DNA of 64,000 nucleotides from Jatrophihabitans sp. (GTDB taxonomy: Bacteria; Actinomycetota; Actinomycetes; Mycobacteriales; Jatrophihabitantaceae): contig JBPCMU010000076.1 in the NCBI GenBank assembly GCA_051001975.1, positions 4,836 through 68,835 of the forward strand, in the 5' to 3' direction. The notes beneath the pieces were generated by a model that saw only the letters and a program-made list of their open reading frames with translations, was not told where the DNA came from and made no database searches. Positions 1-64,000 of this stretch are shown here, in pieces (within the stretch, counting starts at the first letter, position 1; the number at the start of each line of letters is the position of its first letter). A program made the translations under genes and the position numbers.

Positions 1-970
1 TGCGGGCCACCGCGACGAGGTCGCCGAGCACCGCACTCGCGGTCGGCGCCCCCCCGGCGCCACGACCGTAGAACATCAGCGAGCCAGCAGCATCCGCCTC
101 GACGAACACGGCGTTGAACGCGTCGCCGACGCCGGCCAGTGGATGAGTAAGCGGCACCATCGCCGGGTGCACGCGGACCGAGACTGATTCGGCGCCGTCG
201 GCATCCGTGGCGCGCTCACAGATCGCCAGCAACTTGACTGTGCAGCCGAGCGCCTTCGCGCTGGCCATGTCCGCGGCGGTGACCGCAGAGATGCCTTCGC
301 GGTGCACGTCCGCTGCCGTCACCCTCGTGTGGAACGCGAGGCCGGCGAGGATGGCGGCCTTCGAGGCGGCGTCGTAGCCGTCGATGTCCGCGGTGGGGTC
401 CGCCTCGGCGTACCCGAGTGCGCTGGCTTCGGCGAGCGCGTCGGCGAACCCGGCGCCGGTCGCGGCCATCCGGGACAAGATGAAGTTGGTCGTGCCATTG
501 ACGATGCCGATCACCCGGGTGATCCGGTCGCCGGCGAGGGACTCCCGCAGTGGGCGGAGCAGCGGGATCGCGCCGGCCACCGCAGCCTCGTAGTAGAGAT
601 CCACTCCCCCGGCTGCCGCCGCGTCGTGCAGCGTCGCACCGTCCTCGGCGAGCAACGCCTTGTTTGCACTGACCACGCTCTTGCCGGTGGACAGCGCCGT
701 GAGCAACAGCGATCGGGTCGGCTCGATGCCGCCGACCACCTCTACCACCACATCGACGTCAGGGCGTTCCACCAGCGCCCGGGTATCGGTGGTCAGCAGT
801 TCCGCGGGAACGTCCGGATGCCGATTCGGCCGACGGATTGCGATGCCGACGATTTCCAGCGGTGCACCGACCCGAGCGGTCAGGTCGGCGGCCTGCTCCT
901 GCAGCAACCGCACCACCTGGCTGCCGACCACGCCGTGCCCCAGGATCGCGACCCTTATTGCCCTACTCAC
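1..970 (-). CDS. hom: homoserine dehydrogenase (3' end beyond window start)
   Basis: Open minus-strand frame to the window edge, starting GTG at 968-970. Own translation VSRAIRVAILGHGVVGSQVVRLL...ANKALLAEDG...NGTTNFILSRM...DIDGYDAASKAAILA. Sits in the conserved argS-lysA-hom order. Confidence 0.9.
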   Translation of the reverse strand, partial: MSRAIRVAILGHGVVGSQVVRLLQEQAADLTARVGAPLEIVGIAIRRPNRHPDVPAELLTTDTRALVERPDVDVVVEVVGGIEPTRSLLLTALSTGKSVVSANKALLAEDGATLHDAAAAGGVDLYYEAAVAGAIPLLRPLRESLAGDRITRVIGIVNGTTNFILSRMAATGAGFADALAEASALGYAEADPTADIDGYDAASKAAILAGLAFHTRVTAADVHREGISAVTAADMASAKALGCTVKLLAICERATDADGAESVSVRVHPAMVPLTHPLAGVGDAFNAVFVEADAAGSLMFYGRGAGGAPTASAVLGDLVAVAR

Positions 971-1003
971 GATGCGCCACCCAATTGGTGCGTCGAGCTG
1001 CGT

Positions 1004-1080
1004 CCAGAGGGAGGTTTCCATCACGACACGCCGGAGGTCCTGACGGAAAGCTCCCTCTCGGCGTCGATAACCTCCCTCTC
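1004..1080 (-). repeat. structured repeat copy A (14-bp-stem hairpin with conserved loop GGCGTGTCG), downstream of lysA and upstream of hom
   Basis: Minus-strand reading GAGGGAGGTTATCGACGCCGAGAGGGAGCTTTCCGTCAGGACCTCCGGCGTGTCGTGATGGAAACCTCCCTCTGG aligns with plus-strand 61134-61206. Confidence 0.6.
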
Positions 1081-1201
1081 ATGCACGTCGGGCCGACCGG
1101 CACGCGACCGGTGCCCAGCAGCGGCACTCGAGGTTCTCGCACCTTCTCGTCGGCGCGTCTATGTCGTTGCCCAGGTGGTGTGACACGCAAGGCCAGGTCG
1201 G

Positions 1202-2608
1202 TCATTCGTGCACGCCGGCGTCGAGGGCGAGGAGGTCTTGGATGGTCTCGCGGCGCACCATGACCTGGGTCTCGCCGTTGCGGACGGCGACGACCGGCGG
1301 GCGGGTGACGAAGTTGTAGTTGCTCGCCATGCTCCGGCAGTACGCGCCAGTCGCTGCTACCGCAATGAGGTCACCGGCCTCGATGTCGCCGGGCAACCAC
1401 GCGTCCCGCACCACGATGTCCCCGCTCTCACAGTGCTTTCCGACGATGCGCACCCGCGCCGCCGGCGCGGCCGAGACCCGGTTGACCAACGCCACGGTGT
1501 AATCCGCGCCATACAGGGCGGTGCGGATGTTGTCGCTCATCCCACCGTCGACGGAGACATACGTCCGCACCGTGCCACCGTCGACCTCGACTGGCTTGAC
1601 CGTGCCCACTTCGTAGACTGTGACGGTGCTCGGTCCGACGATGGCCCGGCCGGGCTCAACCGCGATGAGCGGCAGGGCCAACGACTGCTCGGCGCAGTCC
1701 TGCTCGACAATGCTGCGCAACCGGCCGGCTATCTCCTTCGGCGCCTGCGGTTCGTCGCCGTCCCGGTATGCGATGCCGAAGCCGCCGCCGAGATCGATGA
1801 CCGGCAGTTCGACGCCGTGCTCGTCGCGGATCTGGGCCAGCAGGCCCACGATCCGCCGGGCGGATACCTCGAAACCGGCCGTGTCGAAGATCTGCGAACC
1901 GATGTGCGAGTGCAGTCCGATGAGATCCAGGGACCCGCTGGCCAGGATCTGCCCGATCGCACGGAAGGCGTCTCCGCTAGCGAGCGAGAAACCGAACTTC
2001 TGATCCTCGTGGGCGGTCGCGATGTATTCGTGAGTGTGCGCCTCGACACCGACGGTCACCCGCACCATGACGCGCTGGCGCACCCCGCCTGCATCGCACA
2101 GTGTCGACAACCGTTCGATCTCCTCGAAGGAGTCGATGACGACCGTGCCGACACCTGCGTGCACCGCGCTGGTCAGCTCGGCGACCGACTTGTTGTTGCC
2201 GTGCAATGCCATCCGCTCCGGTGGGAAGTCCGCGGCCAACGCGACGGCCATCTCGCCGGCGGTGCATACGTCCAGGCCCAGACCATCCTCGGCGATCCAC
2301 CGCGCAAGCTGGGTGCAGAGGAAGGCCTTTCCCGCGTAATACACCTCGTTACCCGCGAACGCCTCGACGAACTGCCGGGCCCGCTCGCGCAGGTCCTGCT
2401 CATCCATCAGCATGAGCGGGGTACCGAACTGACTGACCAGGTCCACGACCGACGCGCCGCCGAGCGTCAGTCGACCGTTGACCCGCTCGGCAGTCACCGG
2501 CCATACCAGCGGGTCGAGGGCGGTCACATCCACCGGCGCATCGGAGCGCTCGGCACCGCGCTGCCCGTCGGCATGACGCGATCCTGCGGGGTGTGCTGAT
2601 CTCGCCAC
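1202..2608 (-). CDS. lysA: diaminopimelate decarboxylase
   Basis: 468-aa ORF with PLP-decarboxylase motifs (YAGKAF, HSHIGSQ, GGGFGIAY, ESGD). GTG start at 2606-2608. Confidence 0.95.
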   Translation of the reverse strand: MARSAHPAGSRHADGQRGAERSDAPVDVTALDPLVWPVTAERVNGRLTLGGASVVDLVSQFGTPLMLMDEQDLRERARQFVEAFAGNEVYYAGKAFLCTQLARWIAEDGLGLDVCTAGEMAVALAADFPPERMALHGNNKSVAELTSAVHAGVGTVVIDSFEEIERLSTLCDAGGVRQRVMVRVTVGVEAHTHEYIATAHEDQKFGFSLASGDAFRAIGQILASGSLDLIGLHSHIGSQIFDTAGFEVSARRIVGLLAQIRDEHGVELPVIDLGGGFGIAYRDGDEPQAPKEIAGRLRSIVEQDCAEQSLALPLIAVEPGRAIVGPSTVTVYEVGTVKPVEVDGGTVRTYVSVDGGMSDNIRTALYGADYTVALVNRVSAAPAARVRIVGKHCESGDIVVRDAWLPGDIEAGDLIAVAATGAYCRSMASNYNFVTRPPVVAVRNGETQVMVRRETIQDLLALDAGVHE

Positions 2609-2614
2609 GGATAC

Positions 2615-4258
2615 CTACATTCGTTCGGGAGCGTGCACGCCCAACAGGCCGAGCCCGTTGGCGAGCACGATCCGGGTGGCTTCACATAGCCACAGCCGCG
2701 CGTCGGTGAGCGGGGTGGCCTCCTCATCACCTTGCGGCAGCACACGGCAAGAGTCGTAGAACCGGTGGTAGGTACCGGCGAGCTCTTCGAGATACCTCGC
2801 CACCCGATGCGCGGCGCGCAGTTCTGCGGCGCTGCCGACGACGCGGGGGAACTCGGCCAGCGCGCTCAACAGCTGCGCCTCCCGCTCGTCGCTGAGCAGC
2901 GACAGATCAGGATCGGTCGAGCGAGTGATGCAGAGGTCCGCTGCGCTGTGCAGCAACGACGAGAGCCGCACATGGGCGTACTGCACATAGAAGACCGGGT
3001 TGTCATTGGTCCGGCTGGCCCACAGGTCGAGGTCCAGGTCGATCGCGGAGTCCGTCGACGAGCGAACCAGCGCGTAGCGGGCAGCGTCGACGCCGATCGC
3101 CTCGACCAGGTCGGCGAGGGTGACGAGGTTGCCGGCCCGCTTGCTCATCCGGCCACCCCGAGTGGTCACCAGCTGCCCGATGAGGATCTCCAGCGTCTCG
3201 TCCGGGTTCTCGCCCAGCCCGGCGACCAGACCGCGCAGTCGCCCGACATACCCGTGGTGATCCGCGCCGAGGATGATCAAGACCTTGTCTGCGCCGCGGT
3301 TTCGCTTGTCGACGTAGTAGGCCAGGTCCGCGCAGAAGTAGGTGGGCTGACCGTTGCTGCGGACGATCACCCGGTCCTTGTCGTCACCGAACTCGGTAGT
3401 CCGTAGCCACACCGCACCGTCGGCCTCGAAGACGTGCCCGGAGTCGCGCAACTGCTGCACGACCCGGTCGATCGCGCCGGACGCGTGCAGATCGCGCTCA
3501 TTGAAGTAGACGTCGAAATCGACACCGAAGTCATGCAGCGCGGTCTTGATCCGGTCGAACATCAGCTCGACGCCGTCGCGCCGGAAGATCTCGGTCGCCT
3601 TCTCCGGCGATTCGTCCAGCAGGCCGGGGTTAGCGGCAACGACCTGACCGGCAACCTCGCTGATGTAATCGCCGCGGTACCCGTCCTCGGCGACCTCCTC
3701 GCCGTGCGCGGTGGCATAGAGCGAAGCGGCGAACCGATCGATCTGCGAGCCGGCATCGTTGAAGTAGTACTCCCGCGTCACCTCAGCACCGCTGGCCTTG
3801 AACAGCCGAGACAAAGCGTCGCCGACAGAGGCCCACCGGGCGTGCGCCAGGTGCACCGGGCCGGTCGGATTGGCCGAGACGTACTCGAGGTTGACCGACA
3901 GGCCGGCCGTGCTCTGGTTGCTGCCGTACTCCACCCCAGCGGCCACGATCTGGGTAGCCACTTGAGCGAGCGAGTCCGGCGCCAAGGTGATGTTCAGGAA
4001 GCCAGGACCGGCGACGTCGACCCTGGCGATGCCCTCGACCAGCAGCAGCCGGGCAGCGATCGCCGCGGCCACATCCCGGGGCGGTTTGCCGGCATCCTTC
4101 GCCAGCCGCATCGCCACGTTCGTGGCGTAGTCGCCGTGTTCGCGGGTGCGCGGCCGGTCCACGACGATCTCGGCCGGAACCGAGCCGGTGAACTCACCGG
4201 CTTCGAGGCAGGCGGCGACGGCCGCGCTGATGGCAGAAGATAGATCGGCCGGGGTCAC
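2615..4258 (-). CDS. argS: arginine--tRNA ligase
   Basis: 547-aa ORF with class I signatures ([19 protein letters not shown]). Confidence 0.95.
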
Positions 4259-4345
4259 CGCACCAATGGTAGTGGGCGCTCCTCGTCAGATTTCGGGCCG
4301 TCTCGCTGCCCAACGCCCGCGATGATCAAGGCAGGGGCGGGACGC

Positions 4346-5134
4346 TCAGGCGACCTGGATGGATCGCTTCGCCAGACCCATCCAGTAGCCGTCGATGACC
4401 TGCTCGGGTGGGCACTGCGGATCCTGCGCGGCACCCAGCGTGACGAACAGCGGCGCGAAGTGCTCGACCGTCGGGTGCGCGTAGGGCATGCCGGGCGCCT
4501 TGTCACCGAACGCGGCCAGTCCGTCCACGTCGCCGGCCTGCAACATCTCCCGGGTCCACTCGTCGAAGTCCCGCGACCAGCCCGGCGCCGGCGCGTCCGG
4601 AGTTGGATCGGACAGGAACGGCAGCCCGTGCGTGGTGAATCCGGACCCGATGATCATGACGCCTTCCTCGCGCAACGGTGCCAGCCGGCGCCCGAGCGCC
4701 AGTAACCGATCCGGTTCGAGGGAGGGCAGCGACATCTGGAGGACAGGGATGTCGGCTTGCGGGTACATCACGGTCAGCGGCACGTACGCGCCGTGGTCGA
4801 GGCCGCGTTCCGGCTGGTCGGCGACCCGCTCGGTGGCCGGCATCATCGCGCGGATGCGGCCGGCGAGCGCAGGTGCGCCGGGGGCCGGGTAGGTCATCTC
4901 GTAGTAGCGCTGGGGAAATCCGCCGAAGTCATAAGTGAGTGGGACCGTTTGGGTGGCGCCCAGCATCAGCGGTGCGGACTCCCAGTGCGCGGACACCATC
5001 AGAATCGACTCCGGCCGCGGTAAATCCCGGGTCCAGTCGCGCAACTGGCGCACCCACCGAGCGTCGTCGACCAGTGGCGGTGCGCCATGGCTGATGAACA
5101 GGGCCGGCATCCGCTGTGGCGTCGTCTCGGTCAT
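4346..5134 (-). CDS. class III extradiol ring-cleavage dioxygenase (4,5-DOPA dioxygenase/YgiD-like)
   Basis: 262-aa ORF: FISHGAPP...VSAHWE...GLDHGAYVPL...IIGSGFTTH. Confidence 0.75.
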   Translation of the reverse strand: MTETTPQRMPALFISHGAPPLVDDARWVRQLRDWTRDLPRPESILMVSAHWESAPLMLGATQTVPLTYDFGGFPQRYYEMTYPAPGAPALAGRIRAMMPATERVADQPERGLDHGAYVPLTVMYPQADIPVLQMSLPSLEPDRLLALGRRLAPLREEGVMIIGSGFTTHGLPFLSDPTPDAPAPGWSRDFDEWTREMLQAGDVDGLAAFGDKAPGMPYAHPTVEHFAPLFVTLGAAQDPQCPPEQVIDGYWMGLAKRSIQVA

Positions 5135-5285
5135 ACTCGCACTGTAGTTGAACGTTACAATATCTGCTAGGCATGCTTCTTTCTCCGACGAGAGATCTGG
5201 GGATGACGCCGCCGGGTACGTGCATCGGCATCGGCCCCGCGCTGTTAACCTTTCCCGGGCAACCCGGTCTATCGATCGGGTCCAT

Positions 5286-5360
5286 GCCCCCGTAGCTCAG
5301 GGGATAGAGCACCGCCCTCCGGAGGCGGTGGCGCAGGTTCGAATCCTGCCGGGGGCACCA
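5286..5360 (+). tRNA. tRNA-Arg (anticodon CCG), encoded CCA end
   Basis: Hand-folded cloverleaf: acceptor GCCCCCG/CGGGGGC, D arm GCTC-AGGGGATA-GAGC, anticodon arm CCGCC-CTCCGGA-GGCGG, T arm GCAGG-TTCGAAT-CCTGC. Confidence 0.9.
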
Positions 5361-5361
5361 C
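5312..5361 (+). repeat. attL core (within the intact tRNA-Arg)
   Basis: CCGCCCTCCGGAGGCGGTGGCGCAGGTTCGAATCCTGCCGGGGGCACCAC, identical to 23579-23628. Confidence 0.85.
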
Positions 5362-5376
5362 GCGCAAGGCCCGTAT

Positions 5377-6576
5377 TCACTGGGCTGCGCTCCGATCCCG
5401 GACCACGTCGAGGTCGACCACAACGGCCGGGGGCAACAAATGGGCAACAGCAGCGGAGCGCGCCGAGTCCATCCGGTCGGCCACTTCGTCGAGCTGGTCG
5501 CCGAACAGGTGCCCGTACTGATCGAGGGTCATCGTCGCCGACTTGTGCCCGAGCATCTGCTGTACCACCTTGACGTTCGCGCCAGAAGCGATGGCCAGCG
5601 ACGCCGCGGTGTGCCGCAGCTCGTGCGGGTGCAGACCCTCTAGGCCGACTGCGGTCGCGGCCGCATCGAACGCGGCGTGCCGGAACACAGCCACCCGCAA
5701 CGCTCCTCCGCCCCGCACACCGGCGAACACCAGGTCGTCGCGACTCTTGCCGGCGACTTGTCCGGCCAGCTCGTCGACGAGGAATCGCGGGATGGGCACG
5801 TCTCGGCGCTCGTGGCCCTTCGGGGTGCCCCACACCTGGCCGCTCCCCTGCACAACGGTGACGGACTCCGCGATCTCGGCCCGGCGACGCAGTAGGTCAA
5901 GCCGGCCCACTCGCAACGCGGCCAGCTCTCCGAACCGCACCCCGGTGTAGGCGAGAAACAGCACGATGAGCCGGTAGTCGCCGGCGCGGCGTTCGCTGTG
6001 CCTGCGGTACTTGCTGATCAGCTCGGGGCGTGGCTGAGCGCACGCCTCGGCAAGCTGCTCGACCTCGGAGTGGGTGAGGTACCGCCGATCGCCGGCGACG
6101 ACTCGCGGCAGCGCGACGCCGTTGGCCGGGTTGCGCACCAGTCGGCCATCCCTGACCGCGAGATCCATCACGAGCGACAGAACCCGGTGGACCTTCCGTA
6201 CCGTCGCCGGTGAGCGCGTCGCGGTCAGTGTGGTGACCTATGCCTGCACGTCGGCATGCGTGACGTCGCCGAGGCGGACCGATCCCCAGCGCGGTGTCAC
6301 ATGCTCGCGCAGGATGCCGGCGTACCGCTCCCGCGTCGATGGTTTGAGGTGCGCCTGCCCATCGAGCCACCGCTGCGCCCAAGCCCCGACCGCGAGACGG
6401 GCCGCGGCCGGGTCAACATAGGACCCGGTCAGCTTCGAAGCCTCGACCGTTGTCAGGAACCGCTCCGCGTCAACCCTCCGGCCGAACGATTTGCTGCGCT
6501 GCTTACCGGCCGGATCGCGATAGTGAGCCCGCCACCGAACTGTCCCACCGCGCTCTCGCTTCTCGACGCTGGCCAT
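5377..6576 (-). pseudogene. tyrosine integrase interrupted by one in-frame TAG (6238-6240)
   Basis: ORFs 6238-6576 (N-terminal SAM-like domain) and 5377-6171 (catalytic domain with HELRHT...LGH) share one frame. Reading across gives ...THADVQA*VTTLTATRSPATVRKVHRVLSLVMDLAVRDGRL. Confidence 0.8.
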
Positions 6577-7148
6577 CAGTCGTCCCAGTCCGACCGAGCG
6601 CCACCAGCGGCGCCAACCTCGTCTGCGCCAAGGAAGCCTGCGACGCGTGCGCTCGAGACGCGTCGAGCGGCTGTGGCGCGAGAAACATGAAATGCCTGCT
6701 GAACCTGTTGCGTCGGAGCATCGCCGACTGCTCGGGCAATCCGATACTCCAATGCGACGAGCCGATGCATCCGCGTGCCCTCATCTTCATCTGGCCGGGC
6801 GAGGAGCCTGTGCTTCAAGGCGATCGTCGACAAGAGGCTTCGTAATGGACGACGCAGCAACGCCCGTAGCGGCACACCTCTGAGATCCTCGGTCGCGATC
6901 CCGTGTCCGGGCTCAGCCTCCATCGTCACGTTTGTCACGAGGTAGATACCCCCGACGGCATCAGCGCGCACACGCACAGTGATTTCTGGCCGCTCGGGCA
7001 ACTGCGCTGTCACCACAACCCATTGCGGGCCCCGCACGTCGGGCGCAACGTTGGCAGTCTTGCCGCGCTTCTCGATCCGAGCGTCCACGACCACGCCGCA
7101 AGACTGCCAACGCGACACGCCGTTGTCAATGCTGACTTGATGCACCAT
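6576..7148 (-). CDS. hypothetical protein with C-terminal HTH-like segment, stop/start-overlapped with the integrase
   Basis: 190-aa ORF. Its TGA overlaps the integrase ATG (TGATG at 6574-6578). C-terminus reads QQVQQAFHVSRATAARRVSSARVAGFLG. Confidence 0.55.
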   Translation of the reverse strand: MVHQVSIDNGVSRWQSCGVVVDARIEKRGKTANVAPDVRGPQWVVVTAQLPERPEITVRVRADAVGGIYLVTNVTMEAEPGHGIATEDLRGVPLRALLRRPLRSLLSTIALKHRLLARPDEDEGTRMHRLVALEYRIARAVGDAPTQQVQQAFHVSRATAARRVSSARVAGFLGADEVGAAGGARSDWDD

Positions 7149-7166
7149 GCGCGATGCTGTACCAAT

Positions 7167-7182
7167 TACTGGTGAACCAGTA
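7167..7182. promoter_or_regulatory. 16-bp palindrome TACTGGTGAACCAGTA in the divergent region between the HTH gene and xis (candidate switch operator)
   Basis: Perfect 7-bp arms with a 2-nt spacer in the 66-bp divergent intergenic region. Confidence 0.45.
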
Positions 7183-7214
7183 TCGTCAATGCTAGGTCAT
7201 CCACTGGAGGCAAC

Positions 7215-7406
7215 ATGCAAGCAATGGTCACGCTCGACGAGATCGCCGAGCGTCTACGGATTCCGGCCGGCACTCTGCGCTACTGGCGGCACCAGGGCCG
7301 CGGCCCTCGCACATTCCGGGTTGGACGTCGGGTCATGGCCTACGAGTCGGACGTCGAGGTGTGGCTGAAAGAGCAGTACGACGCCGATCCGCGAGCGACG
7401 GCCTGA
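7215..7406 (+). CDS. excisionase / MerR-AlpA-type HTH DNA-binding protein
   Basis: 63 aa: VTLDEIAERLRIPAGTLRYWRHQGRGPRTFRVGRRVMAYESDVEVWL. Confidence 0.75.
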   Translation: MQAMVTLDEIAERLRIPAGTLRYWRHQGRGPRTFRVGRRVMAYESDVEVWLKEQYDADPRATA

Positions 7407-7414
7407 CGATCTCG

Positions 7415-7921
7415 ATGCCCGGTCCAGCCCCCTCGCTTCCAACTTCAGAGACCAGCCGCCCCGGCAACGACTCCGGGTCGGCTCAGACGGACAGCACGTC
7501 TGTAGTAGCGCCTGCCGACGAAGACGACCGCGGGCCGTGCGGCCTGTGTCGTCGATCGACGCTGCACCGCGAGGACGCCGATGGCAACGACCTCGGTCGC
7601 TGCCCGATCGATCATGGCGCCAACCGCGGCCGCCAACCGACGCCTGCGGGAATGGAGCGTGCCGCATCCGGTACCGATGCGTGGTTCGCATCGTCGGCGG
7701 AACAGGCCCTCGTTGAACTGATCCGCATCGGCCATCGATGGACATCGGATGCGTTGTTCGAGATGGGAGTACCGAGGCCAGACAACGGTAACCGCGTAGG
7801 TGCGTTCCTCGCTCAAGCCGCACGTGACGGCCGAATCGTGAAAGTCGGTTACCGGCCGTCACCTCGCCCGTCACGAGCGGGTGGCGTGACCGCAGTCTGG
7901 CAGGGGCGCCGTGACCGATGA
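7415..7921 (+). CDS. hypothetical phage/plasmid-type protein with CxxC...CxxxH motif
   Basis: In-frame ATG at 7415 just after the xis stop. High third-position GC. CGLCRRSTLHREDADGNDLGRCPIDH. Confidence 0.5.
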   Translation: MPGPAPSLPTSETSRPGNDSGSAQTDSTSVVAPADEDDRGPCGLCRRSTLHREDADGNDLGRCPIDHGANRGRQPTPAGMERAASGTDAWFASSAEQALVELIRIGHRWTSDALFEMGVPRPDNGNRVGAFLAQAARDGRIVKVGYRPSPRPSRAGGVTAVWQGRRDR

Positions 7922-8666
7922 GCAGCCGCAACTGTGGCACCGCACTCGGTGGAGCGAGGCGATCTGGTCGTCGACCGAGCTGCGCCCGCTCGAGCGGCTG
8001 GTCGCTCTGGCGTATGCCGATCACGCCCGTTCCGGCGAGGAGGCGTGGGTGAGTTACGGGTCCATGATTCAGCGCACCGGATTGGGCCGCACGGCCGTGA
8101 TCAAGAGCGTGCGTCGCCTGCTGGACGCTGGCTGGCTGGTGTTAGTCAGGCCGTCGCGGCAGCAGCATCCTGCGGTCTACCGACTGGTCGTACCTAGCCG
8201 CCAGGGTGTCGTGTCGCGAACCTCTGAGGCTGTGGATAACCCATCCAGCGTGTCGTCTCGCGACACGCTGGGAAATCTCAGGGTGTCGCGTGGCGACGCC
8301 AGGGTGTCGCGTGGCGAACCCAACCTCAGTAACTACCCCAGAGATAACCTCAGCTGCAGCGGCGAAGCGAATCACTCAGCGAACGACATCGAGCAGCGCA
8401 TCGCGGACGCAGCTGTCACGGTCGGCCGACCGATCGACCGAACACGAGTTCTCGCTGAGCTGAAGAGACGCGGCGTCCGCTCCCCCGTCGCATATCTGCG
8501 GCAGATGCCCGACCGCGATATCGCTGACCTTGGCGGAGCGCCCCCGCCCGAACCGCTCCCCGCCTGGTGCGGACAGTGCGACGAGGCGAACCGGCAGTTC
8601 GACGTCGGCGGCGACCGTTGGGCTCCGTGCCCGCGGTGCAGCTCCGCAGCTCGGAGGCCGGCGTGA
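7911..8666 (+). CDS. winged-helix/HTH protein, putative replication initiator of the element
   Basis: 251 aa. N-terminus LERLVALAYADHA...YGSMIQRTGLGRTAVIKSVRRLLDAGWL. C-terminus WCGQCDE...PCPRC. Contains iteron-like repeats. Confidence 0.55.
   Translation: MTDEQPQLWHRTRWSEAIWSSTELRPLERLVALAYADHARSGEEAWVSYGSMIQRTGLGRTAVIKSVRRLLDAGWLVLVRPSRQQHPAVYRLVVPSRQGVVSRTSEAVDNPSSVSSRDTLGNLRVSRGDARVSRGEPNLSNYPRDNLSCSGEANHSANDIEQRIADAAVTVGRPIDRTRVLAELKRRGVRSPVAYLRQMPDRDIADLGGAPPPEPLPAWCGQCDEANRQFDVGGDRWAPCPRCSSAARRPA
8202..8317 (+). repeat. iteron-like cluster inside the putative rep gene
   Basis: CAGGGTGTCGCGTGGCGA at 8279-8296 and 8300-8317 (21-bp period). Variant CAGGGTGTCGTGTCGCGA at 8202-8219. Palindrome CCAGCGTGTCG-TCTCG-CGACACGCTGG at 8245-8271. 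Confidence 0.6.
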
Positions 8667-8854
8667 CCAACCACGACGCGCAGCGGTGTGATCGTTACGG
8701 GCCGAACTTGAACCGCAACGCAGCCGGCATCACGCCACGCACCACCCGCCGGCCTGCGCGGATCGTTCCGCTCGGTCGGACGTTTCGCGATGAGACCGAC
8801 TACCTCGACTCGACGTTCGGCCCGTTCGAGCCGGCCGACTTCACCGACCGCTGA
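8663..8854 (+). CDS. small hypothetical protein (63 aa)
   Basis: GTGA start/stop overlap with the preceding gene. Very high third-position GC by hand count. Not resolved as a separate ORF in the track. Confidence 0.5.
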   Translation: MTNHDAQRCDRYGPNLNRNAAGITPRTTRRPARIVPLGRTFRDETDYLDSTFGPFEPADFTDR

Positions 8855-8874
8855 CCCACCGGAGGACCGACCGA

Positions 8875-9732
8875 ATGCCATCAACGGACATCGCTCGACG
8901 ATCAGATTTCCCGCTCGACGCCGCTTCGCAACTACAGCTGGCGAAGGCACTCGCCGACGCCGGCGTGCTGCCCGCGCACCTCCGCAAGGCGCCGGCGAAC
9001 ATTCTGGCCATCGGGATGGCGGCACGAGCCTTGGACATCCCGACCTGGACCGCGCTGCAACAGGTCGTACCGATCGACGGGAAGGTCTCCATCCAGGCCG
9101 ACCTCATGCGGGCGCTCATCCTGCGCGCCGGGCACCGCTTCCGCGTCGAGTCCGCCGAGCCCGAGTCAGCCACCGTCGCTCTGGTCCGTGCCGACGATTC
9201 CGAGTACACACACCGGGTCACCGTGACACTCGCCGAGATCCCGGCTGATCTCCGCAAGCGCCGCGCCTGGCAGGACTACCCCGCCGACATGCTGGTAGCG
9301 CGAGCGACCGCGAAGGTTGCCCGCCGCGCCTGTTCCGACGTCCTGAACGGCATGAGCTACACCCCCGACGAACTCGGAGCAGACACCGATCCGGACGGCC
9401 AAGGTTTGCCCGATGACCGCGAGCAGGACACCACGCGGCAGGATGCCCAGCCAGTGCCACCCCGCAGCGATAACCCGGCGCAGACCATCGTCGACGCTGA
9501 GATCGTCCCCGACTCGGACAACGCCGACGAGACTCTGCCCGCCACCACGGTCGAGCTCGACAGCGTGATCGCCGAGGCCGATCGGGCCGGCTTCACTCGC
9601 ACGCAGCTCGACCGGCACATCAGCGACACCTACGACGGCCGCACGCTCGCTTCCCTGACCCGGGCCGAGCTCCGTGCCGAGTGGCGCCGTCTGCACCAGG
9701 ACACGGCCACGGCCGAGGACGTGACCCGATGA
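8875..9732 (+). CDS. RecT-like single-strand annealing protein
   Basis: 285 aa: ANILAIGMAARALDIPTWTALQQVVPIDGKVSIQADLMRALILRAGH...WQDYPADMLVARATAKVARRACSDVL, with an acidic C-terminal tail. Good RBS GGAGGA. Confidence 0.6.
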   Translation: MPSTDIARRSDFPLDAASQLQLAKALADAGVLPAHLRKAPANILAIGMAARALDIPTWTALQQVVPIDGKVSIQADLMRALILRAGHRFRVESAEPESATVALVRADDSEYTHRVTVTLAEIPADLRKRRAWQDYPADMLVARATAKVARRACSDVLNGMSYTPDELGADTDPDGQGLPDDREQDTTRQDAQPVPPRSDNPAQTIVDAEIVPDSDNADETLPATTVELDSVIAEADRAGFTRTQLDRHISDTYDGRTLASLTRAELRAEWRRLHQDTATAEDVTR

Positions 9733-9983
9733 CGGCACCGCTCCTACCCACCGTGCGGCCCGGCGACGGCGGATCGGTGCTGGTCGTCGATTCCGTCGAA
9801 GGCTTCCATGTCCGCACCGAGCGCTACCGGGGACTGCGCGTCACCGTCGAAGCCGGCGCCGGCCGCGGCGCCTGGGTGCAACTCGCCGGCTTCGCCTTCA
9901 GCCCAGCAGACGCACACCGGCTCGCCAGCGCGCTCGGCTACGCCGCGACCGCGGCTAGCCACACCGGAACGGAGCACCGATGA
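9729..9983 (+). CDS. hypothetical protein
   Basis: ATGA overlap with the recT-like stop. 84 aa. Confidence 0.45.
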   Translation: MTAPLLPTVRPGDGGSVLVVDSVEGFHVRTERYRGLRVTVEAGAGRGAWVQLAGFAFSPADAHRLASALGYAATAASHTGTEHR

Positions 9984-10246
9984 CCGACACCACCAGCCAA
10001 CCTCGGGGCCAGCGGTTCGCACCTGACCAGCCGCTGCTCATACTCCATCCACCCGGCGACGTCGTCGCGTTGATTACCGACGCCCGGGCCACGGTCATGG
10101 TCCGCTGGACGCCAGAAGCCGGCTGGACATGCTCATGCCCGGCCCGGACGTCGTCCTGCGGGCACGTGCAGGCCGCTCGCCGCGTGATCGTCCTGGACTA
10201 TGAGCCTGACGACACGCATGCACCGTCGGCCGTCCCAACAGCCTGA
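9980..10246 (+). CDS. SWIM zinc-finger-like small protein
   Basis: 88 aa with CSCPARTSSCGH (CxCxnCxH). ATGA overlap with the upstream ORF. Confidence 0.55.
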   Translation: MTDTTSQPRGQRFAPDQPLLILHPPGDVVALITDARATVMVRWTPEAGWTCSCPARTSSCGHVQAARRVIVLDYEPDDTHAPSAVPTA

Positions 10247-10327
10247 TGCCGGTCCCGCCTGTCGCGTCGCACCACCCGGGTATGGAACAGGGCAACGGTC
10301 GGTGGACTCGAGCAAGACGGTCGGCGG

Positions 10328-11245
10328 GTGCAGACTCCATCGATGGACTTCTCAGTGCCCCCGGAATTCATCCAGCTCGCGCAGCAGCTCGACCAGGTCG
10401 CGGCCACGATCCGCGGCTACGTGACCGCAGAACCCACATGGGCCACCGACTCGCAGGCCGCGAACGAGATATCCGAGGAACAGAGCTACCTCGCGCTGCC
10501 CATGCCGCACCCCGTCGTACACACCCTGCTGACGCCTATCGGTGGACTCGGACAGGTACAGGATCACCTGGTCGCCATGGCCGCGGTCATCAGGGCCGAG
10601 AACTCGATCATGGCGCTGCACACGTTGCTTCGCCCGGTCCTCGTCGGTTGCGCCAACTCACGGTATGTCGCCGACCCTCAGATCAGCGGCCGAGAACGTC
10701 TGCGCAGAGCGATGAACATCGAGCTCGGCTCGTGCACGGAAATCATGAACCTTGTCGGGCGTGCCAGCGGCGATCAGCTGTCAAAATACGACGAGCGGCG
10801 GCGAAAGATAGCCAGCGGTGGGCGCGCCCTGGGATTCGCGGTCGTCAATCCGGAGATCAAAAAAACCAAGCACGTGTGGGCGCCCTGGCACCTCGGGCAG
10901 CCGCCGCCAACCGAGATGCGCCTCGTCGAGACGTTGCTGGAATCGTCGGAGGTGCCGCGCATCGGGTTGACGTTGTACCGCCTGCTGTCCGCGGCCGTCC
11001 ACGCCCAACCTCATACCTTGCAAATGTTCATACATCGCGAGTCTGCCGTTCCTTCTGGGATCGGCCATTCCCAGGTTCCAATACGGATGTCCGAGTCGAA
11101 CCTCGCCACGCTTCTGCTCGTCGCGGTCTCCGCAGCGACCCTCGCGGTGGACTCATGTGTGGCCCTCTTCGACTGGCCAGCCGATCCGTGGCGCGTCAAC
11201 GTGGTCCCCTTCTTTCGCCATCTCCAGACGCTCGTCGACGACTAA
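10328..11245 (+). CDS. orphan hypothetical protein (305 aa), predicted helical from composition
   Basis: Long ORF with visibly lower GC than its surroundings (for example GGAGATCAAAAAAACCAAGC). I recognise no motif. Confidence 0.55.
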   Translation: MQTPSMDFSVPPEFIQLAQQLDQVAATIRGYVTAEPTWATDSQAANEISEEQSYLALPMPHPVVHTLLTPIGGLGQVQDHLVAMAAVIRAENSIMALHTLLRPVLVGCANSRYVADPQISGRERLRRAMNIELGSCTEIMNLVGRASGDQLSKYDERRRKIASGGRALGFAVVNPEIKKTKHVWAPWHLGQPPPTEMRLVETLLESSEVPRIGLTLYRLLSAAVHAQPHTLQMFIHRESAVPSGIGHSQVPIRMSESNLATLLLVAVSAATLAVDSCVALFDWPADPWRVNVVPFFRHLQTLVDD

Positions 11246-11282
11246 CCTGCGTCGCCCCGCGCAATGACTCCGGCGCCTCCAC

Positions 11283-11681
11283 GTGCTGATCGCAAACGTC
11301 GACGGCCCACTCGCCGGGTTCCTCGCGATCGCGATCACTGACCTGCAGAAGCGCTTCGCCCTGTCATCGCTCAAAGCCCCGGCCGGAACCGACGAACTCG
11401 TTGCCGCGCTCACCCTGAACGCCACCGGACGCCAGACAACGCCAACGCTCGCGGAACTCGCCGAAGTCCTCGAATGTGTCTCCATGACCCGCTTGACCAT
11501 CGACTATGACGAAGCGGCCGAAGCGCTGCACGTCAGCCGCCGCAGCGTCGACCGACTCGTCGCCAGCGGCGAACTCAGCACAGTCAACATCGGCGGATCC
11601 GTCCGAATCAGGACCACAGATCTCTCGGGATACGTCGAATCGCTGATCACGATCAGCAGGAATGAGAGCCCCCGCACATGA
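11283..11681 (+). CDS. excisionase-family HTH DNA-binding protein
   Basis: C-terminus LTIDYDEAAEALHVSRRSVDRLVASGELSTVNIGGSVRIRTTDL. Possible alternative start ATG at 11484. Confidence 0.6.
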   Translation: MLIANVDGPLAGFLAIAITDLQKRFALSSLKAPAGTDELVAALTLNATGRQTTPTLAELAEVLECVSMTRLTIDYDEAAEALHVSRRSVDRLVASGELSTVNIGGSVRIRTTDLSGYVESLITISRNESPRT

Positions 11682-12553
11682 CCACCAAACCTCGACAGAC
11701 CCCGAAGCAGCGTGCGGTCAACGCGTACCTGGCAGCCCTCTCGCAGATCCTCGGCGGCGCAACGGACGTCGGGCTCGCTGACCTCGAGGAGAACCTCACA
11801 CGGGCCGCCGCCGGCTCACCGCTCGTCGAAGCCGAGGTCGCAGAATGCATCCGCACCGGACGGAAGCAACTCGCGAATGTCACAGCCATGCGAGCCAACG
11901 AGCGGGACCGGATAGCAACAGCAGCCGCCGGCGCAGCCATCACCACCCTGACAGCGGAACTTCACTGCGCACTGGTGGAGTTCGAGGGACAGTCCGATCT
12001 CGACCTCGCGGCGTCCGCCGCAGTGAAAGCCGACGCCACCTACGACAGCGTGCTGGCCCAGCTCGAGAAGGCAGTCGAACGAGCCGACATCGACAAGGTG
12101 ATGCGACTTCGCGGCGAAGTAGAGGTCACCCTGCCCCAGAAGGTCGCCGAGGCGCGACTGCGGCACCTGGAGCTTCAAGTCGGCCGTGCTGAGGCTCAGC
12201 GCGACTCGCTCGAACCTCGCACTGAGCAGGCGATCAGGGCCCAACGAGTCGCGTTGAAGGCCATCGAGGCCGCCAAACAAGCCCTGGACCAGGCTGTGGA
12301 GCGGCACACGCAACAGCGAGTCGAAGTCGCGCAAGCCGACGATCAGGTGCGACGAGCAAACGCCGTCCTCGCCGACCGCGAACAGCAACTCGAGGAGATG
12401 CGGGCCACCCACAAGGCTGAATCAAGCAAGCGACTCCGCCGCCTCGCCGGCCTCGCGGAACTATCCGCAGAGTCGACGCCCGACGAGCCTCACACCAGCA
12501 GCATCATGCAACGAGAACTGGAGTTCCAAGGCCGAGTACGTGGGCCCCGATGA
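11678..12553 (+). CDS. coiled-coil hypothetical protein
   Basis: 291 aa, rich in A/E/Q/R/L heptad-like stretches. ATGA overlap upstream. Confidence 0.5.
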   Translation: MTTKPRQTPKQRAVNAYLAALSQILGGATDVGLADLEENLTRAAAGSPLVEAEVAECIRTGRKQLANVTAMRANERDRIATAAAGAAITTLTAELHCALVEFEGQSDLDLAASAAVKADATYDSVLAQLEKAVERADIDKVMRLRGEVEVTLPQKVAEARLRHLELQVGRAEAQRDSLEPRTEQAIRAQRVALKAIEAAKQALDQAVERHTQQRVEVAQADDQVRRANAVLADREQQLEEMRATHKAESSKRLRRLAGLAELSAESTPDEPHTSSIMQRELEFQGRVRGPR

Positions 12554-12807
12554 CCGTCAACCTGGAACGCCTGCGAACCGACATCGTGCACCGGCTCCGA
12601 ACCCAAGCCCGCGCCCAGCTCGGCGACCCAGAGGCCGCCGACGCACTGCGAGAACTGCGATCCCCCACACCGGACGAGCTCCGCTACACAGCAGACACCC
12701 TCGCCGACGCAGACAAGCAACTCCGAGCAGAGGCCCGCCTCAAGGCCCTCCAAGGCGACACCCGGATCCGAGACATCCTCCGCCGCCTCGACGAGGGCAA
12801 CACGTGA
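12550..12807 (+). CDS. hypothetical protein
   Basis: 85 aa. ATGA overlap upstream. Confidence 0.45.
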   Translation: MTVNLERLRTDIVHRLRTQARAQLGDPEAADALRELRSPTPDELRYTADTLADADKQLRAEARLKALQGDTRIRDILRRLDEGNT

Positions 12808-13094
12808 ACAGCACCCGCACCACGAGCCCAAACCCGAACGCAACTCGAGCCGCCTTCGACGCCGCAGCCCACCGCGCCCGAATGGGAAGCACGCTGCTCT
12901 CACAGATCTACGCCGCCATCGACCCATCGAGATACGAGACCAACGACGGCAGTCCCGACACAGAAAGGATCACCCAATTCGTCACCCTCCTGACGGGTAA
13001 GAGATCCCGCACGCCACGCACCGGCAGCCACGCATCCGAAGGCAGGGCCGAAGCGATCCGCAGGTTCGGCCCCGCACCGGACACCCAGACATGA
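12804..13094 (+). CDS. hypothetical protein
   Basis: GTGA overlap. 96 aa in the frame of track ORF 12540-13094. Confidence 0.4.
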   Translation: MNSTRTTSPNPNATRAAFDAAAHRARMGSTLLSQIYAAIDPSRYETNDGSPDTERITQFVTLLTGKRSRTPRTGSHASEGRAEAIRRFGPAPDTQT

Positions 13095-13215
13095 GCAGCC
13101 CCGCCGGCCAACGGGCCCCAGGGGCGGGGACCCCCTCCCACCCCCATCACCTCCATCGGAACGTGCTGCGGGTCGCGTCGCCCCTGAATCTGGGGCTTTC
13201 GAGAGGCGTAACAAG

Positions 13216-13407
13216 ATGAGCGGTCTGAACAGATGCTGGCCGAATCTCGGCTACCGATCGGCGAACCTTCGATGCGCCCAATGCGGATCGGTACTTCCGG
13301 TGCAGCTGCATCGGGGCAATCCGCGCCGATGGTGTTCCGAGTCGTGCCGGGTCGCGGCCTGGCGCGATCGCCGGCGTGCCTCTGAGCAAGGGAGTGATGT
13401 CGCATGA
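13216..13407 (+). CDS. small zinc-ribbon protein
   Basis: 63 aa: CAQCG...RRWCSESCRVAAWRDRRR. ATGA-coupled to the tape-measure gene. Confidence 0.55.
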   Translation: MSGLNRCWPNLGYRSANLRCAQCGSVLPVQLHRGNPRRWCSESCRVAAWRDRRRASEQGSDVA

Positions 13408-16400
13408 CTGAGCCAGGTGGATATGACGCCGGCAGCGCGTACATGGAGATCGTCCCCAGCTTCCGGGGGATCCTGGAGAAGATCAAGGCCGAGGCCCGCG
13501 GGTGGGGCGACACGGCCGGTACGTCGTTCTCTGACGCGTTCAGCAGCAAGGTCAAGGAACGCACCAGCAACACGCCGCTGGGCCCGGGCCGCGGTCAGGC
13601 AGTCCGCAACGGCGAGCAGGCCGGCGGGGCGTTCGGGGACGCGTTCCGGACCCGCGTCGAGGCCTCCACGCGCAATCTGCGCGCAATTCGGATCGACGCC
13701 GACACCAAACCGGCTGAGGCGAAGCTCCAGCTGATCCGGTTCCAGCTGGAGGCGTTGTCGCGGCAGGACATCGGCGTCGACCTGTCCAGCAAGGACGCGG
13801 TCGAACGGATCGCCGCGCTCGAGAGTGAACTTCGGACCCTGACCGGTCCTGAGCACGACGTGCGGGTGCGGATCGATGCGTCTGCGGCGGCGGCCGAGCT
13901 CGCGAAGGTCCGCGGCGAGATTGCTGCGCTCGATTCCCCGATCGGTGACGTCGACACGAAGACCGCGAGCGCGACGAAGAGCATGTCTGGGCTGTGGACC
14001 GCAGCGCTGATACTCGGCGCGTCCGCGATCCCGGTCCTGGCCGCCGGCGCGGCGGGTGTTGGTGCGCTCGGCGCCGCGGGCGCCACGCTGCTCCTGGGCG
14101 TCAAGGGCGCGTCGGCGGAGATGAAGGCCGGCACCGAGCTCGGCCGGCGGTACTCCGGCGTGCTGAACGTGATCAAGTCCGACGTCGCCGGCCTCGAACA
14201 CACAGCAGCGCAGGGCCTATTCCCGGGGTTCGATCGGTCCGCGGCGAACCTGCACCAGCTGATGCCGGCCCTGAACAACGAGGCCCGGTCGCTGTCCGGA
14301 TACCTAGGCGATGCCGGCGCGCACGTAGTGCACGGCATGGCCGGCGGGTTCATCACCCTCGAGCCGCTGGTCACCAAGATCGTCGCAGACCTCGATCGCG
14401 GCGCGGCGGCGTTCGACAAGTACGCCAACGGCGGCGGGCTGCAAAAGTTCGGCGAATGGGCGCAGCAGAACCTGCCCTCGATCGAGCACGACATCGGCCA
14501 GCTGCTGATGCTCGTCGCCCGGCTCCTGGCCGCCGGCGCCGACAGCGGCCTGAGCATCCTCAACGCTTTGGGCGCGGTCGCTGAGGCGATCAACAAGATC
14601 CCGATGCCAGTCCTGGAAGCGCTGCTGCCTTTGGTGACCGGAACGTTGCTGGCCTGGAAGGGCTACACGATCGTCGCGGGGATTCTGAAGGGCGTCAACG
14701 TCGCCCTCGACGCCTACATCGTCCGCACCAACACCGCAGCCGTGGCGACTGCTCGTCTCGGTGCAGCTGAGCTCGCTACCGGCGCGGAGGGCGAAATCGG
14801 CGGCCTAGGGGCAGGGGCGAAGAGCGCAGCCCGCGGTGGAAAGACGGCCAGCGCTGGTGAGTTCCTGGCTCTTGGCAATGGCGTCGCCGTGCCGCTCGTC
14901 CTGGCCGGGCTGGCCACTCAAATCGTCGGCCAGCTGATCCACAAGCAGAGCCAGACCCAACCGGCAGGGACCGGACCCGGTCCATCCGGGGAGGACTACA
15001 CAAAGCTCGGAACCTACCTACAGGCCCAGACGTACAAGGACCTCGGCGGAGCGATCGGCGGGTTCCTATCCGGCGGACACAGCACCAGCACCTACGGCTC
15101 CGGGGTCCAGAAGGCGATCGAGCAGAACCGCGCCAAGGAACAACAGAAGAACGCGCCGGCCGCGGGGCCGATGATCTTCGGGAAGTCGGCCGGGGCAGTC
15201 ACCACATCGCAGGACGTCGCCGCCTTCAGCGACGCATCCGCATTGTCGAAGACGGCCGCGGCGCATCAGGCCGCCGCAGAGGCAGCTCTGAACCAGTCGG
15301 CGGCCGAGGCTCAGAACACCTTGCAGATGCAGTACGCCGGCGACAAGGCCGGCCTATTGCAGCAGGCACTGACCAAACTCAACACCAGCACGTTGGACAC
15401 GGCCGAAGCGCAAACGCAGTTCTACCAGCAGCTGAACACCACGGCCGCCACGTTCAAGTCGAACAAGGGCGCGATCGAGGGCCACTCGGCCGCGGCGCTG
15501 GCTGACCAGTCCGCGCTGGAGTCGCTGGCCCGGTCGACGCAGGCGACGGCGCTGGCCGAGTCGAAGGCCGGCCGTGACGGGGTCAAGGTCCTCAACGATC
15601 GCAAGGCTGCGGTCGAGGAGACATTCCGTAAGCAGGGCACCCTCACCGCCGCGGTGCAGAAGTGGATCGACACGCTCTTCAAGGTCCCGAAAAACCTGCC
15701 TGCGACCGTCGCCCACTTGGACAACAAGGCGGCCGACAAGAGGCTGCAGACCTATCTGGCGTCGCTCGACAAGATTTCCAGAACCGAGAACACGACGGTC
15801 AACGTCAAGACCGGCACCGCGATCACCCGCATGGGCCAGTTGGTGACCTACTACAACGCGTTGCATGACAAGACGATCACGGTGACGACGGAGACGCGGC
15901 GCGGTGCGGGTAGCGGAACTGATGCGCTCGGATCTAGGGCGGCGTTCGGCGGGTCGTTCGCCTATGGCGGTGGCATGTGGCCCGGCTACGAACCAGGACT
16001 CGACTCGATCCCGATCCAAACCCCCCGCGGTCCGGGGATGGTGTCGAAGGGCGAAGCGATCCTCGTTCCCGAGGCTGTGATGGGGCTCGGCGGACCCCGG
16101 GGCATCTATGACATCAACCGATCCTTCGCGCCCCGCGTGAACGGCCACACCGCCGCCTACGGCTTCGGCAATGGCGGCGTAACCGGGTTCGCATCCGGCG
16201 GTGCGCAGACCGCTGCTCAGCGGCGGGTGCTTGCCAACTCGCAGGCCAGCCTGCGGCTGACGATCGACACGAAGGGTATCCACGAGCTGACCGCATCTAT
16301 CGCGGGCAGCCGGTCGTCGATCGCTGCCGCGGCCGCCCGGCTGGTGGCGGAGCTCGCGCAGGCCGATGCGAGGGGCCTGACGAGCGCGTCGTTCGTGAAG

Positions 16401-17294
16401 CGGATCCAGCGAGAGAACAGCCAGATCCTCGCGGAGGCGTCCCGCCGCGATGCGGTCGGCGCCAGGCTGACCGCGGCGAACGCGAAGCTGGCCGCGGCGC
16501 AGAAGCTGTTCAACGACGAGCGGGCCACGGTCGCGTCGTCCTATAGCTCGAGCTTCGACATCACCCGCCTCGGCCAGAACGGCAGCGGGGCAGCCTCGGC
16601 CGATTCGATCCTGCGGGACGCGGACGTCACCGCGGCGCAGGCACTGACCTACCGGGCGCAGCTGGAGAAGCTGAAGCCGCGGATCGGCACGCAGCTGTAC
16701 CAGCAGCTGCAGGAAGCCGGCCCAGGGCAGGGCGCGTCGAACGTGGCTGCCTTGTCGACGGCGACGCCGCAACAACTGGCGCGGATCGCGGCGGACTACA
16801 AATCGGTTGCGAACACCGGGTTGGCCGCTGGCACATCGCTCGGGAACCTGCTGTACGGGCCGGGTGTGCAGGCGGCCGCGGGGCTGATCGCCGGGTTGAA
16901 GTCGCAGGAGAAGTCGATCCAGAACGAGATGACGCGCATCGCGAACCTCATCTCGAAGACGATCCGCAAGGAATTGCGGATGCACTCGCCGTCGCTGGAC
17001 GCCTACGACGCGATGACCAACTACGGGGCGGGCATGGTCGGCGGCCTTGCTGATCAGCACGCTCCGGTCGAGGCGATGGCGAAATCGCTGGCGAACAAGG
17101 TGTCGGTGAAGCCGGCGGTGCCAGGTCTGCCGCTCGGCTACACACCGACCGGGCTCGGGTCCGCGTTGGGCGGCGGCCCTCTGACGATGCACGTGCGGAT
17201 CGGTGACACCGAGCTTCGGGAGATCACGCTGGCCACGGTCACCGACGAGATGACCGGGCTGACCCGGGAGTTCGAGCTCGGCCCGCAACCGTGA
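13404..17294 (+). CDS. phage tail tape-measure-like protein
   Basis: 1296 aa. N-terminus AYMEIVPSFRGI. Central Gly/Ala-rich hydrophobic segments, long Ala/Gln-rich helical regions, and a late HSPSLDAYDAMTNYGAGMVGGL motif typical of tape-measure proteins. Confidence 0.75.
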   Translation: MTEPGGYDAGSAYMEIVPSFRGILEKIKAEARGWGDTAGTSFSDAFSSKVKERTSNTPLGPGRGQAVRNGEQAGGAFGDAFRTRVEASTRNLRAIRIDADTKPAEAKLQLIRFQLEALSRQDIGVDLSSKDAVERIAALESELRTLTGPEHDVRVRIDASAAAAELAKVRGEIAALDSPIGDVDTKTASATKSMSGLWTAALILGASAIPVLAAGAAGVGALGAAGATLLLGVKGASAEMKAGTELGRRYSGVLNVIKSDVAGLEHTAAQGLFPGFDRSAANLHQLMPALNNEARSLSGYLGDAGAHVVHGMAGGFITLEPLVTKIVADLDRGAAAFDKYANGGGLQKFGEWAQQNLPSIEHDIGQLLMLVARLLAAGADSGLSILNALGAVAEAINKIPMPVLEALLPLVTGTLLAWKGYTIVAGILKGVNVALDAYIVRTNTAAVATARLGAAELATGAEGEIGGLGAGAKSAARGGKTASAGEFLALGNGVAVPLVLAGLATQIVGQLIHKQSQTQPAGTGPGPSGEDYTKLGTYLQAQTYKDLGGAIGGFLSGGHSTSTYGSGVQKAIEQNRAKEQQKNAPAAGPMIFGKSAGAVTTSQDVAAFSDASALSKTAAAHQAAAEAALNQSAAEAQNTLQMQYAGDKAGLLQQALTKLNTSTLDTAEAQTQFYQQLNTTAATFKSNKGAIEGHSAAALADQSALESLARSTQATALAESKAGRDGVKVLNDRKAAVEETFRKQGTLTAAVQKWIDTLFKVPKNLPATVAHLDNKAADKRLQTYLASLDKISRTENTTVNVKTGTAITRMGQLVTYYNALHDKTITVTTETRRGAGSGTDALGSRAAFGGSFAYGGGMWPGYEPGLDSIPIQTPRGPGMVSKGEAILVPEAVMGLGGPRGIYDINRSFAPRVNGHTAAYGFGNGGVTGFASGGAQTAAQRRVLANSQASLRLTIDTKGIHELTASIAGSRSSIAAAAARLVAELAQADARGLTSASFVKRIQRENSQILAEASRRDAVGARLTAANAKLAAAQKLFNDERATVASSYSSSFDITRLGQNGSGAASADSILRDADVTAAQALTYRAQLEKLKPRIGTQLYQQLQEAGPGQGASNVAALSTATPQQLARIAADYKSVANTGLAAGTSLGNLLYGPGVQAAAGLIAGLKSQEKSIQNEMTRIANLISKTIRKELRMHSPSLDAYDAMTNYGAGMVGGLADQHAPVEAMAKSLANKVSVKPAVPGLPLGYTPTGLGSALGGGPLTMHVRIGDTELREITLATVTDEMTGLTREFELGPQP

Positions 17295-17632
17295 GCCGAA
17301 GCAACCTCGCGACCAGGATCGCCGCGCCCGATCGATAGGGGTACCAGCGACGCGGGTTTCATCGGCAAACCAGCACTTTCGTAGGACCCCTCCAGCCTGT
17401 CGCAGAGGGCCCGCTCAGACCGCTGGGAGCTACGTCCAACCGGCGGCTCTCTGAATGGCGTTCGCGACGTGCTCGGGTGCGTCGTTCGAGTTCGTCAACG
17501 GGGGCCGGTTGGCGTGTACGAGATGCGCGACCGTCCTCGATCGGAAGCGAGTCCAGGAGAGCAAAGCCCTCCTGGACAAGCAGGCTCCAGCCCCCGGACT
17601 GCCTCGTCGTACTGACCATCGGGTGCTCCCCG

Positions 17633-17872
17633 CTACTCACGGAATGCCCGGCAGTAGTCCTCGATCGTGATTCCCGCCGACTTGATCAATCCGCCCAAGG
17701 TTCCGCGCTTGACTGGGTTGTGTGCTGGGATGGAAAGTACCGACCGGTGCCCCGGCTTCGTCATGACGATGTGGGAACCCTTCCCGCGTTTCGGATGCTC
17801 TATCCAGCCGAGGTGAGCAAAGGCCTTCACGTGGCTTCGACACCCGGCGATCGGCAGGTCGGACAGCCCCAC
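17633..17872 (-). CDS. hicA: type II toxin HicA family (mRNA interferase)
   Basis: 79 aa: KAFAHLGWIEHPKRGKGSHIVMTKPGHRSVLSIPAHNPVKRGTLGGLIKSAGI. Starts 4 nt after the hicB stop. Confidence 0.8.
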   Translation of the reverse strand: MGLSDLPIAGCRSHVKAFAHLGWIEHPKRGKGSHIVMTKPGHRSVLSIPAHNPVKRGTLGGLIKSAGITIEDYCRAFRE

Positions 17873-17876
17873 CCGT

Positions 17877-18215
17877 CTAGAGGCTCAGGGCGAATTCGCG
17901 ATCGTCCTGCGCGTCATCGTTGTCGCCGAGGTCTGGGATGTGCGACGTCATTCGGACGGCGACTACTTGACCGATCGCGTCGGCAAGATTCGTCAATGCC
18001 GCCTCCTGGGTCTCACCCTCGGAAAAGCACCCCGGGAGGTCGACGCACTCCGCCGTCCAGCCGCCGTCCAGTTCGTCGCGCTCCAGTCGAACCCGGAAAC
18101 GCCACGTCGACGTGTCATCCGTTCTCTCGGACTCGAAGGCTCGAATCGAGCGTCTAAACCGTGCGAGCAACCTCTGCCAGGCTGATGCGGACGCGACCAT
18201 GTGTTCCCCTTGCAT
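17877..18215 (-). CDS. hicB: type II antitoxin HicB family
   Basis: WRFRVRLERDELDGGWTAECVDLPGCFSEGETQEAALTNLADAI. Start uncertain (ATG ending at 18215 or 18200). Confidence 0.75.
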   Translation of the reverse strand: MQGEHMVASASAWQRLLARFRRSIRAFESERTDDTSTWRFRVRLERDELDGGWTAECVDLPGCFSEGETQEAALTNLADAIGQVVAVRMTSHIPDLGDNDDAQDDREFALSL

Positions 18216-18330
18216 GCTTCCCCCGATGCCGCGATGGCTGACCAAATGTATCCCCCGCTGTCCAGTGCTGCCCTCCGTGGCCCCCAACGCGTGGGCAGCG
18301 ATGGTGCCACGCCGGCCGTAGGGTGCGCCC

Positions 18331-18504
18331 ATGAATCTGTGGAATTAAGTAATCGATGGCCTGGCAGCGATCGAGCGAGACGAAGACGACATCAGTCTTG
18401 ACCGGCGCCTACAGATTGTTCAGATCCGGGCGCTGCTGGCCATCGGTCAGGAGCTCTCCGCAATCCGTCATCAAGGAATCAACCCTGACTTCGACGCAGA
18501 CTGA
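18331..18504 (+). pseudogene. paralogue of the 20704-20877 small gene, with TAA at codon 6
   Basis: Same 174-nt length. Aligns to the second copy along its whole length, including the upstream box CGTAGGGTGCG (18317-18327). Reads MNLWN*VIDGLAAIERDEDD... Confidence 0.6.
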
Positions 18505-18573
18505 GATCCCGAACCATGGCCGGCGACTGCGGACAATCGATCCGCGGCGCGGACTGGCGAGCCTGGTCACCTG

Positions 18574-18873
18574 TCAGCTGCACGTCCCCGCCAGATTGCC
18601 GGCCGTCGCGCCACCGTCGCTGGCCATAGGCACGTCGCGCTTCACATAGCGCGGCGGCTCTCCAGCATCGTCCCTTCGCGAACGCCCATAGCCGCTGGCA
18701 CTTGCGGCTTCAGCCCACGGGATTGGGCTGAGGATTTGTCCGGCCAGCCAGGCGCTGAGGTGGCTCAACGACCCACCCAACTGACTAAGTGTGCGCGCCG
18801 CGATCGGATCATATCCGCAGGTACGGAAAGGGCACTTCACCTCGTCGTTCGCGTGGCAGGTCTGCCCGCGCAC
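18574..18873 (-). CDS. hypothetical Cys-containing ORF overlapping the SIR2 3' end (or a frameshifted SIR2 C-terminus)
   Basis: 99 codons, GTG start. By hand count its third-position GC across 18809-18873 is higher than in the SIR2 frame. CHANDEVKCPFRTC. Confidence 0.35.
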   Translation of the reverse strand: MRGQTCHANDEVKCPFRTCGYDPIAARTLSQLGGSLSHLSAWLAGQILSPIPWAEAASASGYGRSRRDDAGEPPRYVKRDVPMASDGGATAGNLAGTCS

Positions 18874-20134
18874 TGATCATCTGATTGATCCTGGCGCGCA
18901 CATCCGACGCGCTCCAATTTACGATCTCGCCGAGTACTTCTTCTGCCCGCTGAGGTATTACCAGCAGTCGACTCTGGTCCTGCGGCCATTGTCTGCAGAG
19001 GGACTTTTCGACGACCGAACGTTGGTCGGTCGGATCGCCCGCCGCCTGCGAGAAGGAAGGATCGACCACGAGCAACACACGGACAGGGTCAATATTCAGC
19101 CAGCGTGCGAGCATCTCGTTGATGTGATCGTCGGAAAAGGAATACCCGATCACTATCAGGCAAGTGGTGCCAGCAAGACGACTCTCAAGCTCCGACCTAA
19201 GCGCGAGGAACGGCCCGGGGGCGCGAAGCTTCTCTCGCCTGCCGAAGATGACAAACGGCGTCCAATCGTGAGCGACGCTCGGGTCGGTATCGCAACCGGT
19301 GGTGAGCACAGTCCTCGGTAATCGCACCGATGGCAAGGGGCCATCAGGCGAGTACGACCCGTACCGCGGGTCATCGTGGTCACGTGCCCAGTCCACCGAT
19401 CCGTGCAGTTTCAAGAGCCGCACTCCGTGATCCGGCAACACCACGCGACCCTGATTCTCCCAACTCTCAACTCCGGTGGAGCACCTGACATCCGCCAATC
19501 GCGCAGCGGTCTCGATCGTCAAGTCATAGTTGAGCGTTGCGATCGTGACCGCGTTGTTCCTTCCGAGTTCGACCAGCGGTCTGAGGTAATCGAGCCGAGC
19601 CTCATCTTGAACCGCCAAGAGTGGGACGAGGGACTTCACCATGGAATCGAGGAGTTGCTCGTAGACTTTGCCCGTACTGACCCCCATGGCATTTCGAACA
19701 ACGTCACGAAACGCTTTGTCCCGGGAGTGTCTCTGCACCGTCCATAGCGATCGCCGCTCCTGGTAATCCTTCAGAATCCCCGCAACCCAATCGGTTGCTC
19801 CCGCACCGCTGGTCTCGTCCATCGAATTGACGGCGTCCGCCCATTGCACGAATGGAGAAATCTCAACTCGGTCCCGACTGCCAAGGAGTTCAATCGCCGA
19901 CACCACAGTCTCGATGTCGGGCAACGTCTGGGGATCTTCGCCTCGAATGCCCGCGTGATGAATCATGGCCGATACGACGTACCGCAACGCAGCAGCCCGT
20001 TTGCCCGACGGGAACACCGATCGACCATCGCCGAGGTGGTCGATCATCAAGCCAGTGAGCTCGCTGGCCAGCGGGAGATCAGCCGCCTTGGACGCTCCAG
20101 CGCCAAGAAGAAAGATGGGTCGTTCGATTGTCAT
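18809..20134 (-). CDS. SIR2_2-family protein (putative NAD+ hydrolase, defence-type)
   Basis: Start MTIERP at 20134 with RBS GGAAGGGA. Motifs FLLGAGASKAADLP, TLNYD, LLKLHGSVDW and LIVIGYSFSDDHIN. Lower GC than the core genome. Confidence 0.75.
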   Translation of the reverse strand: MTIERPIFLLGAGASKAADLPLASELTGLMIDHLGDGRSVFPSGKRAAALRYVVSAMIHHAGIRGEDPQTLPDIETVVSAIELLGSRDRVEISPFVQWADAVNSMDETSGAGATDWVAGILKDYQERRSLWTVQRHSRDKAFRDVVRNAMGVSTGKVYEQLLDSMVKSLVPLLAVQDEARLDYLRPLVELGRNNAVTIATLNYDLTIETAARLADVRCSTGVESWENQGRVVLPDHGVRLLKLHGSVDWARDHDDPRYGSYSPDGPLPSVRLPRTVLTTGCDTDPSVAHDWTPFVIFGRREKLRAPGPFLALRSELESRLAGTTCLIVIGYSFSDDHINEMLARWLNIDPVRVLLVVDPSFSQAAGDPTDQRSVVEKSLCRQWPQDQSRLLVIPQRAEEVLGEIVNWSASDVRARINQMISARADLPRERRGEVPFPYLRI

Positions 20135-20438
20135 CAGGCGTCCCTTCCGCGTAGGCATTCCACCGGCCGGTCGCAGGCGAACTGGCATACCGTCTCACCC
20201 TCAGCGCCGCTGAAAAAGCACGGGAGTGCAGCCATGGGCCTTTCGACGAAACGGTTTGATAGCAGGGGCCCCCGTCGGGCTGAGAGTTGGGGCATCGACG
20301 TATCCGGTTCGTTCCGCTCTCAGGCTGGTCTTCTGATAGCTCGCAGGGGCACGGCCGCGGCGGTCGCTCCGGCTCATCTCGGTGGCCATCGTCGACCGTG
20401 AACGCTGCCGGATCGTCGTTGTCGTACCAGGTCGCCAG

Positions 20439-20573
20439 TCAGTCCCGGGCCATCCAGCGGGCGCCCTCGTAAGTGCACCAACATGTGGCGCCGGTAGTTC
20501 CGTCGTCGACCTCGATGAACGCCGTGAACATCTGCTCTTCAGGCACGATGCGGACGGTCACAGCCTTGGGCAT
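20439..20573 (-). CDS. short ORF upstream of SIR2, ended by TGA with the frame staying open beyond it
   Basis: 44 codons (MPKAVTVRIVPEEQMFTAFIEVDDGTTGATCWCTYEGARWMARD) with 36/44 G/C third positions. The same frame is open for 119 further codons to the next stop at 20079-20081. No obvious RBS. Confidence 0.35.
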   Translation of the reverse strand: MPKAVTVRIVPEEQMFTAFIEVDDGTTGATCWCTYEGARWMARD

Positions 20574-20703
20574 AAGGGCGAAACGCTAGACCGGAAGATG
20601 CCCGAGCACAAGACTGACGCTCCGTCGCACCATCGACTGGGCTGCGGGTGGGTAGCGGGCTGACCGGGAGCGTAAAAGCGCCAGCCGTCGTAGGGTGCGG
20701 AGC

Positions 20704-20877
20704 ATGGATCTGTGGAACGAGGCTTTCGCCGACCTAGCCGCGATCGAGCGAGACGACAAAGCCCCGGATATTGACCGGCGTCTACAGATCGCTCAGATCC
20801 GGGCACTCCTGGCCATCGGCCAGCAGCTGTCAGAGATCCGTCACCTAGGCATCAACCCCAAATTCGACACGGACTGA
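20704..20877 (+). CDS. small hypothetical protein (57 aa from the ATG, or 60 aa from the GTG at 20695)
   Basis: MDLWNEAFADLAAIERDDKAPDIDRRLQIAQIRALLAIGQQLSEIRHLGINPKFDTD. Intact paralogue of 18331-18504. Confidence 0.55.
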   Translation: MDLWNEAFADLAAIERDDKAPDIDRRLQIAQIRALLAIGQQLSEIRHLGINPKFDTD

Positions 20878-20973
20878 CCCGCCCAGGGGCCATCCTTGCT
20901 CCGCCAGTCTGACTGACAGCAGCAAGCCCGGAGTGAGGCGAAGGCAGCTCGACATTCGGACGGGTCCCACCTG

Positions 20974-21838
20974 TCACCGCGGTAGCGCAAGTATCGCTGC
21001 CCGGCGTTGTTCGTCGTCGATCATGGTGTATACCGCGGTTGTGGCCGGCGACGCGTGGCGCAGCAGCTCCTGCGCGACTCGTAGGTTCCCGCCCGACGCT
21101 CGGAGGATCTCTGTTCCGAAGTGGTGTCGGAGCTGGTGGGCGGTGGCGTTCACGCCGGATCGGCGCAGCGCGGCACTTATCACCCCCGAGACCGAGTTCG
21201 CGGTCACCGGCTCCCCTTCACAGTAGGGCGACGGGAACCACCACCCCACCGCCGGGTATCGCGCCGCCTCGGCGGCGATGACCGGATGAACTGGCAGATC
21301 TGCGGCCACCTTGCCCTTACCGACGACACGCAGGCTATCTCCGGTGAAGTCTTCACCGCGGATCTTCGCGATCTCGTGGACCCGCAGACCCTGATATGCG
21401 CCGAGCAGGATCATCGTCCGAGTCCGACCGTAGAACCGCCCCGACTCGAGCACCTGCTGCAACTGCAGCACACTGACCGGCCGCCGGTGACCGGCGGGGC
21501 GTCTTCGGCGGGTGCAGTTTTCCGGTCGGATCGTCGAGGCGGTGGTCCATGATCACCAGCCAGCGGAACCACGACCGGAGGTGCTGAAAGTAGGTCGACC
21601 TGGTCCCCGCGGAGAACAGATCGCTGCTGTCAGCGAAGAACCCTGCCAGGTGCTGCCACGAACACTCCGCGGCCGGCACACCGGTGCGAGTCTCGAGCAG
21701 GCGGACCAACTGCACCCGGTCATCAATTGTCCGGGGACTCATCGCGCCAGCCACCATCCACAGCGTCCAGTCCGCCAGCAGCCCGTCGGTCTGAGCCGAC
21801 GACGATCGAGGCTGGGCGTCGAAACGGTGGCGGGTCAT
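20974..21838 (-). pseudogene. tyrosine recombinase, frameshifted
   Basis: N-terminal domain ORF 21353-21838 and catalytic ORF 20974-21471 (HQLRHHF...LLRHAS...Y) are in different frames. The junction is near 21485 (..KTPRR | PVSVLQLQQVLES). Confidence 0.7.
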
Positions 21839-21908
21839 TCCGGTACTCCAGCAATCACGATGCGCATCGCAGGTGCTCGAACGCTCTCATCGGGATACAC
21901 CGTGAGGC

Positions 21909-22739
21909 TCACAGCACGGCCGCCGCTCTGACGGCAGTGCTCAGCGCACCCTCCGGCACCGCCGTGTACAGAGCGGTTGTCTCCGGCTTGGTGTGTCCCA
22001 GCAACGTCTGGACCGCTCTGAGATCCCGCTCCGCCGCGTAGGCGGTGGACGCGAACCTGTGCCGCAGCATATGTGCGGTCACCCCGGGCCCCAGCTGCGC
22101 GGACATCAGTTTTCCGACATGTGCCGGCGTCATCGGTGTGTCCGGCTGCGTTGGCCTCGGGAACAGCCAGCCGGCCGGTCTACCGGCGATCGCCTGAGCG
22201 ACGATCGGCGGCAAGGGAACTACCCGCACCCGGTCACCCTTGCCACGCACCCGCAGCGCACCGGCGCTGATGTCATCGGTATGGACCTTCGCGATCTCAC
22301 ACCGGCGCAGACCGCACACGGCCGCCAGCAAGATCATCAGCCTCAGTCGGCTACCCGACCCGGCCAACGCAAACCTGATCCGCTCATCCGGCGCGGGCCG
22401 AGGAACGCCAATGCTGGCCGGCACTCCCGGCAATGTAATCGTTGGATCGGCCTCACACCGTCCGGTCAAGACCGCCCACCGGTAGAAGCCTCGGATCGTG
22501 GTGCGAAACGACCGGCGCGTCTCCGCACGCCAGCTCCTCGAAGCCAGCCAGGACACCAGGACGGCAGGTGTCACCTCCCACGGAGTCACCGTGGAAAGAT
22601 CTCGTGCCAACCTCGCGAGCTGGAGACGCCTCAGATCGATCGTCGTCTCCGGACGTCCACCTGCTCGCATGAAGTCTGACCACTCCGCGATCGCCTCGAC
22701 CCAACGCTCAGGCACCGACCACCGCTCCGGGCCGCTCAC
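21909..22739 (-). CDS. tyrosine recombinase (XerC/D-like), intact
   Basis: 276 aa: GLRRCEI...HMLRHRFAS...LLGHTKPETTALY. Confidence 0.8.
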   Translation of the reverse strand: MSGPERWSVPERWVEAIAEWSDFMRAGGRPETTIDLRRLQLARLARDLSTVTPWEVTPAVLVSWLASRSWRAETRRSFRTTIRGFYRWAVLTGRCEADPTITLPGVPASIGVPRPAPDERIRFALAGSGSRLRLMILLAAVCGLRRCEIAKVHTDDISAGALRVRGKGDRVRVVPLPPIVAQAIAGRPAGWLFPRPTQPDTPMTPAHVGKLMSAQLGPGVTAHMLRHRFASTAYAAERDLRAVQTLLGHTKPETTALYTAVPEGALSTAVRAAAVL

Positions 22740-23080
22740 GCCCTGCGCCCCTCGAGGTCGAAATCGAACCCCGTGATGATCTCCAGCCGGTCCGCAGCGT
22801 CAAGCAACGCCGCGGCGAACAGGCGCGCCTCGACAGCGGTGAGCGCGAGACCAGCCACCTGGATGCACGCCGGCTCGCCCGGCCCTCCTTCCGGGTTGCC
22901 GACCGTTTCGCACCGAGCAACCTCCACCTCGACGACCCGGCCCCCGTCCAGCTGCCGCTCAACCGCGCCAATCACCAGCTGATGCGTGCGCAGCACCGAA
23001 CCGTCGAACTCACGGCACAGGTAGTCGTCCAAGTCGTGCCTGTCGTCCAGGTCGCACCAGTCGGGGCACGCAGGCACCAT
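22736..23080 (-). CDS. hypothetical protein with CPxWC motif
   Basis: MVPACPDWCDLDDRHDLDDYLCREF... GTGA overlap with the downstream recombinase. The upstream part of track ORF 22736-23533 looks non-coding. Confidence 0.5.
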   Translation of the reverse strand: MVPACPDWCDLDDRHDLDDYLCREFDGSVLRTHQLVIGAVERQLDGGRVVEVEVARCETVGNPEGGPGEPACIQVAGLALTAVEARLFAAALLDAADRLEIITGFDFDLEGRRA

Positions 23081-23127
23081 GAACCCGCCGTGTGAGCTGG
23101 TCAGCAGACCGTTCGACACCCTGCGGC

Positions 23128-23423
23128 TCACGAGGTCACGCACTCGGCCGCGTGAGCCAGCTCGAGCAGCGCGCCTGGGTGACACCGTCCCCGCCCCCGC
23201 GTCCAACTCGATCGCGTCGAACCGCTCCAATGCAGGCTCGACGAGGGTTGCCCCGGACCGCTCGTAGGGCTGAACTCGGCGACCATCGAGACCGTCGTCC
23301 CCGCCAGCCGACGCCAAGTGATCGATGCCTCGTTCAGATCGTGCTCCGTCGCCCACGCCGGCGGATCCCACCCGTTGATGCGGTGAATCTTCGCGGCGCT
23401 GCGGTGGATCGTGGTGCTGTTCA
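23128..23423 (-). CDS. hypothetical protein (possibly frameshifted)
   Basis: MNSTTIHRSAAKIHRINGWDPPAWATEHDL... has high third-position GC. The C-terminal part is low-complexity, and a second frame carries plausible sequence. Confidence 0.3.
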
Positions 23424-23578
23424 TGGATGGGCTCCCTCGTAGAGTTGATCTTGCTCTGGGCAACGCTGGGGCAACGGCAGGGCAGCAAACAGCCAGCTTC
23501 GGCCAACGCTGCCAACGCGTGGAGGTACCGCAAATTGGGAGGTCCACGCCCTACCGGTGTCAGCCAACGCCGGATGAT

Positions 23579-23628
23579 CCGCCCTCCGGAGGCGGTGGCG
23601 CAGGTTCGAATCCTGCCGGGGGCACCAC
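23579..23628 (+). repeat. attR core (3' fragment of tRNA-Arg, not a functional tRNA)
   Basis: Identical to 5312-5361. The 5' half of the tRNA is absent. Confidence 0.85.
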
Positions 23629-23752
23629 CCTGCAGGTCCCAGATGCCGGAGCCCGAAGCCGTTTCTGGGCGTGCTCCAGCATCGCGATTTTCGGCCGCGG
23701 GTATTCAACGGGCACACATGCGGATCGAGTCTTGCGCTGGAGCCGACGCACG

Positions 23753-24157
23753 ATGATTGTTGACCGAACGTGCATTCTTGAATCTGTGGGACGTACTCGC
23801 GGCTTCGATCAGGATGTGGTTCTCGACCGCGCGGCCGGCCTGTTCTCGCGCAACGGATACGAAGGCACCAGCATTGATGACATCGTCACCGCGGCCGGCT
23901 TGCACCGCGGCAGCTTGTACGCCACCTTCGGCAGCAAACGCGGGCTGTTTCGCGATGCAATGCGTCGCGCGGTCGATCAACGCTCCGATCACGCCGTCGA
24001 CCTGGTCCTGGTCGCCCTGCTCGAACTCGCCCCGCGTGACCGCGAAATCCGCGGGGACTGCCGTCGCGCATACGCGGCGCTCTTCGCCGGCGAACCCGCC
24101 CGTCTCAGCGCCCGCCTCCTCGCCCGCGCCGGCATCACCACAGGAAAGGAACCGTGA
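23753..24157 (+). CDS. TetR-family transcriptional regulator (short)
   Basis: GFDQDVVLDRAAGLFSRNGYEGTSIDDIVTAAGLHRGSLYATFGSKRGLF. Confidence 0.75.
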   Translation: MIVDRTCILESVGRTRGFDQDVVLDRAAGLFSRNGYEGTSIDDIVTAAGLHRGSLYATFGSKRGLFRDAMRRAVDQRSDHAVDLVLVALLELAPRDREIRGDCRRAYAALFAGEPARLSARLLARAGITTGKEP

Positions 24158-24417
24158 TGACAACAACCGGCACCTTTCACGCGACGGCGAACGTCAGTTC
24201 TGGAACGTGGACGGATTCGACAACGTCATCGTTATCGAACTGACCGGCGAGGACTATCAACGTCTCGTGGTCAGCGTCGACGAACCGCGGGAACTCGTCG
24301 ATTCCATCAACGCCGCGACAACCGCCTGACCATCTGGCCCGGTCAGATCGCCTGCTGGTCGCGGGATCGTCGAGCTGGGTCACGCGAGCGTCCTCGATCC
24401 TCGAGGTACGTGACGGG

Positions 24418-24891
24418 TCAGGCGGCGAGCAGGTAGCACCCCAACGCGACCAGCGCCGCGGCCTTCAGGGTTTCCAGCACGATGTAAGCGTGATGCGTCT
24501 GCGATCGCGCCGAATCGGCGCCAGGTGCGGCGGCGAGCACTTGGTCGGAGCGCCGGTTGAGCCTGGGCCGCACTGCGACGAGCTGGATGACCAGTAGGGC
24601 ACCGGTGACGCCGGCCAGACTGGTGATCGTCGCCGATTGCGGGTCGATGATCAGACAGACGACGATCACGATGGCCCAACCGACTTCGACGATATTGAGG
24701 GCGCGGAACACGATCCGGCCTATCGCCAGCCCGACCCGTAGCTCCAGGCCGGGGGCGCGGAACTTCAGCGGCGCTTCCAGGAACGAGATCGCGGCCACCA
24801 TGCCCAGCCATAGCAACGTCGCCGCGATCGCGATCCGGACCGCGACATCAGTCAACGGTTCGGCCGTACCGGAGCGAGATGAGCCACGCAC
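24418..24891 (-). CDS. integral membrane protein (DUF4149-like)
   Basis: 157 aa with four hydrophobic segments. The start may be internal. Confidence 0.55.
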   Translation of the reverse strand: MRGSSRSGTAEPLTDVAVRIAIAATLLWLGMVAAISFLEAPLKFRAPGLELRVGLAIGRIVFRALNIVEVGWAIVIVVCLIIDPQSATITSLAGVTGALLVIQLVAVRPRLNRRSDQVLAAAPGADSARSQTHHAYIVLETLKAAALVALGCYLLAA

Positions 24892-25649
24892 AAGTCAGGC
24901 TCGGCGAAGGGTTCGAGCCGATCGACGGTGACCGGGCCCTTCAGTGCGGCGAGTGTGCCTTGCATCAGGCCCAGGTGCAGGCAGCAGATCGTGTCGCGGT
25001 AGCCCCGCCCTTCCCCCCAGTCACCGGCTTGCTTCGCGGAACCGGTGCCGGTGACGAGGCCGAGGAAGGGACAGTGCCGTAGCCGGATCGTGGTGTCCCG
25101 CCGCCCGGTGGGCGGTTCCGGGCCGAAACCGAGGTCGCCGAGGATCTGGGTCAGGTGGGCCAGCGCTTCACCCCTTTTCGGGCGTACCGAATGGGACCGA
25201 ACAGCCGTGGCGGGGTCGAGCAGCCGCTCACCCCAGTCGCGGCCGATTTCGGTGGCTGCGGCGGACGGGTCGGAGCTGCTGGCAGCCAGATGGCTGGTGA
25301 GCATGCTGGCAAGCAGCCGGTAATTCGTCGGCCCGTCGGGGTCCATTCGATGCGTCACCCCGAACAGGACCGGCGGGCGCCCCGGCCCGGCGGTGTCACC
25401 GAGCAGTTGCTCGACCTGCCCGGCGCGCTGCAGCGCTCCGAGGTGGAAGCGCACCGTGTTGGCGTGCACTCCGAGCTCCTCGGCGAGGCTGCGGATGGTG
25501 CGCGGCTGGCGTGCGGCGCGCAGCAGGTCCATCAGGAGTTCGCGCCGGCCGGGCTGGGCGTGGTCGCCGCGTCCCGCATCGGTCAGATCATCCCGAGACC
25601 GAGCGGCTTCGGCCGGGAAGCGGGTAGCCGAAGCGGCACCGGCCATCAT
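24852..25649 (-). CDS. ArsR-type winged-helix transcriptional regulator
   Basis: RTIRSLAEELGVHANTVRFHLGALQRAGQV. ATGA-coupled to the fdxA stop. Confidence 0.65.
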   Translation of the reverse strand: MMAGAASATRFPAEAARSRDDLTDAGRGDHAQPGRRELLMDLLRAARQPRTIRSLAEELGVHANTVRFHLGALQRAGQVEQLLGDTAGPGRPPVLFGVTHRMDPDGPTNYRLLASMLTSHLAASSSDPSAAATEIGRDWGERLLDPATAVRSHSVRPKRGEALAHLTQILGDLGFGPEPPTGRRDTTIRLRHCPFLGLVTGTGSAKQAGDWGEGRGYRDTICCLHLGLMQGTLAALKGPVTVDRLEPFAEPDLCVAHLAPVRPNR

Positions 25650-26002
25650 TTCCCGCTCCGCTCACCCTGCGGCGGTAGCGCTGTCACCAGAGGCGTATCG
25701 ACGGTGAGGGGGCCGAGCTTGCCGGCCCCGCCCGGCGAGTCCAGGGAGCGCGACTGACCGGGCAGCGTGTCGGTGAAGAACCGTGCGTTGTCTTCCAGAT
25801 AAGGACCCAGGGCCTCCGGCAAGTCGTCCTCGTAGTAGATCGCCTCCACGGGGCAGACCGGTTCGCAGGCACCGCAGTCCACGCACTCATCCGGATGGAT
25901 GTAGAGAGTCCGGCCGCCCTCGTAGATGCAGTCGACGGGACACTCCTCCACGCAGGCACGGTCTTTGACGTCCACGCACGGAAGGCCGATCACATAGGTC
26001 AT
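25646..26002 (-). CDS. fdxA: 7Fe ferredoxin
   Basis: MTYVIGLPCVDVKDRACVEECPVDCIYEG...DECVDCGACEPVCPVEAIYYEDD. Confidence 0.9.
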   Translation of the reverse strand: MTYVIGLPCVDVKDRACVEECPVDCIYEGGRTLYIHPDECVDCGACEPVCPVEAIYYEDDLPEALGPYLEDNARFFTDTLPGQSRSLDSPGGAGKLGPLTVDTPLVTALPPQGERSGK

Positions 26003-26047
26003 GCCGATACTTTACACAATTCCTCATTGTAAGAATAGGATCGAAGC
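26003..26047. promoter_or_regulatory. AT-rich divergent promoter region with imperfect palindrome TTACACAAT..ATTGTAA (26012-26032)
   Basis: gccgatactttacacaattcctcattgtaagaataggatcgaagc is strikingly AT-rich for this genome and lies between fdxA and the DUF2249 gene. Confidence 0.45.
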
Positions 26048-26722
26048 ATGAATCAGCACACCGGCCCGACCGACACTCCTCCTGCTGCCGGGGGCGGTGC
26101 CGAGCTGGACGTGCGAGAGGTCCCCAAACCGCAGCGGCACCCGTTGATCTTCACCCGTTTCAGCTCCCTCAACGTCGGTGAGTCGTTCGTGCTGGTGAAC
26201 TCGCACGATCCGAAACACCTGCGCCAGGAATTCGATCGCGACCATCCCGGCGCCTACGACTGGACCTATCTGCCCGACGGCGACGCCCGGCTGTACCGGA
26301 TCCTGATCACCCGCCGGGTGGCGACCGACCTGCCTCGCGTGGTTGCCGACACGACCACACTGCACATGGCACACGAGCCTGACGCCGGTGGGGCGGTGTG
26401 GCGACTGGAGCCGGCGGCCCGCCAGCTGGACGCCAACGTGATCCGGCTACGGCCTAACGGGCAGATCGAGACGCATCTTGGGCCCGACCTCGACGTGCTG
26501 CTGCACGTGCTGGCCGGCTCCGGGCAGATCGTCACCGCGACCGACCCGGTGCCCCTCCGGTCCGGTGCGGTGGTGTGGCTGCCCCGCCGCTCCCAACGAG
26601 CCATCGTCGCCGGCCCGGACGGGCTGACCTACCTCTCGGTCCACCCACGCCGACCGGGGCTGAGTATCTCCACTGCCGGCACCGGCCCGGGCGACAGCGG
26701 CGAAGGCGCGCAGTCCCGCTAG
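26048..26722 (+). CDS. DUF2249 domain plus cupin domain protein
   Basis: LDVREVPKPQRHPLIFTRFSSLNVGESFVLVNSHDPKHL, then a cupin-like IETHLGPDLDVLLHVLAGSG. Confidence 0.65.
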   Translation: MNQHTGPTDTPPAAGGGAELDVREVPKPQRHPLIFTRFSSLNVGESFVLVNSHDPKHLRQEFDRDHPGAYDWTYLPDGDARLYRILITRRVATDLPRVVADTTTLHMAHEPDAGGAVWRLEPAARQLDANVIRLRPNGQIETHLGPDLDVLLHVLAGSGQIVTATDPVPLRSGAVVWLPRRSQRAIVAGPDGLTYLSVHPRRPGLSISTAGTGPGDSGEGAQSR

Positions 26723-26744
26723 CGCATCCGTACGGCGCCGCTGC

Positions 26745-27668
26745 TCAGCGATGCGTGAGCCAGGTGAGGATGCCATTGGCGACCGACTGGGCGATCCGCT
26801 GTCGGCCGGCCGCAGTCGACTGCTTTGCCGCGTCGCCCGCGTTGCGCATGTTGCCGAGCTCCAGGAACGTCGACGGGACGGTGGCGAGATTCAGCGCGCC
26901 GAAGTCCTCGCGCGGGTAGTAGCCGTTCCGGCCGAGGTAGGTGGACGTCGTGAAGCCCGACGAGGCGAGCACCGAGTCGTGCAGATCGACGGTGAGCGAG
27001 TGCGATAACGCGGCCACCTTCGCGCCGGCCGGTGGTCGGGAATCCTCGCAGATGTGAAAGCCGTGCCCGGCGCCGCTCGCGGTGCCGTCGGCATGGATGC
27101 TGATCACGGCGGCCACGCCGGGCCGGTTACCGATCACGGCCCGGGTGGTGATGCATGGCCCGGCGCTGGTGTCGTTCGGGCGGGTCATCACGACCTTGAC
27201 GCCGTGTGCGTTCAGGATGGTCCGGATCCGCACCGAGACATCCCAGTTGAACGCGTGCTCCGGGTAGCCCGCGTTCGTGTTGGTACCGGTGGTGTCGCAG
27301 AAGTTGGTGTGCCCGTAGCCGACGTTCACCCGGTGCGACACGGCCGGGTTGTTGGCGTTGTCCGCGTTGTGGCCAGGATTGAGCACGATCGTCGTGCCGG
27401 CGATATCGGGTTGCTTCGTGGACGGGGGTGGGCTCGATCGCCGGCTGCGGCTCGATGCGGTGGAAGAGCGACTGGTCGAAGGCGTGGCGCTGGAGGATGA
27501 AGGGACGGTGCTCGACGACGAGGTCAGCGCCGGACTCGATGACTCGGAGGGCCGTCCCGGCGCCGCGCCACTGGTACACGCCGCGATGCCCAAAGTCAGG
27601 GCAATCGCGAGCGTCCAGCACCTTCCTCGCGCGCCGGTATTGCGGCCGGGGGCTCGGTGCGCTGCCAT
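26745..27668 (-). CDS. N-acetylmuramoyl-L-alanine amidase lipoprotein (Amidase_3)
   Basis: Lipobox LGIAAC, Ser/Pro-rich linker, then IVLNPGHNADN...EHAFNW...ISIHADG. Confidence 0.8.
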   Translation of the reverse strand: MAAHRAPGRNTGARGRCWTLAIALTLGIAACTSGAAPGRPSESSSPALTSSSSTVPSSSSATPSTSRSSTASSRSRRSSPPPSTKQPDIAGTTIVLNPGHNADNANNPAVSHRVNVGYGHTNFCDTTGTNTNAGYPEHAFNWDVSVRIRTILNAHGVKVVMTRPNDTSAGPCITTRAVIGNRPGVAAVISIHADGTASGAGHGFHICEDSRPPAGAKVAALSHSLTVDLHDSVLASSGFTTSTYLGRNGYYPREDFGALNLATVPSTFLELGNMRNAGDAAKQSTAAGRQRIAQSVANGILTWLTHR

Positions 27669-27799
27669 CCGCCCAGTCTCGCAGAGGTGGCACCGGTAAT
27701 CGGGATCTGCACATCCCTGAGGAGAGACGGGCGCGGCCGCGCCGGCTGGCCGATAATCGGCCTGTGGTCACCATCTCGCGGACCTGCGCAGGCTGACCG

Positions 27800-28696
27800 A
27801 TGGTCTTCATCATCGGCGTGGCCGCTGCGCTCGCCTTGGGCATTGGGTACGTGCTGCAGCAGCGCGTCGCCGCGACCGTTCCGCTGACCGAACTGCTCCG
27901 GCTCCGATTGCTGCTGCACCTGATGCACCGCCCGCTGTGGTGGTTGGGCATCGGCTGCATGGTCATCGGCGAGCTGCTCGCCGGGCTGGCCCTGCACTTC
28001 GGCACGGTGACCGTCGTCGAACCGCTGCTGTCGACGAGCCTGCTGTTCGCCCTTGCCTTCGCCGCGCTACTTGTACGTGGCCGGCTGCGGTGGCAGGAGA
28101 TCTGCGGCTCGGTGCTGCTCTCCGGCGCGCTCGGCGTCTTCATCGCGTTCAGCAACCCGCGCACGTCAGCAACCCCGGCACCGAATGACGCGGTGCTCAC
28201 CCTTGCCGTCTGCTCGGTGATCGGCGTGGTCGCAGTCCTGGTCATGCTGGGTCGCCGCAGCGGGCTGGTCCGCGAGTCGGTCCTTCTCGCCACCGGCGCG
28301 GGTCTGCTCTACGGACTACAGGACGCCTCGACGCGGGCCGCGCTGCAACTTGTCCAGCACCAAGGCATCCGGTCCGCGTTCCTCAGCCTGTGGCCATACA
28401 TCGTGATCGGAGCGGGAGTGATCGGCGTGCTGCTGTCGCAGAGCGCGTTCAAGGCGGCCCGGCTGGACTACTCGCTGCCGCCCATCGCGGCAGCCGAGCC
28501 GATCGCCGGTATCGCACTCGGCGTCAGCTTGCTCGGCGACGTGGTCTCGGTGAGCATCCCGGGCCTGGCCGTCGAGTCCGCGTGCCTGGCCGCCATGCTG
28601 GCCGGCGTCGCGCTGATCGGGCGATCGACCAACCTGGCGGCCAGTTGCCACGTCGCAGTCAGCCCTGCTCCCGCATCGCCCGCAGACCCTGCTTGA
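27800..28696 (+). CDS. DMT-superfamily membrane transporter
   Basis: 298 aa with about 9-10 hydrophobic helices. Confidence 0.6.
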   Translation: MVFIIGVAAALALGIGYVLQQRVAATVPLTELLRLRLLLHLMHRPLWWLGIGCMVIGELLAGLALHFGTVTVVEPLLSTSLLFALAFAALLVRGRLRWQEICGSVLLSGALGVFIAFSNPRTSATPAPNDAVLTLAVCSVIGVVAVLVMLGRRSGLVRESVLLATGAGLLYGLQDASTRAALQLVQHQGIRSAFLSLWPYIVIGAGVIGVLLSQSAFKAARLDYSLPPIAAAEPIAGIALGVSLLGDVVSVSIPGLAVESACLAAMLAGVALIGRSTNLAASCHVAVSPAPASPADPA

Positions 28697-29672
28697 GTGA
28701 ACCCATCGTGGCCAGCACGGCGGTCGGCTCGTACCCGCAGTGCGCCATGCAGTTGTTGCACCGCTCGTCCTTGCCGCGGCCGTACTTGTCCCAGTCGGTC
28801 GTCTCGAGGAGTTCCTTGTACGTTTTGGCGTAGCCGTCGGCCATCAGGTAGCAGGGCTTCTGCCAGCCGAGCAGCGAGTAGGACGGGATGCCCCACGCGG
28901 TGCACTGGAAGTCGGTCTTGCCTTCGAGGAAGTCGAGGAACAGCGGCGAGTGGTTCAACCGCCAGCGCTTGCGGTTGCCGCCGGCGAACGCCTTCGAGAA
29001 CAGTTCGCGGGTCTCGGTCACGCCGAGGAAGTGGTCCTGGTCGGGCGCCTTCTCGTAGGCGTAGGCCGGCGAGAGCATCATGCTGTCGACCTTGACCTCG
29101 TCGTTCAGGAAGTTCATCACGTCGATGATCGTCTGCGGGGTGTCGGTGTTGAAGAACGTCGAATTGGTGGTGACCCGGAAGCCCTTCTCCTTCAGGAACT
29201 TGATGGCTGCGACCGCCTCGTCGAAAACGCCCTCCTTGGCGACCGACTCGTCGTGGCGGGCCTGCAGCCCGTCCACGTGGATGGCGAAGGAGAAGTACGG
29301 CGACGGCATGAAGTTGAACTTGTCCCAGCGCTTGCGCACCAGCTCTGCGTTGGTGCAGAGGTAGACGTACTTCTTGCGCTTGACGAGCTCGTTCACCATC
29401 TCGTCGATCTGCGGATGCATCAACGGCTCACCGCCGGCGATCGACACCATCGGCGCACCGGATTCGAGGATCGCGTTCACCGCGCGGTCGACGGGCATCC
29501 GCTGCCGCAACAGGTCGTGCGGCTGCTGGATCTTGCCGCAGCCGTTGCATTTCAGGTTGCAGGCGAAGAGCGGTTCGAGCTCGACGATCAAAGGGAACTT
29601 CTCGACGCGGCGCACCTTCTTGGAGAACAGGTACCAACCGATACGTGCGCCTTGGCGAAGTGGGATAGCCAT
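28659..29672 (-). CDS. hpnH: adenosyl-hopene transferase, radical SAM
   Basis: True start MAIPLRQG at 29672 (TAATG overlap with the upstream stop). CNLKCNGC radical-SAM motif. The track ORF is extended by an artefactual N-terminus. Confidence 0.9.
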   Translation of the reverse strand: MAIPLRQGARIGWYLFSKKVRRVEKFPLIVELEPLFACNLKCNGCGKIQQPHDLLRQRMPVDRAVNAILESGAPMVSIAGGEPLMHPQIDEMVNELVKRKKYVYLCTNAELVRKRWDKFNFMPSPYFSFAIHVDGLQARHDESVAKEGVFDEAVAAIKFLKEKGFRVTTNSTFFNTDTPQTIIDVMNFLNDEVKVDSMMLSPAYAYEKAPDQDHFLGVTETRELFSKAFAGGNRKRWRLNHSPLFLDFLEGKTDFQCTAWGIPSYSLLGWQKPCYLMADGYAKTYKELLETTDWDKYGRGKDERCNNCMAHCGYEPTAVLATMGSLKQGLRAMREQG

Positions 29673-31189
29673 TAACCTGCAACTCCTCTGGGCAGCGTGA
29701 ACGTGATGTCTTCCTTCGCGACAACGCGTTCGTCGACATCGACGGGGCCAAGCGCACGCAGGGTGTGCAGAACCTCGTCGACGAGATGGGGCGGTGCTGA
29801 CGCGCCGGCGGTGAGACCGACGGTAGTCGTTCCGGCGAGCCACTCGGGCATGATCCCGGCAGCGTCGTCGACCAGATGGGCCGGCGTACCGTGCCGCTCG
29901 GCGACTTCGACCAACCGCAGCGAGTTGGACGAGTTCGTCGAGCCCACCACGATGACCACATCCGAGTCGGCCGCGATGGCGGCGACGGCACGTTGGCGGT
30001 TGGTGGTGGCGTAACAGATGTCGTCTGTAGCCGACGACTCGATCAACGGGAACCGCCGGCGCAGCACATCGACGGTGGACGCAGCTTCCTCCACAGCCAG
30101 CGTGGTCTGCATCAGGAAGGCGACCCGGCCCGGATCGTCCACGGCTACCCGCTCGGCATCCTCGACGGTCTCGACGAGGGTGATCTTGCCCGGCACCTCG
30201 CCAAGCGTGCCTTCGGTCTCGTCGTGATCGGCGTGGCCGATGAGGAAAACTGAGTCGCCACGACCGACGAAGCGCCGGGCCTCGGCGTGCACCTTGGCCA
30301 CCAGTGGGCAGGTCGCGTCGATCACGTTGAGATCGCGCTTGGCCGCCTCCTCGCGGACCGCCGGGGCAACGCCGTGCGCGGAAAACACGACGGTGGTGCC
30401 GTCCGGCACCTCGTCGAGTTCGTCGACGAACACCGCGCCCTGCCGCTGCAGGTCGGCCACCACGTGCGCGTTGTGCACGATCTGGCGGCGTACATAGACC
30501 GGCCGCGAGTAGCGCTGCAGCGCGGCCTCGACGATGTCGATGGCCCGGTCGACGCCGGCGCAGAACGAGCGCGGTCCGGCCAGCAGCACCTGTCGTGGCC
30601 CGGCCAGGTCGGCCCACCGACGCAGCGCCGGACCGACCCTGCGCAACGCGAGCAGCGCCTTCGCGCCGGAGGGGATGGTGGCCAGTCGGGCGACCGGGCT
30701 GTGCGGCGTGTCGACGATGATCCGGACGACGGCGATCGGCAGTGGGCGTTGCGGATGCTCGAGGGCGCGCACCAGAGCCGCAGACTCCATGTCGACGGCC
30801 AGTGCGCCCGTCGCGGCGAGCTTCTCGCGCTCAGCGGCGCCCTGCACGACGTGATCGGTGCTCACCATCGGACCGATGTGCACCCGCAGCCCCATCGCTC
30901 GCAACTCGGCCACCAACGGTTGTGCGGCTCTCAGCACGATGCGCCCATGCACGTCGCGGACCTCGCTGGCGATGAAGACGTCGCCCGGCCGCATCGAGGG
31001 GTCGAGGGCACCGGCCACCCCTGCCACTGCCACAGCGTCCGGGCTCAGCTCGGACAATTGCGGCAACCACCGCTGCACCCGCTCCGGACCCATGCCGCAG
31101 CGCAGCACGATGGCGCCGGGTACCCGCCTGCGCAACGCCGCGTACTCGCTGCGCAGGGCCGTTATTACCACTAGGCCATCGGTCATCAC
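29672..31189 (-). CDS. hpnG/ispH: fusion of HpnG-like nucleosidase/phosphorylase and IspH (HMBPP reductase)
   Basis: Residues about 1-195 are PNP_UDP-like (VAVAGVAGAL...VDMESAA). From about residue 200 the sequence is VLLAGPRSFCAGVDRAIDIVE...TCPLVAKVH...SSNS, typical of IspH. No stop between the two parts. Confidence 0.8.
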   Translation of the reverse strand: MMTDGLVVITALRSEYAALRRRVPGAIVLRCGMGPERVQRWLPQLSELSPDAVAVAGVAGALDPSMRPGDVFIASEVRDVHGRIVLRAAQPLVAELRAMGLRVHIGPMVSTDHVVQGAAEREKLAATGALAVDMESAALVRALEHPQRPLPIAVVRIIVDTPHSPVARLATIPSGAKALLALRRVGPALRRWADLAGPRQVLLAGPRSFCAGVDRAIDIVEAALQRYSRPVYVRRQIVHNAHVVADLQRQGAVFVDELDEVPDGTTVVFSAHGVAPAVREEAAKRDLNVIDATCPLVAKVHAEARRFVGRGDSVFLIGHADHDETEGTLGEVPGKITLVETVEDAERVAVDDPGRVAFLMQTTLAVEEAASTVDVLRRRFPLIESSATDDICYATTNRQRAVAAIAADSDVVIVVGSTNSSNSLRLVEVAERHGTPAHLVDDAAGIMPEWLAGTTTVGLTAGASAPPHLVDEVLHTLRALGPVDVDERVVAKEDITFTLPRGVAG

Positions 31190-33102
31190 ACCAACTTCCC
31201 TTCACTTGCCGATAGGAACCGGCCCAACGCGCTGAGCGGGAACACCAGGCGGTACAGCTCGTAGTTGATGTAGAAGTCGCCTGGAAATCCCGTTCCCGTG
31301 TAAAGATCCTCGTCCCATCCCCCGTCCGAGTTCTGATTCTCGACCAACCATCCGACGCCCCGGCGGACGGCCCTCGTGGTCGGGTCCAATGCGAGCAGGG
31401 CGAGCAGCGCCCATGCCGTCTGCGAGGCGGTGGAGGTGCCACGGCCGCGCCAGCTGTCGTCGGTGTAGGAACGCAGATCCTCGCCCCAGCCGCCGTCGTC
31501 GTTCTGCACCCTCTCCAGCCAGCCAGCGGCCCGGCGCAGCGCAGCGCAATCGACCGCAACACCCGCAGCCACCAGGGCCGGGACGGCCGCTCCAGTTCCG
31601 TAGATGTAGTTGGCCCCCCAGCGGCCGAACCAGGAGCCATCGGTCTCCTGGGCATCGAGCAGCCAGCGAACTCCGGTCCGGGTCACCTCGTCGTCGGCCA
31701 GCCCGGCGTGACCGAGCATCTCGACCACATGCGCCGTCACGTCCGCGGAGGGCGGGTCGATCACCGCGCCAAAATCGCAGAACGGCAGCTTCTCGACCAG
31801 CCGCCGGGTGTTGTCCGCGTCGAAGGCCCCCCACCCGCCGTCCTTCGACCGCATCCCTACGGTCCAGTCGATACCGCGCCGCACCGCTGCGTCCACGCCG
31901 GGGACGATGAGGTCAGCGACGCGACGCAGGGCAAGAACCACCTCGGCGGTGTCGTCGATGTCGGGGTAGCCCTTGTTCGCGAACTCGAACGCCCAGCCAC
32001 CGGGCGCCAGGTCGGGTCGCCGCACCGCCCAGTCGCCGGAGACTCGGATCTCCTCACCGAGCAGCCATTGGGTCACCCGGACGACCGCCGGGTGCTCCGG
32101 TGCGCACCCGGCATCGAGCAGGGCGGTGAGGGCGAGGCAGGCGTCCCACACCGGGGACTGGCACGCCTCCAGCCGGCGCACCGGGCCGGAGTCAGACTGC
32201 TCGCGGACCAGGAACCCTTCCAACCCGTTGACGGCGGCCGTAATCACGGGGTGATCCAGCGGGTAGCCGAGCAGGTGCAGCGCGAGAATCGAATAGACCC
32301 ACGGTGGCTGGATGCCGCCCCAGCCGCCGTCGGCCTCCTGTCGGGCGATGATCCACTCCGCGGCCCGGCGCATCGCGAGCTTCCGGCCCGGCTTCAGCGG
32401 TGATCGGGCGTACACGTTCAGCACCTTGTCGAGCAGGCCGAACGCGGCACCGATCAACCCCCTGCGCCGGACCGCGGTGGGCTCGCCGGTCCGCAGTTCG
32501 CAGAGGCTGAACGGTAGCGGTCGGACCGGCCGCAGGGTGGCCACCACAGTGATCGGGACGATGGTCTGCCGTGCCCAGCAGGCCCAGTCGTAGAGGTTCA
32601 GGGGAACCCATTTAGGCAGCAGCACCATCTCCGGCGGCATCGCCGGAAGTTCGTCCCAGGACCATTCCCCGAACAGGGCCAGCCAGATCCGGGTGAAGAC
32701 CCGGCTCCGCTCGATACCACCGTTGGCCAGCACGAATTCGCGCGCGTCGCGCATGTGCGGCTTGTCGCCGTCGTCACCGGCCAGCCGCAGCGCGGTGTAC
32801 GCCTCGATCGTGGTGGACAGGTCGCCCGGCCCACCCTCGAACGTCGCCCAGGTGCCGTCCTCGCGCTGTTGCGAGCGGATCCAGCGTGCAGCGGGTTCGA
32901 GGTCGTCTGAGCGCAGGATGCCGAGGAATTGCCGCAGCAGCAGGTCTTCGGCATCCATCGTCACGTTGGTGCGCAGTTCGCCCTTCCACCAGCCGGCCGG
33001 CGCCTGCCGGGACAGCAAGTGGTCGCGGGCTCGCTGCGTCGTCGCCTGTACTGCGGCCAGGGACGCCAGCCGGCTCGTCACCATCTCGTCGGTTCCGCTC
33101 AC
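31186..33102 (-). CDS. shc: squalene-hopene cyclase
   Basis: 638 aa with repeated QW motifs (DGGWG) and DIDDTA. Confidence 0.95.
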   Translation of the reverse strand: MSGTDEMVTSRLASLAAVQATTQRARDHLLSRQAPAGWWKGELRTNVTMDAEDLLLRQFLGILRSDDLEPAARWIRSQQREDGTWATFEGGPGDLSTTIEAYTALRLAGDDGDKPHMRDAREFVLANGGIERSRVFTRIWLALFGEWSWDELPAMPPEMVLLPKWVPLNLYDWACWARQTIVPITVVATLRPVRPLPFSLCELRTGEPTAVRRRGLIGAAFGLLDKVLNVYARSPLKPGRKLAMRRAAEWIIARQEADGGWGGIQPPWVYSILALHLLGYPLDHPVITAAVNGLEGFLVREQSDSGPVRRLEACQSPVWDACLALTALLDAGCAPEHPAVVRVTQWLLGEEIRVSGDWAVRRPDLAPGGWAFEFANKGYPDIDDTAEVVLALRRVADLIVPGVDAAVRRGIDWTVGMRSKDGGWGAFDADNTRRLVEKLPFCDFGAVIDPPSADVTAHVVEMLGHAGLADDEVTRTGVRWLLDAQETDGSWFGRWGANYIYGTGAAVPALVAAGVAVDCAALRRAAGWLERVQNDDGGWGEDLRSYTDDSWRGRGTSTASQTAWALLALLALDPTTRAVRRGVGWLVENQNSDGGWDEDLYTGTGFPGDFYINYELYRLVFPLSALGRFLSASEGKLV

Positions 33103-34157
33103 CGGTCCCGCCCCACGATGAAGTCGGCCAGTTCCCGCAGGTCAGCGACCGCGTCCTGGTTCGGCAGTTCGAGCTCGTCGAGTTGTCGGTGCGCCAGGTC
33201 GAGTCGGCGATCTGCCTCGGTCATCGCCCAGTCCAGTCCGCCGGCCTCGCCGATCAGCTTGGTCGCCAGCGAGACCTCTTCCTCGGTCTCCGGTGGCCCG
33301 CCGGCGAAGAGCTCGGCCAACCGGCGGGAGGCGTCGGTACCCGCGGTCAACGCGGCGACGATGGTGGCGCTGCGCTTGCCAGCTCGGACATCAGAGGACG
33401 AGGACTTACCGGTGGCGACCGGGTCACCGACGACGCCGAGTACGTCATCGACCAGCTGGAAGGCGATACCGAGCTCGCGGCCGAAGGTGGCCAACCCGTC
33501 GACGTACCGCTTCGGTGCGCCCGCCGCGATCGCGCCGATCTTGGTGGAGCAGGACAGCAGCGCGGCCGTCTTGCCGATCTCCATCTGCAGAACCTCGTCG
33601 AGGCCGACGTTCTCGCGACCTTCCAGATCCAGGTCCTGGGACTGCCCGCTGATCAGCTCCTGAGTGGCGGCGAGCAGGCACGGCAGGCTGCGCAGCCCCG
33701 GCTCCCCGGCCCGCACCAACGTCTCGATCGCCGCGGTGAGCATCGCGTTGCCGGCCAGGATCGCCTGGCCCTCGCCGTAGACGACCCAGCCGGTGGCGCG
33801 GTGGCGGCGTTCCACGTCGCGGTCCATCACGTCGTCGTGGAGCAGGGAGAAGTTGTGCACCAGTTCGACGGCCGCCGCGGCAGGCGCCGCCACCTCACCC
33901 TTGCCGGCCGCGGCCGCCGCGGCCAGCACAGTCAGCGCGGGTCGGATCGACTTCCCACCGCTCGCGGTGGGACTGCCTTGCGCGTCCACCCAGCCCATCT
34001 GGTAGCCGGCGATCCGTCGCATCCGCTCGTCGTCGATGTACTCGACGGCAGCGTGGATGGCCGGGCCGACCAGATTTCGGGCACTGTCGAGGATCTCCGG
34101 CACTCGGCTCGGCGACCCAGCCGGTGCTCGGCCGGTGGACATTCTCGACTCACTCAT
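33099..34157 (-). CDS. polyprenyl diphosphate synthase (FPP/GGPP synthase type)
   Basis: LLHDDVMD and FQLVDDVLG aspartate-rich motifs. Confidence 0.9.
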   Translation of the reverse strand: MSESRMSTGRAPAGSPSRVPEILDSARNLVGPAIHAAVEYIDDERMRRIAGYQMGWVDAQGSPTASGGKSIRPALTVLAAAAAAGKGEVAAPAAAAVELVHNFSLLHDDVMDRDVERRHRATGWVVYGEGQAILAGNAMLTAAIETLVRAGEPGLRSLPCLLAATQELISGQSQDLDLEGRENVGLDEVLQMEIGKTAALLSCSTKIGAIAAGAPKRYVDGLATFGRELGIAFQLVDDVLGVVGDPVATGKSSSSDVRAGKRSATIVAALTAGTDASRRLAELFAGGPPETEEEVSLATKLIGEAGGLDWAMTEADRRLDLAHRQLDELELPNQDAVADLRELADFIVGRDR

Positions 34158-35518
34158 GCGGCAAACCCCAGGACGGCGTGTGCGGGCAGATCCAGCGCGG
34201 CCTCAGCGGCGATGATGCCGCTGCGGACAGCTCCCTCCATGGTGTCCGGCCAGCCGGTGTCGGTCCAGGACCCGGCCAGCCAGACACCGTCGAACCCGGA
34301 GCTGGTGGTGGGGCGCAACGCCGAACTCCCCGCGGCTTGCCGGAAGGTGGCTCGACGCTCGCGCGTTACGAACGTGTCGATCACCTCAGCACTCTGGGCG
34401 GCGGGGAGGAGTCGGGCGAGTTCCTCGAGGAATTGCTGGGTCAACATCCGAGTGGGCTGGTCTATTTCATCCTTCGCGGCCGACACCGTCACCGCCAGGT
34501 ACTGACCGGCGGGGTGCGCCGCGCTCAGACCTGAAGTGTCTGTGCGGTCGAAGAACCACTGCACCGGCGAGTTCACCCCGGCGGCGAACGGCAGATCGGT
34601 GACGCGGCGGTCGTAGACGACATGCACGTTGACGATCGGAGTGGCTCCGAGCCCGGCGGCTTGAGCGGCCAGCGAGGTGGCCAGTGCCGGCGCAGCGGCG
34701 AACGCCTCGCGGTGCGGCGTCGCCAGCACAACGGTGTTGCTGGTCCACGCCCGACTCCCGGTGGCGCCGGTCGCCCGCACGATGCCGCCCGGCTCGACCG
34801 AATCGACCCGATGCCCGAGAAGCACCTCCACCCCGGCCGATGCGAGCGCCCGCAGCGGCTTCGTCGAGTGCAGCTCGCCCAGCGGTGCTCGGGCGTAGCC
34901 GACGTCGCCGGCGGGTGCGTGATCCAGCAGTCCGGTACGGAACACCTTCGCGGCCAACCTCAGCGACGCTTCGTCCGGGTCCAGGTTCAACGTCGCAGTG
35001 GCCACGATGCCCCACAGCGCAGCGATGGTGGCGTCGTTCTGACCGTGCGCGCGCAGGAAGCCACCGAGGGTCTGCGCATCCAGCCGTGGGTTGGCCGGGT
35101 CCAACCGCTTCAGGGCCAGCGCACCGCGTACCGCACGCAGCCGGTCCATCGGGCTGAGCAGTCCGTACCCGGCCAAAGCGCCGCCGAGGTGCGCCGGCGC
35201 CGGCACGCCCGGCAGCCGTCTCAACCGCGCGCTCCGGCCATCGGCGCGCAGCACCGGGATGTCCAACCGCTGCTGCATCGTCACGTCGCCCTGGGCGCCG
35301 ACCCGTCGCAACAGCCACTGATAGGCCTCGCAGCAGCGGAGGAACACGTGCTGCCCGTTGTCGATCGACAGGTCGCCACGGCGGAAGGAGAACGCCGCGC
35401 CACCGAGTCGGTTGCGACCTTCTAGCAGTAGGACCGAACGGCCGTTGTCGGCCAGCCGCAGGGCGGCGGCGATCCCGGCGAGGCCACCGCCGACGACGAC
35501 CGCAGGCGAGTCAGCCAC
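34154..35518 (-). CDS. hpnE: hydroxysqualene dehydroxylase (FAD amine-oxidase family)
   Basis: VVVGGGLAGIAAAL dinucleotide-binding motif. Probable GTG start at 35518 overlapping the hpnD stop (the ORF is open up to 35554). Confidence 0.85.
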   Translation of the reverse strand: MADSPAVVVGGGLAGIAAALRLADNGRSVLLLEGRNRLGGAAFSFRRGDLSIDNGQHVFLRCCEAYQWLLRRVGAQGDVTMQQRLDIPVLRADGRSARLRRLPGVPAPAHLGGALAGYGLLSPMDRLRAVRGALALKRLDPANPRLDAQTLGGFLRAHGQNDATIAALWGIVATATLNLDPDEASLRLAAKVFRTGLLDHAPAGDVGYARAPLGELHSTKPLRALASAGVEVLLGHRVDSVEPGGIVRATGATGSRAWTSNTVVLATPHREAFAAAPALATSLAAQAAGLGATPIVNVHVVYDRRVTDLPFAAGVNSPVQWFFDRTDTSGLSAAHPAGQYLAVTVSAAKDEIDQPTRMLTQQFLEELARLLPAAQSAEVIDTFVTRERRATFRQAAGSSALRPTTSSGFDGVWLAGSWTDTGWPDTMEGAVRSGIIAAEAALDLPAHAVLGFAA

Positions 35519-36401
35519 GGCGGCCACCCGGACGGGTGAGCGCCCGCGCCGCAACCTGCAGCTTGTCCTTCGTCGGCAGCGACATGCGCCCGCGCATCAT
35601 CTGGGCCGGGTCTTCCGCGATGCGCTGCAACAATTCGCGGTAGATGCCGGCCATCGCCGCGCAGCAGGCAGCACTTCGCCGGTCCAGCAGCGGGAGCAAT
35701 TGCAGCCCGCGGTCGTACCAGCCCCAGGCCCGGGCCGCTTCGAACCGGACGACTTCGGCGAGCGCACCGCCGTGCGGATCGAGGGTCCCGTCCGGTAGCA
35801 GCGTGAGCTCGCAGCCGAACAGGTCGAGATCCTGCTTGGGCAGGTAGGTCCGGCCGTTGCCCAGGTCCTCCCGGACGTCGCGCAGGATATTCGTGAGCTG
35901 CAGCGCGACGCCGAGCGCGTCCGCCCATTCGGATGCCTGCCCCAATTCGGCGGAGGTCAGCGGCGGGTCGAACACGCCGAGGGAGAGCCGGCCGATCGAC
36001 CCGGCGACGCAACGGCAGTAGGTGATCAGGTCGTCCAGCGTGTCGTAGGTGCTGCCGCGGACGTCCATCTCGCAGCCGTCGACCAGCTCACCGAAGGCCG
36101 GCAGCGGGATGGGCAACCGATGAGCCGCGTCGTCGAGCGCGACGTAGACCGGATCGTCCGGGTGATCGGCCGGTGCGGTGGCGCCCTGCCGGGCCTGAGC
36201 CAGCAGGCGCACCTTCTGGTCCACCGGGAGAGCGCCGTCACCGATGTCGTCGATGCGGCGGGCCACGGCATAGACCGCCGACAGCGCTGTTCGCTTCGCC
36301 GCAGGGAGCAACCGGATGCCCCAGGAGAAGTTGCGCGCTTCCTGCCGGGTGATCCGTTCGCACTCCTGATAGGCAGCAGCGATCCTCGCCGCGTCTGTCA
36401 C
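35511..36401 (-). CDS. hpnD: presqualene diphosphate synthase
   Basis: GTG start at 36401 (GTGA overlap). SQS/PSY motifs YAVARRIDDIGD and NILRDVRED. Confidence 0.85.
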   Translation of the reverse strand: MTDAARIAAAYQECERITRQEARNFSWGIRLLPAAKRTALSAVYAVARRIDDIGDGALPVDQKVRLLAQARQGATAPADHPDDPVYVALDDAAHRLPIPLPAFGELVDGCEMDVRGSTYDTLDDLITYCRCVAGSIGRLSLGVFDPPLTSAELGQASEWADALGVALQLTNILRDVREDLGNGRTYLPKQDLDLFGCELTLLPDGTLDPHGGALAEVVRFEAARAWGWYDRGLQLLPLLDRRSAACCAAMAGIYRELLQRIAEDPAQMMRGRMSLPTKDKLQVAARALTRPGGRRG

Positions 36402-37285
36402 GTCCGTCCTCCCACCATCACTCGTACTGTATGCACCGCCGTGCGCGATTTTCTCGGAGCTACCTGCCGCGCCAGGACGTCGTAACCGGACGCCCGCAAC
36501 GCGTCGGCCGTGGCCAGTCCCCCGGCGACGTAACCGGCCACCGCGACCCGCGACCAGCCCTTCAACCTGCGGACCAGAGGACGCCCCGCAGCGAGCATCC
36601 CGGCGGACCGGTCGACCTGGGTCGCGACCACTGCACGCAGGGCGGCCGAAGTCTCCGCGCCAAGGAGCTCCTGATCGGTCACACCGGCAGCCCGGAGTTC
36701 TGTGTGCGGCAGGTAGATACGCCCCGCCGTGGCATCCTCGCCGACGTCCTGGCAGTGCTCGAACACCTGCAGCGCCGCGCACACCGCGTCGGAGTCGGCG
36801 ATGTTCTGATCGGTCGCGGCGCCGGCGATGTGCAGCACGATCCGGCCCACCGGCGCGGCGGACAGCGCGCAGTAGCCGAGCAGGGCGTCGAACGTCTCGT
36901 ACCGAGTGGTCACCTGGTCGACACGGTTGGCTTCCACAAGATCGAGGAACAGCTCGATCGGCACGGCGCACTCGTCGACCACGGGCTGCAGACCGGCGAC
37001 GGGCGGCAACGTCGCGGTTGCGGCCGGCAAGCCGCGCAGCTCGGCATCCACCCGGTCCAACAGAGCCAGTCGGTCACCCGGCGCGCGGTCGCCTACGTCG
37101 TCGACGAAGCGGGCGAAGGCGTAGACGCGGGCGAGGTGGGCGCGTGGCCGGCGAGGCAGTAGGCGCAGCGCGACAGGGAAGTTCTCGGCGCCGATCTGCC
37201 CCGCGGCGCCGGACGCGATAGACGCGAGCACCGATTCTGCGCTTGGGTCCGGCGTGTGGATCGCACCCGCACCCTCGTCACTCAT
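36398..37285 (-). CDS. hpnC: squalene synthase HpnC
   Basis: Start MSDEGAG at 37285. YAFARFVDDVGD and FEHCQDVGED. The 816-aa track ORF is an artefactual extension. Confidence 0.85.
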   Translation of the reverse strand: MSDEGAGAIHTPDPSAESVLASIASGAAGQIGAENFPVALRLLPRRPRAHLARVYAFARFVDDVGDRAPGDRLALLDRVDAELRGLPAATATLPPVAGLQPVVDECAVPIELFLDLVEANRVDQVTTRYETFDALLGYCALSAAPVGRIVLHIAGAATDQNIADSDAVCAALQVFEHCQDVGEDATAGRIYLPHTELRAAGVTDQELLGAETSAALRAVVATQVDRSAGMLAAGRPLVRRLKGWSRVAVAGYVAGGLATADALRASGYDVLARQVAPRKSRTAVHTVRVMVGGRT

Positions 37286-37480
37286 GATCCCCACTGACCA
37301 AAATCTGTAATACGTTCGGCTAACTAACGAATCTGTCACTTGGCATATCAGACGTCCGGCCCGCCCAGCGGCCCGCGGTCGCCGATCATGGATGCCATGT
37401 CGATAGCCTACGAGGGGCGCCGCGCGACCGACGCGCGCACCGCCGTTCCTGGTAGCGAAAGAAAGGCCGGATGATCGGTC

Positions 37481-38863
37481 GTGGGCAGCAACGCTTTCGA
37501 TCTCAAGGACCTGCTGGCACGGCGGGGCGACGAGCGGTACGCCTTGCAGAGTCGATACCTCAATCCGCAACTGCCGCGGATGCTGCACGCGATCGGCTTC
37601 GACAAGACCTACGTGCGCGGTGCCGGCGCCTACCTGTTCGACGCCGAGGGCACCAAGTACCTGGACATGCTCGCCGGATTCGGCGTCTTCGCCGTCGGCC
37701 GGCACCATCCTGTGGTGCGCCAGGCGCTGCACGACGTCCTCGACGCCGATCTCGCCGACCTGACCCAGTTCGATGCCCCGCCGCTGGCCGGCCTGCTGGC
37801 GGAGGCTTTGCTGGCCCGGATCCCCCATCTGGACCGGGTGTACTTCGGCAACAGCGGGACCGAAGCGGTCGAAGCCGCACTGAAGTTCGCCCGGTACGCC
37901 ACCGGGCGGTCTCGCATCGTCTACTTCGACCACGCGTTCCACGGGCTGACCGCGGGCGCCCTGTCGGTCAACGGTGCGAAGGAGTTCCGAGCCGGCTTCG
38001 ATCCGCTGTTCCCCGACACCGCTATCCCGTTCGGCGACTTGGCCGCGCTGGAGCGTGAACTGCGCCGCGGTGATGTCGCCGGCATGCTCGTGGAACCGAT
38101 CCAGGGCAAAGGGGTCGCGGTGACCCCGCCGGGATTCCTCCGCAACGCCCACACCCTGCTGCGGGAGCACAAAGCGCTGCTGATCGCCGACGAGGTGCAG
38201 ACCGGCATCGGCCGGACCGGCGACTTCTTCGCCTTCCAGCACGACGGCGTCGAGCCGGACATCGTGGCGACCGCCAAGGCGCTGTCCGGCGGGTACATCC
38301 CGGTTGGCGCCACGCTCGCGCACGACTGGATCTTTCAGAAGGTGTACTCGTCCATGGACCGGGTGCTGGTACACGACTCGACGTTCGGCTCGAACGCCCA
38401 GGCGATGGCTGCTGGCCTGGCTACCCTGCAAGTGTTCGACGACGAGAACGTGGTCGAGAACGCACGGCTGATGGGCGACCTGCTGAATACTCGGCTGTCG
38501 GCGCTGATCGACCGCTACGAGATGCTGCACGATGTCCGCGGCCGCGGCCTGATGATCGGCATCGAGTTCGGCCGTCCGACGTCCTGGAAGTTGCGGGGCG
38601 CCTGGACGGCGCTGCGCACCGCGCGCAAGGGGCTGTTCGCGCAGACCGTGGTGCACGCCCTGTACCACCGCCACGGCATCCTGACGCAGGTGTCCGGCGA
38701 TCACCTCGAGGTGATCAAGCTGATCCCGCCGCTGATCATCGGCGAGGCAGAGGTCGACGCCTTCATGGACGCGTTCGTCGACGTCATGGACGAGGCGCAC
38801 CGCGGCTCCGGCCTCATGTGGGACTTCGGGAAGTCGCTGGTGAAGCAAGCCCGCGCGAATTGA
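37481..38863 (+). CDS. class III aminotransferase, HpnO-like (aminobacteriohopanetriol synthase candidate)
   Basis: 460 aa: GNSGTEAVEAALKFAR...DEVQTGIGRTG...TAKALSGG. Divergent from hpnC. Confidence 0.8.
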   Translation: MGSNAFDLKDLLARRGDERYALQSRYLNPQLPRMLHAIGFDKTYVRGAGAYLFDAEGTKYLDMLAGFGVFAVGRHHPVVRQALHDVLDADLADLTQFDAPPLAGLLAEALLARIPHLDRVYFGNSGTEAVEAALKFARYATGRSRIVYFDHAFHGLTAGALSVNGAKEFRAGFDPLFPDTAIPFGDLAALERELRRGDVAGMLVEPIQGKGVAVTPPGFLRNAHTLLREHKALLIADEVQTGIGRTGDFFAFQHDGVEPDIVATAKALSGGYIPVGATLAHDWIFQKVYSSMDRVLVHDSTFGSNAQAMAAGLATLQVFDDENVVENARLMGDLLNTRLSALIDRYEMLHDVRGRGLMIGIEFGRPTSWKLRGAWTALRTARKGLFAQTVVHALYHRHGILTQVSGDHLEVIKLIPPLIIGEAEVDAFMDAFVDVMDEAHRGSGLMWDFGKSLVKQARAN

Positions 38864-38893
38864 CGGATGTACCTATGCGCCGGCTTCGCAAGC

Positions 38894-40264
38894 TCAGGCG
38901 GCGACAGGGCGGCGGCTGCGGGGCTCACCGGCGGGTACCAGCAACACGATTTCGGCCGGGCGCCGACCGCGCGGGTCGACCCGGACCCGCAGGCTGCGCA
39001 CATGTGCCAGCACCAGGGCGACGCCTCCGGCGGCGACGAGCGGGACCAGCCCGCACGCAGCCAGCCCGACCCGCGCACCGTAATGCTGCGTGACCAGTCC
39101 GATGATCGGGCCGCCAAGGGCAGGCCCACCCATGCTCACCAAGATGTAGACGCTCATCACCCGGCCGCGGATCCACTCCTCGGTCGTGGTCTGCACGGTG
39201 GTGTTCGCGGTGACCAGGAAGCGAACCGCGGTGAACCCGACAAGGGTCAGCATCGCCCCGAACATCACTACGTCCGGGGCGAATGCCGTCATCGCCTCGG
39301 CCCAGCCGAACATCGCAGCGCCGAGCGCGATCGAGCGCAGTCGTATTGCCCCGATCCGGGCGGCAGCGATGGACCCGAGCAGCGACCCGGCTGCCACCAG
39401 GGTGTTGAAGAGGCCGTAGCCGCCGGCCCCGGTAGCAAATTCGTTTCGGGCGAAGCCGGCCAGCACGATCGGCAGGTTCAGCCCGAAGGTGGCGGCGAAC
39501 GCAACCAGAACGATCGTCCAGCACAGGTTGCGCCGCTCGGCGATGTACCGAAGGCCCTCGCGTAGCTGACCCTTGGCCCGCGGCATGCGTGGGATCGAGT
39601 TGAGCTCACTGAGCCGCACCCGTCGCAAGGTGATCACCACGGCGGCGTAGGCCATCGCGTTGAGCGCGAACGCCCAGCCGCCACCCACGATGTTGATGAG
39701 GACGCCGGCAACGGCGGGGCCGGCCAGTCCGCCGAACTGGAAGACCGCGGAATTGAGACTGATGGCCCGCGGCAGCAACTCGCGGCCGACCATCTCACCG
39801 ACGAATAGCTGGCGGGTCGGGCCGTCGACCACCGTCACCAAACCGAGGCAGAACGCGACCGCGTAGACGGAGTACACGGTCACGTGGTGGGTCAGCGTCA
39901 ACACGGCCAGGGTGGTGGCCAGCAGGCAGGCGGAGGACTGGGTGATGAGCAGCAGCCGGCGCTTGGGATAGCGGTCGGCGATGACGCCGCCGAACAGCCC
40001 GAAAAGCAGGATCGGCAGGAACTGCGCCGCGGTTGTCACTCCGACCGCGGCGGCGCTGCCGGACAGACTGAGCACCAGCCAGTCCTGGGCAACACGCTGC
40101 ATCCAGAGCCCGGTCGTTGCCACGACCTGCGTCGAGACGAAGAGTCGGTAGTTGCGGATCTTGAGGATCGCGGAGAGGGCAGTCGGATTGGGCTGCGTCG
40201 TGCGGGGTGGCACTGAATCACTTCTTCGGTATCGGTAGTCGGCGGGTCGTTGCGAAAGCTGCAA
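38894..40264 (-). CDS. MFS transporter
   Basis: 456 aa, 12-14 hydrophobic helices, GGVIADRYPKRR motif. Confidence 0.8.
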   Translation of the reverse strand: MQLSQRPADYRYRRSDSVPPRTTQPNPTALSAILKIRNYRLFVSTQVVATTGLWMQRVAQDWLVLSLSGSAAAVGVTTAAQFLPILLFGLFGGVIADRYPKRRLLLITQSSACLLATTLAVLTLTHHVTVYSVYAVAFCLGLVTVVDGPTRQLFVGEMVGRELLPRAISLNSAVFQFGGLAGPAVAGVLINIVGGGWAFALNAMAYAAVVITLRRVRLSELNSIPRMPRAKGQLREGLRYIAERRNLCWTIVLVAFAATFGLNLPIVLAGFARNEFATGAGGYGLFNTLVAAGSLLGSIAAARIGAIRLRSIALGAAMFGWAEAMTAFAPDVVMFGAMLTLVGFTAVRFLVTANTTVQTTTEEWIRGRVMSVYILVSMGGPALGGPIIGLVTQHYGARVGLAACGLVPLVAAGGVALVLAHVRSLRVRVDPRGRRPAEIVLLVPAGEPRSRRPVAA

Positions 40265-40320
40265 GTATCAGCATCCCCGATGCGGTCACCATTGCTCGCC
40301 ATTATTCCGCTCTTACTTGC

Positions 40321-40335
40321 ATTAGTATTCGTAAT
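40321..40335. promoter_or_regulatory. LysR-type T-N11-A box ATTAGTATTCGTAAT
   Basis: Dyad ATTA-N7-TAAT in the 100-bp divergent MFS/LysR intergenic region. Confidence 0.45.
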
Positions 40336-40364
40336 GCTACTGCCGTCGGCATCGAGGAGCACCC

Positions 40365-41264
40365 GTGCTTGATCCACTTCTGCTGCGCACCTTCGTCACC
40401 GTGGTGGCGACCTCCAGCTTCACCCGAGCAGGCGAGCAGCTGGGCATCAGCCAACCGACCGTCAGCCAGCACGTCCGCAAGCTCGAAGCGGCCGCCGGCC
40501 GGCAGTTGCTTTCCCGTGATACCCGGGCAGTAGCGCTCACCGAGGACGGCGAGGCGATGGCCGGTTTCGCCCGCACCATCCTCGGCGCCCAAGAGCAGGC
40601 GATCAGCTACTTCACCGGTTCGGCGTTACGCGGCCGGTTGCGCTTCGGTGCGTCCGATGACCTCGCGCTCACCCAGTTGCCCCGCATCCTTCGAGACTTC
40701 CGGCAGTTGCACCCACGCATCGATCTGGAGCTCACCGTCACCCAGAGCGGCGCGTTGTACCGACGCGTCAAGTCCGGCCACCTCGACATGGTGCTGGTGA
40801 AGCATGACCCGGCGGCCGCCGAGCCGGAGGGTCGCCTGGTGCGCCGAGATCGGCTGATCTGGGTCGGCGTGGAAGGCACCACGATCGAGCCGGATCGCCC
40901 GGTCCCGCTCGTCACCTACCACGCACCGAGCCACAGCCGGGCGACCGCTCTGGCCGCCCTGGAGAAGGCCGGGCTGACCTGGCGGATCACCTGCAACACC
41001 CGGGAGGTGAACGGGGCGCTGGCCGCGACCCGTGCCGGCCTGGGTATCGCGGTGATGCCGGAGAGCCTCACTCCCCCGGACCTGATACCGATCGGCAAAC
41101 GCTGCAACCTGCCCGAGCTCGGCAAGATCGACATCGTGCTGATGACCCACCCACGTGCGGCGAAGGAGCCGGCGGCTGCGCTCACTGCGGCGATCCTCGG
41201 ACGGCCCCCGCACGGTCTCCCGGAGGTACGAACCGCCGCTGTCGTCGGGAACCGGCGAAGCTAG
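40365..41264 (+). CDS. LysR-family transcriptional regulator
   Basis: LLRTFVTVVATSSFTRAGEQLGISQPTVSQHVRKLE. Confidence 0.9.
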   Translation: MLDPLLLRTFVTVVATSSFTRAGEQLGISQPTVSQHVRKLEAAAGRQLLSRDTRAVALTEDGEAMAGFARTILGAQEQAISYFTGSALRGRLRFGASDDLALTQLPRILRDFRQLHPRIDLELTVTQSGALYRRVKSGHLDMVLVKHDPAAAEPEGRLVRRDRLIWVGVEGTTIEPDRPVPLVTYHAPSHSRATALAALEKAGLTWRITCNTREVNGALAATRAGLGIAVMPESLTPPDLIPIGKRCNLPELGKIDIVLMTHPRAAKEPAAALTAAILGRPPHGLPEVRTAAVVGNRRS

Positions 41265-41363
41265 GGCCCGATGACGGGTCGACACCCTCTGCATTCTCCG
41301 GTGCGGTTGGTCCGTCCTGGTTATTGCCGCAGCGACGGGGTGCTTGACCCTTTCGCTGCGCGG

Positions 41364-41419
41364 TCGGGTGGCGGTTCTCGGGTGGCGGCTGTCGGGTGGC
41401 GGCTCTCGGCTGGCGGGGC
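41364..41419 (+). repeat. 4 x 14-bp tandem repeat TCGGGTGGCGGCTN
   Basis: tcgggtggcggttc tcgggtggcggctg tcgggtggcggctc tcggctggcggggc, read directly. Confidence 0.7.
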
Positions 41420-41521
41420 TTACTGAGGCAGCGACGGATGCGCTCGGTCTTGGTTGCGTGGCCGGCCGGCGGTTCGTGGTCGGCTGGTTCGTTGGCCCCG
41501 TAACACCGTCAACTTGATCGG

Positions 41522-42974
41522 TTGCCCTTATGGGATATGGCGAAACTCTTTCGATTGGGTCCTGTGGATAGCCCGAAATTGTCGGTGGCCGGCCGTAAAA
41601 TTGGTGCCATGGACGACGGCGAATCAGACCGGGACGACGAGGTGGTTGTGCCGTCGCCGTTTGAGGTGTTGATGCACCCCGACGAATCGCTCGCTGTCCT
41701 GGCGCAGGTGGCGCCCTCGACCGACTCGGTACACGCGGCGTGCTTCGCGAAGCCCGCTCTGCTGTCCGACGCCGGCCGGATCGACCTGCTGGACGTGTTG
41801 CGCCGGGAAGAGGGGTTCGACGCGGCCCGCAAATTGGAACTACTCGCGGCCATCTCCCGCGCCGACGGCAGCAAAGATCAGTGGTCGACACAGGAGATCT
41901 CCGCCGTCCTGCGGATCGCACCAGGCACCGCTGCGACGCAGGTCCACCGCGCGCAACTACTGACCACGACACTGAAGGCGTCGCTGGAATCGTTGCGCGA
42001 GGGGTTGATCTCCGCCCGGCACGCCGACTACCTGGCGTCCGCTGTCATCGGCCTCGACCCTGAGGTGGCGCGTGCGGTGGAGGACCGGGTCCTGGAGCGC
42101 GGTGGGGAGCAGACGTTGTCGCAGTTCCGGAAGTCCGTCACCCGCGCCGTGCTGCAGTTGGATCCGGCCGGTGAGGCCGAGATGCATGCTGACGCTCTGG
42201 CCGAGCGGCGGGTGGTGTGTACCCCGGAGCCGCACGGGATGAGCTCTATCTGGGCGTACCTGCCCACCGACGGTGCCGCTTCCCTGATGACCGCGATCGA
42301 CTCCCTCGCGGGCGAGACGATCTTCGGGAAGGGCGGCGACCCGCGTACCGCGGATCAGCGCCGCGCCGACGCACTGATCACGATGGCCGAGACGATCCTC
42401 GGCGACCCGTGTTTGACGCGCCGCCACGGTGCCCGCCCGGCGGTGCAACTGACCGTCGCCGCCTCGACACTGCTCGGGCTGGATGAGCAGCCCGGCGAGC
42501 TGGCCGGGTACGGACCCATCCCCGCCCAAATGGCCCGCCGCATCGCCCAGGATGAGAGCGGCACCTGGCGGCGGCTGATCACCGACGACCACGGCCGCCT
42601 GATCGACTACGGCACCCAGACCTACCGGCCACCAGCACGCCTGGCGGCGTTCATCATCGCCAGAGACCAGACCTGCACCTTCACCTCCTGCACCCGACCC
42701 GCCGTCGCCTGCGACCTGGATCATCTTCGGTCCGCCAAGGACGGCGGGCCGACCTGCGAAGGGAACCTCCACCCACTCTGCCGGCGGCATCATCGATGCA
42801 AACACCAAACCGACTGGCACCCCCAGCGGCAACCCGACGGATCCACCACCTGCACCAGCCCCACCGGCCACCAAGTTCAGACCCGGGCCCGACCCGCGAC
42901 CCACCACCATCGACCTCAAGCCACCGCAATCGCCACCCGAACCAGCCGACGACCCCGACCCGCCGCCGTTCTGA
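41522..42974 (+). pseudogene. DUF222/HNH endonuclease (13E12-repeat-type), apparent frameshift near 42882-42890
   Basis: HNH core DLDHLRSAKDGGPTCEGNLHPLCRRHHRCKH. After the CCCGGGCCC run, the family-typical C-terminus ...PTTIDLKPPQSPPEPADDPDPPPF* (stop at 42972-42974) is in another frame. The same-frame tail to 43105 looks non-coding. Confidence 0.65.
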
Positions 42975-43094
42975 TGGTGACGTGGTGCGGGAGAGTCACC
43001 GTCGTGCGCGACATATCCCGCACCACGACGGAGAAACGCGCACCAGGACCAACTGATCGCCCGGTGAGACAGCTGCCGCCGGCGGCTCTGACCG

Positions 43095-43940
43095 TCAGTC
43101 GTTGATGCCGGTGCGCTCGACGCCCTGGACGATGTAGCGCTGCAACAGCAGGAAGACGACCAGTAGCGGCAGGATCGAGAACAGCGCGGCGGTGAACAGT
43201 TCGTGCAGCCGGATGGTCTGCGCAGTGAGGAATGTCGACAGCGAGAGTTGCACCGTCCAGGACTGCGGGTCCTGCGCGATGACAAGTGGCCAGAGAAACG
43301 CGTTCCAGCTTCCGATGAACGTCAGCGCGCCGACTGCGGCAAAGATCGGCTTCGAGTTCGGTACGACGATGCGCCAATACGCACCCCAGTAGCCGAGCCC
43401 GTCGATGCGTGCGGCCTCCTCCAGTTCGGCCGGGAAACCGAGGAAGTACTGCCGGAACAGGAACGCCGCGAACGCCTGGAACAGGCCCGGCACGATGATT
43501 CCGCGCAGCGTGCTGACCCAGCCCAAGGACGAGACCAGCACGAAGCTGGGCACGAATGTGACAGCGGCCGGAATGAGCAGCGTGCCGAGCACGAAGATGA
43601 AGACCAGGTTGGCATGTCGGTACGGGATGCGGGCCAGTCCGTAGCCGGCCAGCGACGCCAGCACGATCACGCCGACGGTCTGCACGACCGCGATGACGAT
43701 CGAGTTGACCATGCTTCGCAGCATTGGCACCGACGGGTCGTCGAACAGCTCCTTGATGTTTCCCCAGTGCAGATGCGACGGGAAGAACTTCCAATTCGGC
43801 GACGTGATGTCCAGATCGGTACTCAATGCATTGCGGACCAACAGATAGAACGGCAACAGAAACAGCACGGTGCCGATCACCAATAACACGTAGCGCAACG
43901 TCGAGCCGGACCGCTCGATCGCGGTGCGTTGGCGTCTCAT
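43095..43940 (-). CDS. carbohydrate ABC transporter permease
   Basis: Start MRRQRTA at 43940. EAA-loop motif ELEEAARIDGLGYWGAYWRIVVP. Confidence 0.9.
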   Translation of the reverse strand: MRRQRTAIERSGSTLRYVLLVIGTVLFLLPFYLLVRNALSTDLDITSPNWKFFPSHLHWGNIKELFDDPSVPMLRSMVNSIVIAVVQTVGVIVLASLAGYGLARIPYRHANLVFIFVLGTLLIPAAVTFVPSFVLVSSLGWVSTLRGIIVPGLFQAFAAFLFRQYFLGFPAELEEAARIDGLGYWGAYWRIVVPNSKPIFAAVGALTFIGSWNAFLWPLVIAQDPQSWTVQLSLSTFLTAQTIRLHELFTAALFSILPLLVVFLLLQRYIVQGVERTGIND

Positions 43941-45007
43941 ACCGGCACCGTTGCCTTCGCCGCCCGCGCCGCCGCACGCCGCAGCTTGCGCCGCGACGTG
44001 CGGTCCGAGCGATCTTGGCCGAACCCGAAGAAGGTGCCCTGCGCGACGGTGAACAGCGCGATCAGCAGCGCCAACATCATCGCGCCGGCGCTGCCGTGGC
44101 CGAAGTCCTGCTGTTGGCCGAGAGCGATGTAGTAGAGGTAGACCAGTGGTGGACGGGCGTACGGCGGGTAGCCAGACGAACTGGCCAGCAGGTTGTAGAA
44201 CTCGTCGAAGGCCTGGAACGCGTTGATGAACAGCAGGATCAGCACGGCGATCGAGGTGGGCCTCAGCTGCGAGAGGGTGATGTGCCGGAACACCTGCCAG
44301 CCGGGCCGGGCACCGTCCACTGCAGCCGCCTCGTAGAGCGTCGGCGAAATCCGCTGCAGCCCGGCGAGGAACAAGATCATGTAGAAACCGACCTGCAGCC
44401 ACAACCGCACTGAGACGATCACCAGCCAGTACCACGGCGGATGTGTCACCGAAAGCCAGGCGATGGAGTTCACGCCGAACTTGTCGAGCACCGTATTGGC
44501 CAGCCCGAAATGCACGCCACTGAAGATCGACATCTTCCAGATCAGGGCGGCGACGACGTAGGAGCAGGCCGTCGGCAGGAAGAACACTGACCGGAAGAAC
44601 GACTGGGCGAACCTGGCGCGGTTGACCAGCAGAGCCAGACCGAGCGAGGCGGCGAACGTCGTCGGCACGATGAACACGGCGAAGACCAAGAACGTCACCA
44701 TGCTGTGCACGAATGCCGGTTGCTTCAGTAGATCGATGTAGTTCTGTACTCCGACGAACTTCGACGGCGTCACAGTGTTGCGGGCCTCGAAGAAGCTCAG
44801 GTAGAGGCTCCACGCGATCGGGATGTAGACGAAGATCGTCAGCCCGAGCAGGAACGGCCCGACGAACACCCAGAACCACAGCGTGCGGTGCTGATTGCTC
44901 CCGTGCCGCCTACGTCGCTGCAGTTCCGCTGGCCGCGCGTCCGGTTCGCTGCTGGCGTGTCGCCGGCGGCGCTGCAGCGCCGCCGGACGCGCGTCCGCTG
45001 CGCTCAC
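43937..45007 (-). CDS. carbohydrate ABC transporter permease
   Basis: 356-aa ORF. The true start is probably internal. The N-terminus holds a duplicated DARPA(A/E)LQRRRRH(A/G)S unit. Confidence 0.85.
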   Translation of the reverse strand: MSAADARPAALQRRRRHASSEPDARPAELQRRRRHGSNQHRTLWFWVFVGPFLLGLTIFVYIPIAWSLYLSFFEARNTVTPSKFVGVQNYIDLLKQPAFVHSMVTFLVFAVFIVPTTFAASLGLALLVNRARFAQSFFRSVFFLPTACSYVVAALIWKMSIFSGVHFGLANTVLDKFGVNSIAWLSVTHPPWYWLVIVSVRLWLQVGFYMILFLAGLQRISPTLYEAAAVDGARPGWQVFRHITLSQLRPTSIAVLILLFINAFQAFDEFYNLLASSSGYPPYARPPLVYLYYIALGQQQDFGHGSAGAMMLALLIALFTVAQGTFFGFGQDRSDRTSRRKLRRAAARAAKATVPV

Positions 45008-45011
45008 CGCG

Positions 45012-46301
45012 TTACTTGACGCGGTCGAGCTCGGCTTGAACTGTCTTCTTGACCGTCGCGAGTTGACTGGTCGGGTCGGCGCCGTCCTTGATGATCCTGC
45101 TCAGCGCATCCTGGTAAGCGGTGCCCGATGCGGGAGTCCAGAGCAGCGGTGTCTGCGCCTTACCGTTGTCGGTCACCATCTTCGCGGCGTCCGCAGCTGG
45201 CCCGGTCTTCAGCTTGTCGGCCTTGTTGACCAGAGTGGCCCGCGACGGAATGTGGAAGCCGTAGCTCTGCGCGAAGTCGAGCTGGTCGGCGGTCTGATCG
45301 ACCCATAGCCACTTCACGAACGCCTTGGCAGCATCCACGTTCTTGCTCTTCGCACTCACGCTGGAGCCATAGGCGCCCACCGGCACGGATGGTGCGCCGA
45401 CGCTGTCGGAAAGCTTCGGCCAGGGCACGACACCGAAGTCGTCCTTCAGCGTCTCGGCGAGGGAGGCGAAGTTCCACAGCCCGGTGAACTGCATGGCGGT
45501 GAGGCCCTGGTTGATGGCCGACGGGTCGGACCAGTCGGCCGGCGCGCCGAGCAGCAACGATCCGCTGGTGAACAGTTCCCGCAGCTTGCCCAGCGAGACC
45601 GCGGCGTTCGGATCGTCGAAGCCGATCTTGTTGTCCTCGGTCAGGTAGTCGAGACCAGCCGCCCACAGGGCCGGGCCGCCGAGGATGCCGACGCCGCCGT
45701 CATTGCCGACGAACAGGCCCTTGACCTTCTTGCTGGTGAGTCGCTTTGCGGCATCGATCAGCTCGTCCATGGTCTGCGGTGCGCTGACACCGGCGTCGCT
45801 GAGCATGCTTTTGCGGTAGACGAGCAACTGCATGTCGATGACCTGCGGCACCGCATACAGCGAACCCTCGTACGTCATCCGCTTGACCAATGCCGGATTG
45901 AAGTCGCTCGCCGCGTCGCCCAGGATGCCATCCAGCGGCACGACCTGCTTGCTCTTGATCTGGTCGATGTTCGGTCCGTTGCCTTCTTCGAAGACGTCCG
46001 GGCCAGAACTGGTGAGCAGCGCGGCGGCGGCCTTCTTGTCGTAGTCACCCGGCGTCCAGGTGACGGTGACCTTGGCCTTCTTGTACGCCGCGGCATAGCG
46101 CTTCACGGCTTGCTCGGTGCCGGCCTCGCCGTACTGGTGATACCACTGCGCCAACGCCGGGGTGCTGCCCCCACCGGTGCTCTTACTGCGGCCGGTGTTC
46201 GACCCGCAGGCCGCCAGCGCGCCGAGCGCGGCTACGCCGCCGGAGACGCCGAAGAAGGTGCGCCGGTTCATTGCTGAGATGCGAGGTCGCTCGGTCATCA
46301 C
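45012..46301 (-). CDS. ABC transporter extracellular sugar-binding lipoprotein
   Basis: 429 aa. Tat-like/lipobox N-terminus RRTFFGVSGGVAALGALAACG. Confidence 0.9.
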   Translation of the reverse strand: MMTERPRISAMNRRTFFGVSGGVAALGALAACGSNTGRSKSTGGGSTPALAQWYHQYGEAGTEQAVKRYAAAYKKAKVTVTWTPGDYDKKAAAALLTSSGPDVFEEGNGPNIDQIKSKQVVPLDGILGDAASDFNPALVKRMTYEGSLYAVPQVIDMQLLVYRKSMLSDAGVSAPQTMDELIDAAKRLTSKKVKGLFVGNDGGVGILGGPALWAAGLDYLTEDNKIGFDDPNAAVSLGKLRELFTSGSLLLGAPADWSDPSAINQGLTAMQFTGLWNFASLAETLKDDFGVVPWPKLSDSVGAPSVPVGAYGSSVSAKSKNVDAAKAFVKWLWVDQTADQLDFAQSYGFHIPSRATLVNKADKLKTGPAADAAKMVTDNGKAQTPLLWTPASGTAYQDALSRIIKDGADPTSQLATVKKTVQAELDRVK

Positions 46302-46354
46302 GCGCTCCTGGGGGTTGGTTCCTGCCGTGCCAAGAAGAATCTATTACCTGCCCC

Positions 46355-46542
46355 CACCGCGCCGACCGTAGGTCCAGGCGGTCGCGTCCGCGCCGAGCTC
46401 GCGAGGCCGGCGCCATAGGCACCGCCGACCGTAGGTCCAGGCGGTCGCGTCCGCGCCGAGCTTGCGAGGCCGGCGCCATAGGCACCGCCGACCGTAGGTC
46501 CGGGTGGGCGCGACTGCGACGCCTGTGCGGCCGGCGCCATGG
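46355..46542. repeat. three tandem copies of a unit of about 63 bp, between the kinase and the sugar ABC operon
   Basis: Units start at 46355, 46420 and 46483. Unit 2 = CACCGCCGACCGTAGGTCCAGGCGGTCGCGTCCGCGCCGAGCTTGCGAGGCCGGCGCCATAGG. The third copy is diverged. Confidence 0.8.
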
Positions 46543-46544
46543 AC

Positions 46545-47669
46545 TCAAGCGTCGGACCAGCGGGCGATCGTCGCGCTGGCGCGGCGCACCGAGATCCGGC
46601 CGGAGTCGGGCAGTACGTCGTCGACGAAGGCGTAGGCGGCGGCCAGGTCACGGGCCGCTCCGGAGCCGGCCGCAGCCTTCGCCCGCACTCCCGCCAGCCA
46701 GTCGACGATGTCGCCCCACCCCGGCGCGGCGAGTGACCCGCCGACGTATTGCACGGACAGCGCTGCGCAGAGGTTGGCGAAGGCAAGCCGCTGGCGCAGT
46801 GGCCACTTGCGCAGGGTGCCAAGCACGAAGGCCGCGCCGAAGACGTCACCGGCGCCGGTCGGATCGGTCTCGTTGACCGGCAGCGACGGTGCCCATTCCT
46901 CCTCGCCGGTCTCCGAGTCGACGGCCAGCGCGCCCTGCCCACCACACGTCACGACCGCGACCGGCACCTTGTCAGCGAGTACGTGCAGCGCGTCATGCGG
47001 GTCGTCGGTATGGGTGTAGGCCATCGCTTCGACGCTGTTCGGGACGAAGGCGTGGAACCCCTTCAGCCGATCGAAGATCGACGCCGACCATTTCTCCTCG
47101 GGATCCCATCCGACGTCGCCGAACAGGAGCATCCCTCGCGCGGCGGCATCTTGGATCCACGGTTCCGGGTCGTCGGTGAGGTGCACGAAGCCGACCGACG
47201 CATCGGGCGCGGTCCCGACGAGTTCGGTGGGCCGCAATGGTGCCGGGTGGCTGTGCGTCACCATCGTTCGGTCCCGGTTGACGACGAGGGAGACGGTGAC
47301 CGGCGAGTGCCACGCCGGGAACCGTCGCGAGTAGCTCAGGTCGACACCCTCCTGAGCGGACAGGGTGCGCCAGCAGAAGTCGCCGTACACATCGTCGCCG
47401 AAGGCGCCGGCCAGCGAAGTGCGCAGACCCAGCCGACTGGCCGCGATGGCCAGATTCGCGATGCCGCCGGGGCACGACCCCATCCCGTCGGCCCAGACCT
47501 CCGTGCCCCGCGCAGGCACCGCCTCGAGACCGGTCAGCACCAGGTCGAAGAACACGGTGCCCTGCAGGAAGAGGTCGCAGTCGGTACCGGTCACCGCGAC
47601 GCCGGCCGCCGCATTCGCGGGGACCTCGTCGTGGGGGTTGGCACCCAGGTACTCGTTCATCCCCACCAT
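46545..47669 (-). CDS. PfkB-family carbohydrate kinase
   Basis: GGIANLAIAASRLG and TDPTGAGDVFGAAF motifs. Start ATG at 47669 or 47660. Confidence 0.85.
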   Translation of the reverse strand: MVGMNEYLGANPHDEVPANAAAGVAVTGTDCDLFLQGTVFFDLVLTGLEAVPARGTEVWADGMGSCPGGIANLAIAASRLGLRTSLAGAFGDDVYGDFCWRTLSAQEGVDLSYSRRFPAWHSPVTVSLVVNRDRTMVTHSHPAPLRPTELVGTAPDASVGFVHLTDDPEPWIQDAAARGMLLFGDVGWDPEEKWSASIFDRLKGFHAFVPNSVEAMAYTHTDDPHDALHVLADKVPVAVVTCGGQGALAVDSETGEEEWAPSLPVNETDPTGAGDVFGAAFVLGTLRKWPLRQRLAFANLCAALSVQYVGGSLAAPGWGDIVDWLAGVRAKAAAGSGAARDLAAAYAFVDDVLPDSGRISVRRASATIARWSDA

Positions 47670-47721
47670 CGTGGCGTACCGGGCCTCCGATCGGGAAGCC
47701 GTTATCAGTAGTGTCCGGTCG

Positions 47722-49026
47722 ATGCGTGCGGTGGTGCTCGGCGGCGGCGGATTCCGCGTTCCGCTGATCGGCCGTGCGTTGCGCGCCGCCCGACTGGGCA
47801 TCGACGAGTTGATCCTCTACGACATCTCCCCCGATCGGCTGCGAACGATCCTGCTCGTGCTCGAGCAGGCCGGCGCGGGCGACTCGCAGGCCATCGCGGT
47901 ACGGGCCACCGGTGACCTCGACGACGCGCTGCGCGGGGCCGACCTGGTGTTCTCTGCGATGCGGGTCGGCGGTCTGGACGGTCGGGTGCACGATGAGCGA
48001 CTGGCGCTCGAGCTCGGTCTCATCGGCCAGGAAACGGTCGGCGCCGGCGGGCTGGCCTCGGCACTGCGCACCGTTCCGGAGGCAGTGCGCATCGCCCATC
48101 GCATCGCCGAATTGGCGCCAGCCGCGTGGGTGATCACGATGACGAACCCGGCCGGCATCGTCACCGAGGCGATGAGTCCGGTGCTCGGCGACCGGGTGAT
48201 CGGCGTGTGTGATTCGGCCAGCGGCCTTGTCGCTCGAGCAAGCCGGGCGCTCGGTGCCGATCCGGACACAACGGAGGTGGACTACGTCGGGCTGAACCAC
48301 CTCGGCTGGTTGCGCGAGCTCCGCGTCGACGGCCACGACAGCCTGCCGGGTCTGCTCGACGACCCGGCAGCCCTCGCATCGATCGAGGAGGGTCGGCTGT
48401 TCGGCCAGCCGTTCCTACAGGCGCTGGGTGCGCTACCCAACGAGTACCTCTACTACTTCTATGACGCCCGTACCGCGCTGCACTCGATCCGGGCCGCCGC
48501 GCAGACCCGCGGCGAGCACGTCCGCGAGGAGCAGCGTGCGTTCTATGCCGCAGCCTCGGCGCGTCCGCACCAAGCCGGGGCACTGTGGCAGCAGGCGAAC
48601 GACGAGCGCAACTCGAGCTACTTCGCGGAGCTTCGCGGCACTGACCAGACCCGGGACGTCGAGGATATCGCCGGCGGTGGCTATGAAGGCATCGCGGCAG
48701 CCGCGGCGCGAGCGCTGACCGGCGGTCCGCCCGCGCGGCTGATCCTCAACGTGCCCAACCGTGGCACCGTGCCGGGCCTGCCTGCCGACGCGGTAGTGGA
48801 GGTCGGTTGCCGGGTCGACACCTCGGGCGCCCGGCCGCTGCCGGTCGGCCCGCCGTCGGAACACCAGCTCGGCCTGATGTCCTCGGTGAAGGCATCCGAA
48901 CGCGCGATCATCGAAGCGGCACTGACCGGATCGCGGTCCGCGCTGCTGCGGGCGTTCGCGGTGCACCCGCTCGTCGGGTCGCTGGCCTCGGCATCCCGGC
49001 TCGCCGAGGATGCGCTCGGAAGTTGA
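47722..49026 (+). CDS. glycoside hydrolase family 4 (6-phospho-glucosidase-like)
   Basis: Start MRAVVLGGGGFRVP. QETVGAGG...TNPAGIVTEA...GVCDS...GLNHLGW. Confidence 0.8.
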   Translation: MRAVVLGGGGFRVPLIGRALRAARLGIDELILYDISPDRLRTILLVLEQAGAGDSQAIAVRATGDLDDALRGADLVFSAMRVGGLDGRVHDERLALELGLIGQETVGAGGLASALRTVPEAVRIAHRIAELAPAAWVITMTNPAGIVTEAMSPVLGDRVIGVCDSASGLVARASRALGADPDTTEVDYVGLNHLGWLRELRVDGHDSLPGLLDDPAALASIEEGRLFGQPFLQALGALPNEYLYYFYDARTALHSIRAAAQTRGEHVREEQRAFYAAASARPHQAGALWQQANDERNSSYFAELRGTDQTRDVEDIAGGGYEGIAAAAARALTGGPPARLILNVPNRGTVPGLPADAVVEVGCRVDTSGARPLPVGPPSEHQLGLMSSVKASERAIIEAALTGSRSALLRAFAVHPLVGSLASASRLAEDALGS

Positions 49027-49157
49027 GTAGATGATCGGCCCGATGAACGCATTCCGGCGCCCGACGAGCAGAGATTCGGCGGCCGACGGCCCAGCGACGC
49101 GGGGGGCATGCCTGTCAGGTACTGAAACCAGGGCATATCTGTCCGGGTCAGTGGGCG

Positions 49158-50375
49158 ATGTCTGGTTGGATCGAGGCCATGTCGACCCCTCCTCCGGACC
49201 AGCCGGGGCCTCAGCCACCGCAACCGGGCCAGCCGCAGCCGGGTCAACAGCCGCTCGGCCCGCCGCAGCCGCAGGGGTATCAGCAACAGCCCCAGCAGCC
49301 GGTTCCGATGCAATCGCAGCCCGGATCGCATGGGCATCCGGTCGGTCCGCCGCAGCCTCCTGGCGGCGTCCCGGGGCGCATTGTCATCGAGAACCTGAGC
49401 AAGAGTTTCGGCACTGTGCACGCGGTGACCAACCTGAGCTTCAGCGTCGAGCCCGGATCGGTTACCGGATTCCTCGGCCCCAACGGAGCCGGCAAGACGA
49501 CCACCCTGCGGATGCTGCTCGGCCTGGTGAAGCCCACCGGGGGAGTGGCCACCATCGAAGGACGGCCCTACAGCCAACTGAAAAATCCGTTGCGCGTCGT
49601 GGGTGCGGCACTGGAGGCATCGAGCTTCCACCCGGCCCGGACCGGCCGGAACCATCTGCGCGTTTATGCAGCCGCCGCCGGGCTGCCCGATGCCCGGGTC
49701 GACCAGCTGCTGGAGATGGTCGGGCTGCGTGATGCAGCGAAGCGCAAGGTCAAGGGCTACTCGATGGGCATGCGGCAGCGTCTCGCGCTGGCCGCCACCC
49801 TGCTCGGTGACCCCCGGGTGCTCATCCTCGATGAGCCGGCCAACGGTCTGGACCCGGAGGGCATCCGCTGGTTACGCGGGTTCTTCCGCCACCTCGCCGC
49901 CGAGGGGCGCACCGTCCTGGTCTCCAGCCATCAGCTGAACGAGGTCCAGGAGTTCGCCGACCGAGTCGTCATCCTCAACCGGGGCTCGCTGGTCCGAGCC
50001 GGCTCGATCGAGGAACTGACCGCCGGCACTGACACCGTGGTGACCCGCAGCCCGCAGGCCGACCAGCTCGCCGACGCGCTGTCGAAGGCAGGCAAGGAAG
50101 TCCAACGCACCGACGAGGACACCGTCCGGGTGCGTTCGGGCGACACGGCCGAGGTCGGCCACCTAGCCTTCACCAACGGAATCGAACTGCACGAGCTGTC
50201 GGTGGAGAAGTTCGATCTCGAGCAGTTGTTCTTTGCGCTCACCCAAGGGCAGTACCAGGGCGCCGACCTCGGTGGCGGTCCACCCCTGCAACCCGGTCCG
50301 CTCCAGCAACCCGGGCCACCGCAGGCGCCCGGCCAGCCACCGGCCCAGCAGCCGAACGGAGGCGCCCGGTCATGA
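49158..50375 (+). CDS. ABC transporter ATP-binding protein with Pro/Gln-rich termini
   Basis: Walker A GPNGAGKTT, signature YSMGMRQR, Walker B LILDEP. About 70-aa PQ-rich N-terminus and PQ-rich C-terminus. Confidence 0.85.
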   Translation: MSGWIEAMSTPPPDQPGPQPPQPGQPQPGQQPLGPPQPQGYQQQPQQPVPMQSQPGSHGHPVGPPQPPGGVPGRIVIENLSKSFGTVHAVTNLSFSVEPGSVTGFLGPNGAGKTTTLRMLLGLVKPTGGVATIEGRPYSQLKNPLRVVGAALEASSFHPARTGRNHLRVYAAAAGLPDARVDQLLEMVGLRDAAKRKVKGYSMGMRQRLALAATLLGDPRVLILDEPANGLDPEGIRWLRGFFRHLAAEGRTVLVSSHQLNEVQEFADRVVILNRGSLVRAGSIEELTAGTDTVVTRSPQADQLADALSKAGKEVQRTDEDTVRVRSGDTAEVGHLAFTNGIELHELSVEKFDLEQLFFALTQGQYQGADLGGGPPLQPGPLQQPGPPQAPGQPPAQQPNGGARS

Positions 50376-51124
50376 ACCTCGTCCGATCAGAATTCCGGAA
50401 GCTGTTCAGCACCCAGGTCTGGTTCTGGCTGCTACTCACCTGCGTCACGCTCACCGCTCTGGGGGTGTGGGGAACGATTGGCGGCAATGACGACGCGGAG
50501 CTGACGCAGAACGTCAGGAATGTGTTCGTCTCTGCCCAAGCTGCGTTCACCTATGTTCCACTCTTCGTGCTCGGCGTCCTGGCGGTCACTACCGAGTTCC
50601 GCTACCAGACGATCACGCCGACGGTGCTGGCAACGCCCTCACGGTGGTCTGTCGTCGGAGCGAAGATCATCACGTACGTGGGAGTCGGGATCCTGTACGC
50701 GTTGGTCTGTCTCGTCGTGGAGCTTGCGATGGCCCTGCCGTGGCTCTCCGCGCGCAACATCGACTACAGCCTGGGCGATCAGAGCGGCGCGATCTTCTCG
50801 ACCTTCCTCGTGCTGGTGCTGTTCACCCTGTTCGGCATCGGAGCAGGGGCGCTGCTGCGTAATCAGATCGTCGCGGTGACCCTCGGAATCATCTTCATCA
50901 TCGTTCTCGGAAACATCGTGTTGATCATCCCGGGGGTCAAGTACATCTATCCGTACCTGCCGACCGGTTTGGTGAACGCCATAGCGACGCAGGCCAGCGA
51001 CTCGCGGACCATCAACGATGTGACGCTCTTGTCCGCCGGTGCGGCGGTCGGGATCTTGGTGATCTGGGGACTCGGGATGTCACTGCTGGGTGCCGGGCTG
51101 TCGATGAACCGTGACATCACCTGA
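50372..51124 (+). CDS. ABC-2 type transporter permease
   Basis: 250 aa, six hydrophobic segments. ATGA overlap with the ATPase gene. Confidence 0.8.
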   Translation: MNLVRSEFRKLFSTQVWFWLLLTCVTLTALGVWGTIGGNDDAELTQNVRNVFVSAQAAFTYVPLFVLGVLAVTTEFRYQTITPTVLATPSRWSVVGAKIITYVGVGILYALVCLVVELAMALPWLSARNIDYSLGDQSGAIFSTFLVLVLFTLFGIGAGALLRNQIVAVTLGIIFIIVLGNIVLIIPGVKYIYPYLPTGLVNAIATQASDSRTINDVTLLSAGAAVGILVIWGLGMSLLGAGLSMNRDIT

Positions 51125-51623
51125 GCGAGGCCGCGGACGCGGCATCGCCGGGCTGCTGGTCGGCGCGCTGCTGGTCGGGCTCGCACTGACCGGCTGCACA
51201 CTCGGCGAGCCGACGAGCTTCGGCGCGCGCGCCGACCGATACTGCGCCTCGTCGATGCGCCTGGTCGCCAAGCTGAAGTACGCGAGCACCGGCACGGACG
51301 CGCTGCGCTACTCGTCGGCGCGCTACCTCGTCCTCGAGCGGACCGTCTCGGAACTGACCGACGACGTCGGACTGCCGGGCGGCAGCGAAGGCGAGGCGTA
51401 TCGGGAGCGCTGGCTGCGCCCGGCGCGGGCGTCGCTGAAGCAGGGCATCACCGATCTCGATCGGCTCCGGCACGCGATCAAGGGCAACGACCCTGCGGCC
51501 GTTGCGAGCGCGGTGAAGGCGGCTAACGGGGCCGGTACGGCGGGGGTGGACACCGCCTACCTCACCGCGCAGAAGTTGCCGGAATGCGCCGCGGCTTTCG
51601 CTGAAGGTCACACCAACGGATAG
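51111..51623 (+). CDS. putative lipoprotein
   Basis: Lipobox LALTGC. 170 aa. Confidence 0.55.
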
Positions 51624-51709
51624 CTGTCACGGCGTATCCTGAGAAGGTCAACGAAACACCCTTCAATCCGATACAAACCCACGCAAATATTGAGGCGGCC
51701 AGGTCACCC

Positions 51710-54700
51710 GTGGCGACGACGGAGCAGTCGACAGAACACCCCACCAACTCCGAGCCGGCCGGCGCGGCCGCCTTCGGCCCCAACGAGTGGCTCGTCGAGG
51801 AGATGTACGAGCGCTATCAGGCCGATCCGGACAGCGTCGACTCGGCGTGGCACGACTTCTTCGCCGACTACCGACCGCGGGCGGGCGCTCAACCGGCCGC
51901 CGCGAAGGCACCGGCTGGTGATCCCGCTCCGGCAGCCGAGGTGCGACCTACGTCGGTGAGCACCCCGGCACCGTCCGCTCCCCCAGCTACGCCCGCTGCG
52001 CCCGCCGAGCCGGCAAGCAAGCCAGCCGCATTGAACGGCGCGGCACCGAAGACCGAGACGAAGGCCGCACCGAAGGCCGCACCGAAGGCCGCACCGAGCG
52101 TCCCCGTGGCCGACGGCGACACCTCGACCGTGCTGCGTGGCGCGCCGGCCCGCGTCGTGGTCAACATGGAGAGTTCGCTGGAGTTGCCCACCGCGACCAG
52201 CGTCCGCGCCGTCCCGGCCAAGCTGCTGGCCGACAACCGAGTTGTCATCAACAACCACCTGCGCCGCGCCCGCGGCGGGAAGATCAGCTTCACCCACATC
52301 ATCGGCTACGCGCTGGTGAAGGCCGCCATCGAATACCCGGCGATGAACGCGCACTTCGCCCGCGTCGACGGTAAGCCTGCCGTGGTGCAGCCCGAGCACA
52401 TCAACCTCGGCCTGGCGATCGACCTACCCGGCAAGGACGGCGCCCGCTCACTTGTGGTCGTGGCCATCAAGGAGTCCGAGAAGAAGGACTTCGGCCAGTT
52501 CTGGTCGGCCTATGAAGACTTGGTGCGTAAGGCCCGCAACGGCAAGCTCGGGGCCGACGACTTCGCCGGCACCACCCTGACCCTCACCAACCCAGGCACC
52601 ATTGGCACCAACCATTCGGTACCGCGACTGATGTCCGGGCAGGGCACCATCATCGGCGTCGGCGCGATGGAGTACCCGGCCGAGTTCTCCGGGATGAGCG
52701 AGGACGCCCTCACCGCGGCGGCGATCAGCAAGATCATGACGCTGACCTCCACCTACGACCACCGCATCATCCAGGGTGCGCAGTCCGGCGAGTACCTGCG
52801 TCGGGTGCACCAGTTGCTGCTCGGCGAGGAGGGGTTCTACGACGAGATCTTTGCCTCACTGCGCATCCCGTACGAGCCGGTGCGCTGGCTGACCGACCGA
52901 GAGTTCACCCACGAGGGCCAGATCGACAAGGCCGCCCGCGTCATCGAGCTGATCAACGCCTACCGCAGCAACGGCCACCTGATGGCCGACACCGATCCGT
53001 TGGACTTCAAGGTCCGCACCCACCCCGATCTCGACATCATCAAGCACGGCCTGACCCTGTGGGATCTGGACCGGGAGTTCCCGGTCGGCGGGTTCGCTGG
53101 CGAGAAGCTGATGAAGTTGCGCGACATCCTCGGTGTGCTGCGCGACGCGTACTGCCGCCGGGTCGGCGTCGAGTACATGCACATCACCGACCCCCAGCAA
53201 CGGGCCTGGTTGCAGCAACGGGTCGAGGTGAAGAGCGATGCGCCGTCGAAGGACGAGCAGAAGCACATCCTCGGCCGCCTGAACGTGGCCGAGGCGTTCG
53301 AGACGTTCCTGCAGACCAAGTACGTCGGGCAGAAGCGGTTCAGCCTGGAGGGCGGCGAGACCGTCATCCCGCTACTGGATGCAGTGCTCGGCCGCGCCGC
53401 GGAAGGCAATCTCGACGAGGTCGTCATCGGCATGCCGCACCGCGGCCGGCTCAACGTGTTGGCCAACATCGTGGGCAAGCCGTACGCGAAGATCTTCACC
53501 GAGTTCGAGGGCAACATCGACCCCGGCACCGCGCAGGGCTCCGGCGACGTCAAGTACCACCTCGGCGCGCACGGCACCTTCACCTCGCGTGGCGGCGCCA
53601 GCACCAAGGTCTACCTCTCGGCCAACCCGTCGCACCTGGAGGCCGTCGACCCGGTGCTGGAGGGCATCGCGCGGGCCAAGCAGGACATCCTCGACAAGGG
53701 CGAGGCCGGCTTCACCGTGCTGCCCGTGCTGATGCACGGGGACGCCGCGTTCGCCGGGCAGGGGGTCGTCGCCGAGACACTGAACCTCTCACAGCTGCGC
53801 GGCTACCGCACCGGGGGGACGGTGCATGTCGTGGTGAACAACCAGGTCGGCTTCACCACCTCGCCGTCGGCATCTCGCTCCAGCCTGTACTGCACCGACA
53901 TCGCCCGGATGATCGCCGCGCCGATCTTCCACGTGAACGGTGACGACCCGGAGGCGTGCGTGCGGGTCGCCAAGCTCGCGGTGGACTTCCGCAACGAGTT
54001 CCGCAAGGACGTCGTCATCGACATGCTCTGCTATCGCCGGCGCGGTCACAACGAGGCCGACAACCCGTCGTTCACGCAACCGCTGATGTACGACATCATC
54101 GACAACAAGCGCAGTGTCCGGAAGCTGTACACCGAGTCGCTGGTGGGCCGCGGCGACATCACCGTCGAGGAGGCCGAGGTCTCCCTGCGGGACTTCCACT
54201 CGCAGCTGGAGAAGGTCTTCCTGGAGACCCGCAACGCCACCGGCAAGCCGACGCCGGAGCCGGTGATGGACACCACCACTCCGTCGGCGCCGGTGCAGAC
54301 CGCCATCGACCTAGAGACGATCAAGCGGATCGGCGACTCCTACGCCAACTTGCCGGAGGACTTCACCATCCACCCCCGGCTCAAGCCCGTCATCGACAGG
54401 CGCATCGCGATGGCTACCGGCGGTGATGTGGATTGGGCGACCGCCGAGCTGTTCGCGTTCGGTTCCCTGGTGCTGGAGGGCACCGCGGTACGGCTGGCCG
54501 GCCAGGACACCCGGCGTGGCACGTTCGTGCAGCGCCACGCCGTGCTAGTCGACCGGGCCAACGGCGACGAGTACACACCGCTGCGCAACATCCCGGGATC
54601 AACGGCCGGTTTCCGCGCCTACGACTCGCTGCTGAGCGAGTTCGCCGCGGTTGGCTTCGAATACGGTTACTCCGTCACGCACAAGGACTCACTCGTCTGC

Positions 54701-55486
54701 TGGGAAGCGCAGTTCGGCGACTTCGTCGATGGCGCGCAGACGATCATCGACGAGTTCATCTCCTCCGGTGAGGCGAAGTGGGGCCAGCGATCCGGCCTGA
54801 CGCTGCTTCTGCCGCACGGCTACGAGGGCCAGGGTCCGGACCACTCCTCCGGCCGCCCGGAGCGCTTCTTGCAGATGGCCGCCGAGAGCAACATGACGGT
54901 GGCGATGTGCTCCACGCCGGCGAACTACTTCCACCTGCTGCGCAGGCAGGGTCTCGGCACCGTGCGGCGCCCGCTCATCGCGTTCACACCGAAGTCGTTG
55001 CTGCGCCTGAAGGCCGCGGTCAGCCAGCTCGACGAGTTCACCGACCGCGGCTTCCAGACCGTGATCGGCGACGCCTCTACAGCAGGCTCCGGTCGCGAGC
55101 TCCCCCCGGTCGACGCCGCGCAGGTGCGTCGCGTCGTGCTCTGCACCGGCAAGGTCTACTACGACCTGCGGGCGGCGCTCACCAAGGCAGAGCGCTCCGA
55201 CGTGGCGCTGGTCCGGGTCGAGCAGCTGTACCCGCTGCCCGCCGACGAGATCGCCGCCGAACTGGCGAAGTACCCGTCAGCGGATCTGGTGTGGGCACAG
55301 GAGGAACCGGCCAACCAGGGCGCTTGGCAATTCATCGCGCTCAATCTGCCCGAGCAGCTGGTCGCCCGGGGCGACTCGCGGCCATTGCGGCGCGCGTCCC
55401 GCCGGGCATCCGCCTCGCCCGCAGTCGGATCGTCAAGTGTGCACTCCGAGCAGCAGGCCGAGGTCGTCGCCGCCGCGCTGGGTTGA
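51710..55486 (+). CDS. kgd: multifunctional 2-oxoglutarate decarboxylase/dehydrogenase E1 with N-terminal E2-like acyltransferase domain
   Basis: 1258 aa. Ala/Pro-rich linker, DHRIIQG acyltransferase motif, then the E1 ThDP region ([20 protein letters not shown]). Confidence 0.95.
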
Positions 55487-55512
55487 GCTCGCACCGCCGT
55501 TAGGGTCTAGCC

Positions 55513-56517
55513 ATGACGATGATCACGGGTGGACGTCCGGTGCGCTGGGCGATATTGGGAGCGGGCGGGATCGCGGCGAAGGTCGGCGCGGACATCGCAT
55601 CGAGTCCTTCGAACGAGGTGGTCGCCATCGGCGCTCGCGACCTGGACCGGGCCCGCGCGCTGGCCGACGCCCTGGCCGCACCGCGCGCCTACGGCTCGTA
55701 CGCCGAGTTGGTGGCCGACCCGGACGTCGACGTCGTCTACGTCGCAACGACGCACGCGCAGCACCACGAGCACGCCACTCTCGCCCTGCGGGCCGGCAAG
55801 CCGGTGCTGGTGGAGAAGGCGTTCACGCTGAACGCCGCCGAGGCGCGCGAGGTGATCGCGCTGGCCCGTGCACAGCAGCTGTTCTGCATGGAAGCCATGT
55901 GGATGCGGCTGAACCCGCTGGTGCGCGCCGCACAGCAGGTCGTGGCTGAGGGCGGCATCGGCACGGTGCTCAGCGCGTCCGCCGATCTGAGCGTGCTGTT
56001 CGCGTACGACCCGGGCCACCGGCTCTTCGACCTGTCCGCCGGCGGAGGTGCGCAGCTGGATCTCGGCGTCTATTCCACTACCTTCGCGCATCTCTTTCTC
56101 GGCACCCCCGAGTCGGTGACCGCGACAGGCTCCCTCGCGGCGACCGGCGCGGACGCCACGATTGCCATGCAGTGGGGGTATCCCGATGATCGCTACGGCC
56201 ACGTCGGATGCTCGACCCGGGGACGTTCGCCGCAGCTCGGCACCGTCGTCGGCACCAGTGGTTGGCTGACCATCGGCACGCCGTTTCACCACCCGGACAC
56301 GCTCACCGTCTACCGGGACGACGAACTCGAGGTCGTAAACGCGACCGTGCCGGGCAATGGGTACGGCCCGCAGATCGACGAGGTGGAGCGGTGCCTGCGG
56401 GAGGGTCTCACCGAGAGTCCGCTGGTGCCGCTGGCCGACACGTTGGCCATCCTGCAGATCATGGACGAGGCTCGAGCCCAGGTCGGAGTTCGCTATCCGG
56501 CCGACGACCGCGAGTAG
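55513..56517 (+). CDS. Gfo/Idh/MocA-family oxidoreductase
   Basis: VRWAILGAGGIAAK...VLVEKAF. Confidence 0.85.
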   Translation: MTMITGGRPVRWAILGAGGIAAKVGADIASSPSNEVVAIGARDLDRARALADALAAPRAYGSYAELVADPDVDVVYVATTHAQHHEHATLALRAGKPVLVEKAFTLNAAEAREVIALARAQQLFCMEAMWMRLNPLVRAAQQVVAEGGIGTVLSASADLSVLFAYDPGHRLFDLSAGGGAQLDLGVYSTTFAHLFLGTPESVTATGSLAATGADATIAMQWGYPDDRYGHVGCSTRGRSPQLGTVVGTSGWLTIGTPFHHPDTLTVYRDDELEVVNATVPGNGYGPQIDEVERCLREGLTESPLVPLADTLAILQIMDEARAQVGVRYPADDRE

Positions 56518-56529
56518 GAGGAATAGCAC

Positions 56530-56712
56530 GTGTACTTCACCGACCGGGGCATCGAGGAACTGGCCGAACGCCGCGGCCCGGAGCAGGTCAGCCTCGACTG
56601 GCTGGCCGACCGGTTGCAGGCGTTCGTCGACTCGCATCCGGAGTTCGAGACAGCCGTCGACAGACTGGCCACCTGGCTGGCCCGCGACGATGACGACGAC
56701 CCCGACGAGTGA
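56530..56712 (+). CDS. small conserved acidic-tailed protein
   Basis: 60 aa: MYFTDRGIEELAERRGPEQVSLDWLADRLQAFVD...DDDDDPDE. Confidence 0.5.
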   Translation: MYFTDRGIEELAERRGPEQVSLDWLADRLQAFVDSHPEFETAVDRLATWLARDDDDDPDE

Positions 56713-56739
56713 TGCGCGCCTGATGAGCGAGCCCGCCGA

Positions 56740-57821
56740 GTGACCACTCTGCGCAGCCAGCTGGAGGGGCGGTTGGCCCGGCTGCGCACGCTCGGCGTCC
56801 GCGGCCTGCTCACCATCGAGCCCGACACGCTGCTGCGGATCGGCAAGGCGACGGTGGCCGGCGCGCTGGCCTGGGAAGTCGCCGCGTTGATGAACTCCCC
56901 GCGACCGGTGCTTGCGTCGCTCGGCGCCATCCTGGTCGTACAGGTCACCGTGCGGGCAACGCTGGCTCGGTCAATTCAGCTGACCATCGGCGTCATGGTC
57001 GGGCTGGCGCTGTCGGTCCTGATCGGGCACGTGCTGGGGATCCACTGGTGGACGATCGGGCTCATCGTGCTGGGCGGTCTCGTGGTCGGCGAGATCATGC
57101 GGCTCGGCGCCTTCTCCAGCCAGGTCGCGATCAGCGCCTTGCTGGCCTACAGCCTGGGCAGCGGCTACGGCACGCTGCGCGCGGTCGACACCGTGGTGGG
57201 TGCAGCGATCGGCGCGGCCGTCAACGCGCTGGTGCCGCCACCGAGCCAGGTCAAGGCGGGGGCGAGCACGTTGCGCAGCATCGGCGAGGATCTCGGCGCA
57301 CTGCTGGGCGACGTCAGCGACGGACTGGACGGCCCGCTCGACACCGCAGCGGTGAACCGGTGGCTGGACCGGGCGCGCGAAATCGCCGGGTCGCTGCGCC
57401 GCGCCTACGAGACGCTGAGCACCGCCCAGGAGAGCCTGCGCTTCAACCACCGGGGTCGGCTGGAGTTCGACCGGATGGAGCAGATCAACGAGGCCCGCCG
57501 CGCGCTGGACCACGCGACGACGCAGACCCGCGGGCTGATCCGCACGCTGTTGGAGGCGAGCCAGTCCCGGTCCACGGTGGAAGCCGGTCCTGGTGCGTTC
57601 CGGGCGCTCGGGCCGTTACTGCGCACGGCGGCCGGCGCAGTGTCGGCCGGCAGAGCGTCGAGTTGGTGAACGAGCGGCTGGTCGGCCTGGACACCACCGA
57701 TCCCCCGCAAGCCGATGTGGCCAGACTGCTGTCCTCGATGCTCGTCGACGCCGAACGGCTGCTGCATGAGGTGGACGTGCAGCACGGCTCCCACGCCGCG
57801 GCCGTAACCCCGGGCGGGTAG
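56740..57821 (+). CDS. FUSC/aromatic-acid-exporter-like membrane protein, apparent frameshift near 57635-57650
   Basis: ORF 56740-57669 has four to five helices plus a helical cytoplasmic domain. Coding-like sequence (high third-position GC) continues to 57821 in another frame (..VELVNERLVGLDTTDPPQADVARLL..). Confidence 0.6.
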
Positions 57822-57827
57822 ACCGGC

Positions 57828-58850
57828 TCAGCGCAGGATGAAGCCCGTCCCGAGATCATCCGCCGGGTCGAGATAGAAGGTGCTCTCCGCGGTCCGGAAC
57901 GCCATCCCGTCGATCGCTGTCGCCACCACATCGCGGGCACCGTCGTTACTCGTCGAGAGGACGCGCCCGGTGAACGTGGTTCCGATGATGGAGTCGTGGA
58001 TCAGTACCTGGCCGACTGCCAGCCGACCTTCGCCGCTGAGCAAGGCAAGCCGCGCCGAGGTGCCGGAACCGCAGGGCGACCTGTCGACCTCACCGTCGGC
58101 GAAGACGGTGACGTTGCGCTGATGCGGGCCGGTCGACGTCGGCGCGAGATCGTCGAAGAGGATCGTGCCGTAGATACCGTCCAGGCGCGGGTCGCTCGGA
58201 TGCCGGGCCCACTCGGTGGCATTCAGCGCCCACTTGATCTCGCGCCCGACACCGATGAGCTCCGCGTAGTGCTCCGGGGTCACGCTGAGGCCGAGGTCCG
58301 CGGCGCGCACCGAAGCGTAGATCGCTCCGCCGTAGCTCACGTCTGCCTGCACCGCGCCGCGGCCGGTCGCCACCTCGATACCGCGACCGAGCACATAGGA
58401 GTCGATGTTGTGGAAGCTGACCCCGGTCACCGCGCCTGCCGTGCAGGTGACCCGGGCGGTGACCCGGCCGGACGGCACGTCCATCACGACATCGGTGTCC
58501 CCGTCCGGCTGCGACTCGACCCGACCGCTGGCCACCGCCCATGCGCCCAACGCGATCGTGCCGTGCCCGCAGGCCGTCGAATAGCCGTCCTTGTGCCAGA
58601 ACAGTGCGCCGAAATGTGCACCCGCGTCGTCGGGTGGGACCACGAAGCAGCCGTACATGTCGGCGTGACCACGTGGCTCTCGGACCAGCAGTTCGCGCAC
58701 GGCGTCGATCTCGGGCGATGCCGTCGCGGTGGCGCGCCGCTGAAGCACGGTGTCCCCGGCCGGTGTCGGCGCCCCGGAGATGACGATCCGGAACGGCTCC
58801 CCCGCGGTGTGGTAGTCGGTGGTCCGGATCGGTCCGATCGCCAGGCTCAC
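57828..58850 (-). CDS. proline racemase / 4-hydroxyproline epimerase family enzyme (Cys/Cys type)
   Basis: GTG start at 58850 (GTGA overlap). Catalytic motifs STACGHG and DRSPCGSGT. The 775-aa track ORF is an artefactual extension. Confidence 0.85.
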   Translation of the reverse strand: MSLAIGPIRTTDYHTAGEPFRIVISGAPTPAGDTVLQRRATATASPEIDAVRELLVREPRGHADMYGCFVVPPDDAGAHFGALFWHKDGYSTACGHGTIALGAWAVASGRVESQPDGDTDVVMDVPSGRVTARVTCTAGAVTGVSFHNIDSYVLGRGIEVATGRGAVQADVSYGGAIYASVRAADLGLSVTPEHYAELIGVGREIKWALNATEWARHPSDPRLDGIYGTILFDDLAPTSTGPHQRNVTVFADGEVDRSPCGSGTSARLALLSGEGRLAVGQVLIHDSIIGTTFTGRVLSTSNDGARDVVATAIDGMAFRTAESTFYLDPADDLGTGFILR

Positions 58851-59488
58851 CGTTGCCCGGCCAATGCGTCGACCGGATCGCCCCGGCGCAGCCTGACCCG
58901 GGACGTCGGCAGCCTGCCGAAGAGCTTCAACGAGAGTTGACTGGCCGGACCGATGCATAGGGCGAAGGCCACCGTGCCGAAGCCGATATTGCCACCCAGC
59001 ACCCAGCCCACCGCGAGCACGGTCATCTCGAGGCCAGTCCGGGTCAGCCGGATCGACCAGCCGGTGCGGTGCGCCAACCCGGTCATCAGGCCGTCCCGCG
59101 GGCCTGGGCCCATGCCGACCGAGATGTACATTCCCGTGGCCAGTCCGCACGCCGCGATCCCGGCGACGGTGAAGGTGATCCGGGTGGCGAGCAGATGCGG
59201 GGTGGGCAGCACATCCAGGAAGGCGTTCAGGCTCAGTCCGATCAGTAGGACGTTGCTGATCGTGCCGAACCCCGGTCGCTCGCGCAGCGGGATCCAGCCC
59301 AGCAGCACGATGGCGCCGACGATGATGACCACCACGCCCAGCGAGATGTCGATGCGCTTGGACAGACCCTGGTGGAACACATCCCATGGATCGAGCCCGA
59401 GGCGGCCACGCACCATCAGCGCGCTGGACAGGCCGTAGATGATCAGACCGATCCACATCTGGACCACCCGAAGGCCGGTTGCACGCAC
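58847..59488 (-). CDS. YczE-like membrane protein
   Basis: 213 aa: GLSSALMVRGRLGLDPWDVFHQGL...GPGPRDGLM. Confidence 0.7.
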   Translation of the reverse strand: MRATGLRVVQMWIGLIIYGLSSALMVRGRLGLDPWDVFHQGLSKRIDISLGVVVIIVGAIVLLGWIPLRERPGFGTISNVLLIGLSLNAFLDVLPTPHLLATRITFTVAGIAACGLATGMYISVGMGPGPRDGLMTGLAHRTGWSIRLTRTGLEMTVLAVGWVLGGNIGFGTVAFALCIGPASQLSLKLFGRLPTSRVRLRRGDPVDALAGQR

Positions 59489-59543
59489 GATTCACCATGC
59501 TGCCTGGTGCGGCAGTGAAACGCGCGAGCCAGCGATCCGGAAA

Positions 59544-59565
59544 TGGTCTGGTCCGAACCAGACCA
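59544..59565. promoter_or_regulatory. perfect inverted repeat TGGTCTGGT-CCGA-ACCAGACCA in the YczE/MocR divergent region
   Basis: 9-bp arms with a 4-nt spacer, read directly. Candidate MocR operator. Confidence 0.5.
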
Positions 59566-59585
59566 TCTGGTGGCAGAGTGGCCTG

Positions 59586-61052
59586 GTGCCCGCCTTCTCC
59601 AGGATCAGTGGCCGCGCCACCACCGCGCTGCTGCCCGCCCTCGCCGACGCCCGCGGACCCCGCTATTCCGCCCTGGCCGGTGCGCTCGCCGGACTGATCC
59701 TCGACGGCCGGATCGCTCCAGCCACCCGGCTGCCGTCCGAACGCGAACTGGCGGCCAGCCTGCACGTCTCCCGGGCGACCGTCACCGCCGCCTATGACGT
59801 GCTCCGCGAGCAGAGCTTCCTCAGCAGCCGCAGTGGTTCGGGCAGTGTGGCGACCTTGCCACCCAGTGCCACGCTGCGGGCCGGCTCGGCGCGGTGGATC
59901 GCCCCTGGCGCGCGCCGCGACGGCCAGCTTCCCGCGGACGTCATCGACCTGACCTGCGCAACGCTGCCGGCGCCGGCCGATCACCTGGCTGACGCCGTCG
60001 CCGTCGCGGCCGCCGAGTTGCCCGAGCACGCCGAGGGCGAAGGTTACGAGCCGGTCGGCCTGCCTGCCTTGCGCGCGGCCGTGGCGGCTCGCTTCGAGCA
60101 GCGCGGTCTGCCCACCACTCCCGATCAGATCCTGATCACCAACGGTGCGCTGCACGGCACGGATCTGGTGCTGCGCTTGCTGGTCGGCGCCGGCGACCGG
60201 GTGCTGACCGAGCTGCCCACCTACTCGGGGCTGCTCGACGCGGTGCGCGGGTCGGGTACCCGACTTGTTCCGGTGCCGATGTCGCCGGACGGCGGGTGGC
60301 AGGTCCAGGCGATGACCGCCGCGCTGCGGCAGAGCGCTCCGCAGCTGGCATTACTGATCCCGGACTACCAGAATCCGACCGGTGCGCTCATCCCCGAGTC
60401 CGACCGTCGTGAGGTGTTGCAGGCGGCCCGGCGGGTGGGCACCACCGTCGTCGTCGACGAGTCGTTCGTGGACCTCTCGATGAACCCTGGCGCGACCTCG
60501 GTGCCGCCGACCGCCCTGCTGGACCGGTCGGTGATCACCGTCGGCTCGATGTCGAAACCGTTCTGGGGTGGGCTGCGCACCGGCTGGGTGCGAGCCTCCG
60601 CCGAGATGATCAGCAGGCTGGCCGCGGTACGTGCCGGGATCGACATGGGCGGCTCCATCCTCGATCAGCTGGTCGCCACCGCCGTCTTCCCGCACCTGGA
60701 CGAGATCGCGGCACACCGCCGGGCCGAGTTGCGACCGAGGCGTGACGCGCTGGTCGCCGCCGTTGCCGCCCGGCTGCCCGGCTGGCGCACCCGCGTCCCG
60801 GACGGCGGATTGGCACTATGGATCGAATTGGACGCCGCGCTGTCCACACCGCTGTCGATGACGGCGCCGCAGTTCGGCGTGCGGATCGTGCCGGGTTCGC
60901 GCTTCGGCGTTGACGGCACGCTGGAGCGGTTCCTGCGGCTGCCCTACACGCTGGCCGAACCGGTGTTGACGCAAGCCGTCGATCGCATCGCGTCAGCGTG
61001 GGAGTCGCTCGACTCGCGGGCCACCGGCTACACCCCGCTCATCGTCGCTTAA
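59586..61052 (+). CDS. MocR/GabR-type regulator (GntR HTH fused to an aminotransferase-like domain)
   Basis: RLPSERELAASLHVSRATVTAAYDVLREQSF, then a fold-type I domain (GSMSKPFWGGLRTGW). Start approximate (GTG at 59586). Confidence 0.8.
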   Translation: MPAFSRISGRATTALLPALADARGPRYSALAGALAGLILDGRIAPATRLPSERELAASLHVSRATVTAAYDVLREQSFLSSRSGSGSVATLPPSATLRAGSARWIAPGARRDGQLPADVIDLTCATLPAPADHLADAVAVAAAELPEHAEGEGYEPVGLPALRAAVAARFEQRGLPTTPDQILITNGALHGTDLVLRLLVGAGDRVLTELPTYSGLLDAVRGSGTRLVPVPMSPDGGWQVQAMTAALRQSAPQLALLIPDYQNPTGALIPESDRREVLQAARRVGTTVVVDESFVDLSMNPGATSVPPTALLDRSVITVGSMSKPFWGGLRTGWVRASAEMISRLAAVRAGIDMGGSILDQLVATAVFPHLDEIAAHRRAELRPRRDALVAAVAARLPGWRTRVPDGGLALWIELDAALSTPLSMTAPQFGVRIVPGSRFGVDGTLERFLRLPYTLAEPVLTQAVDRIASAWESLDSRATGYTPLIVA

Positions 61053-61133
61053 GGCCCTTCCCGTTTCCTGAACGCGCCAGCCGGCAAGCATCCGAGCTGG
61101 CCTCGTCGAACGGGAGGGTGTCGAGTTCGAACG

Positions 61134-61206
61134 CGAGGTTGTCGCGGTCGAGCGGGAGCTTTCGATCAAGTTCATCGGCGTGTCGCGACGAAAAGCTCCC
61201 TCTCGG
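61134..61206 (+). repeat. structured repeat copy B (hairpin GGGAGCTTTCG...CGAAAAGCTCCC with loop GGCGTGTCG)
   Basis: Aligns with the minus strand of 1004-1080. Lies about 80 nt downstream of the co-oriented MocR gene. Confidence 0.6.
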
Positions 61207-61511
61207 CACTAGGAAGCGGCCCGACAACAGACCCCGACAGCCCAACCCGAGTACCCAACCACCCCTCGTCGGTGCCGCCCGAAATCCAGCCACGCCGGAA
61301 CACCACCCGAATCACCAGACCGCACCACGGTGCCGGCTCGAGCCCACCACGCGATGAGCGCTCGCGCGAAGAGAGCAGATCGCCCGCGCGAGCGCCAGCG
61401 AGCTTGCGGCCGAGCGGAGCGAGGGGTTCGGCTCAGAGTGGGCCCGAGCTTGCGAGGGTCCGCGAGGAACCGACAAAGCGATCAGTAAACACAGCGATCG
61501 TGAGACAGCGA

Positions 61512-62660
61512 TCATGTGACGACAGCGGCCACTGCGGCTGAGACGGCGGGAACGACGCGTGGGTCGAAGGCGGTCGGCAGGATGTAGTCGGCGCGCAGAT
61601 CGTCGCTGACGATGTTGCTCAATGCCGATGCGGCGGCGAGCTTCATCTCCTCGGTGATGGCCCGGGCGCCGGCGTCGAAGGCGCCCCTGAACACACCAGG
61701 AAACGCCAGCACGTTGTTGATCTGGTTCGGGAAGTCGCTGCGCCCCGTGGCCACCACGGCGGCGTGCCGCGCGGCCACGACCGGGTCGATCTCGGGTCGC
61801 GGGTTGGCCAACGCGAAGACGATCGCGTTCGGCGCCATCGCGGCGATGCTCTCCTCCGCCACTGCGCCGGCGCTCACGCCGAGGAACACGTCCGCGCCGA
61901 CCAGTGCCTCCGCGATCGTCCCCGAGTGCCCGGCGATGTTGGTCGTCGTGGCCAGCATCGACTTGACGTCGGTGAGGTCAGGACGAGCGCTGTGCACTAT
62001 GCCGCGCGAGTCGGCCACCGCGATGTCACCGATGCCCGCGGCCAACAGCATCGCGGTACACGCCACCCCGGCAGCTCCGGCACCCGAGACGACCATTCGC
62101 AGGTCCCCCAGCGAGCGTCCGGTCACCCGTGCCGCGTTCCGCAGCGCGGCGAGCACGACGATGGCCGTGCCGTGCTGATCGTCGTGCATGACCGGGATGG
62201 ACAACCGATCGATCAGCCGTCGCTCGATCTCGAAGCAGCGCGGCGCACTGATGTCCTCGAGGTTGATTCCGCCGAAGGACGGGGCGAGGCGCACGACGGT
62301 CTCGACGATCTCGTCGACATCGCGGGTATCGAGCACGATCGGCACGGCGTTGATCCCGGCGAACTCGGCGAACAGACCGGCCTTGCCCTCCATCACCGGT
62401 AATGCGGCCGCCGGCCCGATGTCGCCCAACCCGAGCACCGCGGTGCCGTCGCTGACGACCGCCACCAGGCGACCCCGCCAGGTGTAGCGATCGGCCAACG
62501 TCGGGTCGGCGGCGATCGCGCTGCTCACCGCGGCGACCCCCGGCGTGTACGCGATCGACAGCGCCTCCCGGGAGTTCAACGGCATCGTCGATCGCACGGC
62601 GAGTTTGCCGCCCTCGTGCGCCTGGAAGATTGCATCGTTCTCGGCGTTAGTGCTCGACAC
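61512..62660 (-). CDS. NAD(P)-dependent malic enzyme (short form)
   Basis: GTG start at 62660 preceded by [19 protein letters not shown]...AYTPGVA...[11 protein letters not shown]...NPRPEI. Confidence 0.9.
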
Positions 62661-62768
62661 TGGTGCCTCCTCGATGACCGGCCCGCAGTCTGGCACGCGA
62701 GCGGCACGCTCAGCAGTGACGCGGCTTACCACCCGGATCGGCGCCGACCGCCGCGATAGGGTCGCCCG

Positions 62769-63377
62769 ATGCCCGGCCCGCAGTCCGAGACGTTGCCTTC
62801 CGACACGCAGCTGTGGCTCATCCGCCACGGCGAGACCGAGTGGAGCGCCTCGGGCCGGCACACCGGACGCACGGACGTCGACCTGACCGAACGCGGAGTC
62901 GCGCAAGCCGAAGCACTGCGCGGGATGCTGGTCGGCATCGAGCCCGCCCTGGTGCTGGTCAGCCCGCGGTTGCGCGCGCAGCGCACCGCGAAACTCGCCG
63001 GGTTCCCTGACGCGCAGATTCGCCCCGATCTCGCCGAGTGGGACTACGGCGACTACGAGGGCCTGACCACTTCGCAGATCGAACGGTCCGATCCGGGGTG
63101 GACGATCTGGACCGGCCGGGTCCCCGGCGGTGAGTCCGTGCACCGGGTGACCGTCCGCGCGGATGCCGTCCTTGCCGAGGCCGTCGCATCGCTGGCGACC
63201 GGGCCGGTGCTGCTGTTCGGCCACGGGCACATCAATCGAGCGCTGGCGGCTCGCTGGATCCGTCGGCCGCTGACCTCCGGCGGCGATTTCGCGCTGGGCA
63301 CGGCAGCACCATGCCTGCTCGGCGTGGAACACTCACAGCCGGTCGTGGTCCGGTGGAATCTGCCCAATCCGGCCTGA
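62769..63377 (+). CDS. histidine phosphatase family protein
   Basis: LWLIRHGETEWSASGRHTGRTD...GHGH. Confidence 0.85.
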   Translation: MPGPQSETLPSDTQLWLIRHGETEWSASGRHTGRTDVDLTERGVAQAEALRGMLVGIEPALVLVSPRLRAQRTAKLAGFPDAQIRPDLAEWDYGDYEGLTTSQIERSDPGWTIWTGRVPGGESVHRVTVRADAVLAEAVASLATGPVLLFGHGHINRALAARWIRRPLTSGGDFALGTAAPCLLGVEHSQPVVVRWNLPNPA

Positions 63378-63405
63378 CCCCGCGTACCAAGAGGAAAGGA
63401 CGACC

Positions 63406-63822
63406 GTGGAGACCGCGAACGTAACCCCGCAGCCGGAGACAACCACTCCGGAGACAGTGCAGTTGAGCGTTCCGGCGCACCCGGCGTATCTCGGTCTGGT
63501 CCGCACCGCGACCGCCGGCGTCGGTGCACGCCTCGACCTCACCATCGACGAGATCGAGGACCTGCGGCTGGCCGCCGACGAGGCGGGCTCCCTCGTCCTC
63601 GCACACGCCGTCGAGGGCAGCAACCTGGACGTCCGGTTCACACTTGCCGCCGAGCGGTTGACCATCGGCTTCTCCGCCAGGACCACCTCGACCACCCCGC
63701 CCGACGAGCAGAGTTTCGGTTGGACGGTGCTCGCCGCCCTGGCCGGTGAAGTGCGTGCGGATCTCTCCGACGGGCGACTGCTCATCGAGCTCGGGCACGT
63801 GCGCGCCGCCCGTTCGGCGTAG
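63406..63822 (+). CDS. anti-sigma factor (RsbW/UsfX-type, HATPase-like)
   Basis: 138 aa: AHPAYLGLVRTATAGVGARLDLTIDEIEDLRLAADEA. Immediately upstream of a sigma factor gene. Confidence 0.7.
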   Translation: METANVTPQPETTTPETVQLSVPAHPAYLGLVRTATAGVGARLDLTIDEIEDLRLAADEAGSLVLAHAVEGSNLDVRFTLAAERLTIGFSARTTSTTPPDEQSFGWTVLAALAGEVRADLSDGRLLIELGHVRAARSA

Positions 63823-63831
63823 GGAGCCGGA

Positions 63832-64000
63832 GTGACCGAGCCGACCCCCACCCCCCAGCCCGACGCGCCCACCGAGCGTGAGCTGCAGCGCGCCCAGGCC
63901 CGGGTGCTGTTCGCCGAGTTCGCCGCCTGCCCGCCCGACGACCCGCGCCGCGCTGCGCTGCGGGACCGGCTCGTCGCCATGCACCTGCCCATCGTCGAGT
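63832..64000 (+). CDS. SigF/SigB-type RNA polymerase sigma factor (5' part only)
   Basis: GTG at 63832. ...RAQARVLFAEFAACPPDDPRRAALRDRLVAMHLPIVE. Runs off the window. Confidence 0.65.
   Translation, partial: MTEPTPTPQPDAPTERELQRAQARVLFAEFAACPPDDPRRAALRDRLVAMHLPIVE

Follow-up and report, generated by a model that had tools for sequence, protein, structure and literature searches.

An 18.3-kb element integrated in tRNA-Arg(CCG) of Jatrophihabitans sp., possibly a crippled phage satellite

Rac, e14 and DLP12 of Escherichia coli K-12 are cryptic prophage remnants. Their phage-derived DNA lies between att sites and combines an integrase with a small number of early genes (recET in the case of Rac) and single late genes; cargo for toxin-antitoxin or defence functions is present, and mutations have inactivated some of the genes. 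The PLEs of Vibrio cholerae are satellites of phage ICP1, and their own tape measure gives chimeric tails, required for transduction (Mathur, Boyd et al., Nature 2026, PMC12987554). EPIPs are 11-kb satellites of the Mycolicibacterium aichiense prophage HerbertWM (Qian et al., bioRxiv 2025, PMC12822802); a tape-measure gene closes one of their operons. Here we describe an element of 18.3 kb within the window, i.e., the entire 64-kb stretch of DNA analyzed. We see about an even chance that it is a now-crippled satellite-type element like PLEs and EPIPs, being phage-derived, without virion production of its own and dependent on a helper.

Integration site and left end

The following features define the left end and the borders of the element:

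5286-5360, + strand: complete tRNA-Arg(CCG), its 3' part being attL (ARAGORN; Rfam RF00005, 70.8 bits)
5312-5361, unstranded: attL copy, 50-bp core from the anticodon stem to CCA plus 1 (exact repeat D2; sequence read)
5377-6576, - strand: int1, 399-codon tyrosine integrase reading toward the tRNA, in-frame TAG at 6238-6240 (codon 113) (Pfam Phage_integrase 1.2e-22 and Phage_int_SAM_3)
6576-7148, - strand: DUF6214/Xre-like HTH protein, candidate repressor (Pfam DUF6214 1.2e-6; Xre-like HTH weak)
7224-7406, + strand: Xis/Cro-like HTH_17 protein of 60 aa, transcribed divergently from repressor and int (Pfam HTH_17 4.6e-10; phrog_66 excisionase 8.5e-8)
23579-23628, unstranded: attR copy, 50-bp core, not a tRNA (exact repeat D2; no call by ARAGORN or Rfam)

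The first-pass annotation had claimed an 18.3-kb element in tRNA-Arg(CCG), bounded by a perfect 50-bp att duplication of which only the left copy is a full tRNA, and all of this was borne out. Both copies are equal at 50 of 50 nucleotides, the next base being G in one and C in the other. The repeat starts where the anticodon stem does, at tRNA position 27, comprises the last 49 tRNA bases and ends one base after CCA. The tRNA at 5286-5360 is the single one that ARAGORN finds in the window and the sole Rfam match across positions 4000-27000; the right copy lacks the 5' 26 nucleotides. No third att copy or remnant was found inside the element by a sensitive scan, in which the longest match was 11 nucleotides or less. 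An exact 50-nucleotide repeat within 64 kb cannot be chance, and it is a real att duplication that stems from integration into the 3' half of tRNA-Arg(CCG). Out of 223 relatives of int1 found, 80 were kept (60-74% identity), and at 69 of these 80 loci a convergent tRNA lies about 220 bp or less from the stop codon of the int1 relative, in 24 cases tRNA-Arg(CCG). Since the int1 family abuts tRNA genes in this way, the integration is a true one. Comparison with related genomes agrees, as the element is missing from both other genomes of the genus (G001 and G002).

Apart from its stop codon, int1 is intact, and its identity of 60-74% to the relatives extends over the full length. At codon 113, TGG has changed to TAG (translation 'DVQA*VTT'), a position that is W in 80/80 relatives. 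Homologues of the Xis-like protein lie beside int in 68 related loci.

Gene content of the element

Rightward of the Xis-like gene follow a replication and recombination module, an orphan cargo gene and a late-type operon:

7415-7921, + strand: early gene without assigned function (phrog_21939 7.4e-7, C-terminal part)
7911-8666, + strand: replication initiator of lambda-O type (HTH_36), the gene containing iteron-like repeats at 8199-8320 (PHROG families for replication initiation, 1.5e-8 to 1e-4; Pfam HTH_36; repeat families D4 and D5)
8875-9732, + strand: RecT-like single-strand annealing protein (phrog_561 1.6e-34; Pfam RecT weak)
9753-10246, + strand: two small ORFs, 76 and 88 aa, without family match in Pfam and PHROGs (codon score)
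10328-11245, + strand: P0002, orphan 305-aa cargo gene in a lower-GC stretch (single homologue P0039)
11283-11681, + strand: 132-aa HTH_17 protein at the operon head, possibly small-terminase-like or regulatory (Pfam HTH_17 1.6e-9; phrog_66)
11678-12553, + strand: 291-aa all-helical coiled-coil protein with a 4-bp overlap to each neighbour (AlphaFold pLDDT 77.5, long helices)
12550-13094, + strand: pair of small ORFs of 85 and 96 aa, coupled to each other (codon score)
13216-13407, + strand: P0048, 63-aa zinc-ribbon protein whose stop overlaps the tape-measure start (ATGA) (translation)
13404-17294, + strand: P0001, intact 1296-aa tape measure protein closing the operon (homology, codon score)

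P0002 has one homologue among 5.8 billion proteins searched, P0039 (47%), which is located in another integrative element next to NERD, SDH_protease and type I restriction-modification cargo; P0002 lacks a family match, and its AlphaFold model (pLDDT 42) is unusable. From 11283 to 17294 the genes form a compact operon with 4-bp overlaps. At its head, the positional counterpart of the 132-aa protein in a second small element, L028, matches the TerS family phrog_57 (4.7e-6) in the HTH region only. The 291-aa protein gave no significant fold match and no family match (Pfam, PHROGs and others), and the 96-aa ORF weakly matches a head-scaffold family (phrog_12880, 1.3e-4). P0001 has the top codon score of the island, in its C-terminal part it matches proteins annotated as tape measures in 140 actinophage records, and its homologues bear PhageMin_Tail, M23 or SLT domains. 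Its usual relatives are part of ordinary siphophage tail modules, with chaperones upstream and distal tail genes downstream. The family is rare, being found in 3 of about 540 genomes of the order.

The remainder of the element comprises cargo and recombinases:

17633-18332, - strand: hicA (17633-17872) and hicB (17877-18332), toxin-antitoxin pair (Pfam HicA_toxin 2.9e-12; HicB_lk_antitox 1.2e-4)
18330-18504, + strand: small gene, diverged copy 1 (direct repeat D1, 175 nt, 77%)
18809-20188, - strand: SIR2_2-family protein, stand-alone candidate NADase defence gene (Pfam SIR2_2 6.5e-12; PADLOC Aga_SIR2 2e-38)
20079-20573, - strand: short ORF upstream of SIR2, broken by TGA at 20439-20441 (translation 'ARD*LATW')
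20695-20877, + strand: small gene, copy 2, 60 aa (direct repeat D1; codon score)
20974-21838, - strand: int3, frameshifted tyrosine recombinase in two parts, N-terminal at 21353-21838 and C-terminal at 20974-21471 (Pfam Phage_integrase 1.5e-16)
21909-22739, - strand: int2, intact 276-aa tyrosine integrase of a phage-associated family, reading away from attR (Pfam Phage_integrase 2.6e-17)
22736-23533, - strand: DUF6907 protein, real start probably near 23080, 4-bp overlap with int2 (Pfam DUF6907 2e-5, residues 147-251)

The two copies of the small gene (68% aa identity) bracket the SIR2 cassette, and neither an Argonaute nor another partner was found near the SIR2 gene. The N and C parts of int3 occupy different frames, the N-terminal part being XerC-like. 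Relatives of int2 (40-44%) occur in four IMG/VR viral contigs, and in its relatives, too, an int2-type integrase sits at the att-distal end. Thus all genes named in the first-pass annotation (int, xis, rep-like, recT-like, toxin-antitoxin, SIR2, second recombinase block) were found, and its single structural phage gene is the tape measure. The stated absence of capsid, portal, terminase, lysis and FtsK/TraB genes held against Pfam, PHROGs and NCBIfam, by which no tail-tube or relaxase gene was detected in the element either; it thus qualifies neither as a complete prophage nor as an AICE or ICE. Nothing in the element could be identified as a small terminase, a capsid-redirection gene or a tail assembly chaperone. 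Across the entire genome, TerL_ATPase, HK97 capsid and sheath genes are missing, as are homologues of the structural proteins of related phages.

Three lesions were detected in the island: the TAG in int1, the frameshift in int3 and the TGA at 20439-20441. As int1 carries a stop codon and a second recombinase, int3, is frameshifted, the element is probably locked in place, and thus immobile, in the present genome. The first-pass annotation mentions neither the stop codon of int1, nor the att-distal position of the phage-type int2 in relatives, nor the recurrence of a lone tape measure in other small elements.

Related small elements and the origin of the island

Two further small elements, L028 and G083, carry a lone tape measure. 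In L028 it is, too, the last gene before a reverse-strand gene, and directly upstream lies a zinc-ribbon gene that matches P0048 (47% identity, E 4e-10), a unique reciprocal match across a 3.8-Mb genome and all loci. Both tape measures (47% in the best segment) form a 100/100 clade in the tree, but integrase and replication module (DUF3631) of L028 are others, and beyond this gene pair no homologues were detectable between L028 and the window. G083 spans 16.9 kb between two exact copies of a 48-bp tRNA-Thr sequence, with two-recombinase ends as in the window. Its order is int-HTH_3, followed further along by a TerS-like gene and an intact 531-aa TerL; next come products of 63, 227 and 96 aa, the 1299-aa tape measure and finally an int2-like and a DUF6907-like gene, the latter, upstream of the int2-like gene, being a weak counterpart of the window's DUF6907 protein; portal, capsid and tail tube are absent. 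The tape measure of G083 groups with those of complete phages, apart from that of the window, and therefore the lone-tape-measure state arose at least twice.

The element arrived by site-specific recombination: an attP with a 50-bp copy of the tRNA 3' end recombined, catalysed by int1, with the 3' half of tRNA-Arg(CCG), whereby the tRNA was rebuilt at attL and its displaced 50 bp stayed behind at attR. The layout corresponds to that of helper-dependent phage satellites: int and repressor divergent from a Xis/Cro-like gene, replication genes (O-like initiator, iterons, RecT), a short, translationally coupled late-type operon with the full-length tape measure as its sole recognisable virion gene, and the defence cargo HicAB and SIR2. 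In a satellite life cycle, capsid, tail tube, tail tip and lysis functions would come from a helper siphophage, and the element would contribute its own tape measure, which may lead to chimeric tails as shown for PLE satellites. Such helper dependence and use of the tape measure are inferred, whereas the integration, the gene content, the lesions and the recurrence of the layout are seen in the sequences. The lack of any head, terminase, tail-tube, lysis, Tra or relaxase gene points to non-autonomy, and the compact 4-bp-overlap operon, the zinc-ribbon/tape-measure pair in L028 and the G083 layout suggest design rather than debris. However, no helper is known, the three lesions indicate that decay is under way, and a lone-tape-measure state that arose at least twice fits repeated decay as well. 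That the left and the right end carry integrases of different types suggests that two elements were fused, and the zinc-ribbon protein and the tape measure are the only detectable homologues common with L028. Furthermore, the relatives were sought with a tape measure of a rare family as query, so that remnants which retained it are over-sampled.

The main rival reading is a chimeric cryptic prophage remnant, whose probability we put somewhat short of even. In this case a small int1-type element and an int2-type temperate siphophage, in tandem at tRNA-Arg(CCG), would have been fused by deletions that removed the internal att, most structural genes and the lysis genes, and the 18.3 kb would be a decaying relic that kept its tape measure by accident. 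Such an arrangement exists in G140, where tRNA-Lys(CTT) harbours a tandem array in which a 36-bp core occurs three times: a small element (6.3 kb) with a large integrase and a Xis-like gene adjoins a complete prophage of 42.5 kb, whose only recombinase is int2-like (41% identity) and att-distal and whose tape measure is homologous. A gene of the small G140 element has a homologue (33% identity) in G083. The tRNA-proximal int1 and the distal int2 are as such a fusion predicts, and the viral contigs with int2 relatives, the three inactivating lesions and the biased sampling fit equally, as does the high GC, which holds long frames open by chance (e.g., a 644-codon antisense ORF inside the tape-measure gene). 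Yet the internal att copy would have left no trace, none of the genes kept from 7224 to 17294 is broken, all of them share one strand in tight coupling, and no truncated phage gene marks any presumed deletion junction. The same zinc-ribbon/tape-measure junction in L028, with all else different, is hard to obtain by independent deletions, and for G083 one would have to assume a minimum of three or four clean deletions, all sparing an intact TerS, TerL and tape measure.

It is unlikely that the element is fully functional, the TAG in int1 being a sequencing or assembly error or read through, so that excision is still possible. In favour of this, the TAG differs by one base from the expected codon in an assembly that is a draft (134 contigs), the att repeats are perfect and int1 is otherwise intact, but the 49 tRNAs of the genome include no suppressor tRNA and the same island carries two further lesions. 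A conjugative or mobilisable element (AICE, ICE or IME) that is not phage-derived is very improbable: the nearest int1 relatives at tRNA-Arg(CCG) (Geodermatophilus and others) adjoin TrwC-type relaxase-helicases, whereas the window holds no relaxase, FtsK/SpoIIIE-type Tra, RepSA or T4SS gene, and the replication and recombination genes (O-like, RecT) are of phage type and accompanied by a tape measure. Hardly credible at all are two last options. Tape-measure-related effectors of contractile injection systems are known in Actinobacteria (PMC13277306), but a Sle1-type effector role of the 1296-aa protein, in place of one in a virion, conflicts with a genome devoid of phage-sheath genes and with the ordinary tail modules of siphophages in which its relatives reside. 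A repeat that arose by tRNA duplication, without any integration, conflicts with the truncated right copy and with the integrase of a tRNA-targeting family that abuts the left one. A crippled satellite remains the reading we prefer.

Comparison with known systems

AICEs of the pSAM2 type occur in the same phylum and share integration at a tRNA 3' end and an int-Xis(HTH_17) module, but the window element lacks FtsK/SpoIIIE-type Tra, RepSA, Spd and Pif genes and has replication genes of phage type. With Rac, e14 and DLP12 it has the att borders, the kind of phage-derived content and the inactivating mutations in common; it differs in that the kept genes form intact, tightly coupled operons and in that the lone-tape-measure layout recurs in unrelated small elements (L028, G083). 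PICIs and SaPIs are alike in size class (10-18 kb), in site-specific integration with a direct repeat and in the order integrase, divergent regulators, initiator with iterons, morphogenesis/packaging module, accessory and defence genes. In contrast to them, the window element has no recognisable small terminase, capsid-size redirection or Ppi/Pti-type gene, its sole virion gene is the tape measure, and a second integrase block is located at the distal end.

EPIPs, which like the window element reside in an actinobacterial host, share with it an operon-final tape measure ahead of a gene on the reverse strand. Upstream, both have an HTH protein and small ORFs, and both lack tail-tube and lysis genes. 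However, they are 11 kb in size, comprise a serine integrase, small terminase, head-tail adaptor, stopper and capsid protein, and were isolated as particles; no sequence similarity was detectable between EPIPs and the window element (the best match, within the tape measure, covers 75 aa at E 0.076). PLEs belong to a different host phylum, are not expected to be related in sequence, have a myovirus as helper and add a tail assembly chaperone and a baseplate hub, while the window element has a siphophage-type tape measure coupled to a zinc-ribbon protein, no recognisable chaperone and a broken integrase. Likened by gene content, both are small, integrated elements without capsid, tail-tube and lysis genes that carry a tape-measure gene of their own together with anti-phage cargo.

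The tRNA-Arg(CCG) site and its integrase

According to ARAGORN, the window holds a single tRNA gene, tRNA-Arg(CCG) at 5286-5360, which is also the only RNA family matched by Rfam between 4000 and 27000. The first-pass annotation had described a perfect 50-bp att duplication in this gene, with only the left copy being a full tRNA, and both statements hold. The 50 nt at 5312-5361 equal those at 23579-23628 exactly, from the first base of the anticodon stem through the CCA, and identity stops at the next base. In the right copy, the 26 nt at the 5' end of the tRNA are missing, and neither ARAGORN nor Rfam calls a tRNA there. Such a repeat is far beyond chance, and no third copy or remnant of the att core was found between the two.

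The 399-codon gene adjoining the att site (int1) matches the tyrosine integrases of Pfam. A scan of one genome per species yielded 223 relatives, and the best 80 (60-74% identity) were analyzed; they stem from Nocardioidaceae, Propionibacteriaceae, Jatrophihabitantaceae, Geodermatophilus, Aeromicrobium and other Actinomycetota. Judged from these integrase relatives and from base composition, the host belongs to the high-GC actinobacteria. At 69 of the 80 loci, no more than about 220 bp separate the integrase stop codon from a tRNA gene that is convergent with it, as in the window: tRNA-Glu(CTC) in 30, tRNA-Arg(CCG) in 24, most of the closest relatives among them, tRNA-Glu(TTC) in 13, once behind an adjacent tRNA-Asp, and tRNA-Ala in two. 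A homolog of the element's 60-aa Xis-like protein occurs in 68 loci. Because its relatives abut tRNA genes and carry the Xis homolog, int1 is taken as the cognate integrase of the att site and the repeat as the integration scar; that int1 catalyzed the integration can be regarded as secure. The cargo of the int1 relatives varies, with TrwC relaxase-helicases in four of the tRNA-Arg relatives checked, and the int/xis unit is therefore a shared module rather than a marker of element type.

Three int1-family loci (L066, L070 and L095) carry a full tRNA-Arg(CCG) 1.7-5 kb beyond the integrase, and L066 in addition has a partial tRNA copy directly after it. Tandem arrays at tRNA-Arg(CCG) appear to be common. 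Elsewhere in the genome, ARAGORN calls a second, unusually long (90 nt) tRNA-Arg(CCG) at C69:12363-12452; if this call is spurious, the integration-site tRNA would be the only one for CGG codons.

As assembled, int1 is not an intact integrase capable of excision: its single frame is broken by a TAG at 6238-6240 ('DVQA*VTT'). Trp stands at this position in all 80 relatives spanning it (the best 80 of 223), which marks the lesion as a transition from TGG to TAG in codon 113 of 399. Amber suppression was considered and dropped, since no suppressor tRNA was found among the genome's 49 tRNAs. Two further genes are damaged: int3, a tyrosine recombinase near the other end, is split between two frames, and a short ORF upstream of the SIR2 gene is cut by a TGA at 20439-20441 ('ARD*LATW'). 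The TAG falls on a proven and the TGA on a probable Trp position, and both would represent G-to-A changes of TGG. Since the att repeats are still perfect, the inactivation is likely to be recent.

The comparison with relatives that had been proposed finds the element absent from two other genomes of the genus, both of which have the tRNA and the left flank. In the complete genome G002, left flank and tRNA are present at 79% identity, the element is wholly absent, and the tRNA-Arg locus has neither an att repeat nor an integrase. The 27.6 kb following its tRNA are specific to G002, and synteny with the window is resumed only at window position 26738. In G001, the sequence downstream of the tRNA differs as well. 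Consequently, neither genome provides an empty attB site with both flanks conserved, as their post-tRNA sequence differs, and tRNA-Arg(CCG) is a variable hotspot in the genus.

Two stretches outside the element were noted alongside. The 3.1 kb between attR and the point where G002 synteny resumes (23629-26738) are also missing from G002; they encode a TetR-like protein, a membrane protein, an ArsR-like HTH protein, a ferredoxin with a 65% paralog on contig C121 and a 224-aa protein, and could represent either the remnant of an older island or just a variable region. Further downstream, a 1.5-kb stretch at about 41378-42978 has at least 24 dispersed matches in G002 at 73-77% identity and probably represents an insertion sequence that multiplied in the sister species.

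Gene content and cargo

The region has a G+C content of 60-70%, so that most listed ORFs are spurious; frames were therefore scored with a codon model trained on the long ORFs of the genome, and candidate ORFs were scanned with Pfam, PHROGs, NCBIfam and PADLOC.

Features of the element
5377-6576, minus: tyrosine integrase int1
6576-7148, minus: DUF6214/Xre-like protein
7224-7406, plus: 60-aa HTH_17 Xis/Cro-like protein
7415-7921, plus: early ORF
7911-8666, plus: lambda-O-like initiator, with iteron-like repeats at 8199-8320 (families D4/D5)
8875-9732, plus: RecT (phrog_561, 1.6e-34)
9753-10246, plus: two small ORFs
10328-11245, plus: orphan 305-aa gene in a lower-GC stretch
11283-11681, plus: 132-aa HTH_17 protein
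11678-12553, plus: 291-aa coiled-coil protein
12550-13094, plus: 85-aa and 96-aa ORFs
13216-13407, plus: 63-aa zinc-ribbon protein
13404-17294, plus: 1296-aa tape measure
17633-18332, minus: hicA and hicB
18809-20188, minus: SIR2_2 protein, between two diverged small-gene copies (D1)
20974-21838, minus: int3, frameshifted tyrosine recombinase
21909-22739, minus: int2, intact 276-aa recombinase
22736 to about 23080, minus: DUF6907 protein
23579-23628: attR

Coupling is tight between 11283 and 17294, where several genes overlap by 4 bp. No element ORF matches a capsid, portal, terminase, tail tube, lysin, FtsK/TraB or relaxase family in Pfam, PHROGs or NCBIfam, which bears out the earlier reading that capsid, portal, terminase, lysis and FtsK/TraB genes are absent. 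Paralogs of element genes were not found elsewhere in the 3.79-Mb genome, and when the whole element was compared with 50,697 phage records by megablast, none matched. For the 291-aa coiled-coil protein, the predicted structure consists of long helices, with no significant Foldseek match and no tblastn match in phages. An ORF at 10246-11289, likewise without a tblastn match in phages, was discarded as a spurious frame. A 644-codon antisense frame inside the tape-measure gene (15354-17288, minus strand) is a high-G+C artifact, which illustrates that ORF length alone says little in this DNA.

Defense cargo follows the tape measure. HicA and HicB form a standard toxin-antitoxin pair. The 459-aa SIR2 protein matches best the Argonaute-associated SIR2 models (Aga_SIR2, 2e-38), and no pAgo, TIR or HerA partner was found among the scanned neighbors; with no such partner in that set and a size unlike that of DSR-type proteins, it does not fit the SIR2-pAgo, Thoeris, DSR or SIR2-HerA systems. 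The two diverged small-gene copies (18330-18504 and 20703-20877, 77% nucleotide identity) are each divergently paired with a toxin-type operon, one with hicBA and the other with the short ORF and SIR2, which suggests a shared small regulator. The orphan 305-aa protein P0002, whose predicted structure (pLDDT 42) is too low in confidence to be used, has a single homolog, on the 79-kb JGI contig L038. This contig carries an integrative element with int, an HTH_17 Xis, Prim-Pol, DUF3631 and RusA, where NERD, SDH_protease and type I R-M genes surround the homolog; these neighbors hint at a defense role for P0002.

The tape measure, its zinc-ribbon partner and related elements

The C-terminal fifth of the tape measure matches annotated tape measures in 140 actinophage records, and its database relatives contain PhageMin_Tail, M23 or SLT domains. 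Distant relatives (26-34% identity) reside in ordinary tail modules, in which a major tail protein and two chaperones precede the tape measure and distal tail genes follow it (L029/L030, the P0040 contig, L122/L123, L124, L127 and the G140 prophage). Closest of all is P0003, encoded on the 10.4-kb contig L028, with 47% identity in the best segment and alignable end to end; both tape measures form a clade with 100/100 support. L028 encodes, in this order, a small integrase, two ORFs, DUF3631, two ORFs, HTH_17, a 218-aa ORF, HNH, a 53-aa ORF, a 105-aa zinc-ribbon protein and the tape measure, followed by a gene on the opposite strand. The contig was tested for circularity and is not circular.

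The zinc-ribbon proteins of the window and of L028 share 47% identity (E 4e-10) and are each other's sole match across the whole genome and all loci examined. Neither the integrases nor the replication modules of the window element and L028 are related to one another. Judged from these sequences, the two small elements have a zinc-ribbon/tape-measure two-gene unit in common. In both, the unit has no upstream chaperone and the tape measure ends its operon. A shared unit of this kind in otherwise unrelated elements is not expected from two independent deletions. Further occurrences of the tape measure are few: tape-measure and alignment-based scans of viral contigs and genome contigs returned nothing, a metagenome scan returned one short contig with an ordinary tail module, and within the family and order only two other genomes, G083 and G140, contain the tape-measure family.

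In G083, a 16.9-kb element (C9, about 271577-288460) sits in tRNA-Thr(CGT), its ends marked by an exact 48-bp repeat taken from that gene's 3' part (L036:9578-9625 and L037:6414-6461). From the tRNA, it encodes a large integrase, an HTH_3 repressor, small early genes, a TerS-like protein and TerL, then 63-, 227- and 96-aa ORFs, a 1299-aa tape measure, DUF6941 and DUF2283; next to the distal repeat lie an int2-like recombinase (37% identity) and a DUF6907-like ORF. Its TerL is intact (531 aa, with Walker A and B motifs), and portal, capsid and tail tube are absent. The overall design matches that of the window: the large integrase is next to the tRNA, the tape measure stands alone, and a small integrase accompanied by DUF6907 occupies the other end. 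The G083 tape measure clusters with those of complete phages and not with that of the window, and the lone-tape-measure state therefore arose at least twice.

In G140, at C1, about 2207037-2255920 (L126, L034, L035 and L125), three copies of a 36-bp tRNA-Lys(CTT) core delimit two adjacent elements in a tandem array: one of 6.3 kb with a large integrase and a Xis-like gene, and a complete 42.5-kb prophage with a homologous tape measure, whose sole recombinase is int2-like (41% identity) and located at the att-distal end. Four IMG/VR viral contigs likewise encode int2 relatives (40-44% identity), which makes int2 an integrase of phage type. In the G140 prophage, a repressor-like HTH ORF runs into the att core at the tRNA end, with the small integrase at the other end. 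Mycobacteriophages BPs and Brujita employ integration-dependent immunity, and the arrangement recalls, by analogy, that of these phages.

The coordinates imply that int1, attP, DUF6907, int2 and int3 would lie collinear on one strand if the window element were excised as a circle. We considered whether these genes form a 'recombinase in trio' and rejected the idea: just two of the recombinases are neighbors, and of these one is frameshifted; attP separates them from the third, and DUF6907 does not belong to elements of that kind.

Two possible readings, satellite-type design or decayed relic, and known systems

With a 3' tRNA repeat at both ends and a tRNA-targeting tyrosine integrase, the element is a tRNA-integrated element. 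The first-pass view that it is neither a complete prophage nor a classical actinomycete ICE is supported by the absence of head, lysis, FtsK-type Tra and relaxase genes. In comparison with a complete temperate siphovirus prophage, only the tape measure is present among virion and lysis genes. In comparison with AICEs of the pSAM2 type, no element ORF has an FtsK/SpoIIIE-like Tra or RepSA-type match in Pfam or NCBIfam, and the relaxase of T4SS-type ICEs and IMEs is missing from the window, TrwC being confined to other elements with the int1 family. Thus, the element cannot be an autonomous phage or conjugative element.

Two readings have to be weighed, a satellite-type design and a fused, deleted relic. 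To the former we would give an even chance. Its size of 18.3 kb falls close to the 10-18 kb usual for satellites, and it has its own integrase (int1), regulators (DUF6214/Xre-like and HTH_17) and a replication module of O-like initiator, iterons and RecT. Of the virion genes, a single one is kept, the intact tape measure, to which the zinc-ribbon gene is coupled. The PICI-like module order, the compact and intact operons, the defense cargo at the end and two experimental precedents point in the same direction, as do the conservation of the two-gene unit in the otherwise unrelated L028 element and the G083 island, with its intact TerS-like gene, TerL and tape measure and no other virion gene. 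The relic reading is possible, though clearly short of even. Two integrase types at the two ends are what a G140-like tandem array would leave after loss of its middle, and three inactivating lesions, together with the lack of any recognizable helper prophage in the genome, fit decay. Moreover, no small terminase, chaperone or capsid-redirection gene is recognizable: candidates by position only are the 132-aa HTH_17 protein that heads the operon and the coiled-coil protein, in comparison with the TerS-like protein and intact TerL of G083. The relatives were also ascertained through the tape measure itself, and its family is rare. Both readings are not fully exclusive, as a satellite may itself arise by such a fusion, and under either one this copy is decaying.

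On the satellite side, one may speculate that the window, L028 and G083 elements belong to an undescribed set of tape-measure-carrying phage satellites of high-GC Actinomycetota, a proposal which, with all its points taken jointly, we hold tentatively and at somewhat less than even probability. Such elements would integrate into tRNA genes, with a large tyrosine integrase beside the tRNA and, at the opposite end, a small integrase of phage type together with DUF6907, and int1, attP, DUF6907 and int2 would become collinear on one strand in the excised circle. Capture of a siphophage tape measure would have happened on two or more occasions; one lineage would have exchanged the usual tail assembly chaperones for a zinc-ribbon protein that is translationally coupled, and all other virion parts would be hijacked from a helper.

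Satellite tape measures were first demonstrated in 2025-2026 for the Vibrio PLEs (PMC12987554), with one report from Mycobacteriaceae, the EPIPs (PMC12822802). The PLEs, satellites in Vibrio cholerae, bring a tape measure and a chaperone of their own and build chimeric tails; when the satellite's tape-measure gene is deleted, transduction falls by 96-99.9%, and putative tape-measure genes occur in other putative satellites as well (PMC12987554). EPIPs, 11-kb satellites of a Mycolicibacterium prophage, carry a tape-measure gene, and their tails exceed those of the helper in length (PMC12822802). Tape-measure-derived CIS effectors also occur in Actinobacteria (PMC13277306); a CIS effector of the Sle1 type was rejected here, since the genome has no Phage_sheath_1 match.

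If the window element is a fused prophage relic, it is an ordinary defense-carrying island, and its value is no more than that of a well-documented case of tandem-array decay. If it is a satellite, the strategy would extend to a chromosomal, tRNA-integrated form in another actinobacterial lineage, in which a conserved zinc-ribbon partner replaces the chaperone and a second integrase sits at the far end, and it would offer a simple two-gene module for testing tail hijacking. Element proteins gave no tblastn match below E 0.009 against the EPIP Alyssa1 (OR387110). The Alyssa1 tape measure, too, closes its operon and has a reverse-strand gene behind it, and in module order the window element resembles the PICIs.

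Follow-up and report, generated by a model that had tools for sequence, protein, structure and literature searches.

What sets off and holds back a SIR2 NADase that has no evident partner? Few abortive-infection effectors are as common as SIR2 NADases, and the well-studied ones rely either on a partner (pAgo, HerA or TIR signalling) or on a sensor domain fused to them. The window, a stretch of 64,000 nucleotides from Jatrophihabitans sp., contains a SIR2_2 gene that the first-pass annotation placed in a candidate new multi-gene defence module, together with an overlapping 99-codon ORF, an interrupted upstream ORF and a flanking pair of repeated small genes. We examined the gene, these putative components, and the relatives of both.

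The SIR2 Gene Lies in a Decayed Prophage-Like Element

The gene is carried by an 18.3-kb element, integrated at tRNA-Arg and bounded by perfect 50-bp att direct repeats (Table 1). The setting described earlier, beside hicBA and inside a mobile element, was thereby confirmed, with the att repeats sharpening its boundaries. A weak Rfam tRNA match at 23563-23624 overlaps attR. The two pieces of the split integrase match the PHROG integrase (3e-47 and 4e-12) and the Pfam families Phage_integrase and Phage_int_SAM_3. The absence of tail genes after the tape-measure-like gene points to a prophage remnant. The HicAB pair adjoins the SIR2 gene; the HicB-like call is supported by its canonical position directly upstream of hicA, and the true start of this gene probably lies downstream of 18332. 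The element is thus a decayed prophage-like element carrying SIR2 and hicAB.

The SIR2 CDS has a GC content of 59.4% and is the lowest-GC segment of the element, compared with 61.9% for the inter-repeat segment, ~67% for the remaining element and 68% for the core; the lower GC reported before was confirmed. The SIR2 codon score was also the lowest under a core-trained model. Because of these two deviations, we regard the gene as foreign in origin, a horizontally acquired low-GC cargo. A scan around SIR2 for sigma-70-type promoters and terminators, which is weak for Actinomycetota, detected none.

Table 1. Features of the integrated element and of the SIR2 region (positions within the window).
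Feature	Position	Strand	Evidence or remark
tRNA-Arg(CCG)	5286-5361	+	ARAGORN; 3' 50 nt = attL (5312-5361)
tRNA-proximal tyrosine integrase, split	5377-6576	-	5377-6171 and 6238-6576; probably disrupted
Tape-measure-like protein, 1296 aa	13404-17294	+	Weak PHROG tape measure (2e-6) and tail protein (8e-6)
hicA toxin	17633-17872	-	Pfam HicA_toxin, 46.9 bits (cut-off 27)
HicB-like antitoxin	17877-18332	-	Domain at residues 83-147; Pfam HicB_lk_antitox, 22.6 bits (below cut-off of 27)
Repeat copy 1, disrupted small gene	18317-18504	+	Frame 18331-18504; in-frame TAA at 18346-18348 (codon 6)
orf99, 99-codon ORF	18574-18873	-	Overlaps SIR2 3' end by 65 nt; most likely not a gene
Solitary SIR2_2 protein, candidate NADase effector	18809-20134	-	441 aa; Pfam PF13289, PADLOC Aga_SIR2, AF2, Foldseek, conserved motifs
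Clade-specific helical insert of SIR2	19666-19791	-	~Residues 116-157; opposite a gap in bAgaS (hhalign)
up44, 44-codon ORF upstream of SIR2	20439-20573	-	Orphan, coding-like, unconserved
Repeat copy 2, intact 57-aa gene	20689-20877	+	CDS 20704-20877; PGAP ACR2KJ_11245
Xer-like tyrosine recombinase, frameshift-split	20974-21838	-	20974-21471 and 21353-21838; C- and N-terminal halves (Pfam, NCBIfam)
Second Xer-like tyrosine recombinase, 276 aa	21909-22739	-	Pfam Phage_integrase, 63.5 bits; NCBIfam XerC-like
DUF6907-like protein adjoining attR	22736-23533	-	Pfam DUF6907, 25.5 bits (just under cut-off of 26)
attR, duplicated tRNA-Arg 3' half	23579-23628	+	blastn 100% over 50 nt, E 8e-24

Sequence and Predicted Structure of the SIR2 Protein

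The SIR2 ORF is intact, and its product is a 100% match to an NCBI MAG protein of Jatrophihabitans sp. All four motifs noticed in the first reading are present: GAGAS (residues 11-15), TLNYD (200-204), KLHGS (242-246) and GYSFSDD (330-336). The profile search that had been recommended gave a significant match to Pfam SIR2_2 (PF13289; 46.2 bits, E 6.5e-12, gathering cut-off 24.5 bits), and the top PADLOC model was Aga_SIR2 (130 bits, 2e-38). Across 117 homologues, N202, D204 and H244 are invariant, while the G11-S15 loop (GxGxS, Rossmann NAD-binding) is nearly invariant (at least 90%); all of these are present here. In the hhalign comparison, N202 falls opposite the asparagine in the LNYDL motif of bAgaS proteins. 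These observations support the assignment of the 441-aa protein as a putative defence-type SIR2_2 enzyme with its NADase residues intact.

The AF2 model is confident (pLDDT 88.3, pTM 0.87) and shows a Rossmann fold beginning at residue 7 and an all-helical small domain. Foldseek ranked the SIR2 subunit of SIR2-HerA first, followed by SPARSA, KomBC, DSR2 and ThsA, with weaker matches to classical sirtuins, so that the suggested structural check also returned defence SIR2s at the top. Besides SIR2_2, no domain was found by Pfam and no extra domain appears in the model, nor is a ligand-sensing domain recognisable in either. The sequence has four scattered Cys residues and no CxxC pair of a zinc module. 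The lack of a Cys4 zinc-binding small domain speaks against membership among classical sirtuins (CobB/Sir2Af type).

Two parts of the protein are less conserved. The C-terminal tail (~25 aa) is unconserved among homologues, and a ~40-residue insert, modelled as helices H110-130 and H135-150 with a block pLDDT of ~71-75, occupies columns that vary in sequence among homologues (alignment A1). This insert may be a regulatory or sensor element.

Relationship to Known SIR2 Systems

A neighbour-joining tree split the SIR2 proteins into three clades: standalone, pAgo and HerA. The protein studied here belongs to a monophyletic, partner-less clade of ~400-aa proteins that is sister to bAgaS. Members of the standalone clade are mostly from Actinomycetota, whereas the pAgo-linked loci derive from Bacteroidota, Planctomycetota and others. 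Over 370 homologues (E<=1e-5) retain the motifs, an indication that the solitary genes are under purifying selection.

The SIR2_2 effector of the long-B pAgo BPAS systems, bAgaS (Aga_SIR2 class II in PADLOC), depletes NAD+ and kills cells; it is strongly toxic alone, requiring pAgo for restraint, and the N155A substitution in GbbAgaS abolishes both NAD+ depletion and toxicity (Song et al. 2023, PMC10620215). We assume that N155 of GbbAgaS is the LNYDL asparagine (N202 here). Besides the sister position in the tree and the best PADLOC match, the likeness to bAgaS consists of full-length homology (hhalign against 13 pAgo-linked SIR2s: probability 100%, E 6e-48, 320 columns, 27% identity), the common motifs GAGAS, LNYDL, KLHGS and GYSFxDxHxN, and a shared helical-domain motif, (D/N)IE..V..ELL...E..PF(V/I).sW. 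However, a pAgo gene is absent beside SIR2, from the window and beside any member of the standalone clade. The single pAgo-linked SIR2 that was scanned reached 336-426 bits on the two PADLOC models, where this protein scored 130 bits, and the ~40-residue helical insert, specific to the standalone clade, is missing from pAgo-associated bAgaS. Genuine BPAS members carry a PADLOC pAgo_II gene immediately upstream of SIR2; membership is ruled out here by the absence of a long-B (catalytically inactive) pAgo gene from the window and the closest loci. We infer the function of the standalone clade from relatives at ~27% identity.

The best matches among solved structures were SIR2-HerA (Nezha) entries (8wld, 8uae, 8su9, 8j4u and 8yhx; Foldseek E 5e-10, TM 0.47-0.60), which were also the sole PDB sequence matches and have the NADase core in common with the SIR2 protein. 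The two nevertheless fall into separate clades, and their sequence similarity lies mostly within the C-terminal half. A HerA gene directly follows SIR2 in 33 distant loci but neither here nor in the close loci, which rules out membership in this system. The NCBIfam equivalog NF042942 (SIR2_antiphage) was likewise rejected, with 44.7 bits against a 500-bit cut-off.

DSR1/DSR2 and Thoeris ThsA resemble the protein as SIR2 NADase effectors that deplete NAD+ upon infection, and they gave weaker structural matches. DSR proteins are large (~1000 aa) and join SIR2 at the N-terminus to a sensor domain at the C-terminus. At 441 aa, lacking DUF4020 or another C-terminal domain, and with DSR2 as a weak structural match, the protein is not a DSR. 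Thoeris is excluded by the absence of a SLOG (or Macro) domain and of TIR/ThsB among the window genes scanned.

A solitary precedent has been described: sole-Sir2, a ~440-aa protein with a Sir2-like domain only, is an NADase in vitro, and one of its homologues makes E. coli resistant to T2 and T4 (bioRxiv 10.1101/2024.12.27.630466). The likeness to the present protein lies in the published architecture and size. In contrast to the gene studied here, sole-Sir2 genes reside within type I-C CRISPR operons, chiefly those of Neisseria, and a non-Sir2 N-terminal part is described for them, where the present protein enters its Rossmann fold at once. The earlier statement that the locus matches no described system must be amended by its nearest described relatives, the pAgo-associated bAgaS of BPAS, and by the report of sole-Sir2.

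Genomic Neighbourhoods of SIR2 Homologues

The partner survey covered the 26 closest genome loci for clustering (28 for neighbours), six contig contexts and two plasmid contexts. In agreement with the first-pass annotation, the search of the 64-kb window turned up no SLOG, HerA, pAgo or TIR partner; pAgo and HerA were also missing from the close SIR2 loci. No ORF family was common to more than two of the 26 closest loci, and no Pfam family recurred in more than three of 118 neighbouring proteins, TIR not being among the recurring families. The absence of a partner from the whole clade in the loci surveyed indicates that the clade inherited its solitary state from its ancestor, and that no local accident produced it here.

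The neighbourhoods differ from locus to locus, and many of them abound in defence or mobile genes, in support of the defence-island context proposed earlier. Neighbours include relaxase, ParE/Phd, CHAT, TIR/ThsB, MazG, Nmad2, AbiEi/Eii and RES-Xre, as well as an OLD-like ATPase, GmrSD, a DSR-like SIR2-DUF4020 protein, serine recombinases and a restriction endonuclease; some are ordinary metabolic genes. Some SIR2 homologues are carried on plasmids of Arthrobacter and Curtobacterium. In about a quarter of the homologues a non-homologous gene abuts the SIR2 start, and loci of this kind may have lineage-specific partners. In most of the closest loci examined, nothing abuts the gene upstream. Several homologues (L009, L023 and L039) are broken into fragments, as might be expected if the gene is frequently dispensable or in decay.

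Flanking Repeats and Small ORFs

The direct repeats on either side of the gene are real (76.7% identity over 189 nt, E 1.2e-35), but only copy 2 encodes the 57-aa protein that had been attributed to both; AF2 predicts it to form a helical hairpin. Copy 1 has no in-frame start downstream of its TAA, and its codon score is still coding-like (0.31-0.33 bits/codon). With a dS of ~0.66 and a dN/dS of 0.29, the copies have diverged anciently under purifying selection and are thus not insertion-generated repeats. The small gene belongs to a family matched by 79 representative clusters at E<=1e-3 and known in 39 other loci. Where the flanks are readable, these are phage head modules (with TerL, portal and major head protein as neighbours) or integrase-adjacent sites, and none of the 39 contains a SIR2 or HicAB homologue. 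The repeats are best explained as the mark of a mosaic junction within a graveyard of prophages rather than as cassette boundaries.

The 99-codon ORF (orf99) does overlap the SIR2 3' end, but its reportedly superior codon bias did not hold: under the trained codon model it does not outscore the SIR2 frame across the 22 overlapping codons, and only raw GC3 favours it. Its codon score is ~0 bits/codon, both overall and in the non-overlapping part, where GC1/2/3 are flat (0.71/0.64/0.67). It has no family matches and was found neither in 84 loci (80 SIR2-anchored and four contig look-ups) nor elsewhere in the window. By these measures, orf99 is most likely non-coding.

The upstream ORF (up44) ends in the TGA described before and has a codon score of 0.30-0.36 bits/codon, which turns negative in the read-through part. 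The supposed open frame into SIR2 was not borne out; relative to the SIR2 start, 305 nt away, the up44 frame is shifted by +1, so read-through into SIR2 is impossible. Having neither homologues nor family matches, and absent from all SIR2 loci examined, up44 may be a gene remnant. None of orf99, up44 and the repeat small gene lies beside any of ~35 close SIR2 homologues. The neighbourhood comparison, with its variable contexts and no conserved neighbour, thus speaks against a multi-gene cassette, and the repeats, orf99 and up44 are best explained as bystanders of SIR2.

A Proposed Single-Gene Module and Its Alternatives

We propose, by analogy with its relatives, that the product of 18809-20134 is a SIR2-family NAD+ hydrolase, complete in itself, which would act as a single-gene abortive-infection module (probability roughly 0.6). 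Since bAgaS is toxic alone and restrained by pAgo, a partner-less relative needs another control. In the uninfected cell the SIR2 protein would be held inactive, probably by its own helical insertion domain (with the ~40-residue variable insert) and/or its oligomeric state, a role that the pAgo partner plays in BPAS. An infection cue would then activate the protein, NAD+ would be depleted and phage replication would halt. Autoinhibition by the insert is purely conjectural. More tentatively, the clade could represent a bAgaS-type NADase turned self-sufficient sensor-effector, in which the insert replaces Argonaute, serving both as the brake on an enzyme toxic in itself and as the surface for recognising a phage cue.

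Alternatively, the protein might be a constitutive NADase toxin that stabilises the element as hicAB does, restrained by a lineage-specific small antitoxin such as up44 or by tight repression, with no phage sensing. The lethality of its closest characterised relative, bAgaS, when separated from its binding partner is consistent with such an addiction gene, as are the adjoining bona fide toxin-antitoxin pair, the coding-like up44 upstream on the same strand, the unrelated genes abutting several homologues, and the frequency of toxin-antitoxin modules near homologues (ParE/Phd, RES-Xre, AbiE). Against this, up44 is a distant, out-of-frame ORF without a homologue anywhere, the majority of the closest loci have nothing abutting upstream, and stabilising an element that has already decayed offers no obvious benefit. 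We consider this explanation unlikely.

The gene might instead be the remnant of a two-gene system (pAgo-SIR2 or TIR-SIR2) whose sensor was lost, and hence inert cargo. The element is full of broken genes (the split integrase, the frameshifted recombinase, repeat copy 1 and the tape measure without tail genes), the C-terminal tail is unconserved, some homologues are fragmented, and pAgo always accompanies members of the sister clade. Yet this SIR2 ORF keeps every invariant residue, the motifs persist among the homologues, and the entire clade lacks a partner throughout the survey, which makes an orphaned effector improbable.

We give slightly less credence to an effector activated in trans by a small molecule or protein from a sensor, such as a TIR protein, encoded elsewhere or in loose linkage, in the manner of Thoeris without SLOG. 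TIR-domain genes neighbour the homologue in several loci: the adjacent TIR gene of L083 is oriented divergently, and TIR, SIR2-like and SIR2 genes follow in this order and in one orientation in L126; several ThsB_TIR genes also occur in L082 and L083. The window, however, yielded no TIR, ThsB or SLOG, TIR does not recur among homologue neighbours, and the protein has no recognisable ligand-sensing domain.

A multi-component system of SIR2, orf99, the interrupted upstream ORF and two flanking 57-aa genes is very unlikely. All of these ORFs and repeats exist at the coordinates first given, and the small repeated gene represents a real conserved protein family, but the comparative data have already largely refuted the model: its components show zero co-occurrence with SIR2 homologues, the small-gene family resides in phage head modules or at integrase-adjacent sites without SIR2 or HicAB, copy 1 is disrupted, orf99 has no coding signal, and up44 is out of frame with a non-coding read-through part. 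Least probable is a housekeeping or regulatory sirtuin (protein deacylase) sitting by chance in a mobile element, for which the common SIR2 fold, the weaker Foldseek matches to 1s7g, 1yc2 and 1s5p and the metabolic neighbours of some homologues could be cited, but which is contradicted by the match to SIR2_2 and not to the classical SIR2 family, the missing zinc-binding CxxC pair, top structural and profile matches that are all defence NADases, and the patchy distribution, variable genomic positions, plasmid homologues and low GC.

Implications

The value of the finding is moderate, as neither the chemistry of the effector nor the solitary state of a Sir2 is new, and the repeats, the overlapping ORF and the interrupted ORF, though striking locally, are incidental. 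A solitary SIR2 gene is not called by partner-based defence finders, and such genes are thus probably under-counted. The spread of the solitary clade across Actinomycetota on prophage remnants, conjugative elements and plasmids raises the question of how a minimal SIR2 is silenced and triggered. If the reading as a self-sufficient sensor-effector is true, the clade would be a natural case of an immune effector freed from its nucleic-acid-guided sensor, and would provide a minimal system for studying the gating of SIR2 NADases.

SIR2 Protein, Fold, and Family

The SIR2_2 signature set recorded in the first-pass annotation is complete in the SIR2 protein, with GAGAS at residues 11-15, TLNYD at 200-204, KLHGS at 242-246, and GYSFSDD at 330-336, and the Pfam SIR2_2 model scored 46.2 bits against a threshold of 24.5. 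The AlphaFold2 model, built with 117 homologues (pLDDT 88.3, pTM 0.87), contains a helical domain of ~170 residues that interrupts the Rossmann core after the first strand. A Foldseek search of the PDB with this model placed the SIR2 of SIR2-HerA first (E = 5e-10), followed by SPARSA, KomBC, DSR2, and ThsA, while all of the matches in a PDB sequence search were SIR2-HerA proteins. SIR2 is an intact defense-type SIR2 in which every catalytic residue is present.

Among the PADLOC models, those of Aga_SIR2, the pAgo-associated SIR2, matched best (2e-38, 130 bits). The single pAgo-linked SIR2 that we scanned reached 336-426 bits on these two Aga_SIR2 models, and the window protein fell well under the cut-off of the NCBIfam SIR2_antiphage model.

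Features of the integrated element and other loci in the window
Feature	Position	Strand	Description
tRNA-Arg(CCG)	5286-5361		3' 50 nt = attL
tRNA-proximal tyrosine integrase	5377-6576		Two ORFs, split at ~6171-6238
Repeat copy 1	18317-18504	+
Copy 1 frame	18331-18504	+	TAA in frame at codon 6; later in-frame start absent
99-codon ORF (orf99)	18574-18873	-
SIR2	18809-20134	-	441 aa; 100% identity to a hypothetical protein of a Jatrophihabitans sp. MAG (tag ACR2KJ_11240)
SIR2 segment, residues ~116-157	19666-19791	-
44-codon ORF (up44)	20439-20573	-	Upstream of SIR2
Repeat copy 2	20689-20877	+
Copy 2 gene	20704-20877	+	Intact; 57 aa; PGAP-annotated
Frameshifted Xer-like recombinase	20974-21838		Overlapping halves in different frames
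attR	23579-23628		Perfect 50-bp copy of the tRNA-Arg 3' half; weak Rfam tRNA match
Short-ORF run	28888-29700	+	Odd codon-position composition
Short-ORF run	43192-43848	+	Odd codon-position composition
ABC-transporter ATPase	49158-50375		405 aa
ATPase followed by ABC-2 permease	49158-51124

Homologues and Gene Neighborhoods

More than 370 SIR2 homologues were found at E ≤ 1e-5. We compared the neighborhoods of 80 loci from a one-genome-per-species collection by ORF clustering and PADLOC, which yielded three groups. A HerA gene lies directly downstream in 33 distant loci and a long-B-type pAgo (pAgo_II) directly upstream in 14 of the 80; the third group is the 26 closest loci included in the clustering, at 27-41% identity and mostly from Actinomycetota. 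The search for a conserved partner was negative: no ORF family was common to more than two of these 26 loci, no Pfam family occurred in more than three of 118 neighboring proteins, and the genes abutting the SIR2 starts show no mutual similarity by phmmer. ORF clustering of all 80 loci likewise gave no conserved partner, and neither pAgo, HerA, nor TIR was detected in the window. The SIR2 clade is partner-less.

In a neighbor-joining tree, which is a rough distance tree, each of the three groups formed a clade, and the solitary group was placed as sister to the pAgo-linked one. When the profile of the solitary family was aligned to that of 13 pAgo-linked SIR2s, the probability was 100% (E = 6e-48) across 320 columns, nearly the whole protein. 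A segment of ~40 residues (SIR2 residues ~116-157) is found throughout the solitary family and is missing from the pAgo-linked SIR2s. This segment is helical, sequence-variable, and modelled at lower confidence.

The annotated surroundings of the homologues are often rich in genes of mobile elements and of defense, with relaxases, ParE/Phd, CHAT, TIR/ThsB, MazG, Nmad2, AbiE, RES-Xre, an OLD-like ATPase, GmrSD, a DSR-like SIR2-DUF4020, serine recombinases, and a restriction endonuclease, and some homologues are carried by plasmids of Arthrobacter and Curtobacterium. At one comparison locus (L126, 4938-8182), three genes share one orientation and encode a TIR_2 protein, another SIR2-like protein (344 aa, with a GAGAS start), and the solitary-clade SIR2. 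A TIR gene adjoins the solitary-clade SIR2 divergently at L083 (6913-9251), and a giant DSR-like SIR2-DUF4020 protein is encoded ~5 kb from it at L125 (6742-8706). Three other homologues, one of them from another Jatrophihabitantaceae MAG, are split into two or three ORFs (L009, 3876-5164; L023, 356-1560; L039, 6960-7993) and represent either frameshifted pseudogenes or assembly errors.

Flanking ORFs and Direct Repeats

The first-pass annotation described the frame of the short upstream ORF (up44) as staying open into the SIR2 start. Its codon usage is coding-like, and it has neither detectable homologues nor similarity to HicB. The read-through was rejected, since the frame is offset by 1 from the SIR2 start and the stretch beyond its TGA is not coding-like.

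The 99-codon ORF (orf99) does overlap SIR2 by 65 nt, as claimed. We rejected it as a gene: its codon-model score is ~0 bits/codon, compared with 0.15-0.48 for confident genes, GC1/2/3 are flat outside the overlap, no family matched in Pfam, PADLOC, or NCBIfam, and tblastn and tblastx found nothing in 84 loci. The SIR2 residues beneath the overlap belong to an unconserved C-terminal tail, which accounts for the weak SIR2 codon signal there.

Both direct repeats were located as described (76.7% identity over 189 nt, E = 1.2e-35). Each consists of a small gene and about 25 nt upstream, including the ribosome-binding region; the proposal that each encodes a 57-aa protein holds for copy 2 and fails for copy 1, which is interrupted by the early TAA. 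Between the copies, dS is ~0.66 and dN/dS 0.29, with 0.14 in the C-terminal 34 codons, indicating that they parted long ago as functional genes rather than arising as an insertion by-product. Given this content and divergence, the repeats were discarded as transposon or insertion ends. A 17-nt inverted repeat (I18) flanking SIR2 is at chance level.

A word-indexed search with the small gene returned only the query, and exhaustive HMMER searching was needed to reveal its family, 79 representative clusters of ~60-aa relatives. The 39 family loci examined (L085-L123) come from metagenomes and viral contigs, and none has SIR2 or HicAB near the small gene. Where the flanks are readable, two kinds of context occur: in one, the small gene comes after TerL, portal, and a scaffold-like ORF and immediately before the major head protein, and in the other an integrase adjoins it. 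Longer relatives have only the C-terminal ~35 residues in common and occupy the scaffolding-protein position. The ~60-aa members (e.g., L106, 2165-7104; L116; L098, 4497-6177) are unannotated helical-hairpin proteins; the gene order at some loci is TerL, portal, X, small gene, major head protein, and at others the gene comes straight after TerL or beside an integrase. This pattern tentatively recalls small satellite-encoded scaffold mimics. A Foldseek search of the 57-aa hairpin against viral structures gave only matches with E > 3, and the cultured phage genomes searched contained no relative of SIR2 or of the small gene.

The Integrated Element

attL and attR bound an integrated element of 18.3 kb. 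It holds hicA, a HicB-like gene, and SIR2, bearing out the mobile-element setting beside hicBA that had been proposed, along with the split tRNA-proximal tyrosine integrase, HTH_17 excisionase-like genes, a replication initiator, RecT, a DUF6907-like protein, and two Xer-like recombinases, one of which is frameshifted. A tape-measure-like protein of 1296 aa is encoded, and tail genes do not come after it. As capsid, terminase, and tail genes are missing from the 18.3 kb, the element appears to be a decayed prophage, or possibly satellite-like. The splits in the integrase and in the frameshifted Xer-like gene represent genuine decay or else errors in the MAG assembly. Scans for promoters, terminators, and Rfam families yielded only the att tRNA fragment.

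The lower GC content noted earlier was confirmed: against 68% in the core, the SIR2 coding sequence has 59.4% and the stretch between the repeats 61.9%, while the remainder of the element has ~67%; the window overall is high-GC (~68%). The SIR2 segment, the lowest in GC of the element, sits between two anciently diverged small-gene copies amid several broken genes. SIR2 is a solitary, horizontally acquired gene on a mobile-element remnant. The simplest account of the arrangement would be mosaic recombination of related prophages or satellites in a graveyard locus, with homologous small genes probably serving as junctions and copy 1 decaying afterwards, rather than a discrete cassette with terminal repeats.

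Outside the element, the window is ordinary core genome, including 2-oxoglutarate dehydrogenase, a glycosyl hydrolase, and ABC transporters. PADLOC matches to mad3, AriA, mad8, and HEC-01A all fell on one 405-aa protein and were dismissed as a defense lead, because by Pfam this protein is an ABC-transporter ATPase of the ordinary kind, with an ABC-2 permease after it. Two runs of short ORFs (GC1 0.33-0.48, GC3 0.81-0.96) may be artefacts of simple GC3-based gene calling or unusual small genes.

Proposed Function and Control

bAgaS, the SIR2 effector of the long-B pAgo system, depletes NAD+ and is lethal alone; its pAgo holds it down until invader recognition releases it, and its N155A mutant is inactive (PMC10620215). 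NADase activity has been reported for a solitary protein of ~440 aa, "sole-Sir2", and one of its homologues confers protection against T2 and T4 (bioRxiv 10.1101/2024.12.27.630466). We consider it probable (roughly 60%) that SIR2 is a single-gene abortive-infection NADase with restraint and trigger built into the protein. Both would be intrinsic, and the clade-specific insert and oligomerization are candidates for providing them. Among other SIR2 effectors, the SIR2 of SIR2-HerA assembles into dodecamers and ThsA into filaments. The observations of the first-pass annotation hold in part, and its defense-NADase reading is plausible and strengthened by the comparative data.

A toxin or addiction gene paired with an idiosyncratic antitoxin is an unlikely alternative; ParE/Phd genes do occur near homologues. 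That SIR2 is an orphaned or inert effector seems more doubtful, with the decayed surroundings on one side and the complete catalytic set on the other. Activation in trans by a TIR-type system, for which TIR genes lie near some homologues and none was detected in the window, is slightly less probable again. The novel multi-component module of the first-pass annotation is unsupported and very improbable. A housekeeping sirtuin is the least credible, as classical sirtuins rank below the defense SIR2s in the Foldseek list and the sequence has no CxxC zinc module.

As a presumed self-contained NADase, SIR2 fits best among the known SIR2 NADase effectors, as a solitary variant related to bAgaS. Its interest lies in the regulation of a protein that lacks a partner and yet is related to an effector toxic in itself.
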